Assembly (NCBI GenBank): GCA_003971905.1 | Contig: RSEE01000021.1 | Span: 186,001-250,000 of the forward strand | Direction: 5' to 3' | Length of the DNA: 64,000 nt | Source: Moniliella sp. 'wahieum' | Lineage: Eukaryota | Part shown: piece by piece, positions 1 to 64,000 of the stretch | Position numbering within the stretch: the stretch's first letter is position 1 | How the letters are laid out: every line of letters starts with the position of its first letter | Notes under the pieces: generated by a model | Databases searched by the model: none | Seen by the model: the letters and a program-made list of their open reading frames with translations, nothing else | What the model was told of the DNA's origin: nothing | Made by a program: the position numbers and the translations under genes

Positions 1-774
1 AGGATACCAGTAGCCAGGTAAACGGGGCGACGACCGATAAACTCAGAAAGGGGAGCGAAAAGCATGGGTCCAAACCCAAAGCCAGCAACGAAGAGAGTAA
101 TAGAGAGGTTGGACGATACCCTGGCCACGTGCAAATTGGCAGCAGCACCCTCAAGGTCGCCAGTGGGCATGGAAGACCCAATGGCCATGCAAAAGCACAG
201 TGCCGATGTGAAAGAAGTAATTGCCCTGTCAGAGATTGTGTCAGTGTTGGCCGCTGGGTAAAAAGGATGAGAGTAGGATGTGTACGGACCATTTTTTAGG
301 GTGCCGGAAGTTACGAGGGTTGTCAGGATCATTCGGACCAAACTCGACCAGAAAAGGGTCCTGCTTCTCATCCTCAGCTGTACGAGAGACGGCTTGGAGA
401 TCGTATTCATCAACCAGAGCACCCTCGGCGTCATTTACTTCCGGTTCTTCATTGGACAGAGCATCATCGTGCGAGTAAATCCTAGTGGCAGGTTCGGGCA
501 AGTGCGATGTGTCACGCCTTGACACGCGCGAACCGATGGGAGCAGGAGTCATGCCAAAGTCATCGGGCGAGGTGAATGTGGGAGGCTCCAGAGCTCGGTT
601 CTCAAAGGAATGGTCAGCCTGAGGACGAGACTCGCGCATTTCGTTTACTGGTGCATTTTCCGCCTTTTCGTTGACACGATGAGGGTCAGCAGCAGTAGTT
701 GATTCAGAGGCGGAGGTAGCGCTGTTGTTGTCTGCCGTTTCAGCAGACCCAGTATTGCGGCCCACGGAGACCAT
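1..774 (-). CDS. MFS multidrug/polyamine transporter, DHA1 family (5' part; runs off window start)
   Basis: ORF 241..774 ends in the DHA1 pre-TM1 motif VEFGPNDPDNPRNF..KKW. An intron at 226..289 (GTCCGT..CTGAC..CAG) leads to WAITSFTSALCFCMAIGSS...LSITLFVAGFGFGPMLFAP..SEF.GRRPVY. Confidence 0.85.
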
Positions 775-3049
775 GATCGATGGATAAGATGTGGGATCAA
801 TGGATCTCTGGCCTCAAGGCGGGTGCGAATCGCTCGGTTCTCGTTCAACGGCCACGAGTACGTGGCTGGACAATGGGACAAAGGGGGTTGGGCAATCGTG
901 AGAGTAGCGAAAGGAAACGAGAGCAAAGAATGAGCAAAGAGAACCGACGGTTTATATACTGACTGGAAGATGTGTATTGATCGGGCGATATATGAACACC
1001 GTTTATGCAGGTCGCTCTCGACATTGGTTTTCGATGTCTTCTGTATCAAATGTGACGTCACAAATGCGATGCATGACTGGCTGGCGGTTGGGGCACTGGG
1101 CGCGCTGATGCGACAGCAACAGGCAACAGCGCCATCGCCTGCATCAGCACAAGGCGTTACCTGGTGCATGAGACACGGTGCTACGCGTTGTACACATTTG
1201 ATCCATGATTAGATTATGTGGTCCTGTCTTGGCGTCAGCTTCGGGATCTAAGCGTCGCATCTTGCCTGCTTAAATCTTAAAGTTCTCTTGAAGGTTCGGC
1301 TTCAAGGCTGAACTTCAGCCTCAGCTTCCGTCCGCCTCCAGGGTTCCCTCTGCTGTGATTAATGATTGGGCATTATGCACTTGCACATTATGTTGTTTGG
1401 AACGAAGCAGGGCAGCAAGAGTACCTACTGATGATGGAGATGATGAGACCTGTGGACCTCGAGGGTAATGCAATCGCACTGGTGTGGTGGTGGCCTAACC
1501 CAAGTCAGCACCGCCTACAGATGAGGAACATCAAGCAGTCATCATGCATCAGTCGCTGCCATGAGGCCTGGGGTCTATAGGCTGCTGCTGCTAAGGTGAC
1601 GCCGGTGACGGGTGACGGATTGCTTGACATGATGCATGATGTATGATGGGACGTGCGACGGCTTGGGGCCGCGTGTTGCGATGCATGGTGTGTAGTATGG
1701 TGGCGCACCCTGGTCCCTACGGTGGCCAGTGCGTGCGAGCTTCATGGAGCTGATAACTGGATTACTCATTACCCAGTACTCATTGCCTCTGCAGGTATGC
1801 AACTCTCAGAACGAGTTTCTGATGGTCATCCGGTCATCGGTCCTCATCGGTCATTAATCATCGACCACCTAACGTCTAACATCGATCAAAGAAGCCACAG
1901 CTGATGGCCTCATAGATCAGCTGGGACGCCGGCTGTCCGGGTGCCTCCTTTGTATGACCGGATGACCCTGGTCCATCCTGTTTGTCTCGATCGCACGTTG
2001 CTCGGGATGCTCGTGGGACTGCATTATCGAAATCTGAGCTGACTAAGACTTGTCTTGGGCAAAGTGGGTGCCACAGGCTGGGAACCCACTAATACACTTT
2101 TTTTCACTTTTTTCACCGTGTTAGTGTTGTGTATAGTGCTGGTAAACACGCAAAAAGCACGCCAGGGAACCCTCTTGACATTCTCACTGTAGCGAGCCAC
2201 TGCTCTGTGTTGGTATCTAGATTGGAAGGACCCGTGACGCGTGAACGTCGTCGCGAACGTTGAATTTGATTGGCATGTTGACGCCCATATCGGTAGAGAC
2301 TCTCGACGTAGAGTTCAACTCGCCTCAGCGAAAAGCACTCGCTTCCATGCCCGGATGCCTGAAGAGACCCAAGGCCCAAAAGGCCTGATGAAGCCCCTGA
2401 GGGCCCAAGCCTGACGGCGCAGAGGACTGGGGCTCTGAGAGTCTGATCTTGCTGAGGGCCTTTATTAGGACTGAGGCGTCCTCTCCTGTGAAGTATTTGT
2501 TGCCTCTAGCTGAGATGCTGAGGAGATTTATATCGGGCTGAGAAGCTGAGGATGCTGAGGAGCCTCCAACTGGAGGGGTGGCTGGGGGGTTGATCTTCGT
2601 CAGCTGGTCACCGGCGCCGGTTACCGGTGAAGGCCCATGCCCTATATTAGGGCTTAGCGCCTAGAAAGCATCTCGGACAGAGTACGATGAATGGCGGGGC
2701 GTCCGAGAGAGACGATGTATCATGGTGAGTAGTAGTACGGTTATCCTGGTGTGGCCTGTGGTGTGGGGCCTGGTCTGCCCCCCTCATCCGTCCATAGTCT
2801 CCGGTCATGCACATGCATTTTGGTCCTGGGACGCTCGAGTCAAAGGCTGCCTGGCAACGTCCTTTTCACTGATCTCGAGAGAGTCACGTACTCGAGTCAC
2901 TCCATGCGTTGGGGGATCAACTAAGAAACAAAGGGACCAACGAAAATCCTCTGAAGAGAGAAAGAAGAGTCAAGGTTGAAACAGGCTAGGAACCGACCCT
3001 GGGGCGGGGGCAAAAGAGGACAGATGTTGGAAGAGACTTTTGCGGGCCA

Positions 3050-3690
3050 AATTACGACGCCCAAGGTGTGGGAGGAAGAGAATATCGAAGGATGCCCACA
3101 TATTCTCCTGTTTGCTATACTCAGAGGGTTGCTGCGGCTGGCTGTGTACCATATATCAGCACAACACCGCGTACACAGTCCACAGCCCCGGATCGGCATT
3201 GTATCAATCAAGCGTTTACAGGACAATAAGCATTGTGATCCATAATGGACACCGGCGATAATATAATGAGCAAGCCTGTACACATACTCATTGTGGCGAC
3301 AGGTGAGAGCTGAGATCTAGCGTGCTCCAATGGTCCGGATTGTATGAGAAGCCCTCACCAACTGCAGTAATGTTTCCAAGGCTGGTTCAAGCGCACGGGG
3401 TGGGTGTCGTGGGCGTGAACCCTGTGGGCACAGCCGTGGTTGTACACCCAGCTGTGGTGTCTGTGGTTCGCCATGATTGCGGTAGCCACAGCATCGACCA
3501 AAGTATACTCCACCACATTCTGGTCAACATCTGCCGAGAGTAGTATTAGTACACCGTCGGTCCGCTGATCGGGCTCGCTCGTTGTGGGGGCAAGAAAACA
3601 TCTACTTCCGATCCATTGGCACGGAAGAAGTGGTATAGGGATGTCGAAGCGATTAATGGGATCATAGAATGTATTGAACTCGTCCATGAC
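3050..3690 (-). pseudogene. Possible degenerate WSC-domain gene relic
   Basis: Minus-strand peptide YIIAGVHYGSQC (~3230-3265) resembles the WSC core (Y.AGVEYG.EC), with a later ICGHP and an upstream Thr/Pro-rich stretch. Intron-like segments are present (TACTAAT..GGCAG; GTAAAC..GCTGAT..ACAG). No continuous frame can be built. Confidence 0.3.
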
Positions 3691-4180
3691 TGCCTCCTAG
3701 GATGATCGGGCCGTCGCTCACAAGACGGCTGCGCACTAAATATAAGGGGGGATGCGTAGCCAGGAGGCGCAGCCGTGCCAGGCTTCGCAGGAACTGACGG
3801 AGGTGGCCAAACCTGGGGAGTGTTTGGCAGAGTAAGATCCATGCCGATAGGTGTATAGGCACCATGATGTCGACCAACTCACAAAAAAAAGTAACGGCCA
3901 TTTCGCAGCCGTTTCCCGCATTTGCCACCCCCAAGAGATTACATGGATCGATGATCGGTGTCGGTGGTCGCGTCTATCGCATCGGACGTAGACGGGAGAA
4001 TTTCCATTATCACAGCTCACCTAGCGCGATTAGTTAGATGACGCGCCTGCCCTGCCAACTCATCTTTGTTGCCCATATACCCTCCTTGCTTCGGATGAGA
4101 CCCGCATGCAATCACAGTTGTCGTTCTTGTCGCTGCGTGCACAAAGGCTCCACAAGACAACACGACAGAGGAACCCCCCG

Positions 4181-5046
4181 TCAGGATGAGGAGTGGAAAA
4201 AGGAACCAAAAAGGAAAAACAGGATGATCTGTCCAGAGCAGCCGCAGCAATTGTTAGCCAACAAGCCCAACGAAAAAGAAGAAACGAAAGTGAATCCCGC
4301 ATGAAAGCCACTTACCAGCGCGCAGAATACCGCCATGGCCATTACCCGCGTGTTTTTTCCACCACATTTGCCTCCGCAGACCCACAGCGCGGCGGCGGAA
4401 ATGTAAGCTTTGGTTGGCGCTTGGTCGGTGCGGTCCACAAGCGTGTCCAGTCGTTCCCCGCGCGAAAGAACTTGGTCAATGTTGGCCTGCATAACTTCGC
4501 GCGCGCCTCGCAGCTCTGCGCGAGCGGAGGCGGCGGCATCGGCCGAGGGGTTGTTATAGGACTTGAGGAGTCCCGATAGCCACGCAGAGAATGGTGTGTA
4601 CTTTTTGGTGCCATCCTGTCCCGCCGACTTGCCCACCTGCGCCGCTTCGGCAACATCGAACTGCGCTCCAAATTCTTTTTGCATCGCACTCAGCATCGCA
4701 AACGGCACCCGGCGGCCCGAGTCGGCATCGGAGACATTGAGGTAGACCAGGCCGTCTTCGGCAATAAAGTGGAACATCCATGGTTCGTTCGGGATGGCAT
4801 ACGACAGGCGCGACGCGTTTGGGGGGATGCGCGCCAGAATGGTCCCGGCCGCGGTCTGTTTAGGGTGTTAGGTGTTAGCGCACCGCCTGACTGGGCAGCA
4901 GGGGCGGCAGGGCGGCCAGCGGGCCAGATGGCCAGATGGCAAGGAGGGAGAGGGGGACTGCGCACCAAGAAGCGCGCATGCTCTTCGTCGTGGGATTCGA
5001 CGAGAACAGTGGGACCGCTGGCCACGAGCGCAAGGACGATGGGCAT
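4181..5046 (-). CDS. VAMP7: VAMP7-like longin R-SNARE (synaptobrevin family)
   Basis: Longin N-terminus MPIVLALVASGPTVLVE, intron 4856..4965, then MFHFIAEDGLVYLNVSDADSGRRVPFAML. SNARE motif AREVMQANIDQVLSRGERLDTLVDRTDQ. The C-terminal TM is split by a GTAAGT intron. Apparent frameshift(s) near 4400. Confidence 0.9.
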
Positions 5047-5381
5047 GAGGGGCGGTCGGTGGTGGAAGGAGGCAGCTGGCGGGGCGGGCGATCGGCCATG
5101 GCGGATGGACCACGAGGCCTGCGGGCGATGGCGCGCAGTGCTTGCGCCCTGGGGGCCTGCAATGTTCAATTGCGCCCAGCCGGTGTCCCATCTCGTGGGC
5201 GGGAGCTAATCGTAATCGCTAATCAGCGTTCAAATGTTCACCTTGCCAGGCACGCTGCACATTGAACGTTCAGAATGGTCACGTCGCCTGGCCGGCTGCT
5301 GGTGCCTGACAAGTTGGGCCGCTCTGCCTGCCGCTCCTGCCTGTCGCCAACTGCCTGCGGCCCATCGCTGTCCTGGCCGCC

Positions 5382-8300
5382 ATGTCGGGCCTGCTCCAGC
5401 CCGGCGACGGCACCTTCCTCCCGCGCCTCGTCAGCGTCTTCTTCGCCATCTTCCACCCGCAGCACGGGCCCGTGGTGCTGTACGACGTGCCCGAGGGCAG
5501 CGTCGCCGAGACATCCTCTCCGCCCCCCCCGCCCCGCCTCCCGCGTCTACGCCGGCGCGCCCGCCGCCCTCTGCCCGCCGCACCAACCCCCCCGCCCATC
5601 CCGGCGACCTCCGCCATGCCCAGTCCTACTTTGCGCCCGGCGACATTGACCGCGTCTCCAGCCGGCCCGATCCGGCGGCCAGCCTCGTGTACGGCTCTCC
5701 CACCACGCCCCGTCCCCCCTCCGATTCCCAGGGGGACTTGGCATTTTCCCCGCCGCTCCCTACGCCTCGGCAGAACGACCTGGGACCGGCGCCCGATTCC
5801 CTCGCTGGTCTCTCGCCCCCCATGCTGGTGGACCGCAACCCCGAGGCAAGTGTGATCACCATTCGCGCTTCGGCCGGCCAGAGCGCCATGACCATTCGGC
5901 CCTCTCGCTCCAGCAGCAGCCACAGAAACGGCAGGCGCACCAGCCGCCCTGGCCCTCTTGATGTTGGCCTGCAGCACTCGTCCTTGAGTCCCGAACCACA
6001 AGAAGACGAGGATGCCCGCCGGCGCTGATCAAGCCCGCTGTGTGCGTCTGTTTGACTTTAACCTTGTTTCCCACCTCCTCATCCTCTCCCCCACTATGTG
6101 TGGACGCTTGTTATCTGCTGTGCTCCTGCGCTCCCTCCGCCCGAATCGGCCGTCACAGAGCAGGACGAGGAGAAGGAGAAGGATAAGCGCGGACGTGGAC
6201 GGGGTCGGGGTCGTCAATGGAGCCGCTCCCCGTCGCGGGAATCTCTTCTAAGTCGTGACTCGACGCAGTCCTCCTCCGTTACGAGTGGCGCTACGGAGTA
6301 CAAAATTGTATCCCATCCTGTCGCTTTGCAACACGAGAAGTACGAGCGGATGAACTTGGTGTACAATTTGTGCTTTGTCTTTGATGCCGGTGCGAGTACG
6401 ACGGCGTACGAAGGGTGGTACGCAAGTGCGCCAGGGCTCTGCGTGACCTCGAGTTGACGGCGGGGTTCTTAAGCCAGCCCCACAATTGCGGAGAATGCAC
6501 AATGTGTGCGAACAGTTGTATGAAGACCTCAACTCCTACTGCGAGTCCTTTGTCGCCCTTCCGTCTCAGCCTCACACGAATTTTCTCTTGGACGATGGCA
6601 GCACCCCTCGCTTGGCAGTGAATGCCGCCCCGGAAGTCGCCGAGCGTGCCATCAATCGTATCCACCCGTCCCCCAAGCGGGACCGAAAGAAGTATGCTCT
6701 CCCGACTGGTCCTCCGCCAACGCCAACGAAGACACGTTGGAAGCCAAGGTTCTCCTCTCTCTGGGTGACTCGGAGGAAGGAAAGAAGTTGCAGGAGGGAC
6801 TGTTGAGTTTGAACAAGGCCGTTGCCGCGGCCATGGCCGGGGAGGAGCTCGAGACTGACACACAAGCTCTTCCCCAGATTGACCGGAAAGGCCGCGTTCC
6901 GGTTGCCACCAGGAGCTCTTGCCCAAGCGGCGAACCTCCGCATGGGCTTGAAGAACTGTGCAGGAAGCCATCAATGTGAAGCTCTTCCCCCACTTACCCC
7001 AACCCTCCTCCGGCCCAAATGGGACGTCCAGTGGCGCTGCTGAACCTGACCGAACGCATTACAGGTGACTGGGATTTAACCATGTCCAAAGTACGAGGCT
7101 CTCCTCCCCTGTTTTGACTGAGTAGGAAGCGAGAACTGACTTTGCATTGGACTCTCTCTGTAGGTCATTCCCTTTATTGACGGCATCCGTCACGTGCGCC
7201 GCATTGCCCAGCTTGCCGATACCGACTTGGATCTCACCCGCCAATGTATGGAGCACCTGTTGTTTTATGGCTGCATTGTCATGAATGACATTTTCCAGCA
7301 CTCAACATTTACACCGTCCGTCTCTTCTCGCCCGCGAGGGAAGCAAGGACGAGCTGTTTGCCGAATGTGGCCAGTACGTGACGCGGCTATCGTATCCGGT
7401 TGTGGGGCACGCCAAGCTGCTGGAGCTCTTTGCCGCGTTTACGCCAACCAAGACCGTTGCGCAGTGGTGCGATGAACAAAAGGTGGACAGCCTTGGCATT
7501 GACGCTCGTCGGTTTGTCTCGTTTGGTACGCTCAAGGGATTGCTACGTCGGATGCACGGATCCCGGTGGTCTCCTCCTCGGACTTTCCCTTGGACGTGAC
7601 GTTTGAGCAACCGGCCGTGTCTGCGCAGAGCCGGTCTCGTTCCGGTGCGCGCAGCCGCCGAACGGTGTACGATGCCGACATGGACATGCCCAGTCCCGAG
7701 GACTCGCGCCACGTTCCTGCGCCCTTGATCAGTCCACAAGCGGGGCCTGGTGGGGATCCATCTCGGGCAATGGCGGTATGGTTGCCCCGCACCTTCCGGC
7801 CCCCGATCGCGGCCGCACGCGCAGGGGCGTGGCGGGCAAACGTGATCTCCAGCTGATCCGAGAGGAGAGTTGGGCACCGAGTTCGACCCACAGTCGCGAA
7901 GGATCGTACACGACCCAAGACGATTCTCACCATCGTCATCACCATCGCACTCGCCCGCGCTCGCACCACCGCCGGCCTATGGCCAACACGGCAACCGACC
8001 CTGCTTCGCTCGCGTTCCAATCTGCTGCTCAAGCCCAGGCGCTGTCGGAGAAACCGCCGACGACGACCAGCTCGCCTGGCCCGGATTCCCCCAGATTCAA
8101 GGGACCGGGCAGTACATCCCCGTCTCGCAACGGATCCGAGGGGCGAATCCCAGTTCTGGATCGGGCTCTGGGGTGGGCTCCCGACCCAGTTATCCCTCGA
8201 CAGCTACGTTTACCCCGGGCATGTTTGCGCCCCAGTCCTCCCCACAACGCGAGGGGGACAGCATGGACGTGTCGGGCACGCCAGGGCGCAAGGCGGGTAA

Positions 8301-8877
8301 GAGCGCTAGCTCGTTCGGGCTGCAGGTTGGACTGAATGGGCGGTGGGATGGACGGGTAGCTAGCCTGGCCACGTCGGTGCCTGCCGGCTCGCGCGGGGCG
8401 ATGGGCTGGTCGTCCCGTCCCAAGCCCGTTCCCTCTGAACTGCTCACCTTTTTCGACGGCACTCATACCGACGATGCAATTTGTACGCACTTTGCCGTGC
8501 CCTGGGCCGATGTAGAAGGGTGGATTGAAGTGATCAATACCGAGGCGGCCCGCGTGCCCGATCCCAAACCCGATCCCAAACCCGATCCGCCCCCGGACCC
8601 AGGCCTTGCGGGCAGCACCGATCCCGACGCACCCTACATGTCCGCCTTTGTTCTCTCCAACGCCACGGGCGGCGGCGAGGCCAGCGTACCGGCAGCAGCC
8701 ACGGGCGCAGAGCAGGCCGGAGCAGCCACGTCGTCCCCCCCGGACGTACCGAAACCACTTGCAGCAGAACCGCTCGCCCCTCGTACCGCCCACGCTGCGG
8801 CCACAGGAGCTGAGCCGGAACTTGGCGCGGGCTCGGTGCCGGCCCGAGGCAAGGCCATCAAGGTACTCATCATGTAA
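5382..8877 (+). CDS. NPR2: Nitrogen permease regulator 2 (GATOR1/SEACIT subunit)
   Basis: Motifs VFFAIFHPQHGPVVLYDVPEG, LFDF...CGRL, YKIVSHPVALQHEKYERMNLVYNLCFVF, VRKCARALRDLE, CEQLYEDLNSYCES and WDLTMSK|VIPFIDGIRHVRRIAQLADTDLDLTRQCMEHLLFYGCI (intron 7091..7163). Several frameshifts and long low-complexity inserts. Confidence 0.9.
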
Positions 8878-9553
8878 CGAGTAGCAATCCATTTGTTGTA
8901 CCGCTGCACTCAACCGCACGCGCTCGATGACAATCGTCGAGGTAGGGTAGATCAAAGCCAAATCGGGCCTCAGGATTGCTCTCGAGGGGGGGGGGGCGGG
9001 GTCTCCGAACAGAAGGGACGCTGACAGTGCCCGCTAGGTAGTACCCCCTCCCGTCTACCGTGCAACTGGCAAGACAACGCTCCTGGGAACCCCCCCGTGG
9101 CCCCTTGGGCATTCAGTAGTTCGGAACCAGTACTCAGTCTGAATTTTCAGTCCTGCCACGTCTCCTTCTCCGGCTGCATTTGGGGCCTCGTCTTGCTTGA
9201 CCGCGGTGGCAGTGTAACATAATGCGCAAGGCAACAAGATGTGGTCATTCTCCGGGCCCGCTACACAACGCTAGTTGGATGTGGCGGCAGTGGGCCCGGC
9301 AAAACCCATTCATTAATCATTCCCTGGAGATTTTTTTTGGACTGCCAGCCATGGAATCGTAACATGTAACGAGGTCCCAAGAACGTTCCAACGTTCAACG
9401 TCTCCGTTCAACGTTTCGGCGTTCCGTTCGGCACGGCCTGCGATGTGCCTGTGACACGACACGACACGTTCCGCCTGCTACAGTATGCATTCCCACACGC
9501 GCCGTTCGCTCTTCCTCTTTGCGCCTGGACGCGGTACGTGCCTCGCACCAGTC

Positions 9554-9607
9554 CCAGCGTCCAGCGTCCAGCGTCCTGCGTCCAGCGTCCAGCGTCCAGC
9601 GTCCAGC
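9554..9607 (+). repeat. Heptamer tandem repeat (CCAGCGT)x7
   Basis: Direct reading; one variant unit CCTGCGT plus a partial unit. Confidence 0.95.
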
Positions 9608-9790
9608 TGCGAAGCTCGTAAATGTTCGGATGGACTACGTTGCGTTCCACGATCACGCGTCACGCGTCACGTTTCCCCCCCCGGTGGGCCGTACTACCAA
9701 ACTGCGACACCCAAGCTTGGCTTCCTGTGCGTACTGCGTTGCGTTCCTTCTAGAGTAGCTACCACGCGCCACGAATGGAACGTAGGGCCC

Positions 9791-9844
9791 CCAACGTCCA
9801 ACGTCCAACGTCCAACGTCCAACGTCCAACGCCCAACGTCCAAC
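9791..9844 (+). repeat. Heptamer tandem repeat (CCAACGT)x7
   Basis: Direct reading; one variant unit CCAACGC plus a partial unit. Confidence 0.95.
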
Positions 9845-11145
9845 CTAGCGTTCGATGAAACGTGGGAACTCAGGAGAACTGCACCCTGCACCAGCGCAGC
9901 CCGGGGATGCAGGATGGCCCAAGCTCCAACCTGCTCTATCCAACACACTACCGGTTGGGGCCATGCCCCATGCACCATGAGATCTGGCAAGCTGTTTGGT
10001 CGCCCGAGGTTCGTTCGCAGAGCCCAAACGAACGGTCATTAACATTGGGAGAGAGAGCGCGGATCAAGCTCCAAGGATAGTCGATAGCGCCAGAAGAGTG
10101 CTACTTGGTGGCAGACAGGACGGTGTATACAAAACAATCGTACTCAGTACTCAACGTTGAGTGTTCAACGTGTTAGCAACGCATCAAACCAACGAACGCG
10201 AGGTACTAGTTACGCTTCGAGACAGGTGCGGGCCGGACAGGAGCCGACGAGGCAGAGGGCTTGCAGCCGCGGAAAGCAACCAAGGTAGGACCGCACAAGC
10301 ATCTGAACCGAGTGTCGAGCCGCGTGCTTCGGGGCGCCTGGGCGCCGATGCGCGCACAATGCATCACGAGTCAAGGCGCGGCGAGGGGCGGGAAAAGGAG
10401 GGAGAGGTTCAATTCGGAGCCGCCGATCGAGGCCAGTGGCAGCCAGGGCAAAAGAGCGCTGTTGACGTCCACGTGCTCACGGGGGAAGGCAACCGAAACC
10501 GGCACGCAGACCCACTGAGCTGGCGACCGACGACGGAGAGAGTGCACCAGGGTAGAGTGCCTCGTAGTGCTGGCGTCGTAGGATGGGGAAGAGCCCAGGC
10601 CTGTGGGAGAGGCAGGACGCTGGACAATGTGGTGACACACCAAGAGGCAAGAGAAGAGATAACAAGGCTAAATCAAATGAGACGAGAATGGGGTCGTGGT
10701 AGACAACGGGATGGAGCAACAGGGAGAAGAGGGGCAAAGAGTATGTGGTGGTTGAGAGGAGGGAAGAGGGAGGGAGGAGGGAGGAGGAAGGAAGGGGGAG
10801 TGGGTTCACTTGTATCCATCCCAAATGCACAACGCATCAAGGGACGACCCGGAACGCATATCACGCGCCGACAGGGACGCTACGTCGGTTTGCCAAGTTG
10901 TGGGCGAGCGAACCGAGCCTGAGGGCCCCATGCCAGCCTACCTGTCTCATGCCAAAACGGGAGGGAAAGCAGAACAGGATGGAAGTGGAAACAACGAATG
11001 GAACAAGAGCGATGTGGACCAAGGAGAGGCAACGCAGGTAGGCGTGAGTAAAAAAAAACGCTGGGCGAGGGGAGGGGAGAGGATGAAAAAGCAAGAGAAA
11101 AAAAGGAGGGGTATACGCGCAAGTCCAACCCAACTCTGCCCCATT

Positions 11146-12296
11146 TCAACCGGCGGCTGCCACGCCTGGATCGACGCGTTTTTGTTCATTCCTTCGTCGC
11201 GTCACGACAAAGGCGACAATCGCGCCGATGGCCGAATCCATCCGGGGAGCGACCCAGACGAGCCAGTTGATGTGGTTGAGCGACTTGGGTACCACCTCGG
11301 CCAAGATCATGCCCTCGGGCGTACATAAGGACCAAATCCGGCTCACCTTGTGACAGCGCAACACTAGCTCCATCTGGCCCAGCTTGGGACATGGTTGTTC
11401 TCTTTGCCTTCTTGCTGCTCTGCTGCCAGTGTTGGCTGCTCCGTCTTGACCAGGTGTGATGGCGGAAACAAACTTGATCACCATCGTCTCTTCTCCCAAG
11501 GGATCGGTATCCATCAAGCTCACCGTCAACACAGGCTCGCTCTTGCTTGTCCTTTTGCGTTGGAACGCGCCGGGGGGTAGAAGAGCCATTGGCGGGTGTA
11601 GGGGCCGCGGATGACGCAAGATACACTAAACAGGGGCTTGCCCTCGTGGTCATACACATTGCGATAGTCGTCAAACAGTTTGCGGCTGACCGACCAGCGG
11701 AACTGGATCTTGTCGTCATTGTCGATGGCGTGGACCGGGGTGGCAAACAAGCCAACACAATGGATCTTGAACAGCTGCGGCTCATGATGCTCCGTGTACT
11801 GGGGAAGAGGCCAATGGGCATGCCGGGCCGGATCACAAGGCCACCAGTGGTGGGTGGCCAAAGCTGAGTGGCGGGGGCAGGGGCGGGTCGTCGCCCTTGT
11901 GCCAGCGGGCGAGGCGGGACTTGTGGGAGACCATGTCCCAGTCGCGGCTGTGGGTCATGTGTTCCTCGTCAATGAGGCGGAGAAAGCCCTTCTCGACCTC
12001 GCCGGCGCGGTAGCCACTCTCGTACGTCTCGCCCTTGCGGACGATGGGGCTGGGGGGCGGCTGGGCCAGGGGGAGGCCATGGGGGAAGCGGCGGGCGAGA
12101 TGCTGCTCGCGGGTGAGGCCCTCGGGGACGGCGTAGGGGGAGGTGTAGGACTCCTTGAGGCTGCTGGGGGCGGGCAGCGGGCATAGACTTCCCAGAGGTC
12201 GTGGGTGTCGTAGGAGGGGGGGGCGTCGGAGGGGGCGTGGGAGGGGTCGGCAGAGGCGACGGGTTCGAGGGAGACGAGCTCGTCGTCCTTGGCCAT
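11146..12296 (-). CDS. Hypothetical protein, LURP-one/Tubby-C-like beta-barrel domain with Pro-rich N-terminus (PPSY motif)
   Basis: Overlapping ORFs 11955..12383, 11833..12651, 11526..11861 and 11146..11619 join through frameshifts. They give MAKDDEL..APPSY, RNVYDHEGKPLFSV and a C-terminal ILAEV...WLVWVAPRMDSAIGAIVAFV resembling the LURP-one V.PG.D.A motif. Confidence 0.55.
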
Positions 12297-12490
12297 GGGG
12301 GGGGTGGGGTGGGGGTGGTGCTGGTGGGGGTGTGCTGGTGGTGGCGGAAAGAAAAGACAACAGACAGGAGGAGGAATGCACAAGGGGCGGTGGAGAAGGC
12401 AGGCGGGGCGAGGCGCGGGAAATGAGCGATGTGAGACGGGGATTTGTAGTGGCAGGGGTGCAGCGGCTGGGTGGCCAAGTGCGGGTGGCA

Positions 12491-12533
12491 GGTGCTGGCT
12501 GGTGCTGGCTGGTGCTGGCTGGTGCTGGCTGGT
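12491..12533. repeat. Decamer tandem repeat (GGTGCTGGCT)x4
   Basis: Four perfect copies read directly. Confidence 0.95.
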
Positions 12534-13743
12534 ATTTAGGCGCCGGACAAACGCAGGGCAGCGCAGCGCCAGCCACGGCGCGTGCGAGCAAAGGCGACGC
12601 AGCGCTAATAATAAACCCGCTCCCGTCGCAGCCAGCGGCGCGGGGCAACACTGGCCCGCCGCGGCCTGCAGCCCAGCCGATCAGCCGGGTACTCAGTACT
12701 GCGTGAGGACGACTCAGTCCACGAGTCGGTCGGGCACTCGTCCTCAGGCCTCAGTGGGCACTCGGCACGCCCTCGCCCAGCACGCCGCCCCTCCTCCGTG
12801 CGGCAGCAGCCGCAGCCGCACGCCGCGCGCTCACGCAGTACTCATCGATGAGCCTCATCCACCCGCCACCCGCGCCCTCTCCCTCGCGTCCACGCCCGTA
12901 CATACACCGGCAGCGCTCAACGTGCCACGCTACCACGTCCCCCACCCATCCACCGGCCACCCGCAACGTCCCTCCCTGCCAACGCCCAGCGCCAGCCCCC
13001 ACCACCCACCGCCCAACCCGCTCCTCTCGCCTCGCCTCGCCCTTGCCTGCCTGCTCTCCTCCTCTCGGCCGCGGCTGGCCACAGGGGTGTGATGACATGA
13101 TGGCCAGTGCGCATGGCATCCTGGCGCCAGGGATGGAGCCAGCGTCCGAATTGCAGCGCCAAGCTCCACGCCCCCAGCTGCAGGACGCTCCGCGGGGGCT
13201 GGGTTGTTCATCATGCATCATGCATCATCAATCCGTTTCATCGATCGCATCAGGCCGCCGATTGCCCATGCTCCGTAGTCACCGATCGCATGTCACTAGT
13301 CACTGATCCGCATCATGCATCACGTCAATCACTTGGCAGAACCCAGAATCAGGAATCACCCACACCGACCGAGGCGCACCACTGACTGTACTGGCTGCAG
13401 GGGGCACGCGGCATGGTGCATGACCTGCACGACATGCATGACGCATGACGCATGACGCATGCGGGAGAATATCGGAATGCGCCGCCAGCACATGGCACAT
13501 GGTCTGCATGCGGCAGAAGTTCTGGACAGAACTTCCCCGAGCAGCTGGCGCTGCGCGTTTAGTACTGGGGGGCTGCGGCACATGGCGGCAAATCTTTCAA
13601 GTTGCAGGTGCCACGCTGGCAAATTATGCGTGGGCTGGCACACAACCCCAGACCGCTGCATTCGCATGTCTGTCCGCCATCACATGTCACATGCCGTGTC
13701 ACACCGCTGTGTCACACGTCACAGCCGCCACCCAACCCCCAGC

Positions 13744-13792
13744 AGGATTGGGATTGGGATGGGGATGGGGATGGGGATGGGGATGGGGATTG
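13744..13792 (+). repeat. G-rich hexamer microsatellite (GGGATG/GGGATT)n
   Basis: ggattgggattgggatggggatggggatggggatggggatggggattg. Confidence 0.9.
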
Positions 13793-14729
13793 CGATTGGC
13801 CGATGGTCCATCCAAGCAATATCAGACACGCATTGAGTACTGAACTCCCTCTGCAGTCCCCCCACGCGCCACGCTTCTCCCATGCGTCTCCCATCCGCCG
13901 CCACCGAAAGAAACAAGGCATTCCTGGTACGCGCTCCGCTCGCCTTCCTATCACCAGTCCCAACCATGGCCCCACTCTGTCACATGTCAATGTCACCGCC
14001 GTCTCTCCAGATCCGCCAGGCGCCAGGCCTCTCCCTGCCCCTCCCCTCCGGCCTCGTGTGTCTTCCCCAAGTCTGATCCACCGCCAGCGTCATGCTCACT
14101 GGTCACCGGTCACCGGGGTCACCTAACCGCCGGTCCCGGTCACCGGTCACCACGGCATGCCCAGCTGCAGAACATATAGCCCATCCAATTTATCCGAGAC
14201 TCCCCATTGCGTTGCGTACTTTTTGTTCCCGCGGTGGATACGGAATGCTTCATGCGCTGAGCCACCACAGGCCACTGTGCGGAAAGCCATGCTCAGCTCA
14301 GCCTCAGGTCTCCTCAGTACCTCAGTACTGAGACTCAGTACTCAGTACGGCCTCAGTGCCAACAGAAAGCCATGGTCCCGCCCGGGTCCAACGCCACCCG
14401 TCTCTTCCCCCCCCAAAAACCAGCCATTCAAATCGACCCCCCAAACCACCCCTCGCCCCCCGATTTGCAGCGCCAGATGGTCAGCCTGGCATGTCTTGGC
14501 AGTGGCAGGCCCAGCGCCTACGCGACGCTCTGCCTGCAGCGCCGCCCCAGGTCAACCATGCAGCCAGCCAGCCGAATATTGTTCCGACAGACACCGGAAA
14601 AATAAAAATAAAACACCAGATCGATGCAATGCTTTTTTTTGTGTTCACTACGTTCACATGCGGCCCCCGCGCCACCACGACGGAAATATAATCTCTGCTG
14701 CACGCACCTTTGCACCCCCACGCTGAGGA

Positions 14730-14752
14730 ACCGGTAACCGGTAACCGGTAAC
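14730..14752. repeat. Palindromic heptamer array (ACCGGT-A)x3
   Basis: accggtaaccggtaaccggtaac. Confidence 0.9.
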
Positions 14753-15328
14753 GTGCGGATAACGTGTTGGCGTGGTTATAGGCGGTAGCATGGTTAACAG
14801 GAAGCTTGAAACGCTGCAGGTTATGCATGCTACACCATAGGCTACCTACACTCGTCTATAGTGCCCCGGCGCCGGTTTCTCTCTCCCCCGTGGCAGACCC
14901 CTGCTGCTCGAACAACTCCAGACCCACAGCCCGCACCCTAAGCACCGATTGCGTTCACATATTTGCCACCTGTGCCCTCCCCTTCTCCCCCAGCTCCATG
15001 CTGAGGCGGCGTCTCGGCCTGAGGCAGCCTGAGCGCTGCGCCTCAGCCCTGAGGCTCAGGAGCGCGCGTAGCCGAGACGCATACCCCCTGCCGACTACAA
15101 CGCCTGTCTCGTGGGAGAGTACGGGTTAGATCGAAGAGATGTCAAAAGTAGCCGTTGAACGTTGAACATACATACAGCTCATCGAACAAGCCTCAGGAAG
15201 AAAGCGCTAAATTTTTACCCCAGCAGATGCAAACGTTTCGAGTATACGTTTTTCACCTCGGCGCCGCGCCGCCGCCTGCTCCGGGGCACTCCAGGCAGAG
15301 GCCGGCGGGATCGAAATCTATTAGATTG

Positions 15329-15375
15329 TCAAGCTTCAAGCTTCAAGCTTCAAGCTTCAAGCCCCAAGCTTCAAG
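15329..15375. repeat. Palindromic heptamer array (AAGCTT-C)x4 plus degenerate units
   Basis: tcaagcttcaagcttcaagcttcaagcttcaagccccaagcttcaag. Confidence 0.95.
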
Positions 15376-17639
15376 TCGTAGTGGAGCTAGGGGTAGCACG
15401 ACGGATATAGCAGAGGGCTGGGGATCGAGGATACACGTGAAATTCCGAACCAACGTGGTTTCCGCCGGTAACGCTTTTTAACGTGTACCGATCACCGGGC
15501 ACGTGGTCCGTCCAGGGTCCCTCAATCTCCGCGCCCCTGTATGGCCGTGGGTGGGGTAAAAGATGGCCACAAAGCTCATGTCTAGGTCCGCGGGCGATGC
15601 ATGATGATGGATGAGGCCTGGGGCGTTGGAAGAGACCGGCGTGAGGCCGGAGAGGAAGGAGCAAGTGCAAGTGCACTCAGGGCGTAGAGCAAAGACAGGA
15701 CCGCCGTGGGCTGGACGACTCCGTGGGCCTTACAACCGTAGTCTAGACTTTCGCGAAGGAGCCACCAGGCACCGTGGTCCACACAGCAAGGGCAGCCTCA
15801 GTCCCCCTTTTGCATATTTTTGCTCGAGAGCCAGAGTCGGAATCCGTGGCTCTGTGCGGGAAAGGGATAGAGAACGGTACAACATCAGTCTTGGAAGGCA
15901 AAGCAAAGGTTCGCTGGTGGGGCCAGAAGGCCATAGGTGATCTGTTGAACACCACACTGACATCTTGCGGGCGCGCCTCCGCATCCCCTCGAGCTGTATG
16001 AGGGGAAAAGGGGGGAAATGGCGGTTTCGCCGGGGTGAGTGGAGAGGCCGTTTCTCTCTTTCATTAACGCCCCCTTCCCCGTGTTCGATTACTAGGTTCC
16101 ATTCCTGGAGCCCCGGAGGATAGCATGCTGCATCCAATGGAACATTCACACATTCGCGGTCGCATCGTTTTTGTCCCATTCAAAAATCTTGCCGGTGCCC
16201 AAGGCGAAGACTGAAGACCACATGATCCCGAGCAAGTATTGCGCCCACCATCTAAACCGAATAACAAGAGGCCTATTTCTCTCGAATGATATCAGCATAC
16301 CACACCGCATCAAGCCAACGTGTTTCTCGCGGTTCGCAGGTGGCCGTCGCGTCTGACCCTGACCCATGGCGTTTGGTCGTAATACGCGCGATCCAGCCTC
16401 TGTGCCAGCGGAGTCTGTCTTCCACATGTGTGGACTGTGGATAGTGAGGAGGTGGCACAGCGTATGTGGGTGTGGCCTTGTGGGCGATGGCGTTCAAGAA
16501 AGTGGTAGTGAATAGTATAAGAGGCATATAGGAATGACACCATGCAGAAAGGCGGTGCGCATGTGTATGCTTCGTCATCATCGGATTGTGTTGGCCGTAA
16601 GGGTTGGAGAAGGGAGGGGGGGGGCACAGGTTGGACAAGAGAAGAGGATTGCAATGAATCCGCATCCAATCGTGTGCGGAGGCTGGCTTCCTTCTGGCTC
16701 TGGCATTTCCTCCTTTTCTTCGTTCGTCCTTCTTGTAGCGCATCAAGAGCGTATGCGTTCCAAAGGCCCATTCGCTTCATTATGGTAGGACCGCGATATA
16801 GTTTCTTTTGTTTGTATGGCGCCCCATGCTGCATTTACTAGTTGGGAGGGGCTACTTCCAAGTGTTCCGACGTCCTGCAAGTCCGGCCACCAAAGGCAGA
16901 CTTCAGACGACCACATGTTTACCCTGGACAGGCCTCCCGCACACCATGGACGACGGAGAAGTTTGTGTAACCACAAAGGAAGCGCGGCTAGTTCATCTAG
17001 GGCGCGGTGAATCGGCCGTGTGCGGGCTAAGATCGCTATGGGCCACGGAGCGACTAGCAACTCCACCTCACGTAGCACAGAGGGATGGGGGGGGGAAAAC
17101 GGGCTGACGGGCGAGCATGTGCAACCAGCTTTTCATTGGTACTGCCCCCCCTCCTTTGACAAGGGGGAAATGGCCGTGAGCAACGAAATGGCTGTGCGTC
17201 AACATACTGGAAACTTGTGATCCGAGATGGTGATGATGATGCCTTGCTAGGATCCATCGGCAACCCAAGCTTTATGTCGTGCTCATTTCTTTAGTATGCG
17301 TATGGGCGAAAGACAAGTGAACACATATGCCAATGAGAGGTCTGAAGGGATTGGCCTTTGTTTCATGAAGCAGGGTGGATGGATGATCGATGAGTACATG
17401 CGTTGGGAAAAGAACTTATCTGTGGTCCCTGATGGGCCCAGAAGGGCAACTGAGAAACGTAATGAGCAGAGGGTCAGCCGCGAGTTGGATTGTGCGCAGC
17501 ACCGACGAGATGGTAGTGGCTGAGCAGAGGCCAGTTGGAAACAATAGAGGTATGGGCATAAAAGAGCGAGGCAGTGGTGCAGGTAGAGTGTGCAAGAAGG
17601 GAAGGGGACACCGTGAATTGGACTGAAGCGATGACGAAT

Positions 17640-17820
17640 CAACCCATGAATGACAACTGAAGTCCAGTACAACATCGGAACCACTTGGCCTGACATGTCG
17701 AGCGGACCGAATGGTTGATGGGATGGGGTCCATAAGACACCTCCAGGATGGTGAAATGTCTTCCCTGGCCTGTGTGCAGATGCGCCATATCTGGCTCGAT
17801 AATGTCATGGCAGTCAATGA
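17640..17820 (-). pseudogene. Possible fragment of a PD-(D/E)xK (Uma2-like) nuclease-fold gene
   Basis: Manual minus-strand translation IIEPDMAHLHTGQGRHFTILEVSYGPHPINHSVRSTCQAKWFRC has the EPD..LEV.Y..A.W spacing; it is flanked by stops. Confidence 0.3.
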
Positions 17821-17989
17821 AACGCTAGTTGTCGAGCCCCGCTAACACCACTTGTCTTAAGGCTTAAGTGTCGCTTGGGGAGGGGGGACACTCTTTCATT
17901 GAGCTGTTGCCAGTGTTTATGCCCAAGGGCATGCATGACATGAGCTGAATGAGCCTCTCAATCGTTGGATTGGAAGCATGGTACCTGCT

Positions 17990-18860
17990 TGACTCCCTCA
18001 TTCGTCATGGCTGCGAGCCCTTTCCAACCCAATCAAGAGGTCACAGGGGTCACCCGTACCTCAGACTGTGCATCTGGCTTCCGCCATAGATCCCTTTCAA
18101 ACCCGCAACTGACCGTGGTAGGCATGAGACCATTGCAGGGAACCAGTTCCAATGAGACTCGCGGTATCCAGTGCGCAAACACATTCTTGCCAATTTTGGC
18201 GGCATAGTACCTGCGCATATCTCATCATGACCACTGGAGGGAAGAACGGCTTTGGAGTGAGTTCCTGGTACTTGGCGTTCTGGCGTTCCCCTTGCTCCAG
18301 CAGCCGATACATGCAACCCTTTCTTCTGCGCTGCTGTCTCCGCGTGTACCACCTTCATCGGACACGCAGTCTGGACTCCTTTGTACCCGAGAGTCCCTCA
18401 GGATATGTGATTCACCGCCATCCCTGATCCTCCAAATGCTCTTTTGGCCGCAACACTTGGTAATCCGTACATTGGGCCTACCTCCCCCAGCACCTTTCCT
18501 CTTCTTCCTTCACAGTCTCATTGAGAACAAGGGACGTCCCGGTGGAGCCCAGAGACTATATAAGCTTGGGGAACAGCTTCCACACAATCTCATGCAACGC
18601 GCTCAACTTTGGGTGCACATGCGGGCCAAGAGGTGCTCTAGACACGACATCCGTCCACCCTTGCACTTTTCCTGGGTGAGCAAGGACACAGGGCACGAAG
18701 TTGGAGACAAATCTGGGCCTACTTGTTGGTCAGCTCGAAGCTCATGGCTGCGGGTATGGAGGTCAGCCAGGTGCCGCAGAGCGCACGCGCTGTGCTCAAC
18801 CACGCATTGTAGCCATCGACCTCTCGTTGACGTGTCTTGAGTAGCTCTGGTCAAACGCTC
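17990..18860 (-). mobile_element. Decayed 3' portion of RLE-type non-LTR retrotransposon (CRE/Cnl1/MoTeR-like), copy A
   Basis: Across frames: GTWLTSIPA..ICLQLRALCP, Cys/His knuckle remnants, LHEIVWK (RH..V motif), RLLEQGERQNAKYQELTPKPFFP (K..KY..F.P of RLE) and YYAAKIGKNVFAHW. Multiple stops and frameshifts. Confidence 0.65.
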
Positions 18861-21166
18861 CTCCCACCTCTTTTTCCTACAGTGCTGGCACAACCCATCG
18901 GAAAATGTTCGTCTCCGTCGTCGGCCCTCTTCAGACAGGGAGCTTGGCGACATGAATATTGAATGTCAAACCCAAAGTGAGGTAGTGGCGTCCCTTCTCG
19001 GTGACATGCGACATGGAATGCAAGCTTGGCAGAAGGTGGCGGACTGGGGGCCGCGATGGTGTGGGGGCGGGCGGATGGAGCTTCTACAACCTTTCATTGG
19101 GACTTAGTACTTACGCCAGAATGCATTGCTCTGATGCAGGGGAAGCACATTTGTCAGTAACCTGGAAGCTTCAACCTCTTGGTGCAGCCCATCGAGGGCG
19201 ATGGTCGATGGTGGGCGATGGTGGCATGGGCGGTGCCGGTGATGCCGATGATGACGATGACATCAATAGCAGGTGTTGGCTAGACCGCGAGAAGACGGCC
19301 AGGGGCCGGAGGAAGCCGTCGCCCACTGAATGGCTAATGGCGGGCGACGGGGATCGTGCGGACACGGGGATGACCTACTGGCACACCGGTCAGATGCGGG
19401 GCATCGGACGAGCGGGGGGGCAACCGGTTGGCGCGATGCCCGCGCTGAGCGCCGAGGCGCTGAGGGGGCAGGGCAGCTGCCAAGCCTGCATGTCCAGATA
19501 CTGGCCTGGTGCGGGTATGACTGTCTCACAAAGATCTCAGACGGGGCCAGCGCGATGTCGACAGCGCAGTTCGTGAAACCGGCAGAAGGCACCGCGAAAT
19601 TTACAGCGCAGCACCAAGTATGGCGCTGAGCCGCTGCGGCAGTGCCTGAGCGCCCAGGCTGAGCTCGGGCGGCCAAGCGCCCAAGCAGGCGTAAAGTCCA
19701 GCGCCCTCCGCCCGCGTATATCCGCAACGCAAGGCACGGCTGGGCGATGCACAGTGGCGCCGTGCCCCGCATGAGCGCACGGCGGCTGTATTGGTTCTGC
19801 GACAGCTGGCCACACGAACGTCGAACCCTTGTGACAAATACGTAAGGACGCCCCCCGGCACTACGGAGCAACCTCCTCACACACACACCATGTGCCAGCT
19901 GTGCGAGCTGCTTGCAGGCTCTCAGCGTCCTAGGGCCTTCCTTGCCTGCCCATCGACCATCCCCTGCGGCACCCGTGCTATTTGCGCGTGCGCGTGACAG
20001 CTGCTGTGCTGGCTTCCCGGCCCAGCGCCCAGCTCCCAGCACCCCGTTCGCCAGCTTCAATGCTGTACGAAAGCTTGCCAGGTGGACGGTTGGTTGGTCG
20101 GCCTGACCTGCTTCTGGGAGGAGGGAGGAAGTACGTGTACGCCGCCCCTCGAGCCAACACCGCCCTCGCCTGTCTATCTATTATCGACGAACGATAATGG
20201 ATAATCGATCATCGATAATCGAGATAATCGACTATCAGTCCAAGCTATCCAAACCTGACGGGCGGCTTGGTGGGCAGGCAGTTGGCACTGCACTCCTGAG
20301 GCTCAGCGGCTGAGCGCAGCGACCTGCCTGGGCGTGGTGGCGATAGTCGATAGCCGCCAAACCAACCGATATCACCAATCCGGACCAACGTTCGCACGGG
20401 GCTACTGACGGGAAAACGGAGAAGGACGCGGGGTAGGTGGCCGCCGCCCTGCCCCTTCTAGCGCGGCAAGCACCCTGCCTGCTCCGCCGCGTGCGATTGA
20501 GGGGGCGGGCAATCGACCCGTGCCTTGGGCACCGAGCTTGTGTGCGTCGGCGTGGTCGTGGTGCGCCCCCTGGTGCTGCGTCGTCGTCGCGACACGGCGT
20601 GTGTGCCTGCATCTGGGCGCCACGCGTCACACACCCACTCATCGTCGTGCATGCGTCATGCGTCACGCGTCACGGGTGGGCGCTGCTTGGAGGCGGCCTG
20701 GGGCAGCCGGCAGCGCAAAAAGCGCTCTGCGTTCGACAGGAACGGCAGGCAGCCCCAACGCGCCGCCCCCCGCCTGCGCTCGGCAGGCACAGCGGGCGCC
20801 CCTCTGATTTCAGATCTCAGATCTCAGATTGCACGTCTCAGGCTGGGCGCCTGACCTGGGCGCACCACACGCCCCCCACCGCACAAGCCCCGAGGCATGT
20901 ATGGGACAGCGGCGCGGTGCGGCGGAAGAAAAATCCAAGAGGGGCGGAACTGTGCGAAGCGTGGGTTTCGCGCGGCCACACTGCTGCCGTGCCTGCGCTG
21001 GCGCGTGTGGGCGCTGCTCCTCCCCAGTGTGGCTTTGGCTCCTCGGCGCCATATAGCCCGGCTGGGCCTCTGCAGGTGCTCGGTCGCAGCTGTCACCGCC
21101 ACCGCACCACTCTTCCTCCCTCGCCTCCATCGGACCAGAGCGGGCGCTCCTCAGCTCTTCTTCACC

Positions 21167-22996
21167 ATGTCCGACTTTGTTGCGCCTGTGCATGCGCCCC
21201 CCCTCGGCGACGACAAGAGCATGGCCAAGTTCCCCAGCAACGCCGATCTGCCCACCACGCACGTCGTCGCCGCTGGCGAGGACCAGCGTCACTTGTCGGA
21301 CGACGACGAGCTGGCCGAGCGCATGGGCCATCACAGCGAATTTGCTCGTGAGTTCAAGAGCATGAGCACCATCTCCTTTGCCTTTTCCATCATGTGCGTA
21401 TTCACCACCGCTCTTCCCTCCTACCCTCTCTGTCCTTGGGCGCGTTGGGCGCCCCCCCGTCCCCGAGCCCATCAAACTGACTGTTATCGCAGGGGTCTCG
21501 TTTCCTCTGTCGCCACCACGTTCAACTCGCCATACCAATCAGGTGGCCCCACTGCCGTCGTTTGGGCCTGGTTCATGGGCTCCTGCTTCAACCTCACCCT
21601 CGGTTCGGCCATTGCTGAGCTCGTCTCGGCCTATCCTTCGGCTGGTGGCCTGTACTCTGCTGCTGGTCTGGTGGTTCCCCGCCGCTGGGCGCCGTTGGTT
21701 GCTGGGTTACTGGCTGGCTCAACTTTACTGGCCAGATTGCCGGCATTGCCGGCACGGCTTGGGGGTTGTCTTCGATGCTCTGGGCGTACGCGTATGTGGC
21801 CAATGGATATATTCCCGCGCCCAACAGCTACGGTTCCAACACGGGCGCCTATGTGGGCCTGTACATTGCCATCATGGTCATTCACGGTGCGATCTGCTGC
21901 TTCCCCAACAAGTGGCTGGCCCGCTTCACCTCAAGCTATGTGTTTATCAACTTGGGTGCGACTGTTGTCACGTCCATCGTGTGCCTCGCTCGTACGCCCC
22001 GGACCAGATGTGAGCTCGCACGATGCCGTGGGCAACCTCCAAGACCTGACTGGCTGGGGCTCCAAGGCCATGGGCCTCTTTGTCGGCTTGCAATCGGTCC
22101 AGTTTGTCATGACGGACTATGACGCGAGTGCGCACATGTCTGAGGACATTGCGCGTGCCTCGTTTGCTGCTCCAGTGGCCATCTTTGTTGCTGTAGTGGC
22201 ACCGGGTTGTTTGGCCTCTTCCTCAACATTGCCCTCGTCTACTCTTCTGGTGGAATGGACTTGAGTGATGTGACCACTATGCCCGGAGAGCTGATCTTTG
22301 CTCAGATTCTGCGCGTGCGTGCTACCAAAGTGGGCTTCCTCATTATCTGGCCCTTCATTATGGCCACGGCCTGGTTTGTCATTCAAACCGCGCTCCAGGC
22401 CAATGCTCGCTCCTTCTATGCCTTCTCGCGCGATGGTGGCTTGCCCGACCGCAAGTTCTTTGCCAAGGTTAGCAAGAAGACCAAGCAGACGGTCAATGCC
22501 GTCTGGCTCGTCGTCTTCCTTTGCATCATTCTCATTTTCCTTGCGTTTGCCTCGCGGGTCGCCGTCGGCCATCTTTTCCCTGTCGGCTGTGGGTATGGAC
22601 ACGTCCTACCTCATCCCCATTGTCTGCCGCCAAATTTTCCAAAACCACCCCGACGTGCAATTCAAGCCGGGTCCCTTTTACCGGCCAAGGCCTGCTGTCG
22701 CGCGTGGTGAACGGCATTGCTATTGTTTGGACGTCGTTTGAGGTGACGGTGCTGTGCTTCCCGGTGATTCGGGACTATGACGCGTCGACGTTCAATTACT
22801 CGTGGGTCGTTGCGCTGGGAATTTTGTTGTGCTGGCAATGATTTGGTACGCGGCGTATGCGTGGCGCACGTACCACGGCCCCGTCTCGTCGCTGCACAAG
22901 TCCCAGCTCGACAAGCTGGGCGTGGTGGACCGCGACAATGACCCCAGTGCCGAGTCGGACAGCCGGCCCGACACGCAGTCGGAAAAGGACCTTTGA
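21167..22996 (+). CDS. Amino acid/GABA/choline permease, APC superfamily ACT family (UGA4/TPO5/HNM1-like)
   Basis: LAERMGHHSEFAREFKSMSTISFAFSIM|GLVSSVATTF (intron 21394..21492), SGGPTAVVWAW, IAELVSAYPSAGGLY, TDYDASAHMSED, YAFSRDGGLP, FKPGPFY, FNYSWV and WRTYHGP. Several frameshifts. Confidence 0.9.
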
Positions 22997-23974
22997 AGAG
23001 CGCACCCCCCCCATCTTTTTGGGTTTGCTGGATACCTGTTTTTGCTTTTTGCTGGGCTTCACCCTGTCTATATATCGCACCAGGCCGTCGGCTTGGCATT
23101 GCTTCTGTCGGCGTTGTGGCCTCGCACCAACTACTTCACCTTCCACATCTTGTACGACTAGAAAAACACAAATTGATGATCGATCAATCGCTTTAATGTT
23201 CCTCCGGCTCTCCTCTCGATGCACGTCGTGTGGTATAGAAAAAACAACCCACTACTAGTAGGATGGGACACGAACCAGATGGTTTTCAGCCCTGGTTCGG
23301 GGTAACCGGTAATTGGGATGGGTTGACTTGCCGCTCGGTTCTGGGGGTTCTTCTTGCATTTGGGAAAGATCATCGCCAATTGGGGCGTACTATATTTATG
23401 TGGAGCACACAGGGAGGAAGTTTCATCCTTCCAATGCACCTTTTCGGGGGTGCTGCATCGGAGAGGGGCAAGCCTGGCTTGTGTGCATGTCAGGTAGCGC
23501 GGATAGACGAGCGGGCGAGTTGGTGATTCGTGAGCCAAGATGAGGGCGAGTGTGCCCAGGGGGCGGAAGGACTTGCCCTGAAAGACACCACGTTGGACCA
23601 GAGCCTCCCTTCTCTCGCTGCAGACCTGGGTGACAGCCAGAGCGCTCGGGCTATGGCGGCCGGTGGATTGGAGGGGGAGCGTCCCTCAGCGGCGCAGCGC
23701 GCACGGCGTCCGACATGGCTACGAAACAGGCGGCACAGGGTGCGGTGGGCTCAGTCAACTTGAACGTTCAATGTTCAATGCGCCCTGGGACAATCGGCCA
23801 CCTGTCACGTGCCCCACTCACACGCCTCGTCCGCCCCCGCCGGCTGGTCCCGGCCCGGCCCGTGCACATCCGGCTGCGCCGTTGAAAAGATGCCCGCTTC
23901 CGGCCGGCCGGAGGCGACCCCACCAGGCGACCCCGCCGTCCTCGCTGCCGCCACCGACCTCGCTATTGCCCCCC

Positions 23975-24933
23975 ATGTCCGCCACCCCGGACGTCCCAGA
24001 CACCTCCGCTCTCGTCCATCCGCCCCGCGCACCGCCACCGACAATGTGCTCGGCTGCTTCCACCGCCTCCCGCCCCTGCCTGCCCTCGACCACCTCCTCC
24101 GCTTTCTTTCCACTTGGGGCGGCACCGACAAGGCGCTGATGCTGACCCAGTATGGACTCAAGATTGTCATTGCTCTCTTGCGTCTGTCTGCCCTTGTGCG
24201 CTTGCGCGCGTCGGCCAAGAGCGCGCCTTCCCTCGACTCGGCCTCCATCGCGCTCGTCCCGCCACTATCTAAGCTGAGCGCGCTCTGCTCCGACGCTCGT
24301 GTGCTCTACCGCATTTGGACCACCCTGGGCATTGTCCAGTGGATGGTATCCATGGAGCGCACGCCGCCGCTAACAAGACCTTGCTCAATATTGAGCGTCT
24401 TCAAGGCTGGAGCATGCTCATTTATGGACCCCTCGAGGCAGCCGCCTACCTTGCTGGGCACGGGATCCTGCCCATCTCGGTGCCAGCTCAGAACAAGCTG
24501 TGGCTCCACTCTTGCCGGCTGTGGGCTGCCTACACGGTCCTTCAGCTCGCCCACATTGCTGAGGACAGCCGCTTGCTCCGTGCCGATGCCCGAGCATTGG
24601 CCAAGAGCGCTCGTGCCCCCCCGCCCGCGCTTTCCACTGCCTCTGCCTCGGCTGTAGCCGAAAAGGAGCCATCGTCGGCATCCAAGTTGCAAGAGGCCAA
24701 AAAGGCGTTGGCCCAGCGCAAGGATGCTTTGGTCACCGACTTGTTTGTCCAACTAGGTTACCTTCCCTGACTGCTCACTGGTACGTTGTTCCTCCCGCAC
24801 GGCCATAGGGCCGCACGCTAACTTTGGCTCTAGGTCCCTCGAGGCTGGCTTCCTGCCGGACGTTTTGGTGGGTGTGTTTGGGGTTATTGCCTGCGCTGCT
24901 GGTATTCGGCGTACATGGGCAGCAACTGCGTGA
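23975..24933 (+). CDS. PEX11: Peroxisomal biogenesis factor PEX11-family protein (Pex11C-like)
   Basis: LDHLLRFLSTWGGTDKALMLTQY, LCSDARVLYRIW, IERLQGWSMLIYGPLE, LWLHSCRLWAAY and QLGYLP-LTAHW|SLEAGFLPDVLVGVFG (intron 24781..24833). Confidence 0.8.
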
Positions 24934-26362
24934 CCTGCTTACTAGCTGCTTACATCTCTTGATGTACATACTAATTGTACCATTCGGCGTTGCAGCCGAT
25001 GAGCTAGACCTCCAGCGGCAAAATGCAGCCAATACACTTGGGGGGGTTGGACCGCTAGTTACTGGTGTCAGGTTTCTGGGTGAGCAGGATTACCGGCCAT
25101 CGGTTGAGGGGGGGTACCGGGCCGTTTTGTGGTCCGGTTCTCACGAAGCGAGTTGCTAGTGTGTTACGGGCTTGTGCCGAGGCACTTCGTGTGCGCGGGT
25201 ATGTCGAACGAGCTTGGGTGGTTTGTAGCCAGGCAACCAAGCTTGGGCGAAAACAGTATTGAAGGCGACAACTAGGACGCGTGGGAGCTCAGCTGTTTGG
25301 ACTGGAGGAGACCCACCGGGGATGGGCGCATTGCAGCAGAATCAATCCGTTCAATATCATTCCAGGGGGCGTTTGGCAAAGGGAAATGTGCATCCCCTGC
25401 ATGCACCTCTTCGGAATCATTTGGGATCGTAGTGTAGCTGGCTGCTCACGGATCCTAAAGCCTATAACTCCTGCGCCTAGGTCAACGAGTCTTTCACGGG
25501 GCCCGGTTCAACCTGCGAGAGCAGCGTCATTTTTGCTATGGTAGTGCGGAACAGAAGCACTTCTAGCCGTTACAGCCTCGTCGTACTAGAACGGGGTCCA
25601 TCTGGTATGTACGGGGCACTGGTACCCGCGTCCATGTTTGATTAGCTCAATTCATGAAACGACTGATGGAAGACCAAGAGTGGAGCAGGCGTTGAACCGC
25701 TGTGCTGCCTATATCACGGGATGGGGAGGGAGGGGGGGTGCGGACTGGAGTCTCAATAACAACCGTTTTCAACGGCCTCAATCTTTGTGGCCTACATATT
25801 GAACGGAAAGTGGATCGTGGAGGGACACATGTGGTCCGGCTCAAGCCCCTCAATAGAGAACACGGTCACACAATACAGCTCAAAGGCTCCAATGGGTCAG
25901 ACTGAAAGACAAGGTGATGGCAAACGAAGCGCATGTCAACTTGCCTCAGCTTGCAAGACCACCGAGGTCGTCATCAATCGCAGACCATAACCAAATTGGG
26001 AAGGTTGAACAGACCAACACCGGGAGGAGACGAGTGTGATGGAGGGCTGACCAGAAGCTCAATGGACCAGGAATGTAAAAAGTCCTTGTAGACAAAATGA
26101 AAGCCCCAAAGCAGTAGAGGAGTGCACTCCTGGAGGCATTCAGACGCCATTGAAAGTCATTGGCCCCAATTGATGTGCCTATTCCACACCAATGCACGGG
26201 AACAGGGCACGAAGGGAGGAGGGAACGAAGGAACTCTGCCGTGCCTCCCAATGCAATAAGGGGAGGACCGGGGCCAAGAAACGCGATGAAGAAACTGAAG
26301 GCAGAACGGGTGACGTGGTCTAGGCCATGGATGTTCAGGTCGTTGCGCTGCCACTGTGTACG

Positions 26363-27192
<830 letters not shown>

Positions 27193-27339
27193 TCACGCGT
27201 CCCAGCCGCCACTGCTTGCAATGTTTCACGGGGGTGCCGCAGTGCCCCGTTCTTCCGCAACCTACCAGTGCGGGTCGTGGATCACGTGACAGGCCGATTA
27301 TCTCCCCTCCTTGCACCGCTGCATGCTCGCCTTGCCACC

Positions 27340-28600
27340 ACCGTCAAGGATGGATTATTGTTGTTCAGCGCGCAGGAGAGGTGGTGGGTTGCTTGTGAGC
27401 ATACCAGCCTCTGCCTAGAGCAGCCGATGACTCAAGTCTCCAAAGGGGCTGCCTCTGCAGCTGGTAGTACAGCGGCGATGGGGAAGTGTGTGCTTGTTTT
27501 GCTACTAGTTCTCCGGGATGAGATATGGGGAGGCGAACGCGGCCACACAACATGCCGGAAAGTCTGCACAACCATGCACAGTATTGGGAGGCTTTACAGA
27601 GGAGAGCACCGAGGACCGTCGGCGTGTGTCTCTGTAACATGTCCCTGTGGCAAAAATGACTTGCGGTGCCCACCTCAGGTTAAGAAAGGCGGGAGCGATA
27701 CCAGCGTTTTTTGCTTATATTGCCTGTGATCGACGAGAGAGCGTGTATATTATCTGCTACGTTTCGTCAAAATCCACCCTTGACCCAGGCACTTCGCATT
27801 ATTTCTTTTGGGACTGTAGCCGTGCGGTTTATCAACCCACAGCTTCTGGAACGCTGCTCTTGATCTCCCAGTTGTCGCTCGATCGAGCACCTATATCATG
27901 ATTGTGTTGCCATCCTACCAGAGTAGGCGAACTTATTGGGTGTTTCTAGTGACATAAATACGAACTATAGGGAGTGTGATAGGATTAGGAGCTTTTGGAG
28001 GATTAAGGAAAATATAATTCAGTAAAGGAGGACCAAACCCTCAGGGAGTCTGATACAAAATCATGATGGAAGAGGCCAAAATAGCATACCGGAAGGTGGC
28101 GCATGAGGTGCACGAGGAGACGGAAATACTCGTGGGATTCCAGGAAAATGAGCTGCATTGACCCAGTTATTAGAGCAAAAACTGAATGCTACAAGAACGC
28201 CAAAAAGTACCAGGTACGCATTCACAACCGTTCCTCCTCCTGTTCATACCGAGACACGCGGCTACTATTCCACCCAACTGGCCAACAAGAGTCTCATTTG
28301 TGGAGGTAGTTCATCGCTCACGTGTAGTACCACACTCATTCCTAGCTGTATCCACTCTCGTGGGTCATATCCAGGTTCTACGCGAGAAAGGGAGGGAGTC
28401 AGAGGATCCTGTGGCGTGCTGGCGACCCCACTGCGGCTTCCTCATCTCTCTCTGTGGTTGCGGCACGAGCTACCAGCACCCGCCGGATGAGCGAGCCTGG
28501 CAAGCACAGCGTACCTTGGACGCTGTCTTCAGCTGTTTGCACATTATGCATGCTATGAAAGCAGAGGTAGGGAATATAGGTCCCGAGTGGGCCATCATTG
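27340..28600 (+). mobile_element. Decayed RLE-type non-LTR retrotransposon, copy B (core 28060-28600; upstream knuckle-region remnant ~27340-27640 less certain)
   Basis: aagaacgccaaaaagtaccagg at ~28193 (KNAKY), then PF..V..ETRGYYS. Shares tgaggtgcacgag with copy C. Upstream LLVSIPA..GLPLQL..CLFC resembles copy A. Confidence 0.6.
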
Positions 28601-28847
28601 GAGGTGGAGACCATAGCAATCTGGGAAATTGGAGCTGGCAACCGTAGTCATAACAACCCTACCAATACGGTCACGGGCTGGTGACCGGTGATCATCGATT
28701 AGTGTACTTTAACTATTCAGATACAACCCTAGCGCCACTTCCCGCAGCAGGGAAGCCCATTCCACGCGATCGGTTGGTGGCCAGAGTAGTGATCGACCCA
28801 CCGACCAAGTATTCCTAAGTGTGCCTTTGGTCACCGCCGATTCTGCC

Positions 28848-29264
28848 ATGAGTTGCGTCGTTAAGGGCCCAGCCTCAGGCTCAGCAGCACAAGATTCCCA
28901 TCATGCTGACTAGCCGCAATCTCAATAAGAAGCTCGAGAAGGGTATGCTTTCTTTGCCTGTGTCGCAGAGTACGTTTGGCTGACCATTTCTCGTTTCAGT
29001 TTGCTCGGACTTGGTAAAACGCGCTCTAAAGACAAGGGTCTGCGTGTCAAGCGCCCCGTCCGCCTTCCGACCAAGGTTCTTTCGCACGTTGTGCGCAAGT
29101 CGCCCTGTGGTGAAGCTAGGCTCCAAGACCTGGGACCACTTTGAGATGAAGATATCCACAAGCGTCTGATTGACTTTTCCGGCACTTCGGAGGATGTCCG
29201 TCTCATCACCCGCTTCAACTTGGAGCCCGGTGTTGAGGTGGAGGTCACCATCATTGACGCTTAA
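28848..29264 (+). pseudogene. RPS20: 40S ribosomal protein S20 (uS10) pseudogene, intron retained
   Basis: HKIPIMLTSRN..KLEK|GTATGC..CTGAC..CAG|..[49 protein letters not shown]...[11 protein letters not shown]. Carries 2-4 nt insertions and substitutions at conserved residues. Confidence 0.85.
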
Positions 29265-29516
29265 GTCATGGTCATGGCCCCTTCATCGCGGTCCAGGACG
29301 CCGCGTGCTGACCCCGCCTTGGGTCAATTGAGCCTCCGTCGGGGTGCACCTTTTCGTTCAAAATGTATTCATCTATCGATGTATATCTATGTCGCGTATG
29401 GGCCGTGTAGGGCATACGGGAGAAGAAAAAGCAGAAAGATGGATGAATAGTGAATGCAAGAGGATGCACTCCTACTATTGGAGCTCAATACTCAACCCTC
29501 CTGATGCGCCCATCCA

Positions 29517-29583
29517 GACTCATAGTACAGTGGTCAAGCACATATCCATACGGAGGACCGGGTTTCGATTCCCCGTCGAGTCA
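29517..29583 (+). tRNA. tRNA pseudogene, probably Gly(TCC)
   Basis: Acceptor GACTC(-)A/TCGAGTC-A, A-box TAGTACAGTGGT and T-arm CGGGT-TTCGATT-CCCCG. TCC-AT-ACGGA retains only the 3' strand of the anticodon stem. TTTT follows. Confidence 0.65.
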
Positions 29584-30189
29584 CGTTTTCACTCTGTCCA
29601 CCACTAGTCACTCCCGGGTTGCTCCTCTCACACCTCCAACTCGCTCAGGGGGGGGGGGCGAAGGCAGTTGCCCTCCGACCGGGGGCCCTATGGTTGGCGG
29701 TGGTGATGGTGGTGGTGGTGGTGTGTAACGAATCTGCTTAGCCTAAGCGCTTAGCTGTCCGGCGGGGTACATGCATGGTGGGGCTGGCGGTCCTGTACGT
29801 ACTAGGCCACAAGGCGCCTTATCGATCACCGGTCACCGTTCAACCAACCCCTATTTGACCTCCGAGGAAGCCTCCACCTGTGTATACTGCAGCGAACCCC
29901 TGTCTTTCCAGGTGTAGCACTGGTGTGGCAGAATGCTTCAGATAGACTTTAGCGCTTTAACCACCACCCTGATGATTCGCGTGATTGCATGCTCTGCTCT
30001 CTCTCCCATGGTTCTTCACCAAATTCTCTCTCTGCATTAACAAGACTAAAACTGCTAGAAGGAAATGGCGTTTGGAATCCGCCACTTTATTCAACAGGCA
30101 GTATTTCCTTTTTAGGTGCCTTACGAATGCCTTACGCAGCAATAACCCTTTTCCTGGAGGGCAAGAACATTCTCCACAGCCACTGTAGC

Positions 30190-30400
30190 TCATCATGCAT
30201 CATGATGTGCATGATGATGCAATGCAATACGCCACCAACTGCCTGCTCTCTGGTCTTCTGTCTGCAACACTGATGCACTGATGCAATTGATGGACTGATG
30301 TACTGATGGACTGATGCTGATCGGATACGGAGTACTGATGTACTGATGCATGATGGTACTGATGCATGATGGTACTGATGCAATGCTTGATGCATTTGGA
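30190..30400. repeat. ATGCAT/ACTGATG-based quasi-palindromic repeat tract
   Basis: catcatgcatcatgatg; (ACTGATGN)n octamers; (TACTGATGCATGATGG)x2. Confidence 0.85.
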
Positions 30401-30796
30401 ATCCGAGCAAGCACCTGGGCGCTGCTCCACATTGCTCCCTGTTCGCGCTCCTTTGCCTGCCCGATACAGATAGCAAAAGCGATCGCAATTTGAAGGCGGT
30501 GAAGGGTCCAGCCGCCCTGCCCAGCCCTGCCCCGCCTGGACCAGCCCCAAACAATGGCAGCTGTGGGTGTCTCTGTTGTTCCTGTTGATCGTCAGCGCGT
30601 CAGCGCCTCGCGCGTCACTCACAACGTCAAGGATCAAGGATCGATCAAGCTTCAAGCGTCAAGGCTTTGGGCCTCAGATCCGCAGAGGCGCTCAGGCGCT
30701 CAAGGCGCGTTCGCCTTCAGACCTTCGCGCTTCTCAGATCTCAGACTGAGATATCAGCGTCCAAGAAACACATCACCGACAGGGAGTCTGTTGGGG

Positions 30797-30824
30797 AGTT
30801 ACTAGTTACTAGTTACTAGTTACT
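30797..30824. repeat. Palindromic heptamer array (ACTAGT-T)x3
   Basis: agttactagttactagttactagttact. Confidence 0.95.
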
Positions 30825-32335
30825 ACTACTACTTATCGATGTTCGATGATGGATGTCGATGTATGAACAAGTCAAAGCACCGACGCCACTCTTCGCGCTA
30901 CAGCCTGGTACGGCCTGCTATGGCAGGCTATGGTACCAACACGATGGACATCTGAGGCCCCTCAGGCATCCGGCCCAAGGCCTGAACCCCAGGCCTTTAA
31001 GCTTTAAGTCTCAACGCTTCTATTGGGGGCTTTGGAATTGATGCAATATCGACGCCTCAACAACTTGAAGCTTTTGAAGCTTGAAGAGCTTGAAGCCAAG
31101 AGCTTGAGCGTTCCTTGAGCGTTCCTTGAGCACTTGGAGCTAGCGTGAAGGGCTTGGAGTGGGATGCGTTAAGACCGTGCACGCGGCGAGCACGCGAGTT
31201 TGCTTGCGCGTGAGAACGAAGCGCGATTCTGGAAGCGCTGCTGCACAAAGCGACGCACTGCACACTTGCGAGAGCTCCGTCTCGGGTGAGACAGGCTATG
31301 CGGCTTGCACAGCAATTAGGGCACACAATAAGGCACGCAATTTAGTATTTACGTTCCACGTCACTAGTTATTCGCTCCCGCTTCCACCGCCTCCGGCTCC
31401 TGTTCGCACCCTCCGGAGAACTACTCTATGCGCGCTTCCCCAACACAGAGAACAACACGCAACAGCTCCAACAGTTATCGATTATCGACGTGAATCAGTG
31501 ATCCCTACTGTTCCATCATGCGTCTTGCGTCTTGCATCAGATGCGCCTCTTCCGCTGCAGGGCGCAGGACATCCGTCTGAATGGGGACGGGAGTGGGATC
31601 GTGAGATGCTGTTAGTTAATAGTGTTGAGCGCGTGGGGCATGTGTGGGATACATATGTTCGGACATCTCGGGGCCGCCACAGCTGTGTGTCCTTCTGGCC
31701 GCTTCATCGATCATCGATCATCGCGCTCATCGAGATACTCCTTAATCATTGTTCACGCATTCACGTCCATGCATCATGCACCCTTTCCATACGCGCGGTG
31801 GTCTGCGGTGGTGTGGAGAGCATCCTGTCCGCGACCTGCGTTGAATACGTTGAAGGGAGAGTCCGTGCACGGTACTCCCGTCGCTCTCGCGAATCGCTGT
31901 GGAGGGGGGCGGTCAGGCAGGCTACGTACACAGTCCCTGTGCTACCCCTGCAACGAACGCACGAACCAGCCTCCCTCCCTTTGGGGCTATGCACTACGCC
32001 CATGGCGAGAGAGGCTGGATCCAGTGCAGATCACGCACGCAGATCACGCACAGCTCCTCCACCGGCTCCATCGCACCCTGGCGAGGTCTGGGTACCGTGC
32101 ACCAGCAATATGGTCCGACCGGCAATCCCCTTGGAAGCTCGAGGCTTGAAGCTTCAAGGCTTGAAGCTGTCGAGCGGGTGCTGTGGCATGTCACTGGGTC
32201 TGCCAGGCCACCTCGTGGAGGCTTGAGAGGGAAGCACGTGCACAGTCCCCCTCTGGCCAACCCACCCCACCCCACCAACTGATCCGTGCACCGCCTCTGC
32301 AAAGCTTTAGTAGTCCCCGCGCACACGGTTTCAAG

Positions 32336-32344
32336 CATAAAAGG
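32336..32344 (+). promoter_or_regulatory. TATA-like box upstream of cipC
   Basis: CATAAAAGG ~90 bp before the ATG, followed by a CT-rich tract. Confidence 0.4.
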
Positions 32345-32430
32345 AGCCCCTTCAACCCGTTTCCCTTCTTTCCCCACCCACCCCACCTCTTCCCCACCTC
32401 CTCTTTCCGTTCAAGTCATCTCTCTGCACA

Positions 32431-32808
32431 ATGGGCTTCTTTGGCGAGGACCACTACAACACCGTCGACAACTACGACGGCTCGGACGAGCACAAGGCTA
32501 AGCTCTCGCACGAGGTGCTTGGCGGTGCCGCTGCCTTCGCTGCCGCTAAGGGTATGTTCATCGTCCCCTTCACTGGAAGGAAGGAGTTGATTTGCTGACC
32601 CTGGTATGACAATTCATCAGCTTACGAGGACCACCGCGCCCAGAACGGCGAGCCGGACGACCACGCCCGCGCCAAGGAGGTCCTTGCTGGCTTCGCTGGT
32701 GCCGCTGTCGACCGCCTGGCCGAGACCAAGGGTCTCGACTTCGTCGACCGTGAGCGTGCCAAGCGTGAGGCTGAGAACCAGTCCTACCAGCAGTTCGGCT
32801 ACAACTAA
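32431..32808 (+). CDS. cipC: CipC-like protein (DUF3759)
   Basis: Exons 32431..32551 and 32621..32808 give MGFFGEDHYNTVDNYDGSDEHKAKLSHEVLGGAAAFAAAKAYEDHRAQNGEPDDHARAKEVLAGFAGAAVDRLAETKGLDFVDRERAKREAENQSYQQFGYN*. Not in the ORF track because of the intron. Confidence 0.95.
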
Positions 32809-33166
32809 AGCTGTTCAGCTTACGCCTGGTCATGGCGCGGGCCACTGTTGCGTCTGTCCTGGCCCCGCACCCTCCTCCAGTCAGAGGCTGCAGGCCCAGG
32901 ACTAGCATAGTTGGCCCCATTTCAATGTGGATTATCATAACCCGTTCTACTTGATCCCGTAGCGTTTGTCTAGAATGCGTCCGAGGGGTGGAAGAAGGTT
33001 AGACGTTACGTCCCCATCAGTGTGGAGCAACGCGCGCGAGTTTACCCCACACGCAGCGGTCTTCTTCGGTTGGAAGTTCCGCCCGTAATTAATAATTCCG
33101 CAGGCTCACGTTTGCGGTGCACGGGTCCCTAGCCTCGCGCCGACGGCAGGCAGCAGTTGGTGCACC

Positions 33167-35118
33167 ATGACCCCACCACCACCACGCCGACGCCAGGTCA
33201 GACCGGGGAGGATGGCACCCATCGTTCCCAGTCGCTCCACGCGGAGCAATCAGAGGCGGGGGGAGCAACAGCAACTCCTCTGCTGAAACCCAGACGGGTG
33301 TAGCTGACATGCCTGGCACGCCAGTCGCTAGCCTGGTCGCCGAGCCAGTGAGCGAAGGGGAAGGGCGTTCGATGAGCGATGGGGCGGGTGGTCCATCCGA
33401 CGCGCAACCCCGCGTGGGTCCGAGACAGAGCCTAGTTCCAGCGCGTCCCCCTTCCCCCCTGCCCCTGAGGGTGGCCCAGTCGAGGAAGAGCCGTCCAATC
33501 CCCCTACGTTCGAACCCCCCCCGCCCGAACACAACCTGATGCCGCGCTGCGAGACATCCAAACCAATCCGGTATGTGCACCCCCCCCTCGTCTCCACTTC
33601 TGCTTGGCTGTTGGCGCTCACTCCCTGTCCATGTTGATGCTCAGTTTATGCCCCCGGGAACGACGCCTCTGCTTTGGCTTCGAGGCATCCGCCTTGACGG
33701 CGCCGACAATGTACGAACCAATTTCCTCATCTCGGTCTTACGGCCCTATTTGGACCGCAGAGTGACCAACCTGCCCTGGGCCCCTTGGCTCTATGGCGAC
33801 CGCCTGACGCATGTGCGCCCTGGCCAACCCGCGACGCTAGGCAGTCTCACTGAGCTGACCGAATCCATCTCCATGGACCTCAGTGCCTTCGACATTTTCC
33901 GTGCCATTGACGCTCGTCTCGAGCCCTCCAACCAGCCAGGGGCTGGGCAAGAGGATGTGGAGATTGTGCTGGACTGCACTCCCAAGGGCCGTTATTTTCT
34001 CAAAACCTCGACCGACCTGGGCAACAATGGGGACAAGTCTGTCTCGGTGCAGGGGCATGCGCGCAACCTGTTTGGTGGAGCCGAGATGTTGGAAGCCTCG
34101 GCCACCTGGGGCACCAAAACCCGACGAGCGTTCAACCTGTTGTTCTCTACACCTTTACTTGGCTCCCCAATCTTCCGAGCCTCTCTTTCGGCCAGCACTG
34201 TCGACCAGACTGCACCGCCTGTCAACGTTTGGGACGGTACGTGGGGTTCGGAGTGCGCTCTTTTTACGACGCCGGCTGGCACGTCGCAGGAACTGGCGGT
34301 GGAAATCTCGCATCGGCACGTGGGCTACCCTACCGCGTCGACGAGCGCGGCAATGCGCGCCTTGATGGGCGATACCATCAAGGATCCCTGACGCACACCT
34401 GGGTGCGGGATACCGCCGATGCCCCGCTGCTCGCTTCCGAAGGTTGGAGCAGCCGTCTCGTCCAGGAACTGGCGGGAGCAGGTGGCAGCACGTCCCACTA
34501 CAAGCTGGAAGCTGAGGCCAAAGTGTCGCGTGCTCTTGATGCCCTTTTCTCAGGCAAGGCGTCAGGGGGGGGGTTTCGCTCGCTGGCTCAGTAGGTATGC
34601 TGCGCAGCTTGACAGGCCAAGCCAGTTGCTTTAGTGACCGCTTCCACCTCGGCGGGCCGACGACCATGCGAATGGTGCGTCAAAACGCAATGGGCCCCAA
34701 GGGGGTCAACAGTTTCATCCCGGATACCCCCGAGCGTGGCGATTCTCTCGGGGGGATGCCTACTGGTCCGTAGGTGCCAGTTTGTTCGCCCCCTTCATCA
34801 AGCGCGAATGGGGCGACTTCAAGTGGCATGCGTTTGTCAACGCAGGCCAGCTAGCCTTGATGGATCAAAAACGGCCATTGCTCTCCCATGCTTCCCTTAC
34901 TCCCGCCGCGCCAACTGAGGCCGCCGCGCCATCTACAACCGGGGCCGTGCAAGACTTGTGGAGACAACTCTCTCTTCCTACGGTTACCGCTGGTGTAGGG
35001 CTGGTGTACACTCAAGGCGCACTGCGTGCCGAGCTCAATGCTGGTGCCCCCTGGCCAGTCGCCGCTCGGACGGTGTTCGCAAAGGTCTACAGCTCGGAGT
35101 GGGGTATCGTTTTTGTAA
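33167..35118 (+). CDS. SAM50: Mitochondrial outer-membrane SAM complex core subunit (Omp85 family); start uncertain (33167 or 33309)
   Basis: IRLDGADNVRTNFL (POTRA), RNLFGGAEMLEASATWGTKTR, HTWVRDTAD.PL, DRFHLGGPTTMR, KWHAFVNAGQL and AGVGLVYTQGALRAELN...RKGLQLG. Frameshifts present. Confidence 0.9.
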
Positions 35119-35526
35119 TCACGATTCATCGATCATCTCTACTATCGATTTGGAAGACTCGCTGCTTGCCTTAGGATCCCTCGATTGCAAAACGGAACAT
35201 GGTGTATTCATGGAGAGATTGACAATCCCAGGTAGCGAGACGAAACACTCAAAAAAGAGGCGAGGGGGTAGGCTCCAAGATCAATCCAAGGATGACTTAC
35301 CCAGTGTAGAGAGACGGGAACAGCGAGAACATACACACAAAGACAGGCAAGGTACATAAAACGTATGGGTAGTACAATAGTCGGGGTGAGTATGTGACAG
35401 TAAATGAGGCGAAAGGAGGTACAAAGGTCAAAGGTCAAGTAGTATAACGAATGTGATGAAGTGATGGGGGGAGGGTAGGCGTAAGGTGAGATATTATCAA
35501 GATAGGGTGCCTGAAAGGGAGAGAGC

Positions 35527-37938
35527 TCAGGAAACCCATGGGTTTCCACAGCAAGGGCATGCCTGTTTCGCCAGGTCGACACCGAGCTGGGTCTTGACCC
35601 ACATTAATTCGGCGCCCAAGACGGCCATCTCAGCTTCGAGATGGTCGCGGCGCCGAAGCAGATGACCAGGATGCGGATCCTGCATGACTAAACCTGTGGC
35701 GGTCTCGCTCTTTTCCTCCGGGCGTGGCAAATACCTCTTCGCCTCCGCCCTCGAGGGAATTGGGGGTTAAAGGCAACGGACGCGGCGTACCACGTCCGCG
35801 GCTCACAACCATCAGATCAGGCAAGGAGGAGCTCTCCCTCAAACTTGCCCCCGATGAAAAAATCCGCAACGCATGCCGATGCCCCCGCCGAGCCAAGAGA
35901 CTTGTCATCGTCTCGGTCTGGGTGGGGGTAGGGGGGCTACTGATGACTCCACGTCCGTCTGGTCGATGGTGCCAGTTTATCGGGGTGAATGAAAGGAGGG
36001 AGGAGGCCAGGGCTGCTTGCCACTGATGTGGCAACCTCTTCTGAGGACTTGGAGGGATTCAGGACACGCGTGGGTGGCGTAAGACTGTTCTCATCCACGG
36101 TCCACTGAACGCTGCTGTCGGCCTCGGTTTGGCCTGCCGATGTTGATCCTTCGTCGCCAGCGGGCTCTTCACCCTCAAGTTCTTCGGGCGCGTCAAGAGG
36201 AGTGAAGGATTGCACATGATTGGGCACAGAAAAGGGCACTGGGAAGAGCTTTCGGGATGGGATGCCTCTGTAGCCCCCCTTTCCAGAGAAGGGCTTGTGT
36301 CTGACTCTGGTACGGGAGGAAGACGCGCTTCGGAAGAGCCAATGGCAGATAGAACAGCCATTTCAGAAGGACCAAACATTGCGCTCACTGGTCTCAAACT
36401 TAGGTGTGGACTTGTGCCCGGGACATCGGGGAAGCGTCCGACAGCAAAAGAAGAGGGAGTAGGATGAGCTATGTACAATGTAAGAGTTCAGTATGGGTCC
36501 TTGTTTCTCTTTCGGCGCAGGCATACGTACTTTGGTCATGTAGCTTCGGGTCGAGCTCATCGTGGTCTGGAGGCCGTGTTGAGAGCAGCTGGTGGCAAAC
36601 TGTCCGGAATCATAGAGGCAGTCAGAGAAGCAGATCCGCTTACAAAGCGGTGCGCAGACTGAGAGGAGCTTTCCTCGTGTTCATCAAGGGAGATTGGGGT
36701 GCCTGTTTCTACTGGCACCGCCTGAGCTGGGATAGCCTTCTTCTTGGTAAGAACCGATGGAGACGGAGCTTGGTTTTCCAATGGCGCGTCAGGCCACACT
36801 TCATGCGTATCTTTGTTAGCCAACCGAGACTTCTCTTGACTCTTGGGAGTATTGAGGCTGGGGAGTGGGGCAGATGGCGAGCCTGTACTTTTCTTGCTCT
36901 TATCACCGCGCGCGCGACTCAAAAGGGCAGAAAGTGACCGCTTTGTATTCAGTGGATTGCGCGGTTTCAGCGCCATCTTAGGTGAGCGAGCATTTTTGGT
37001 ATCTTTTGGCTTTCCACCGACGGACTCGCCGACGTGGTAGCAAGATGCTGCACGCTTGGTGGTGTGGCTACCGCTCTCGAAGCGGCGACCGCGGGCATGT
37101 TCTGGGACGACGACAATGATTTCGACCGTGACCCAGCCCAACGAGAATGGGTAGGGGAGTGGGTGTTGTTGGGATAAAGGTCACGCGGCGAGGAGAGAAA
37201 GGGGCTTGTCGCAGGAGGACTGCCGAGGTCGCTTCGTCCAGGCAAAGAATCGGAGGCACAGGAACCTGCAGCTTGGGCTTTATTGTTTACCGCCTGCAAC
37301 GGCTCATCCATTTTGTCCAGCTGTGTGGCAATGGTAGGGAAAGCTCGCCGTCCATCAGCAAGAAACAAACGGCTTGGGATCCGCCACGGAACCAGCGAGG
37401 GGTGTGATGGGCGTGTAGGGCGTGCAGGGGGACTGGTCTTGTAACTAGATCCAGGGCTGAGTGGGACGTTCGCGGAGGAGGCTGAGGTGCTGCTACCAAG
37501 CTTGGGAAGCCGAAACATGCCCCGTGACGATGGGCGAAGACCTTCCAGAGACGGCCTCATCGAAAGGGCATCGAGCGACGGCAGAGAATCGAGGGAGGGG
37601 CGCCAGCGCATCCCATGTGGCAAACCGCCGGACGAAGCAGACGCAACAGAGACGAGGCCGCTGGGTGATGCGCCATCGGAGCTTGGGCGGGCTGCCGACC
37701 CGTCGGAGCCAGGAAAGGAGCAGTCCTCCTCCTCTTCCCATGGCGCGAGGGAATTGCGGGTGAGGCGGGGCCCCATGAGGTCATCGGCGTCGGCAGGGAG
37801 GTAGTCGAGGCGGGTAGCACGGGCATGACGATGAAAGGAAGCATCGTCGGGCGCGAGCTCCTCTTGGGCCAGGTCGTCGGTGTCGAGGCTGCCGGGGGTT
37901 GCGCGGAGCACCTGGCCGCTGGGGAGGAGAGGGGGCAT
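35527..37938 (-). CDS. Hypothetical Ser/Pro-rich disordered protein with C-terminal coiled-coil and CPCCG motif
   Basis: Chain of overlapping minus-strand ORFs (36967..37938, 36557..37141, 36059..36478, 35937..36239, 35630..36034, 35527..35730) ending RDHLEAEMAVLGAELMWVKTQLGVDLAKQACPCCG. Confidence 0.6.
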
Positions 37939-40329
37939 GGGCGCAAGAAAAGAGAGATAGACAGACAGACGGGGCGGAGGAGGAGGGCCAAGGAGCGTGG
38001 GGCTGGGCGGGATGGAGGAGACGGAGCAGAGGCCAAGGCGGCTGAGAAAAGGACAGGGATGCCGGCGCTATCGATGCTATCGGTGATGCTGATGCGGATG
38101 GCGTCGCACGGCTTGGGCGTGGCGCGTGGCTGTGGCCGGGCAGAGCAGGTGGCTTGTCCAGCCTGTCGCCATCGCTGATCGCTGGCCCTGGCCGTTGATC
38201 GGCAGTGGCGCCGAGGCCTGCACGGGGCGCTGCGCTCTGCTGCCGACGGCTCTGTAACTCGCCAGTGCCCGTCTGCCCAGCCCGACCCCGCGCATCGCAT
38301 TGGACCCGCAGGCCTGCCTAGTGCCTGACGCGTGTCCCGCACCATGCCAGTGTTCCACGCCCTGTGCGATCACACTGCAGCCACCCATCATGCATCTGCA
38401 TCACCATCACGCCGTCAAGCTTCAAGCTTCAAGGTCTCAGGGCACCTCGCCCCTCAAGCTGTCATCATGCATCAGGCTTTAGGAGCTTTAGGCGTCATGC
38501 ATCAGCCACCCTCAGATCCCCACCAGACCTACTTGCGCCTCCAGAGCCTCAGGGACGCCGAGTCAGCTTTGCCAGGGTTTGCCCCTCTTGGGTTTAGAAA
38601 TTCCTCCGAGGACAATATATTGTTTTCGCAGTGCGCGTCGATGTGGTGGAAAAAGGATTCCATTTTCTCGGTTCTTCCTCGTCGGCTCTAGGTGTTCTTC
38701 ATAAGGAAACAGGGTTGCGCCACATGTGCATGACCGTGCGTGACCAAAACTGACCGCAACCAGATGAGACTCCTCTTCCCAACGCACTGAAAGAGCCTTA
38801 TATGAGTAGAAAGTTGGCCATGAAGGAAGAGCACACAACGAGAGAGAGGCGTGAAAAGACAATGTGGGCAGTGAATGGAAGTTGTGGTGGCTCTCATGTT
38901 GTCCCGACAAGGCATCACACGAAGCATAACTATGCACACTAATAAGCACCATTGAAAGGGCCCACAGGAACGAGAGGGCAGTGCCCCCCAACTCCCGCAG
39001 TCTTCCCAAACATAGACCAAAAGCAGCGCGTCGTCGATCTTTACTCTCATTGATTATCATCTGCCCATTCTGCATGTCCTCCGAAGTTCTAATACGGATG
39101 TACATCGGCTTCTTCGAATTTGTTTCATTCCAGGTGCGTTATGGGGCTTTTATTAGACGTCAGGCCTCAGGTAACCGCCTCGGGTACTAATCATATCTCA
39201 ACAGGGTCTTCTTTCTCATCAAAACATAATGCCACAGAGGCATCACTTGGATCTCTCATCATCGCCATGGCGTTTTACTTTCACTCTTTTCCAGAGACTA
39301 ACGGCACAAACTTCTCCCGTTTCTCCAGCAAAATACATTCGGGTCGGTGGCCCAATGCAAACCCAAGGGGGTAACAACTCTTGATAAGCCTTATGTGCCC
39401 CTCTTTGTCAAGGTCTCACGAAAATGGTAGAGTGTAGATCGTTTCTTTTTATCCTGATTCGGAAATGCTGTAGACGACGGGGATAAAAAAGAGGGAGAGA
39501 AGTGTGCTCAAGGCCCCCCAATTTCAGCACCGTCTCCCGGATTTGCATGGAGGGGGTGATGGGGAGACGTGTCTCTCTCAGTGTATATTTTGCCTTCCGT
39601 GTGGATCGCATTCCTTTTCCTGCCTGACCTTCCTCATTATAACTTATACCTCACGAGATGAACGAGGCAAAGCCAGTATGGCTTCTGAATCGCTCCTAGA
39701 AGTATGGTCTATAGGTGGAATAGCAGCTTATTAAGCGGGCCCGGACGTAGGACCCGTCCTTGCCATTTGCGGGGAATTCGATGAGCCTTGGTTGGACGGC
39801 CAATCGGAGCCCACGGGCGTCTTATATATATCTGGCATCTCATCCTGATGGTCAAAGCAACGGTAAGGATAGAAGGGAGGGAGAGGTCCTCTAATGTCAG
39901 TGGGGGCTGCCTGCCACATATGCAAAAAGGTGCACAGTTAAAGTCCTCTGTGTTGGAGAAGGAGTATTAACATGTGAGGGCCAACTACATATATTACCTG
40001 TTGAAAGGATCTAGAAGCTCTGCATCAGCAAAGATCCACTTGTTGTTACCGCGAGTATCGCTCTAGAGTATATATGAAATGGCACAGATTTACACCTAAA
40101 CGGTAGATTCAGGCTACTGACCTGGGGAATCCGCGCCTTGCCGTTCGTGCGAATAGTAAATTTTCGTAAAAAACCGATGCGAAAAGGGTAAGGGTGTGTG
40201 GGGAGAAAAGTCACCAGTGATGAAGGAAGAAAGTGGAAGGGTAATCAAGGTGTTGACCCCGGTATTAGTCACTTGGAAAACCCGGTGGAGACGTGGAAGA
40301 CCATAGCCAGCGAGAGCTTTTCCTAGATC

Positions 40330-40930
40330 ACGTCCATTTCATTGGCAGAGCTTAAGGCTGGGACAGGGGGGGGAACGCTACGTCTACACCTAACCGTTCA
40401 TCTTGCGGGGGTTACTTGGGGGCGCCACTAAGGTCAAGGAACCAGGGGGATCGCCAGGATATCAGGACCCTCCGGCTCTCGCCATCTGGTCCTGTACCCT
40501 ACGAAGCGCATGTGGACACGGAGGAACGTGGTTGACATCCGAGCGAGGAACCATTTCCACTGAGACTTAGTAGCCAACTCCTTCCAATGCGCAAACAACT
40601 TGCCCGCCGTCTTGGTGCCGTGTAGTATCCTCGCGTCGTCAAAACCAGGGGGAAAAAACGGTTCTTGAGAGTGCGTCCCTGGTACTTGGCGTTCTTGTCG
40701 CATTGCTTGTGTTCTCTTATAACAGAGAGGCGGCTTATTATACCTACTAATTACTCTCTGTCACAGTACCAATCAGAACAAAAGTACTCTCTGTTGACTA
40801 TGATCCTCCGGCTCCCAGGCGGTAGACCAGGTTCGCCTCGGTTCCATCGGCTTCCACGCTGTGGGTATCGTCCCAAGGGTGTGGCACTGCCCAATACCCT
40901 GCGTTCTCTCTCGTGCACCTCACTGTTGGC
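40330..40930 (-). mobile_element. Decayed RLE-type non-LTR retrotransposon 3' end, copy C
   Basis: Reconstructed across frameshifts: KNAKYQGRT..EPFFPLVLTTRGYY...GKLFAHWKELATKSQWKWFLARMSTTFLRVHMRF...*, followed by a presumed 3' UTR shared with copy D. Confidence 0.7.
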
Positions 40931-42869
40931 TCCGCGTCTAGTCCGGCCTCCTAATAGATGCCTCTATACCCAACAAGCCCTACTCTGGCTGCAATCCGTC
41001 ACCTTTTCTCATCATTCTGCCCATCCGGCTCCCTAGGCCAACACTTACTCTCAACCGGATGGAGTCACAGGCAAGTGAACAAGGAAGAAGACCAAGGTCT
41101 AGGCGGAGACGGGAGGATAGAACAGCAAGTTCGGTCGTGGGATGTGGGAGGAAACATCAGGCATCGGACAACAAGGAGCAAGAGTAAGGGGGGAGATAGG
41201 GAGAGCGAGGTATACGATTCCGAATTGGAAATTGGAGCGAGCTGTTCAATCAGTCGAAGGCAATGACAGTCTTTATACAATCTCTACTAAATGGAGGCAA
41301 AGAAATCATAGTCCGTATGCGGACTTCAAGGGTCCTATGTTAGCGCTGCGCAGTCGGTGCACAGTATAAAAAGGGTTCCGCCAAGGCTGGGCGTAATGAA
41401 GCTTGAAGAGGCAGAGGCAGACTCCGCCACTGCCCGCCCTGTTGTATAAGACACTGTGGCCGGAACCCAGTTATGTGTATTGGGTTAAGAACTTGTGGAG
41501 AAGTAATGTAATGAATGAACCTGTATTGGCTTTGGAAACGATCGAAAGGGGGGAGATGAAAGGGTGATAAAACAATGCACCGTATAATTGATTGTACCTA
41601 CTACGGAGGCCCCCGCAACGGTCCCAATATCTCTGCTGGTCTCATTTCATAGCTGGCTGCGCTGAACGCGCTGAGCGCTGGCGATGGATGAGAAAGAAAC
41701 TGCGCTTGGGGGCAGAAAGAAACTGCGCTTGGGGGCGGAGGGGGCGGAGGAGCAAAGACCGTTGGGGGGTACGCACGCGGGTACGTCAACTGTCCAATCC
41801 TACTGAGTACCCAACCATAAAAGTAACGTTACTGGCGTGTGCATGACATCACAGATCTCAGGAAAAGACTTAACCAGTCCGGACTGATCGAGCAAAGGGT
41901 ACTGCTAACGCCTTCGCCAGTCGTGCTAGCGTTGCTTCCGCCTGCTAGTATACGCAGCCCTCCGACGTAGCATCATGTAGCTCTGCGCTCCTCGGCTCGC
42001 GCTCGAGTTGAGCGGCCCCGCCGCGTTGCTCCGCAGCCGTTATTACCCTTTTATTGTCGCTGCTGTCCCACAGGCCGCTCACCAGCTACGCATCGCCGCC
42101 CGCGCGAGCGGCATACCACGAAACACGTAACGCGTAACGACGAAGCGCACTGGGCTGTGCTGTGCCCCAGTGCCAGATGCTCGTACCGCCTCGTACAGCC
42201 CACTTCGAGCAAGGCTCAGCCACTCGTTGTTCCACGTGTTCGCGGACCCGAGCAGCCGAGGCACTGCAGGGCACTGTTCCTGTTCATGCACCGCCACTTG
42301 TATGCGAGGGCGAACAACCTATTCGTGGCTGCCCCGTGCCGGGGAGTATACAATCGCGTGCGGATGGGAGCACTGGGCCGCAGTGGGGGCAAATGGATTT
42401 GAGAGGGTGCTCGCGCTCGCATGTACCTTGCCACAGCGACGGTGTGCGACGGCAGAGATCGCGCGCAGTGCTGCCAGGCGCCTGGGGGCGCTGTGGGTAA
42501 AGACGTGTAGAGGCACTGTCGCGCTGGGCGCTGAGCGTTGACCGGTGACGCGTGACGCCTGAGGCGCTCAGGTGGAGGACAGAGGCAGGCGCGGGCGGGC
42601 TCTGTGCGGGGTTTGTCGTACGAGCCGCCGGCGGCGGGGGCAGGGGGGGGCAGTCGCTGCACCGGCACGGGGACTCCGCCCACGCCTGCTTTCCGCTTGC
42701 ACATCCAGGCATTTGAGGGCAGCAAAAAAACAGTGCGGCACTCTGCACGTGGGCAGTGCGCCTGCAGTGGAGGATGGGAACTGCCCCCGTGCGTGCCCGC
42801 TCCCCCGCCCGCCGCCGACACTGGGCTGGCGCAGCGCCGGTGAACGCCGGCGTGGAAACGGACACTCAG

Positions 42870-42891
42870 TAGTCACTAGTCACTAGTCACT
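42870..42891. repeat. Palindromic heptamer array (ACTAGT-C)n, ~150 bp upstream of the GT32 gene
   Basis: tagtcactagtcactagtcact; the same array recurs at 49307-49329. Confidence 0.9.
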
Positions 42892-43040
42892 CCTGCACAC
42901 TCTGTGCCGGCCAGCACGCCCTCGCCCAACACCCCCGACCACCAACCCCTCACCTTCTCCCCCCCGTTCGCATCGCCCACCGCCACCGCCTCCGCTTCCA
43001 CCTCTCCTCTGCCTTGCTCGGCTGTTTGCCTCTGGCCGCC

Positions 43041-44988
43041 ATGGCGCACACTCTTGTATCCCCCCATGCACGCCCCCGCCAGCGCCGCACCCAGTCCTGG
43101 TCTGCCGCCCTCAGCCTCCCGCTGCCCTTGCAGGCAACGCGCGAATCCCCATTGGCCCTCCTCGACACCGACTCTGGTCAGGACGATTATGATGATGACG
43201 GCGGTATGCACAGCGATTCTGCCTATGTGTCTGCTGCTTCCTCCCATGGCTCCGCCTCTTTGTCCTGGTGGCCCTTTCGCCGCCAGCATCGTAACTTCAC
43301 CACCGGGTACTCCCGCCTGCCCCAAACGCCTGACCCTTTCTCACACTCTTCCAACACGTCGTCTGCTTCATCGTCTGTCAATAACGAAAAGCAACATAAT
43401 TGCCGCTCACCCTCTTCCTCACGCTTCAGCCTTCCCCTTCCCCTTCCCCTTCGCCGTCGTCGTCGTCGTCGACTGCCTTCCCGTAGGTGGCTCCCTCTCA
43501 GCAAGCGATGGCTTGCAAGAGCCCTAATCACTATCGTCATGAGCACGCTGTTTGTGTGGCTGCTTCTTTACCAAGTTGTGCAGCCGCCCCCGTACAACGT
43601 CGTACGATCTGGCAACTACTCCAAAGTACTTTCCCAGTTTGCTGCAGAGCAAAATCTGGTTCCCATGCAAGGCATGCCAGACCGAGTAAATTGGTCCAAC
43701 GCCATTGCCGAGCAGCTGTCGCACCTCGAGCGCTGGACACACGAACGTTCCGAGACACTCGATTGCTCTGGCAAGCACCGCTCTACACTTGTCACTGTGC
43801 CTAACGATGCCGCTGCACCCCCACCAATGATTCCAAGGGTCACTTTTAGCTCGGACCACGACGTTCCCCCACCCGACGATCTCGCTCGGTGGAAGGGAGA
43901 ATGGGCCGAGTTAGATTTTGATCCCCAGTTTCTCGATGAGAAGGCGGCGGATGCATTTGTCGACAAGCACTTTGGTCTCGTGAGCTTAGAGGAGCCATCG
44001 GACACGCGACGTATGGTACACCGTACCAAACCTGCTTCCGAGCGGTTAAGTGCGACCCAGCATGCTTGGCGTGCTCTTCCTCGAGGCGTTCTACGTGCCG
44101 ACTTTTTGCGCTACCTTCTCCTCCTCGTTCATGGCGGCACGTGGGCCGACATGGACGTCACACCTATCGCACCGCGCTCCACCTGGACTGTGCCCCACGC
44201 ACGCTGGGTCTCCGTTTCGGACCAACCGGTCTCACAAAGCCATACGAACGGCACCTGCCCCACCCCGGCACTGCAACCCCCCGGCGCAGGAACCGATTCG
44301 ACTGGTCGTTGGTTTGGAATGCGAGCCGTGGGAGTACATGAGTCACAGTGTGCGGGCCTGGCTTGAATCTGCTCACATCCTTCCCATGAACCGTCACCGG
44401 GAAGTGCAGTTTACGCAGTGGGCTTTGCACAGTAGCGCAGGACATCCTGTGCTCGTTGACGTGCTGCGTCGGTTGCTGCTGACAGACAAACTGTACGATG
44501 CGTACCAAGTTGAGTCCAGGTCCAGCCCTTTGTATCAAATGTCGACCGATGGAGATCGGATTGCACCGGGGCGTACTCGGCCTCCCTGGGCGGACATTCA
44601 AGCTGCACGCAAGTGGATTGCACCAGCCCCCCATTACCCTCTCGAGGACAATAAGTGGGACGATGAGCTGTCCCCTTGGCTTCGGTGGTCGATCTGGCCA
44701 TGGATGTGGTCCTGGCCCCGCTGGGGGTGGCATGAATTGAGTGTTGAAGAGTGGACCGGTCCTGCGCTTTGGACGGACGCTGTGTTTAGCTACTTGCATG
44801 CGGTGGCGGGGATACGACCAAGGGATCTGTATGGTCTCACCCCAGTCCAAGTGGCCGATGTATTAATTGCACCCGGCAGCTGGTTCAACCCGCCCCACTC
44901 CCGCGTGGATCTGCATTCCAAGGTTGTGCACAACTTCCGTGGGTCTTGGAAACATGGAGCAGATACGGTGCCACCCATGCAGCAATGA
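43041..44988 (+). CDS. Glycosyltransferase family 32 (Och1/Hoc1-like alpha-1,6-mannosyltransferase), type II membrane protein
   Basis: TM ALITIVMSTLFVWLLL, LRADFLRYLLLLVHGGTWADMDV (DxD), LVVGLECE, VQFTQWALHSSAGHPVL, EWTGPALWTDAVFSYL and VVHNFRGSWK. One frameshift. Confidence 0.9.
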
Positions 44989-46668
44989 ACCTCTTTGTCG
45001 TTGCGGGCCCTCCGGATCCATTGGAACGGATGGGGCTTGCACCATGATGATCACTAGAAGCAATCCCGCTCTTTTCTCTCTTTTCCCTATATGCACTTCT
45101 CCCATCTTCCCCTTGCTCTCCCTGTTCCCTGCTCCGACCGTTCCTGCACACATCTTTTGCTCCTTTTTTGTATCACTTGCTCTACCATTCCAAATGAAAC
45201 ATGCGGATCGCCTCTCGCCATACCCTCTCCTCTCCCCTCCCCTACTTGCCTCTTTGCCCTTGGTCCTGCCCTAAGGATCTCTCCCCCCAATGCACACATC
45301 CGTGGTGCACACCACTGGGTGTGCTCCGCTTATCTCTGACCTGCCTGCATTCTTCCCTCCTGCTCAGAAGACCATGCACAGTGAATATCATAACATGGCC
45401 CCGTTATGGCTTTGGACATTTCTGTCATCCACAGGGGTGTTGAATGACAATCGAGTGAAGTCTCGCGATAATCTACTCACTCGACGAAATAGAAGGGAGG
45501 TATATAAGCGTGCTCCCAGGCCTTACGTCAGGCCCAGGTCAGGTGAGTCCATAGGTGACCCCGCTGGCGCTCCCTCGAGCGGAAACAAGCGGCGGAATAA
45601 CCTTAGTGGAGGAGAAGGAAAAATTGGGACGGCAAGCGCAGGCCTTTTAACTTGCTGGTGCCGGTGGACTCAAGCTGCTCTCCCCCACCACTCTCACTTT
45701 CGGTACGTTGTCCTTCCAATCATCTCGGCGATGATTACACTATTATCCACACTGTTTGATCCCTCTGGGGACGTGATTGACGACTACTACAACGGTAGAT
45801 GAGCCGCTACAATCAAACACCGGTTTGGCTCGAACACCAGCTGACTCTCATTGGGTTTTCTTGTCTGTCCAGCCCTCTTTGCCTTGCGCCCCACGCGCCA
45901 CAGGTGTCCCACACTGTTCTTTTCTCCCCACCATCTCTACGATACTACATTGCATGTTTCTATCCTCCTCACTTTCCTCTCTCGTTGCGAATTTGCCTAC
46001 TTGGGTTCGGGCGTGCTCGACTAGTTCCTAGCTATGAAGAACCTATGACAGCGCAATAGCAGTGTGGTTCCTGCCAGAGAACTAATCCGTAGAGGTGTAT
46101 CAGCCTGATACACCTGATACTCGGTTGCATCGCTTTCGCTCGCAAGGCCAGTTCCTATTCAAGGGACAGTGATACCTCCTACTGCATGTTTGCTGTAGCT
46201 TGAAGCTTGGAGCAGGTGCATACTACTACGCATGGCATGGGGGAACGCTCATGGGGAATACAAAAATCAACAGGGGAAAAGAAGCGACAAAGCGTCGAAC
46301 ATATGGGCGTCCCGTCGTTGCATTCATTGCCCGAACAGACAACGAACACCAACGTACCCAAGAACCTAACCGTAATAAAACAGCACGCGCGGGAGGGAAA
46401 AAAAGGAAACATTGAGACCCGTCAGGATGGGTACTATCCCGCGTCAGAATGCGCGACTTGAGCCCGCGATGAACAAGCGGGGAGAAGAGGAGAAGAGGAG
46501 GCATAGATGAAGGGGGAGGTGGGGTGGGGGTAAAACCTGCTGGCGCTGGAATGTGCAAAGGTGTTCAGGGGGTAATTGATGTGATCGGGTGAAGGTTCCA
46601 TGGCAAGCCGGCCATGCAGAGAGCCTTAGGTATCAACGCCGATGGTGCATCGCCCCTGCCCTCCCAAC

Positions 46669-47291
46669 CTAGGCCGTGTGGTAGCTCAGCGATTCTTTCA
46701 ATCCGCCCCCACGCAAGGCACCAGTAATAATCACGGACACCACCACAAGCATCATGGTCGTCAGGATAAAGTTGATATACCCAAACGCGATCAATGTTTC
46801 GTTGGCTGAACAGTACTTGAGGTGGGCAAAGTTGTGACTGCAGTTCATCCCCACCGTACAGGGACCTGGTCAGCGCGGCTGACGCCGAGAGCCATAGGGC
46901 CCAGTCCATGAAGAGAAAATAAAGTAGGAGATCACCGAGGTGAAGACGCCACCAATGCCGACAAAGAAGCAAATAACCTGTATAGGGGTACAAGATACGC
47001 CCGGCATTCCCGTCCGCTCCCGTCAGTATTCTCCCACCGCCATCACAGGACCGCAAACGCAGGGCAAGGCATACGCACATAGGCCGTGGAAAAGAGGAAA
47101 GAGAACCAGCCAACAAAGAGGAAAAGGCGGACACGCGCCTTGATGCCTCGCCCAGGGTGTTTGGCTTCGTCCTTGGCATTGTAGTCGTGCACCAGGATAG
47201 ACGAGATGATGGCGACCACGAAGGAGAAGATGGAGAGCACACAGAGGCAGATAGGAGCGCCGCGGCGCACAATGGTGCTGGCTTCAACCAT
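46669..47291 (-). CDS. Four-TM MARVEL-domain membrane protein
   Basis: MVEASTIVRRGAPICLCVLSIFSFVVAIISSILV..RVRLFLFVGWFSFLF, intron 46978..47078, then WALWLSASAALT and C....C..IAFGYINFIL. Confidence 0.75.
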
Positions 47292-47924
47292 GGTAGAGGG
47301 AACAAGGTGATGTAGGCTGGTGCGAGGCAACAAGTGGTGGGCGTTCAGGAGCTACTTGCAGGCGTAGGCCATGCCCGTCCCCGCACTTTTAAACATGTGG
47401 ACATCCATCCATCAGCCCCGATGAAGTCCTTCAAGCCTCATGATGCATGACGCACGAGCACGCACAGACCAGAGCGGCATGGGGGCAGTGAGACAGCTTG
47501 CGGCAGTGCTTGGCGGAGGGGGAAACGCAGAGCAGAAGAGCCCTAGGGGAGTGTACAGCGGTCCGTGCAAGGGTAGGATGCCTGCGTTTTGTTTTGGCGG
47601 CCACAGGCGAGAACGAAAAAGGGGGCAGAACGCATAAGACCGATTACGATGCTGATATGACTCGGTAGGACTCGGCCGTGCGTAGCGCAGCATTGGGCCC
47701 ATGCTGCGTACTGCCAGCCTGGAGGTGGGAGGCTGGGGCCCTCTGGACTGCGTCTGCGCTGGGCGTGGCTGCAGTGGTGGCTAGTGGCAGCAGCAGGCCA
47801 AGACACTGCTGGACAAAGTGAATCACTGACCGCAACACCATGATGACACATCCGACACAGGCGCACAAGGGCTATTATATAATCGCGTCAGATCTGTTGG
47901 TGGGACACAGCTTAATTAAACACC

Positions 47925-48430
47925 CGGACTCAGGCTGAGGCTCAGCACTCTCAGCCGCTCAGCACCCGGGCTCAGGCTAAGGCTCGGCGCTGCGCCTCAG
48001 CGTAGTTGCGTTCAGTACGTGCTCAACGTTCTCAACGTTGAAGCCGAGGCCGAGGTCGTGAGGCTCCGGCTCGGGCCGGTTCAGAGTAAGTGATAAGCTG
48101 AACTCAACGTACATAACGCGTAACAGGCGGCCTGAGCTGAGCTCAGGCTCAGCGCTGAGGCTCGGTCGTTCAGTACGAAGTCACTTGGCTTCAGCGCCAG
48201 CGCCAGCGCTCAGCCGGACTCGTACTCACTCCCATCGATCTGGACGTGCAGTACGATGAGTACTGCTCGGTATGAATAAGTCACCGGCCCGTCACCGCCA
48301 AAAGGCTCTTCAAGCTTCAGCCTTCAAGCTTCAGCCTTCAAGCTTCAGAGCTTCAGCGCTCAGGCTCAGCGCTCAGGCTCAGCCCACCTTTTCAGGACTT
48401 CAGCCTGAGATCGATGTTCTCGATGATCGA
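47925..48430. repeat. Dense TGA/TCA quasi-palindromic repeat field
   Basis: ctcaggctgaggctcag, ctgagctgagctcaggctcagcgctgag, (CTTCAAGCTTCAGC)x2+, (AGCGCTCAGGCTC)x2 and atcgatg..cgatgatcgat. Confidence 0.85.
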
Positions 48431-51355
48431 TAGGGATTGATTTGCTGTGGTGAGCGAAAGTAGAGACAAGCGGAGAAGGAAGAGGGAGGGGAAAGGAGTG
48501 GCTTCACTAATGAGATCTGAGAGATGGAAGACGACGCCATGATACATGACAGCCGTGCTTCTAGATGGAGGAGAGTGAGCTGCCTGACTTCCCCTCAGGC
48601 CTCAGGCGGAATCAGCGGGCGCTAGCTGCTGGGTGGATGTGGCTGAGAACGTCAGAGTGTGACTATATGTCGATTATGCTCTTAATTGGCACACTGCGCT
48701 AGTGTCCCACAACACTGCTGTGCTGGTGCTCGGACACATCATTTATGCGGGGCCCACGAGAGGAGACTTACTCTGTGAGAATGCTGAGCACACACATACC
48801 GGAGTATACGACGGGGGTCTTAAAAGCTTCAAGCTTTAAAGTTCGTGTCTGGGTTGAGATCTGTGAAAAGGCCGCGTCTGACAGGCCGCTTTTTTCTCGT
48901 AGCCTGTCTCAAGCTTCAAGATTCGAGCTCCTCAAGCCCCACACCTCACGCTGAGGCGCTGAGGCTGAGACCTCAGCTTCTCATAGAACCTCTTCCCTTC
49001 TGGCTTCATTAAATCTCAGTTGCCCTATACACTAACTAACCTTCCCTCGTGGAGGGTGGTGCTACGTTCCCCTGCACGGCCCTCAGTTATCGGTGACGGC
49101 TGGCGCTAGGCCAGTGCACTGCCCGTGCGTCTGCGCCTTTTCGTTTGTGCTCCATTGTTCGCTTCCCCCCCTGTCTTCTCTCAACGGCTGACGCCGTTTC
49201 CACTCCATACTTCGCTCGCCCTCGATGCTCATGATCCGCGTGATCAGCTGCCTAGCTCGTTCGGTCAGTAGGGGCCATCTGTCTGCAGTCAGCCAGTAGT
49301 CACACTCTAGTCACTAGTCACTAGTCACTGCGCATCAGGGGGTGGCGGGAATTCGACGAGACACATCAATTACAGAACAGAGGGCAAATGGCTGGTGATC
49401 CGGGTGATCCCCGCGATACATGATACGCATGAGATGTGAGTACTGAGTGTTTTGGTTAGCATGGAAAGGGCGTATAGGGAGGAACACCGGTATATAGAGG
49501 GGCATGGATTGCAGGTAATGAAACAGGAATTTTGTAAGGGGACGACGCCTGGTTGTGCACCGAACCGCCAAGTGCATAAGGAGCACAGATACGTCATCTG
49601 CACGTCGTGGTGTAACCGGCGATCCAAGCCTCGCCGCGGGTTGTGAAGTTCTCGCCGATAAGGCAACAGATCACAAGCAAAAAGTCTATGATGTCAGACA
49701 CAACAAATGAGACCCGGTCACAAATGTTACACTTCGAAGCTGTGGCTGCAGCCTCCCCAAACGAAGACATAATGTGTACTCCATTGGCCGTTGTATAGGC
49801 TGATACGCACATAGGTATCCCGAGGGTGGGGGCGGCCACAACTGGAAAGGAACTCCCAGACGGATGAGGCATCGCCTGAAAGTTTGTGGAAGCTGGAGAG
49901 GAGTGGCACTCAGAGCAGAGAAAAGGAGACGACCAGTGGATGCGAAGATAAACTGTGGAACTACTATATCAATGAGTAGAATAGTAGTCGACCAATTCCT
50001 CTGTCGCCAACAGGCGGTGCGGCAGGCGGTGCGAGAGCAATGGAGGCGGTTGACACAACGAGCTTGGCCACGCACCGCATTAGGCACACCACTACTCTCG
50101 CTCACAACGAAAAGCTCATGACAGTGGTGTCTTCGTGTCGATGGCAGGTGTCATATAGTTTGGCTGACCCACTCCCATTTCCTATTTCTTCGTCTCGAGA
50201 GTCTCGCTCCTTCCTGCTTCTTCCACTTCGCACCATGTTCTCTGCTCTTGCTTCTTCCCTACGAACGATTGCTATACCCCTCGGCCTAGTCCCGATTTTG
50301 GTCTCCCTCGCCAAACCCGATTGTGACATTATCGTTCGTCTAACCGTCAACAGGCGAGCCCAACCAGAGATGTCACGATCCACGACAACCCACATGACAG
50401 TAGGCCGTATTAAGAAGCCGGAGTCGGATCAGCCGTATAACAACAGCGGTGGAGGCGCGCGTGCTATGCTGCTCCATCCATGCCCCATAACGATAGTATG
50501 CTTTCCTTCATATACTCTTCACGCCGAGGCCCGCATCATCGGCATCGTCCCTGGCAATATTTGTTGCGCCATGCTGGGAGAGAGTAGTAAAAGATACTGC
50601 TGCATCAAAAGCTGGGATTCAGACTCGGTGAGAGCCCCATCACTCTCTTGACAGTTTACGTGACAACCGAAGCAAAGTGTGCGTACAGGCAGGAAGGAGC
50701 GGAGAGGTGGTGGTAGGTGAGATTGTCTTCGTCTCGGAATCCCCCCCGTTACTACACTCGGCCACTGCAGCAAACCATGACAGCCTGACATTAAGGTTGT
50801 CGACACCCTTCCGCACCCGTTCACGCCTCTATCCACCATTTATCCTCTCAATGATACGTTGATTGCCTTATAGCCATAGCCTGCAGAAAATATGTTGGGA
50901 ATAGTATATTCCCTTTTCTTCCTTCAGTGGGCATTCCGTCATATGCATCATCATGCTGACCATCATTGCTGTTCCACGTTTCGAGCGCGTTCAACGTTCA
51001 GGCAGCTTCAAGCTTCAGCTTCACCAGCTTCACCGAATCAGGGTCTCAGCTATTCATATACACACATGCAAATGGCGCGCAGTGTGTAGGGCGATCAATG
51101 ACTTCGGTCAGTACAAGAAAATCCGAGTGAGTTAATTAGTACATCTGTCAACTGCCATGTACATATGCCCGAAGGAACCAATCATGAAGTGGAATGATCC
51201 GCAGAAGGTAAAATTGGCATGTGGAGAGTCCAGAAATGACATCGGAGAAACAGCTGGAGGCATGAAAAAGCAAGCGGCGAGGCCAGGGATAGTTATCTAT
51301 ACGGGTGAGAAAGAGCAAAAACAAAAAATGGATGAAAGGGGCAGCGGTAAGAAGA

Positions 51356-54300
51356 TCAGACTGTGCCAATCATGGGTCAGTAAACGAGGCCATCCGATAG
51401 CATCCGTTTCAAGTGGGGAGAATATACGCACAAGAGAACATGCCCCCGCCACGGATACGACGGCCACCAACGCTCCATGCGATCATCGTGGCAGCAAAGA
51501 GGCCAACACTGAGGCCCAGGGCGACAGACAAAAGAGTCTCTGCCACCTGGAAGCCCGAGGAAACAGCTTGGTTGCCTGTAGTGGTACTATTGGTGTTGGC
51601 ATAGTCGGCCAAACCTCCCTGAGCAGACCAGCCGCTGGGAAGGAGATAAAGAATGCCAGGGACCGCAACCACATAGGAGCGACCGTCAAAGATAAACCCA
51701 TACACGGAAGAAGCCGTGCCAATGGCCAGGCTAGCAAGCATGGCGGTAAAGTCGGAGCGGTGCTTAAGCGACGCGCGCTTGCTTGAAAATTTGTTCACAC
51801 ACCACCCCCCAATGGAGATCAGAACCATCACATAGAACTCTTTGCGCGTTGGCTTGGCCGAATTGCGAAGAGCCATACAGATGGAGTAGGCGGGACGGTG
51901 AGGAAAGCCCATTTCATCGAAATCGCATGGAAGTACCATTCGGGGCGGGAGCGAATCATGTCGCACGCGTGCGGTTTGACTGGCATCAATAATCTTGCCA
52001 GACAAGAATGTCCAAGTCGCGCGCCCACCGACAGGCCAAATCCTAAAAACAAACTGTACAGCACAGCGTACACCAGCCGTACCGAGCCCGAAATGATGGA
52101 CTTGCTCTGCAGCTCCAGCGAGCCTTGCAAGAACATCATGCCAGGTAGGATGAGCACAATCGAAGCCGGCGTGACCGCAGCATAGCAAAGTACGAGCTGC
52201 CATTCTGGAATGCAACCGCTCCAATAAACGAGTTGATTCCAGCGAAGCAGATTTCGAACACGTTGGAGAAAACCTCAGCCGTGATCGTTGACTGGGCGAA
52301 CACAGCAAGCCCCGAGAGGTGCAGCGAGAAGACAATCGACAAAACTTCCATTGAAACCCATGGGCCCCGCACAGATCATTGCACTGCAAAGAGCACCAAT
52401 AACCACTGTCCAGAAACGATTAATCACGGCTTGCGGCGCATCAGCTCATCAAGTGCTTGCTCGCCTCTTCAACCCCGACTTTGTCATGGATAACATTCCA
52501 GTAGATGGAATGCATGTCCGTGAGCTTAGCTGAAAAAGGCAGGGAGTCAGTACGTCTGGACACCAACACGATGATATTGAAGGACGACCAACGAGAGACG
52601 TACAGAGATCCTGCGCACTGGGCTGTTTGATGAAACGTGTCGGACGTGTGTGTCAGATCATCCCCGAACGAAAGGAGCATAAGCGAGGGGAAGTAGATGC
52701 AGCGGCACGTATATCGAGGATGCGAGCCGTGTACTGAACCGTCGCCTCAATGCGGTGCGTGGGAGCGCCAAACATCATAAGTGCGCGACAGAGCTTGAGC
52801 AAGAATTCTTGCCGCTGCAAAATGGCCGCGACATGCAGCGTGATCTGCATTGGCGAAGGGCGAGTCAGTGGGGGTCCACCTCGGTAACGTAGCAGGGACG
52901 AAGAGGAGAGGCGTAGGGTGAAGCTGAAGTAGGGGGTAAAGGGGGGGGGATACGCACGTAGATTTCCTGTTCTTCTGCCGCTTCGCGCGTCTGCGCACCT
53001 TGCGCTGCCACTCGGCCTTGTCTGACTGGCCTTACGGTCGTGCGAAAGAGGGCCAAAGTAGTCACCTCCTTCCGACATGGCATCAGGCGTATTGCACTAG
53101 AATGGGAGCGGTGAGTGAGATGCGAGACAGGCTTGGAGATCGCATGGCTGGCCTGGCTTAGCACAGACCGCTTTGCGTAGAATCGCCAAAGCTGCTCATC
53201 GACATGTCGCGCTTGCCTGCCATTGAGGGGGGGCTTCGCGTGCCATCCATCAAGGTAGGTGAGCTGACGGCAAATAGTTGAGTACCACCTGGCGTTAGTG
53301 TGCCGCTGCCGCCAGGTACAGCCGCCCCGACCGCCACGCTGAAACCGTAGCAGCAGCAGACGACCGAGATCTCTTTTGTTGTGTGTTGGACCGCTAGCGT
53401 CAGCCAAGATCTTGGCTGTGCGGCGGGCGTCTTGGCATTCATTTCAGGCAGCAGATACCGATCCAAAGTGAACCAGGGCGGAACGGATTGGGGCCCAACT
53501 GCGCTTGCGCTGGGGACACTGCTCCTACCAAGTTGCCTGTGGTGGCTATCAAAGCACCAGCGACACCAGCAGACGAACGTGCGGCGCGAGGGAGCTCGTC
53601 AAAGTCATAATCTACCCCGACGTCTTGCGCAATGTGCGTGAGCCCTCGTCTGGCCACCTTGCTGACCTTGCCCACATCGAGCGCGAGACGGGAGCATAAG
53701 ATAGAGCCGATGAGCCATGTTCAAGGGCTGCTTGGCGTACCGCGAGACACTATGCCCCCGGCTTCCCCCATCCCCGAGCTGCTCGCTGGCCTGCTATCCA
53801 TCTCGCTGGGGGGGAGAGAGGAGGAAGGGTGGCCGTCCCTGGACTGAGCCTGCTCGCGCTGCTGCTGTTCGTACAGCATGAGTAGGTTCCCGAGACACCC
53901 CCAGATTGAGGGAGGCGAGAGTCCATGCGATCCGGGGGGCCCTCAATATCTGAGGAACTGTCGTTCCCGCCCTGTCCGCCCAACCCCCATCATGACGCGG
54001 TGAGAATTGACGAGGCGTGCAGCCTGTCGTTCGTATCGCGAAGGCCGCGCTTTGAAGTCGCCGCCGCGCATACCAGTCTGAGTACGAACAGGAACAGACT
54101 TGGTATTGGTGGGTCCTTCGCCCTTTTCCACGTCCAGATCATTCTCGTCCTCTCATCGTCACCAACGTGACGCTTCAAGAAGAGGGTGGCACGTCGCAAG
54201 AGATTGCCCTCCTCTTGCGGGTCTTTTTAACCGGCATTGGCATCCCGTCCACTTCGCCCGAGATCATGGGAACATGATCAAAATCCGAGTCGTTCGGTCG

Positions 54301-55037
54301 GGTTGTAGCTACAGGTGTGCTGCTCCCCGAGGGTGGCGCGGGAGGAGCAAAATCTTGAGAGTGCTCGTCCGTGTCAGCATTGGAGACTGCATCAGGCCCC
54401 TTGTCCTGGACCTGCTGAAGATGATCCTGCAAAGCCACGATGACCTCACCATCGAGCCCGCGATCATTGAGCTGCTGCACCGTCATGCCCTCCAGCGGGC
54501 CCGAAGCCACAGTCTTTTCTTCTGGTTGCTCTTCGGCGGGAACGGACTTCTCAACCTGGGTCTCACCCGAGCTGGAGCGTTCCTTCTCATCCAGGTGTCC
54601 GTGCGAAGGGGAGGAGGTGTACCCCAGCGTACCGGCGATGGGAGTAGAAGGGTGGGCATAGCCGGGGATGCGCTGTTCCAGATGAAGCGGGCCGGGATGG
54701 TTGGCACGACGCATGCCCCCACTGGGCGTGGAAGGAGACGGCGTGTCGACCCAACCGCGCATGGTCACCGTGGGGCCAGCGTGGTGGGAGGTGACCGGCA
54801 GGGTTGCGTCACCAGTGGTGTGGGCGCCGAAGCGCACGCGGCGTGCTTCGGCGGCATCGGCATCGGCGGGGGGATCAGCACTACCACCACCACCAGTGGC
54901 AGGCGGGCAGCGTGCAGAGACGCTGGATCCGGTTGCCCCAGCATGCCCGGAGACGCGTGGAGGTTCGGGGAAGAGGAACTCATCGACCGGTGGTGGTGGA
55001 GAGGGGAGGGGGACGTGGAGAGGGCGGGAGAAGACAT
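51356..55037 (-). CDS. PRM10: Pheromone-regulated membrane protein 10 (DUF1212/ThrE family); start approximate
   Basis: EIY|ITLHVAAILQRQEFLLKLCRALMMFGAPTHRIE (intron 52845..52957), ILPGMMFLQGSLELQSKSIISGSVRLVYAVLYSLFLGFGL, VPGILYLLPSG and LGLSVGLFAA. Last intron 51361..51431 gives the end GGGMFSF*. Confidence 0.9.
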
Positions 55038-58000
55038 AAGAGGAGCGGCACCGAGTGGCTGGGTCTTGGCGTTGTTGACGCTTGCGAAGGCTGCCGCTGC
55101 TTCTGCCCGAAGCGATGCCTCGCCGAGCGCGCCCTAGGAACGCCCCGGCATGGGAGCCGTCGGCTACGAATGATCGATGAGCGGTGTGCGATGATCGAGC
55201 AGATGAACGCAGCGATGCCGAGTACGTGGAACGCATTATAGGAGCGTTTAGGCGTTTAGACGTTTAGGACGCTTAGAACGTCGCTACTCAGACTGCCTGC
55301 GTTGCTTGGATGCACACACCCATCATGCATGCACCATGCATGCACCCTGCGTCTGCGGCTCCAAATCAGGGGGGAGCGGATGTGGAGCAGGCCGGGCAGT
55401 GGCCCAGTGTTCGTCGTGCCCGAGCCCACCCGTCGGCCACATCACCAACAATACGTCATTCAATATGGATCATCGATCATCGCCACCGACCACCCATCAT
55501 CAATCACGCGTCACATGTCACCCAGGCCGACCACTTGGCCAGCGCCAGGCGCCATACACCACACGCCCTGCATCTGCATCGCATGCGCCGGTAGGCGTAG
55601 TAGGCGTTTTTTAGCGCTTAGCGCTTGCGGCGCATCGCGGCCGTCCCCTGCCGTCCCATCGGCTGCCACAGGCCACCTTGTACTACTCGCCGACGCCGTG
55701 GATCCCCAAGCTTTGCGTCTGGGAGAACCCTGTCCTCCAACGAGCCGCCCAACTTGTGCAACATCTGCGCTGCAGCCAATGTGGAAAATTTGATGCGAAC
55801 GAGGAAAGGCGGACACGGCGAAGACGAGGACAGGCAGACAGGCACACTATCAACCCATGGCCATCAATGCCATTGCATTGTTACACATGTTGTACACGAA
55901 CGCTACACGCTGTCGCCGCTGCAACTACTTCAATCGTTGGAGCAGTGACGCGACGTGTGATGCGTGACGTCAGCGTCAGGCCCTCTGAGATCGGAGGGCG
56001 CTGGTGCGCTGATGCAGGCCTTCGTCCTTAGGGCGCCTTGGCCTTAAGGCCCAAGGAGCTTAAAACTGTATGGTTCGTTCTCCTGTAGCGGTGCAACATG
56101 CTGCATTCGTCTTCTGCGCCACTCACATGCATCACAACTCACATCCAAGATCGTCCGCGCGATCGACCTAAACGCAGCAGAACGCTCCTGGCCGAAGAAG
56201 CAGCGGGAAAGCAGAACCTTGGCATATCACGCTGTTGCTGCAAGCTTCAAGCTTCACAACTAAGGATCTCCAGATCTCTCTGAATCTCAGATCTCACCGG
56301 TCGCCGACGCTCGCTGCCACATGACACATGTCACTGTGTCACTGTGTCACACGTCACAATCTGTCAGGCGCTCGCGGGGGTCTCACAGATCTCACATGTC
56401 ATGCATGTCACACCGTGTCGCACACATTCAATCGTTTTCCATTGCCTGCGTACAAGCACGCCAAGCTTTTGAAGCTTGGAGCCTGAAGCTTTAATATCTT
56501 CAAATCCCAAGGCCACCTTGGTTCCTCTCCTCGACACGGTTATAGCTACCAGAACTCAGGCCTCAGGCTGTGGGGCATCACCAGCGTCACGCGTGACTAG
56601 GTCACTACACCACCCTACTCGCGACACCATCTTTTTCCCTTCCACCTTCCACCCGTCTGATCGGACTCTGCACTCCGCAGATTCTCACGTAGACGTTAGA
56701 CGTCATATTGATCATCGAGCACCGATCACCCTACAACTCTATAGGATGCAAGTGGGTTCCGTACCAATGCCGAATGCGCTCCATCGGCCCACCACCTTGT
56801 ATCAATTTCAATCCACAGAGAGCCACCACATGGACATATCATCGACCGAACATTAACTTTTGTGCATCCTGCAACGTGTATGGCGTATAACAATCTGTTG
56901 CACTACAGGAGGGGAAAGGGATCCGGCGATAGAAGAGATGGGCCACAGGACAGGGGAGGGCTAGTAGAAACCTCATGTCGGCCTTTTGGGAAAAAACTGA
57001 AAAAAAACGAAGTCGAGGAAAAGAGCCAAGACATGAGTGTCTGTCTCGTTTGTTGTCGTATACATACTGTGGTGTCCAGCGGGAAAGGTTGCTCTGATGG
57101 GTGCCACGCAGCTAGCGCTCAGGTGCTCGGGCCGCTCAGGCGCCATTCTGCATGTGGTATGTACATGTAACAAGGGCATACTATGTATCGTGCGTTTCCT
57201 GTTGAGCTCATCTGTGATGATCGATGATCACGCATACCATACGTGTCTTGCTACTGTGTCGTGGTCGGCGCGGCCGGCATCATGCGTCAGCGTGTCAGCT
57301 GTAATTTTTCAACTCGCCACAACGAGAGCGAGGTTTTGTCTCGGCCACACCGGCTCTGGGATCTCCTGGCCTGTAATATACACAGTCAATCCACACACGT
57401 GTTACAGGTGATAGGTCTCTTCCTCCCTTTGCCTTGGAATCCATATCCTTGGCAAAGCTCGTCCATCATAGCTCGCAACACCGAAGTACATAGCGAGACA
57501 TCTGAGATGTATGACACGCTGGCAGCCCCAGCAGGCCTAAATGACCTCCGGTTCCCTTGCTTGCTCGTTGCTCAGGCTGAGCGCGGAGCAACCGCCGGTG
57601 GCTCGTGCGCTTGGCTCCCATTATGCATTAAGGCCCTTTCAGTCCCTCCTCACTGTGGGAGGTCTAGGAGATGTAGGCTATTTTCTTGCTTGTTGTCATC
57701 TCTGTTCCATAGCCCTGCCCGGGGGCGACTAGCTACTTGGAGCTTGAGATGTCCCTCTGTAGGTGTTGTGGTTAGCTGAGACCACCACCACCAACACCAC
57801 CACCACTAGTACGATTTCACCCTCTTCGAGAGTCATTCCCATCACGCACGACGTTCAAACGTTGACTAGGGTGTCGCCGGGCGTGCATTACGGCCTGGTC
57901 TAGGCCCAGTTCCTTCGTCTGCTGGGTCCATACAGACTGCCAGTAGCTTGCCCTTCCACACGCCGCCAATAGTCTACCGACGGCTCATACAAAGTCCACC

Positions 58001-58362
58001 AATAGCTGACTTGTATACTGACAACTGATCATGACGTCCTTCCGTCCGCCGGGGCGCCGATAAACACGACATCCATCACTGCCCTCCATATGCCCCAGGA
58101 CTCAGGACTTAGGAATCCGCGTAATGATTAGGGAGGCAACAATGGAGTCGTGGTCGGGGATAAAAAAACAAAATGGTATGCAATACATCTGCAACATCAA
58201 TTCTCGAAATCTCCATGTTGAAGCTCCGAATGGGGCTGGTGCGCTGAAGCACTGGCTGCACCAGCTGCACTAGACACGCACGCGTCACACGATGTAACCC
58301 GTAGATGATCGAGATGAATGATGAATGACCGAATCTCAGAGAATGGTTTAGGATTGGGCGCA

Positions 58363-59306
58363 TCACGGAGCAAAGACAGACTCCATCTCCTTGATGACAC
58401 TGGGCCATTTTGCCACGGGAACAGCCACCACCCGTCCAAAGAGGGGCGTGTTGAATTGCTGATCCGCATCTGGAGGAGAAGGGAAGGGGAAGTTGAAGGC
58501 GGAGGTGGCGTACTGGGCAAGGGAGGTTTTGTCAGTAAACGCCGCTTACCGGTGTGGGGTGAGGGGATGGGGGAGAAGGAAAAGGCAACGCACTTTCGTC
58601 AAGACAGTGTCTTCAGGATGGAACATGCCCATGTCATCGTCGGCGATGTCTGAAGTGGAGCGCTTGCCAGCATTTACCGGGTGGGTCTTGCGCCGACGCT
58701 TCGATGGCTCATCGTCCACCTCCATATCATCGTCAGGCAGTGACGAGTTGGCAAACACGCGGCTAAAGATGAGGTAATGAGATGGACGAGGAGTGCCCTC
58801 GCGGTAGGCTGCTTCGAGCTCCTCGTTCAGCAGGCGGTACAGTGGTGCAGCCACTTGAGGAGGAAGATTGATCAAACGTTCATGCAAAAGCAGCATCGGT
58901 GGTGTCCGGCCTGAGCCAGAAGCAGATCCCGAATCGGATGAGGGGAAGGGACCTTGTCGAGGAGCAGCTTGTGCAGGTCGCGAGCGGGCACGGGCGCGGC
59001 TGAGTCGGCAGTGAGGGAGAGCGGGCTAATGACGGCAAAAGGGTCGTTATCCACATCGTCCACCACCTTGATCACCGTTCCCAATCCGTTTTGCGCCCCG
59101 TTGGTGATGACAAGGTCGGCGAGGGCATCGACATCGACGCGCGGGGCCAAGGTGTGGAAGAGCTGGATGAAGAGGCGTTTGAGTGCAATGTAGTCGATCT
59201 CGTCCGGACTAGTAAAGTCAAAGTCGACATTGATCATGTCAACGTCTCCGTCACTGTCGGAAGCGTCGCCGGACGCATCCGCCTTGCGCTTGGGCTGGGC
59301 AGACAT
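58363..59306 (-). CDS. BCP1: Bcp1/BCCIP 60S biogenesis and export factor
   Basis: INVDFDF..PDEIDYIALKRLFIQLF, LGTVIKV, DPFAVIS, LLLHERLINLPPQVAAPLYRLL.EE and GMFHPED. Intron 58513..58593. Confidence 0.92.
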
Positions 59307-59529
59307 GGTGTGGTGGGTTCGGGAGTTGGCGGGGCGCGGGAACTGCAGGAGCGCAGCCAGTTCCCCTGGCTGGATAGCTGGACAAAAAAAGTTGGATCGG
59401 TGCAACGCGTTGATGCCGAAGCGCGGAAGGATTGAAATTTGGAATTTGGGTTTAGGCCTCGCGTCCAACAGAAGACACGGGTGGGACTTGCGATGCATGA
59501 TGACGCGGAGGGTCGATGGCGGTGTACTC

Positions 59530-59630
59530 TGCATCCATATCATTCAGAGAGCTCAAGGCTGGGACAGGGAAACGCTACGCCGAAACCAACCCGTTCATCT
59601 TGTGTGTGCTGTTGGGTAGCGCCACCCCAG
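59530..59630 (-). mobile_element. Short 3'-UTR fragment of the same non-LTR family, copy D
   Basis: gctcaaggctgggacaggga-aacgctacg..ccgttcatcttg..gcgccac aligns by eye with 40350-40428 (gcttaaggctgggacaggg..aacgctacg..ccgttcatcttg..gcgccac). Confidence 0.6.
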
Positions 59631-60321
59631 CTTACACGTATTGCCGTGTTCAACAACGCAAGTGACTATGGCCACTGGTATCTTAGCCTACGCGGATCCT
59701 TGGCAATGCCCACCCCAAGCAGCAGACACGCGACGGGGGGCTTCCTTCATCTGCTGGTTCGGGTGGAAGGAGACAGTCGCCACCACTGCTGCTGCCACCG
59801 CCGTCGCGTTGGTCCTCGTCCCCGCTGTCGGCTGCCTCCTCCATACGCGTATCGATCGGCGTTAGCAAAAGCTACCTACGCTCACATTCGCTTCGCCCCA
59901 ACAAGACGCATCCCAGGCCATCCTTCGGTTTTGCGCCGGACCAGACTGCCATTCCAGCAGTGCGCAGCCAATACCTGCCCACTCTGTTTGACCAACCCTG
60001 TGGCCAGCTTTTGCCCATGTTGTTCTGTGTGGTGCTCTTCTGTAACGCCTTTATTCCCTGTATTGTTCGCATAACGCCCTCTCTCCTAATCTGGACGTTT
60101 ACTTTCGGCCTAGCGAGGGAAGACCTACACGCCATCCTGATTCCGTTCGCACAAAAAAGTCTCCACAATGCATCACATCCACAGATTGTCCTTCGTCACA
60201 CTCACTCTAAGAGGAATACATCTAAACACAGGGTGATGCTAGTGGAGGGCCATTGGAGATCGGGAAACCATTCATCGGATTGTACTGAAAGAAACAAGCA
60301 AAACTACGACGTGTGTGATGT

Positions 60322-62119
60322 TCAGATCAAACCAGCAACTGGGTCTTGCTTAGCTGCTGCCGCATCTTCTCCACCGGCGTCGGGCTCGTACGGGCCACAG
60401 TGATGGGCCGCAAACGGGGAGCTAACAGCTCCTCCGACTCGGTTGGGTTCACCAACCCCAGCGCTGATGCGCCAAACTCCCAGATCATCAACTGGCTGGA
60501 CTGGGGAGCTAGGCGATCCGGCGCCGAGGGCGCACCACGGAGTGTGCCCAACAAGTAGGCCGACGTGGATGTCAAAACCGCTTGTCCGGACCAATCCTGG
60601 TGTGCAGCCATGGCATTCACTACCGGGCGCATTTGCATCTCGTACGCGTCTTGGTGCCGTGCTCGAGCTCAGCCCCTGCCCAAAGGTCCCACACCCGAAC
60701 AGGTCGGCCCGCGTTGAGGGACAGGAGGAACGGGGCAGTTTGCGTGACCCAGAGAGCACGCGACGAGTTCAACTGCACCCTACTTCCGAGTTGCGGAAGG
60801 CCCATGGAAGCTCCGACCAGAGCCTTTGCCCGTACTTTTACGCGCAGAAGGAAGCACAAGCACCGTTGCTGTCCCCTCCAGGGACGAGGGCAGAAGAACC
60901 AGCGCTTTTCCGGAGGACAGGGCAAGTGTGGTCCGTCACTTTCGATATGGAAGATCATTTTCTTGTTCGTAATTCATGTTAGCCCTCATCATCAATACAA
61001 CAACAACGGAAGCACGTACTTTTCCAATTACATCCGTGGCAGAGGCAGTCAGGCTCGAGGTTCGCTTCGCGCAGCGTGGCTGGGCCATCCTGTTGCAAGG
61101 GTGACTGGGTCCAGACGAATCTCCAGGACAGGTGCCCCTTCCAAGGCATGGCCCAAACGCCACTTTTCTTGGCGGTAGACAGGTCGATCGCAACCACGTC
61201 GCCAGGGATGGAGACGAACACGGACTTGCCGTCAAAGTGAAAAGGAGCAAATGCGCCCGAGACTGTTTCTTGCACGTCGGAGGGCAACGGTGTAACCGAA
61301 ACCAAGGTTTGCGTGTCTGGGTTGACCAAAGCGACTGTGCCGTCACGGCGAAGAATAGCGAGCACTCCCTCGGCGAAAGAAAGGGGAAGATGATCGTCAA
61401 GGAGTCCACGATCGGAACCAGCAATTGTCTTGTTGTTCACCTGGCCCACCCGCACATAGTGCCCCCGCTCAGGAGCACGCTTCCACACGTCAATGTAGCA
61501 TTCAAACGTGGACACACATCTGTTTGCAGAGGCCGGGCATGCCATTTGTTAGTTTCAGAGACGGTAGAAAACAAAGGGAAACAACAAGTCTACGCACCAA
61601 TTCGCTGAGCAAAAATGTACTCGTCTTGAACCACACGCAAGGGTTGAGAGCCTACAGGTGCCGGGAGGCCCCAAAGGAACTGGCCCCAATGGCCTGGTCG
61701 TAGATCAAGGGCCCACAGTGTGCCTGCACGATTGCGGACGATGGCAAGGCCGTCAGGAAGAATGCTGACTTGGGTCTCACTCTGGCTGGTGCGCTGCATC
61801 AACGCATCGTACTCTTCCGGGTCACGGATGGGTGGGGGCCCTTGCCCTTGGTGGGTAGAAGTGAAAGCACAGGATAGGCAAGAGGGCCATCCGTCTGCCC
61901 AAACGCTTCTTGCGTCGCCACATACCGCTGGACCAACTCATGCCAGCTTTGCACCGAGGCATACACCCCCGATTCGTCGGCAAGAGAGGCGAGGGCATCG
62001 GCCAAGGTGGGGCCGTGCAGGCCAAGGGACGCGGCAACGTCGGCCCAGTCCGAACGGGCAGCCGACTGGGGGCTGGAAAGGGCCGCCTGGGCGAGTTGGA
62101 GGGACGCGTTGAAGGACAT
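60322..62119 (-). CDS. Hypothetical protein, helical N-terminus plus probable beta-propeller-like repeats
   Basis: Chained ORFs 61799..62119, 61590..61802, 60979..61545, 60620..60958 and 60322..60759 with short beta-strand segments (GTLWALDL, YIDVWK, GTVALVN, GDVVAIDL) and intron-like breaks. Confidence 0.6.
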
Positions 62120-63174
62120 GGCAGCACAGAGGTGTATGGGAGGGAGAGGTGGGCGCGTCTATCGCGGTAAGTGGGGGAATGCATGTATGTTGGTTCGTCG
62201 GGGGTCGCATATATATATGACTGTGTTGCATGTTCACCACCGGTGCATGCGCCCCAGCATGCTAATCCCAGTCCCCATCGCCGCCGGGCCTTCCACGGAG
62301 ACGGGAGTCGGTGGGATGAACCAAGGAGAGTATGTTGGTGTTGGGCGCGGCGGGCAACCGTGGGGGCGAATGGGCGGTAGGGGCCCGGGGATGTGCGGCG
62401 CGGTCAGCGGGCGGCAGCGCAGTCTGGGGCGCAGCGCTGCGCAGTCTGCACTGGCGCACTGTCACAGACAGGACTAACGTTCAAACGTTCAAATCCCCAT
62501 TGCTTGGCATGGGCGGAACGGAGGCTGGAAGCTGGGGCGGCGGGGCGGAAACGCCGCCGAGGAGAGCTGGGGTGTTTCCACCTTGAAGCTTGAAGCTTGA
62601 TTTACCTTGGTTACAGCGCCGCGCTCGCCGGCCTGCAGTGGGGCGGCTGCGCTCGACCGTCTCCCAGTTGTCTGCCGTGCGCATGCCCGACGTCTTCCTG
62701 CCACACGACGGTACGCGGGCTTGTCGTATGAAGGCAATGCAAACCTGTGGCGGCGTCAGCACTTGGGGAAAGGAGTATGAAGCGCGATGCTTGAAGGCGG
62801 TATGGTCTAACGCTTCTCTTTCAACCCTTTATGCATCCTACACACCACAGAACTACCTCAGTGTTTCCTATCCTCAGTTCACCAGGACAGTGTCGATCTC
62901 GATGCTTGAGAGGATAATGCATAGATAAGGCACACGCACCTTGCCGATAGATCGGTTTCTTATCGAATGTGACAGGAATTAGGTCTGCAGCGGTGTGTTT
63001 GCATCTTGTATGAATTTGTAGTTTTGGCGGTTAGGAGCTTGGCAATTGCGTTCACGTGTAGATTGATCGCGAGGTGGTATTGGCCGTCCATCGAGCAAAG
63101 ATTTGGGCAATAGATAAAAATCCACCGCAAAGCAATAACAAACGCAATAGGGGAACAAAGGTCGTCGTCAAGCT

Positions 63175-64000
63175 TCAAGCCCGTCGCTTCTCCAACTGCT
63201 TTTCAATGATTTCGCCCTCAACCTGACGCTCTTCTTCGCGGCGTTTCTCCTCCTCTTCCTCTGAGTCCTTAACGTCCTCTTCGATACCCACCTCGTGCTG
63301 TGAGGTCCAGAGCGACGAGTAGAGCCCCCCGGAGGCAAGAAGCTGGTCATGTGTGCCCTGCTCTAGCACGGTGCCATCCTTAAGGACAAAGATAATATCG
63401 GCATCCGCGATCGTCTTGAGCCGATGGGCAACAAAGAGCGAGGTACGCCGCTGGGTCAACAATGTTTGTCGGATGGAGCGCATCAACTCTGCCTCAGTTT
63501 GGCTGTCGAGCGCAGAGGTGGCCTCGTCAAAGAAGAGGATTTCGGGATTTTTAAGCAACAAGCGGGCAATTGCCAAACGTTGTTTCTCGCCTCCTGAGAT
63601 CATCAGGCCTCGTTCGCCCACTTGGGTCTCGTACCTTTCCGGAAGCTTTTGCACAATCTCATCCAGCTTGGCCCGACGAGAAGCATCGATAACTTCCTCG
63701 TCCGATGCTTCAAGACGGCCATAGCGGATGTTGTGCATAATGTCGTCATGGAACAAAGGCGTATCTTGGGGCACCACACCAATCGCACGGCGGATCGAGG
63801 CTTGACTCACTTCGCGAATGTCCTGCCCATCAATCGTGATCCGACCCGACTGGGGTTCGTAGAATCGGAAGAGAAGTCGGAAAATGGTTGACTTTCCACA
63901 ACCCGAGGGCCCAACAAAGGCCACCTTGCTCCCTGCGGAATGGTAAACGAAGCGCCCTTGAAGATGGGCCGTTCGGGGTGGTAGCCAAACCAAACATTTT
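63175..64000 (-). CDS. ATM1: Mitochondrial ABC half-transporter Atm1 (C-terminal NBD; gene extends beyond window end)
   Basis: GPSGCGKSTIFRLLFRFY, IGVVPQDTPLF, VGERGLMISGGEKQRLAIARLLLKNPEILFFDEATSALD and FVAHRLKTI. Confidence 0.92.
   Translation of the reverse strand, partial: KCLVWLPPRTAHLQGRFVYHSAGSKVAFVGPSGCGKSTIFRLLFRFYEPQSGRITIDGQDIREVSQASIRRAIGVVPQDTPLFHDDIMHNIRYGRLEASDEEVIDASRRAKLDEIVQKLPERYETQVGERGLMISGGEKQRLAIARLLLKNPEILFFDEATSALDSQTEAELMRSIRQTLLTQRRTSLFVAHRLKTIADADIIFVLKDGTVLEQGTHDQLLASGGLYSSLWTSQHEVGIEEDVKDSEEEEEKRREEERQVEGEIIEKQLEKRRA

Follow-up and report, generated by a model that had tools for sequence, protein, structure and literature searches.

Heptanucleotide arrays in noncoding DNA of Moniliella sp. 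'wahieum' share a 12-bp element that may derive from one small insertion

Genes and heptanucleotide arrays in the window

We analyzed a window of 64,000 nt from Moniliella sp. 'wahieum' (GCA_003971905.1, RSEE01000021.1, positions 186,001 to 250,000, forward strand), and all evidence comes from this one 64-kb stretch. It contains eukaryotic genes with an ordinary split structure (ATM1, Arf, SNARE, NPR2, Sam50-like, BCCIP, ThrE, and a permease); Pfam-supported ORFs, which served as the coding set, cover 15.3% of the window. Table 1 lists the repeat arrays and the singleton 12-mers. All 15 positions at which the initial annotation had placed array units carry the unit named there, and all 12 G/C-containing A....T hexamers are present, as it had claimed, as perfect arrays of at least two copies. 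In mixed tracts, TCA was more constant than the core. The CCAGCGT unit at 9554..9607 is one substitution away from the neighboring CCAACGT unit.

Table 1. Repeat arrays, tracts, and singleton 12-mers in the window.
Positions	Strand	Feature	Remark
1356..1367	+	TGATT·AA·TGATT	singleton; all-AT core TTAA
9310..9321	+	TCATT·AA·TCATT	singleton
9382..9415	+	(AACGTTC)n	imperfect, 4.9 copies
9554..9607	+	(CCAGCGT)n	7.7 copies; non-palindromic unit without hairpin potential (fold z +0.98)
9653..9671	+	(TCACGCG)n = ACGCGT-C	19 bp (12+7)
9791..9844	+	(CCAACGT)n	7.7 copies; C-N-A variant, CCA + palindrome ACGT
13209..13228	+	(TCATGCA)n = ATGCAT-C	
13436..13461	+	(GCATGAC)n	TCATGCG on the other strand; fits D5-P2-D5 via palindrome CATG
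14096..14151	+	(TCACCGG)n = ACCGGT-C	imperfect, two perfect blocks
14313..14348	+	(TCAGTAC)n = AGTACT-C	orientation flip at 14321-14332
14729..14752	+	(AACCGGT)n = ACCGGT-A	T-A-A junction
15329..15375	+	(TCAAGCT)n = AAGCTT-C	6.7 copies, 34 bp perfect; DNA fold -7.3 kcal/mol, z -3.2
18953..18964	+	TGAAT·AT·TGAAT	singleton
20810..20829	+	(TCAGATC)n = AGATCT-C	adjoins upstream amino-acid permease ORF (20855-22707 +)
23301..23312	-	TTACC·GG·TTACC	singleton
28680..28691	-	TCACC·GG·TCACC	singleton
30268..30395	+	composite period-8/16 tract (ACTGATGN)	TGATGCA 12-mers interleaved
30590..30760	+	TCA-punctuated mixed tract	TCAAG x5, 2-nt spacers GA, GA, CT, CG, GC; read directly
30797..30825	+	(TTACTAG)n = ACTAGT-T	
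31704..31723	+	(TCATCGA)n = ATCGAT-C	
32145..32158	.	orientation flip, perfect 14-bp palindrome CT·TGA·AG/CT·TCA·AG	minority inverted class
35126..35137	+	TCATC·GA·TCATC	singleton
38415..38433	+	(TCAAGCT)n	19 bp
39160..39171	+	TCAGG·CC·TCAGG	singleton
41397..41408	+	TGAAG·CT·TGAAG	singleton
42870..42891	+	(TCACTAG)n = ACTAGT-C	upstream edge of glycosyltransferase ORF (42873-44363 +)
48308..48383	+	higher-order repeats	14-mer (TCAAGCT·TCAGCCT) x2.9, then 13-mer (TCAGCGC·TCAGGC) x2.4
49307..49329	+	(TCACTAG)n	
49437..49448	+	TGAGT·AC·TGAGT	singleton
62582..62600	-	(TCAAGCT)n	19 bp

Perfect tandem arrays of at least 2p+3 bp (p, period) were compared with 50 dinucleotide shuffles. Period 7 yielded 18 arrays against a mean of 0.02 in the shuffles, bearing out the excess suspected earlier, and the neighboring periods 5, 6, and 8 yielded 6, 10, and 3. 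Perfect 7-bp arrays of 14 bp or more numbered 62; 32 of these consisted exactly of an A....T palindrome plus one nucleotide (A+pal4+T+N), whereas the C....G, G....C, and T....A classes contributed 0, 1, and 0; random 7-mers of the window fall into each class at approximately 3%. The claimed preference for A....T over the other palindromes was thus upheld. In 169 non-seed 7-bp control arrays from 121 metagenome loci, no palindrome class exceeded chance (2/6/5/5), and a 4-bp palindrome was present in 36% of the control arrays versus 74% of those in the window (Fisher P = 2e-7).

TCA-N4-TCA occurred 86 times on the + strand (17 expected), with echoes at 14 and 21 bp, and its core was palindromic in 77 of 129 occurrences on both strands, against 6% by chance; for TTA/TAA-N4-TTA/TAA, the proportion was 15 of 31. 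Direct TNA-pal4-TNA 10-mers numbered 92 (2.1 expected) and inverted ones 12 (2.2 expected). The orientation flips that the initial annotation had called frequent therefore do exist (e.g., 32145-32158), but they form a minority.

The 12-bp element D5·P2·D5

The elementary unit is not the array but a 12-mer, Y-N-A-x-y · y'x' · Y-N-A-x-y, in which a 2-nt spacer, the reverse complement of the repeat's end, lies between the two copies of a 5-nt direct repeat (D5·P2·D5). Maximal runs of period-7 identity around TNA-pal4-TNA, 78 in total versus 2.3 in shuffles, had a sharp mode at 12 bp with 27 runs, which are partly non-independent, since three lie in one 14-mer array (48308-48347) and two in another array (30344-30371). 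Beside the mode, we counted 3 runs at 10 bp, 6 at 11, 10 at 13, 12 at 14, 4 at 15, and 5 at 16; longer runs were 3 at 19 bp, 3 at 20, and 1 each at 22, 23, 24, 29, and 34. In an unbiased survey of all structures D(t)-I(p)-D(t), the combination t=5, p=2 with I the reverse complement of the adjacent end of D stood out (46 versus 4.5 expected), whereas (5,3) occurred once (1.3 expected) and (4,3) 10 times (5.3 expected). The spacer was not palindromic in 65 of 111 (5,2) structures, indicating that the filler is not always templated.

The logo of D for these 46 elements, on which Y-N-A was not imposed, had T, C, G, and A at position 1 in 28, 13, 3, and 2 elements and A at position 3 in 31 of 46, with positions 2, 4, and 5 free. 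Where position 3 was A, the left and right bases were TT in 111 cases, CC in 19, CT in 11, and TC in 6, and the left base was a purine in only 11 of 162. A pyrimidine is accordingly required and duplicated, which identifies the structure as D5+P2 and not D4+P3. The flanks of 30 YNA elements had no base preference.

Perfect YNA 12-mers occupied 130 positions in 79 clusters, versus 1.2 positions in shuffles, and the excess of 12-mers over shuffles ranged from about 10-fold to more than 100-fold. Only 2 of the 79 clusters fell within Pfam-supported ORFs (P = 2e-4); the absence from coding sequence reported earlier is a near-absence and holds for those ORFs only. The C-N-A variant (CCA + pal4) accounted for 14 of the 79 clusters, and the central N was C or G in 66, with strand asymmetry. 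As many as 15 of the 16 possible cores were used, and their usage tracked the availability of YNAxy sites (Spearman 0.56). The initial annotation had seen no arrays with all-AT cores; this was mistaken, because TTAA was found in 3 clusters, ATAT in 1, and AATT in 1 (TATA in 0), although such cores were rarer than expected (5 versus 13.4).

A recurrent 7-nt insertion as candidate origin

We lean, with moderate confidence, toward attributing the repeat grammar to a single type of small, stereotyped insertion that has occurred again and again across the noncoding DNA of this genome. Judging from the structure of the 12-mers, each probably arose by insertion into a single YNAxy site. The target would be the 5-mer Y-N-A-x-y (T being commoner than C as Y; N, x, and y unconstrained), to which 7 nt would be added, first the 2-nt reverse complement of x-y and then a second copy of the 5-mer, yielding the 12-bp product YNAxy·y'x'·YNAxy. 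With this filler, the 4-bp core xyy'x' is palindromic by construction, and A at position 3 together with T at position 1 of the next copy extends it to an A....T hexamer, so that hexamer and T-N-A junction follow automatically from one 7-nt insertion. The base N is the single-nucleotide spacer and is repeated directly, which is why TCA is followed by TCA and not TGA; 5 and 2 nt give period 7, and each insertion recreates its own target, allowing growth in steps of 7. Growth may proceed by ordinary slippage or by repetition of the same event, point substitution would produce near-grammar arrays such as CCAGCGT, and frameshifting +7 products would be removed from coding sequence by selection.

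Two causes appear most economical. One is a brief polymerase switch and return in the course of replication or repair (four-point type 4-3-2-1), in which the reverse-complement segment would measure 2 nt and the back-step 5 nt. Alternatively, both ends of a 5-nt staggered break might be filled in, one of them gaining 2 palindromic nt via hairpin opening or turn-around synthesis. The initial annotation had envisaged fold-back or template-switch synthesis or hairpin-repair footprints at T-N-A sites. The small reverse-complement part at T-N-A fits such a process; extended iterated fold-back is unsupported, because copying in inverted orientation hardly goes beyond 2 nt and the window has no general excess of palindromes. 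A point against the insertion model is that a return with 1-nt or zero microhomology after a 2-nt switch is mechanistically unexplained, and we know of no polymerase or nuclease documented to behave in this way.

The 12-mers could also be a ground state left by contraction of longer arrays, given that length modulo 7 is conserved under slippage. This moves the question to the birth of arrays without removing it. Runs of 14, 15, and 16 bp (12, 4, and 5) exceeded the roughly 5, 2, and 0.5 given by a geometric estimate of chance extension of 12-mers, and 6 of 12 exact 14-mers were in the symmetric register y'x'TNAxy; together these suggest that a whole 7-mer may be duplicated in some events.

Alternative explanations and known systems

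It is possible, though unlikely, that the elements are footprints of cut-and-paste transposons, with 5-bp target-site duplications (TSDs) at YNAxy and hairpin-capped flanks, one of them cut open 2 nt from its tip to give P nucleotides, in a reaction of the hAT, Transib, or V(D)J type and with transposons few or elsewhere in the genome. In formal terms, D5·P2·D5 equals a TSD with 2 P nucleotides added, a direct repeat without flank homology is expected from staggered-cut fill-in, Artemis-type hairpin opening typically adds 2 P nucleotides, and the non-templated spacers (65 of 111) resemble N nucleotides. However, no pair of terminal inverted repeats with a 5-bp TSD was found among the outermost pairs of at least 10 bp in the window, the longest TSD being 4 bp and in chance-like numbers; dispersed repeats of at least 30 bp were absent from the window except for the arrays and three short similarities; and the 300 longest ORFs contained no transposase, integrase, or reverse transcriptase domain. 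Hairpins would be expected on both flanks, whereas the logo places P nucleotides on the x-y side only, and end-joining footprints usually vary, whereas p=2 prevails here and p=3 does not occur. We know of no superfamily that pairs a 5-bp TSD with a Y-N-A target.

Quite improbable, in our judgment, is an origin as ordinary heptanucleotide microsatellites, in which slippage duplications arise at random and self-complementary units expand or persist better through slipped-strand hairpins. Arrays do gain steps of 7 (19- and 20-bp runs), the higher-order 13- and 14-mers represent slippage of larger units, the (TCAAGCT)n strand has a more stable fold than shuffled versions (z -3.2), and heptamers are common elsewhere, with exact (TCAAGCT)4 in more than 121 metagenome contigs. 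Nevertheless, the rule is present below two copies, at the 12-bp mode, before slippage acts, and it is absent from the control arrays, supporting the earlier argument that slippage alone does not account for the shared period, symmetry, and T-N-A junction. Two-copy arrays were as grammatical as long ones (21 of 44 at 14-16 bp versus 11 of 18 at 17 bp or more), and neither the 7-bp controls nor palindromes generally in the window showed palindrome enrichment. Moreover, hairpin stability would favor G/C beside the mismatch, yet A....T made up 32 of 33 palindromic units. Array growth was independent of hairpin potential: z-scores of grammar arrays ranged from -0.3 to -3.2, and neither of the two longest arrays is a full palindrome, one of them lacking any fold (z +0.98).

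Selection on cis-elements, with TCA/TGA half-sites at 7-bp spacing or TGA-N4-TCA dyads bound by regulatory or chromatin proteins in promoters or UTRs, is very unlikely. It would suit the intergenic clustering, the position of some arrays directly upstream of ORFs (20810-20829, permease; 42870-42891, glycosyltransferase), the steadiness of TCA in mixed tracts, and the strand-asymmetric C or G at N. The protein reading TGA-N4-TCA that had been offered as an alternative is not supported, because inverted dyads were at the expected level (TGA-N4-TCA, 14 versus 17; TCA-N4-TGA, 17 versus 16). Use of 15 of 16 cores roughly by site availability is needless for a sequence-specific protein, elements also occur downstream of genes (e.g., 62582, 63168, 50988), and binding selection leaves the reverse-complement filler and the sharp 12-bp mode unexplained. 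A sequencing, amplification, or assembly artefact is hardly credible: no close relative is in the protein database (best matches, ATM1 at 65-72% identity and glycosyltransferase at 46%), but the genes are normal and their ORFs are avoided by the elements, as would not be expected of an artefact, and so precise a rule and target preference would be unlike polymerase or basecaller errors.

The insertion model also bears comparison with known systems. In hAT and Transib footprints and RAG V(D)J coding joints, a target duplication flanks a few nucleotides that are reverse complementary to the adjacent flank, P being typically 2 nt. The window shares the direct duplication around such a 2-nt segment, but it contains no donor element or transposase, and its P nucleotides are one-sided and its product uniform. 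A canonical Tc1/mariner-type footprint, such as TA-C(A/T)G-TA, is likewise a 7-bp odd palindrome with an ambiguous center, a fixed target, and stereotyped repair; there, however, the constant part comes from the transposon ends and TA target, whereas here T-N-A is constant, the arms vary, and 5 nt are repeated. Cyanobacterial STRR heptamers belong to the heptanucleotide tandem repeats of bacteria.

These bacterial repeats, which also include G-rich heptamers (PMC4692102), resemble our arrays in being intergenic and commoner than neighboring periods. They comprise a few fixed units per genome and are not known to follow a palindrome-plus-T-N-A rule, whereas the window is eukaryotic. For Ustilago maydis, the initial annotation had suggested intergenic TCACGAA/TCGTGAA tracts of similar geometry; a full-text literature search returned only unrelated matches and no paper on intergenic heptamer tandem repeats in Ustilago. 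Polymerase theta is, to our knowledge, absent from most fungi. Synthesis-dependent microhomology-mediated end joining (SD-MMEJ) and polymerase-theta templated insertions, as summarized in PMC2943611 and PMC5728401, leave junctions with short inserts copied nearby, both direct and inverted, as here. Those models call for flanking primer repeats or microhomology, whereas the flanks here are unconstrained. The products of SD-MMEJ are heterogeneous.

Short template-switch mutations arise when a growing strand departs from its template, is extended by reverse-complement copying of a short neighboring stretch, and then goes back (four-point model; Loytynoja & Goldman 2017, PMC5453318). The event proposed here can be written as type 4-3-2-1 of that model as outlined there. 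It differs in its 2-nt reverse-complement segment, its return always 5 nt upstream, its Y-N-A target, its density of more than one event per kb, and its seeding of tandem arrays. The insertion has the look of a trace left by a hitherto undescribed mutation process in which microsatellites are seeded.

Period-7 arrays and the T-N-A junction

The initial annotation described many intergenic arrays as obeying one rule, a 7-bp unit made of a palindromic hexamer of the form A....T plus one nucleotide, joined at T-N-A, and the named unit was present at every position for which it gave one. Here, all statistics cover the 64-kb window alone (G+C ~57%). With perfect tandem arrays required to span 2p+3 bp or more for period p, period 7 gave 18, whereas 50 shuffles that preserve dinucleotides averaged 0.02; periods 5, 6 and 8 were all below it (6, 10 and 3 arrays, respectively). 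TRF and exact-run scans yielded 62 perfect 7-bp arrays of 14 bp or more, in which a short unit is repeated head to tail, as in microsatellites. Exactly 'A + 4-bp palindrome + T + N' was found in 32 of these 62, whereas the C....G, G....C and T....A classes contributed 0, 1 and 0 (random 7-mers of the window, ~3% per class); the excesses of period 7 and of A....T over the other palindrome classes were thus both seen against controls. On the + strand, 86 TCA trinucleotides were followed by another TCA 7 bp later, where 17 would be expected, and the signal echoed at 14 and 21 bp; for TGA after TGA, the corresponding count was 43 (15 expected). Counting both strands, 77 of 129 TCA-N4-TCA cores were palindromic (chance, 6%); TTA/TAA-N4-TTA/TAA had the top observed/expected ratio among trinucleotides (9.4), with palindromic cores in 15 of 31. 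The shuffles, class counts and TCA recurrence establish the shared period, symmetry and T-N-A junction as genuine, at levels far beyond chance. Cores composed only of A and T, which had not been noticed initially, are under-represented (5 against 13.4) yet present.

To separate this rule from heptamer repeats in general, we used as negative controls, not as relatives, the metagenome contigs carrying the exact 28-bp seed (TCAAGCT)4, which occurs in >121 contigs of G+C 0.29 to 0.68 from many environments. None of these contigs showed the rule. A....T accounted for only 1–2 of their non-seed palindromic arrays, and their 169 other perfect 7-bp arrays fell into the palindrome classes as 2, 6, 5 and 5, none above chance. 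Any 4-bp palindrome was present in 36% of control 7-bp arrays, equal to random 7-mers, versus 74% (46/62) in the window (Fisher P = 2e-7). Because the control arrays lack palindrome enrichment, the rule is a property of this genome. At the metagenome loci themselves, period-7 arrays exceeded those of periods 5, 6 and 8, a count biased by the seed.

The elementary 12-mer

We measured the extent of period-7 identity around each TNA-pal4-TNA, where pal4 is the 4-bp palindromic core. The 78 runs (2.3 in shuffles) had a sharp mode at 12 bp, with 27 runs, of which five lie within two higher-order arrays and hence are not independent. Lengths of 10, 11, 13, 14, 15 and 16 bp were represented by 3, 6, 10, 12, 4 and 5 runs, 19 and 20 bp (12+7 and 13+7) by three each, and 22, 23, 24, 29 and 34 bp by one each; runs of 21 and 28 bp were absent. 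At period 7, a run of 12 bp amounts to two direct copies of a 5-mer with 2 nt between them; here the intervening dinucleotide is the reverse complement of the one that ends the 5-mer, as in TGAAG·CT·TGAAG, TCACC·GG·TCACC and TAATT·AA·TAATT. We write this unit D5·P2·D5, or Y-N-A-x-y · y'x' · Y-N-A-x-y. In a survey of all repeat and spacer lengths with no motif imposed, a 5-nt repeat with a 2-nt reverse-complement spacer, (5,2), stood out at 46 against 4.5 expected, compared with 1 against 1.3 for (5,3) and 10 against 5.3 for (4,3).

Within these 46 elements, D5 opened with T (28), C (13), G (3) or A (2), had A as its third base in 31, and was free at positions 2, 4 and 5; the flanks of 30 elements (−9..0 and 13..22) were without constraint. 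Where position 3 is A, the left and right position-1 bases were T,T in 111 cases, C,C in 19, C,T in 11 and T,C in 6. The left copy carried a purine there in only 11 of 162, so the pyrimidine is part of the duplicated 5-mer. A 4-nt repeat followed by three inverted nucleotides, in which the left base would be free, is ruled out by this base matrix. Were a symmetric T-N-A cut with a 7-bp stagger responsible, the outer bases should be arbitrary and the smallest products 14 bp long; the array and run-length data rule this out. Similarly, a PIF/Harbinger-like footprint, in which a 3-bp duplication of TNA would be joined to 2 nt left by each end of the transposon, predicts 10-bp runs and few fixed cores, against the observed 12-bp mode and 15 cores.

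The 12-mer yields each element of the rule. Because P2 is the reverse complement of x-y, the core xyy'x' must be palindromic; the A before it and the T after it make the A....T hexamer; N is the additional base and is hence repeated directly; and the period is 7 because 5 and 2 are added. It also follows that direct TNA...TNA is enriched (92 against 2.1) and the inverted form, which exists as the initial annotation had observed for flips of orientation, is a minority (12 against 2.2). Likewise, D5·P2·D5 implies no excess of TGA-N4-TCA. A protein reading that sequence, that is, a dyad-symmetric transcription-factor site, had been suggested as an alternative and should give an excess of inverted half-sites; in the window, TGA-N4-TCA numbered 14 against 17 expected and TCA-N4-TGA 17 against 16, which does not support this candidate. 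Nor does the unit enrich palindromes generally, and no such excess was seen in the window (arm 3, 801 against 747; arm 4, 178 against 197; arm 5, 43 against 47). Outside perfect arrays, as the unit predicts, only A....T hexamers (271 against 173±15 in shuffles) and T-N-A-centred odd palindromes (262 against 188±15) were above shuffles.

A C-N-A variant makes up 14 of 79 clusters of the 12-mer, and this minority accounts for the CCAACGT array at 9791-9844; the adjoining CCAGCGT array differs from it by one substitution, and TCATGCG arrays fit the D5·P2·D5 rule through the palindrome CATG. Runs of 14–16 bp were commoner than predicted from chance extension, 6 of 12 exact 14-mers had a symmetric register, and the spacer was non-palindromic in 65 of 111 (5,2) structures. 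Read directly, 30627-30663 contains the 5-mer TCAAG five times with the 2-nt spacers GA, GA, CT, CG and GC, the filler being less constant than the 5-mer.

Distribution, growth and decay

Perfect Y-N-A 12-mers formed 79 clusters and filled 130 positions, where 1.2 were expected. Forms with one violation numbered 160 against 22, a count inflated by windows at array edges, and those with two violations 477 against 229; the excess at all three levels is consistent with continual birth and decay of 12-mers. Fifteen of 16 possible cores were used, and core usage tracked the availability of YNAxy, the proposed 5-mer target (Spearman 0.56).

The fraction of arrays following the rule was alike in those of 14–16 bp (21/44) and in longer ones (11/18), and neither of the two longest arrays (7.7 copies each) is a full palindrome. 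In addition, predicted single-strand folds were weak or no better than shuffles (z = −3.2, −0.3, −1.2, −3.9 and +1.0). These three observations indicate that array growth is independent of hairpins and that the palindrome is a feature of array birth. Replication slippage, as in an ordinary microsatellite, fits growth in +7 steps, but slippage alone, which the initial annotation had already judged insufficient, does not explain the origin of the arrays, because the rule is present in 12-mers below two copies and missing from control arrays. Higher-order repeats of 13- and 14-mers occur at 48308-48383.

Pfam matches on ORF fragments identified split eukaryotic genes in the window (see the table), and Rfam and tRNA scans of the window gave no match. 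The ATM1 exon has 65–72% identity to fungal proteins, and for the glycosyltransferase ORF the one named match is from Tilletia indica (weak, E = 6e-10); such distant matches point to a sparsely sampled fungal lineage, probably basidiomycete. Pfam-supported ORFs served as the coding proxy, since GC3, tried first, had no discriminating power. They cover 15.3% of the window and hold 2 of the 79 clusters (P = 2e-4), one of them at the upstream margin of its ORF; avoidance therefore holds for Pfam-supported ORFs, the initial annotation having noticed no arrays inside CDS. As a +7 insertion shifts the frame, selection alone would be expected to give such avoidance.

Protein-coding features of the window supported by Pfam
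Feature	Coordinates	Strand	Basis
MFS transporter	3-434	-	Pfam
Longin/synaptobrevin SNARE	4184-4867	-	Pfam
NPR2, several exons	6062-7596	+	Pfam
Amino-acid permease, at least 3 frames	20855-22707	+	Pfam
Arf	26366-27343	-	Pfam
Omp85/Sam50-like protein	33911-34591	+	Pfam
DXD glycosyltransferase	42873-44363	+	Pfam
ThrE	51412-53096	-	Pfam
BCCIP	58549-59543	-	Pfam
ATM1-type ABC transporter	63178-63999	-	Pfam

The T-N-A centre was asymmetric across the window: of the 79 clusters read on the + strand, 52 had a pyrimidine there and 27 a purine (C 45 against G 21, binomial P = 0.004), most strongly at 8000-16000 (18:3) and 48000-56000 (9:2). Background YYA/YRA availability fails to explain this asymmetry, which may stem from the polarity of replication or transcription. 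TCA and TGA orientations showed no significant local coherence in a runs test (38 against 36.5).

Other repeats were also noted. At 30268-30395, a period-8/16 array, its unit being ACTGATG and one variable base, is interleaved with 12-mers of TGATGCA and indicates that TGA-anchored units of other lengths exist too. A perfect 23-bp tandem duplication at 41691-41736 (AGAAAGAAACTGCGCTTGGGGGC, two copies) lies outside the heptamer rule. A G-rich block at 12064-12533 with period 10–14 repeats, for example TGGCTGGTGC (4.8 copies) and TGGGGGTGGTGCTGG (3.2 copies), lies within overlapping long ORFs on both strands and is possibly a low-complexity coding region. Short dispersed similarities (40333-40428 with 59534-59625; 18250-18281 with 40664-40695; 28166-28203 with 40686-40723, inverted) are 32–59 nt long with 75–88% identity, are not heptamer arrays and had no Rfam or tRNA match; they might be fragments of a paralogous gene or a small repeat family.

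Candidate causes and biological meaning

We infer from the sequence that D5·P2·D5 arose when 7 nt were inserted into one YNAxy, an event for which two causes would be economical. A polymerase may make a short switch and return (a 4-3-2-1 event), copying a 2-nt reverse-complement segment and restarting 5 nt upstream. This notation is that of the four-point model of Loytynoja and Goldman (PMC5453318), in which two outer fragments collinear with the reference enclose a middle one that reverse-complements adjacent sequence. The filler here complements the end of D5 in this way in 46 of 111 (5,2) structures, against 4.5 expected. Alternatively, a 5-nt staggered break may be filled in at both ends, one end also gaining two palindromic nucleotides through off-centre hairpin opening or turn-around synthesis.

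In its classical transposon version, the staggered-break route would leave these elements as excision footprints of TIR transposons, and a duplicated target around palindromic nucleotides is indeed what D5·P2·D5 presents (46 against 4.5), the duplicated 5-mer including the pyrimidine. This version is weakened by several observations: no TIR pair with a 5-bp duplication and no dispersed repeats besides the arrays and short similarities were found in the 64-kb window, no transposase, integrase or reverse-transcriptase domain was found among its 300 longest ORFs, the palindromic nucleotides derive from just one side, and the product shows unusual uniformity. Templated insertion of the SD-MMEJ or polymerase-theta type (PMC2943611, PMC5728401) requires microhomology in the flanks; the unconstrained flanks of the 30 elements contain no primer repeats or microhomology to explain the junction, which does not support this candidate. 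STRR-like bacterial or cyanobacterial heptamers, which are prokaryotic and use few fixed units, do not match the split eukaryotic genes and at least 15 different cores seen here.

A bolder reading of the 7-nt insertion, which we regard as rather unlikely, is that the genome hosts an active, sequence-targeted process inserting a self-templated module at Y-N-A, through a hairpin-forming nuclease (e.g., a domesticated transposase) or strand-polar polymerase behaviour in replication or repair. Such a process would be self-propagating because each insertion rebuilds its own target, on both strands. If so, non-coding DNA throughout the genome would have a process dedicated to generating microsatellites and 6-bp palindromes de novo. 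The insertion rate would then be ~1–2% of the per-base substitution rate, by our steady-state estimate from 79 perfect clusters per 64 kb and loss after about one substitution per 12 bp.

In this one 64-kb window, the initial observation is confirmed and sharpened to what appears to be a specific indel signature. A full-text literature search (heptamer, palindrome, footprint, motif) found no such rule described, in a corpus outside which most subscription journals lie, so novelty is unproven; nor did it turn up the similar 7-bp TCACGAA/TCGTGAA tracts that the initial annotation attributed to Ustilago maydis. Microsatellite birth, unlike expansion, remains poorly understood. Most period-7 arrays in a genome, the excess of one 6-bp palindrome class specific to it and the conserved T-N-A junction all appear here to be explained by a single stereotyped, templated 7-nt insertion. 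If confirmed, this would provide a clean sequence-targeted indel signature, the enzyme for which would be open to genetic search, and a natural case of a self-propagating, sequence-generating process. Practically, the elements would serve as hypervariable markers and would contribute to variation among the promoters and UTRs of this lineage.
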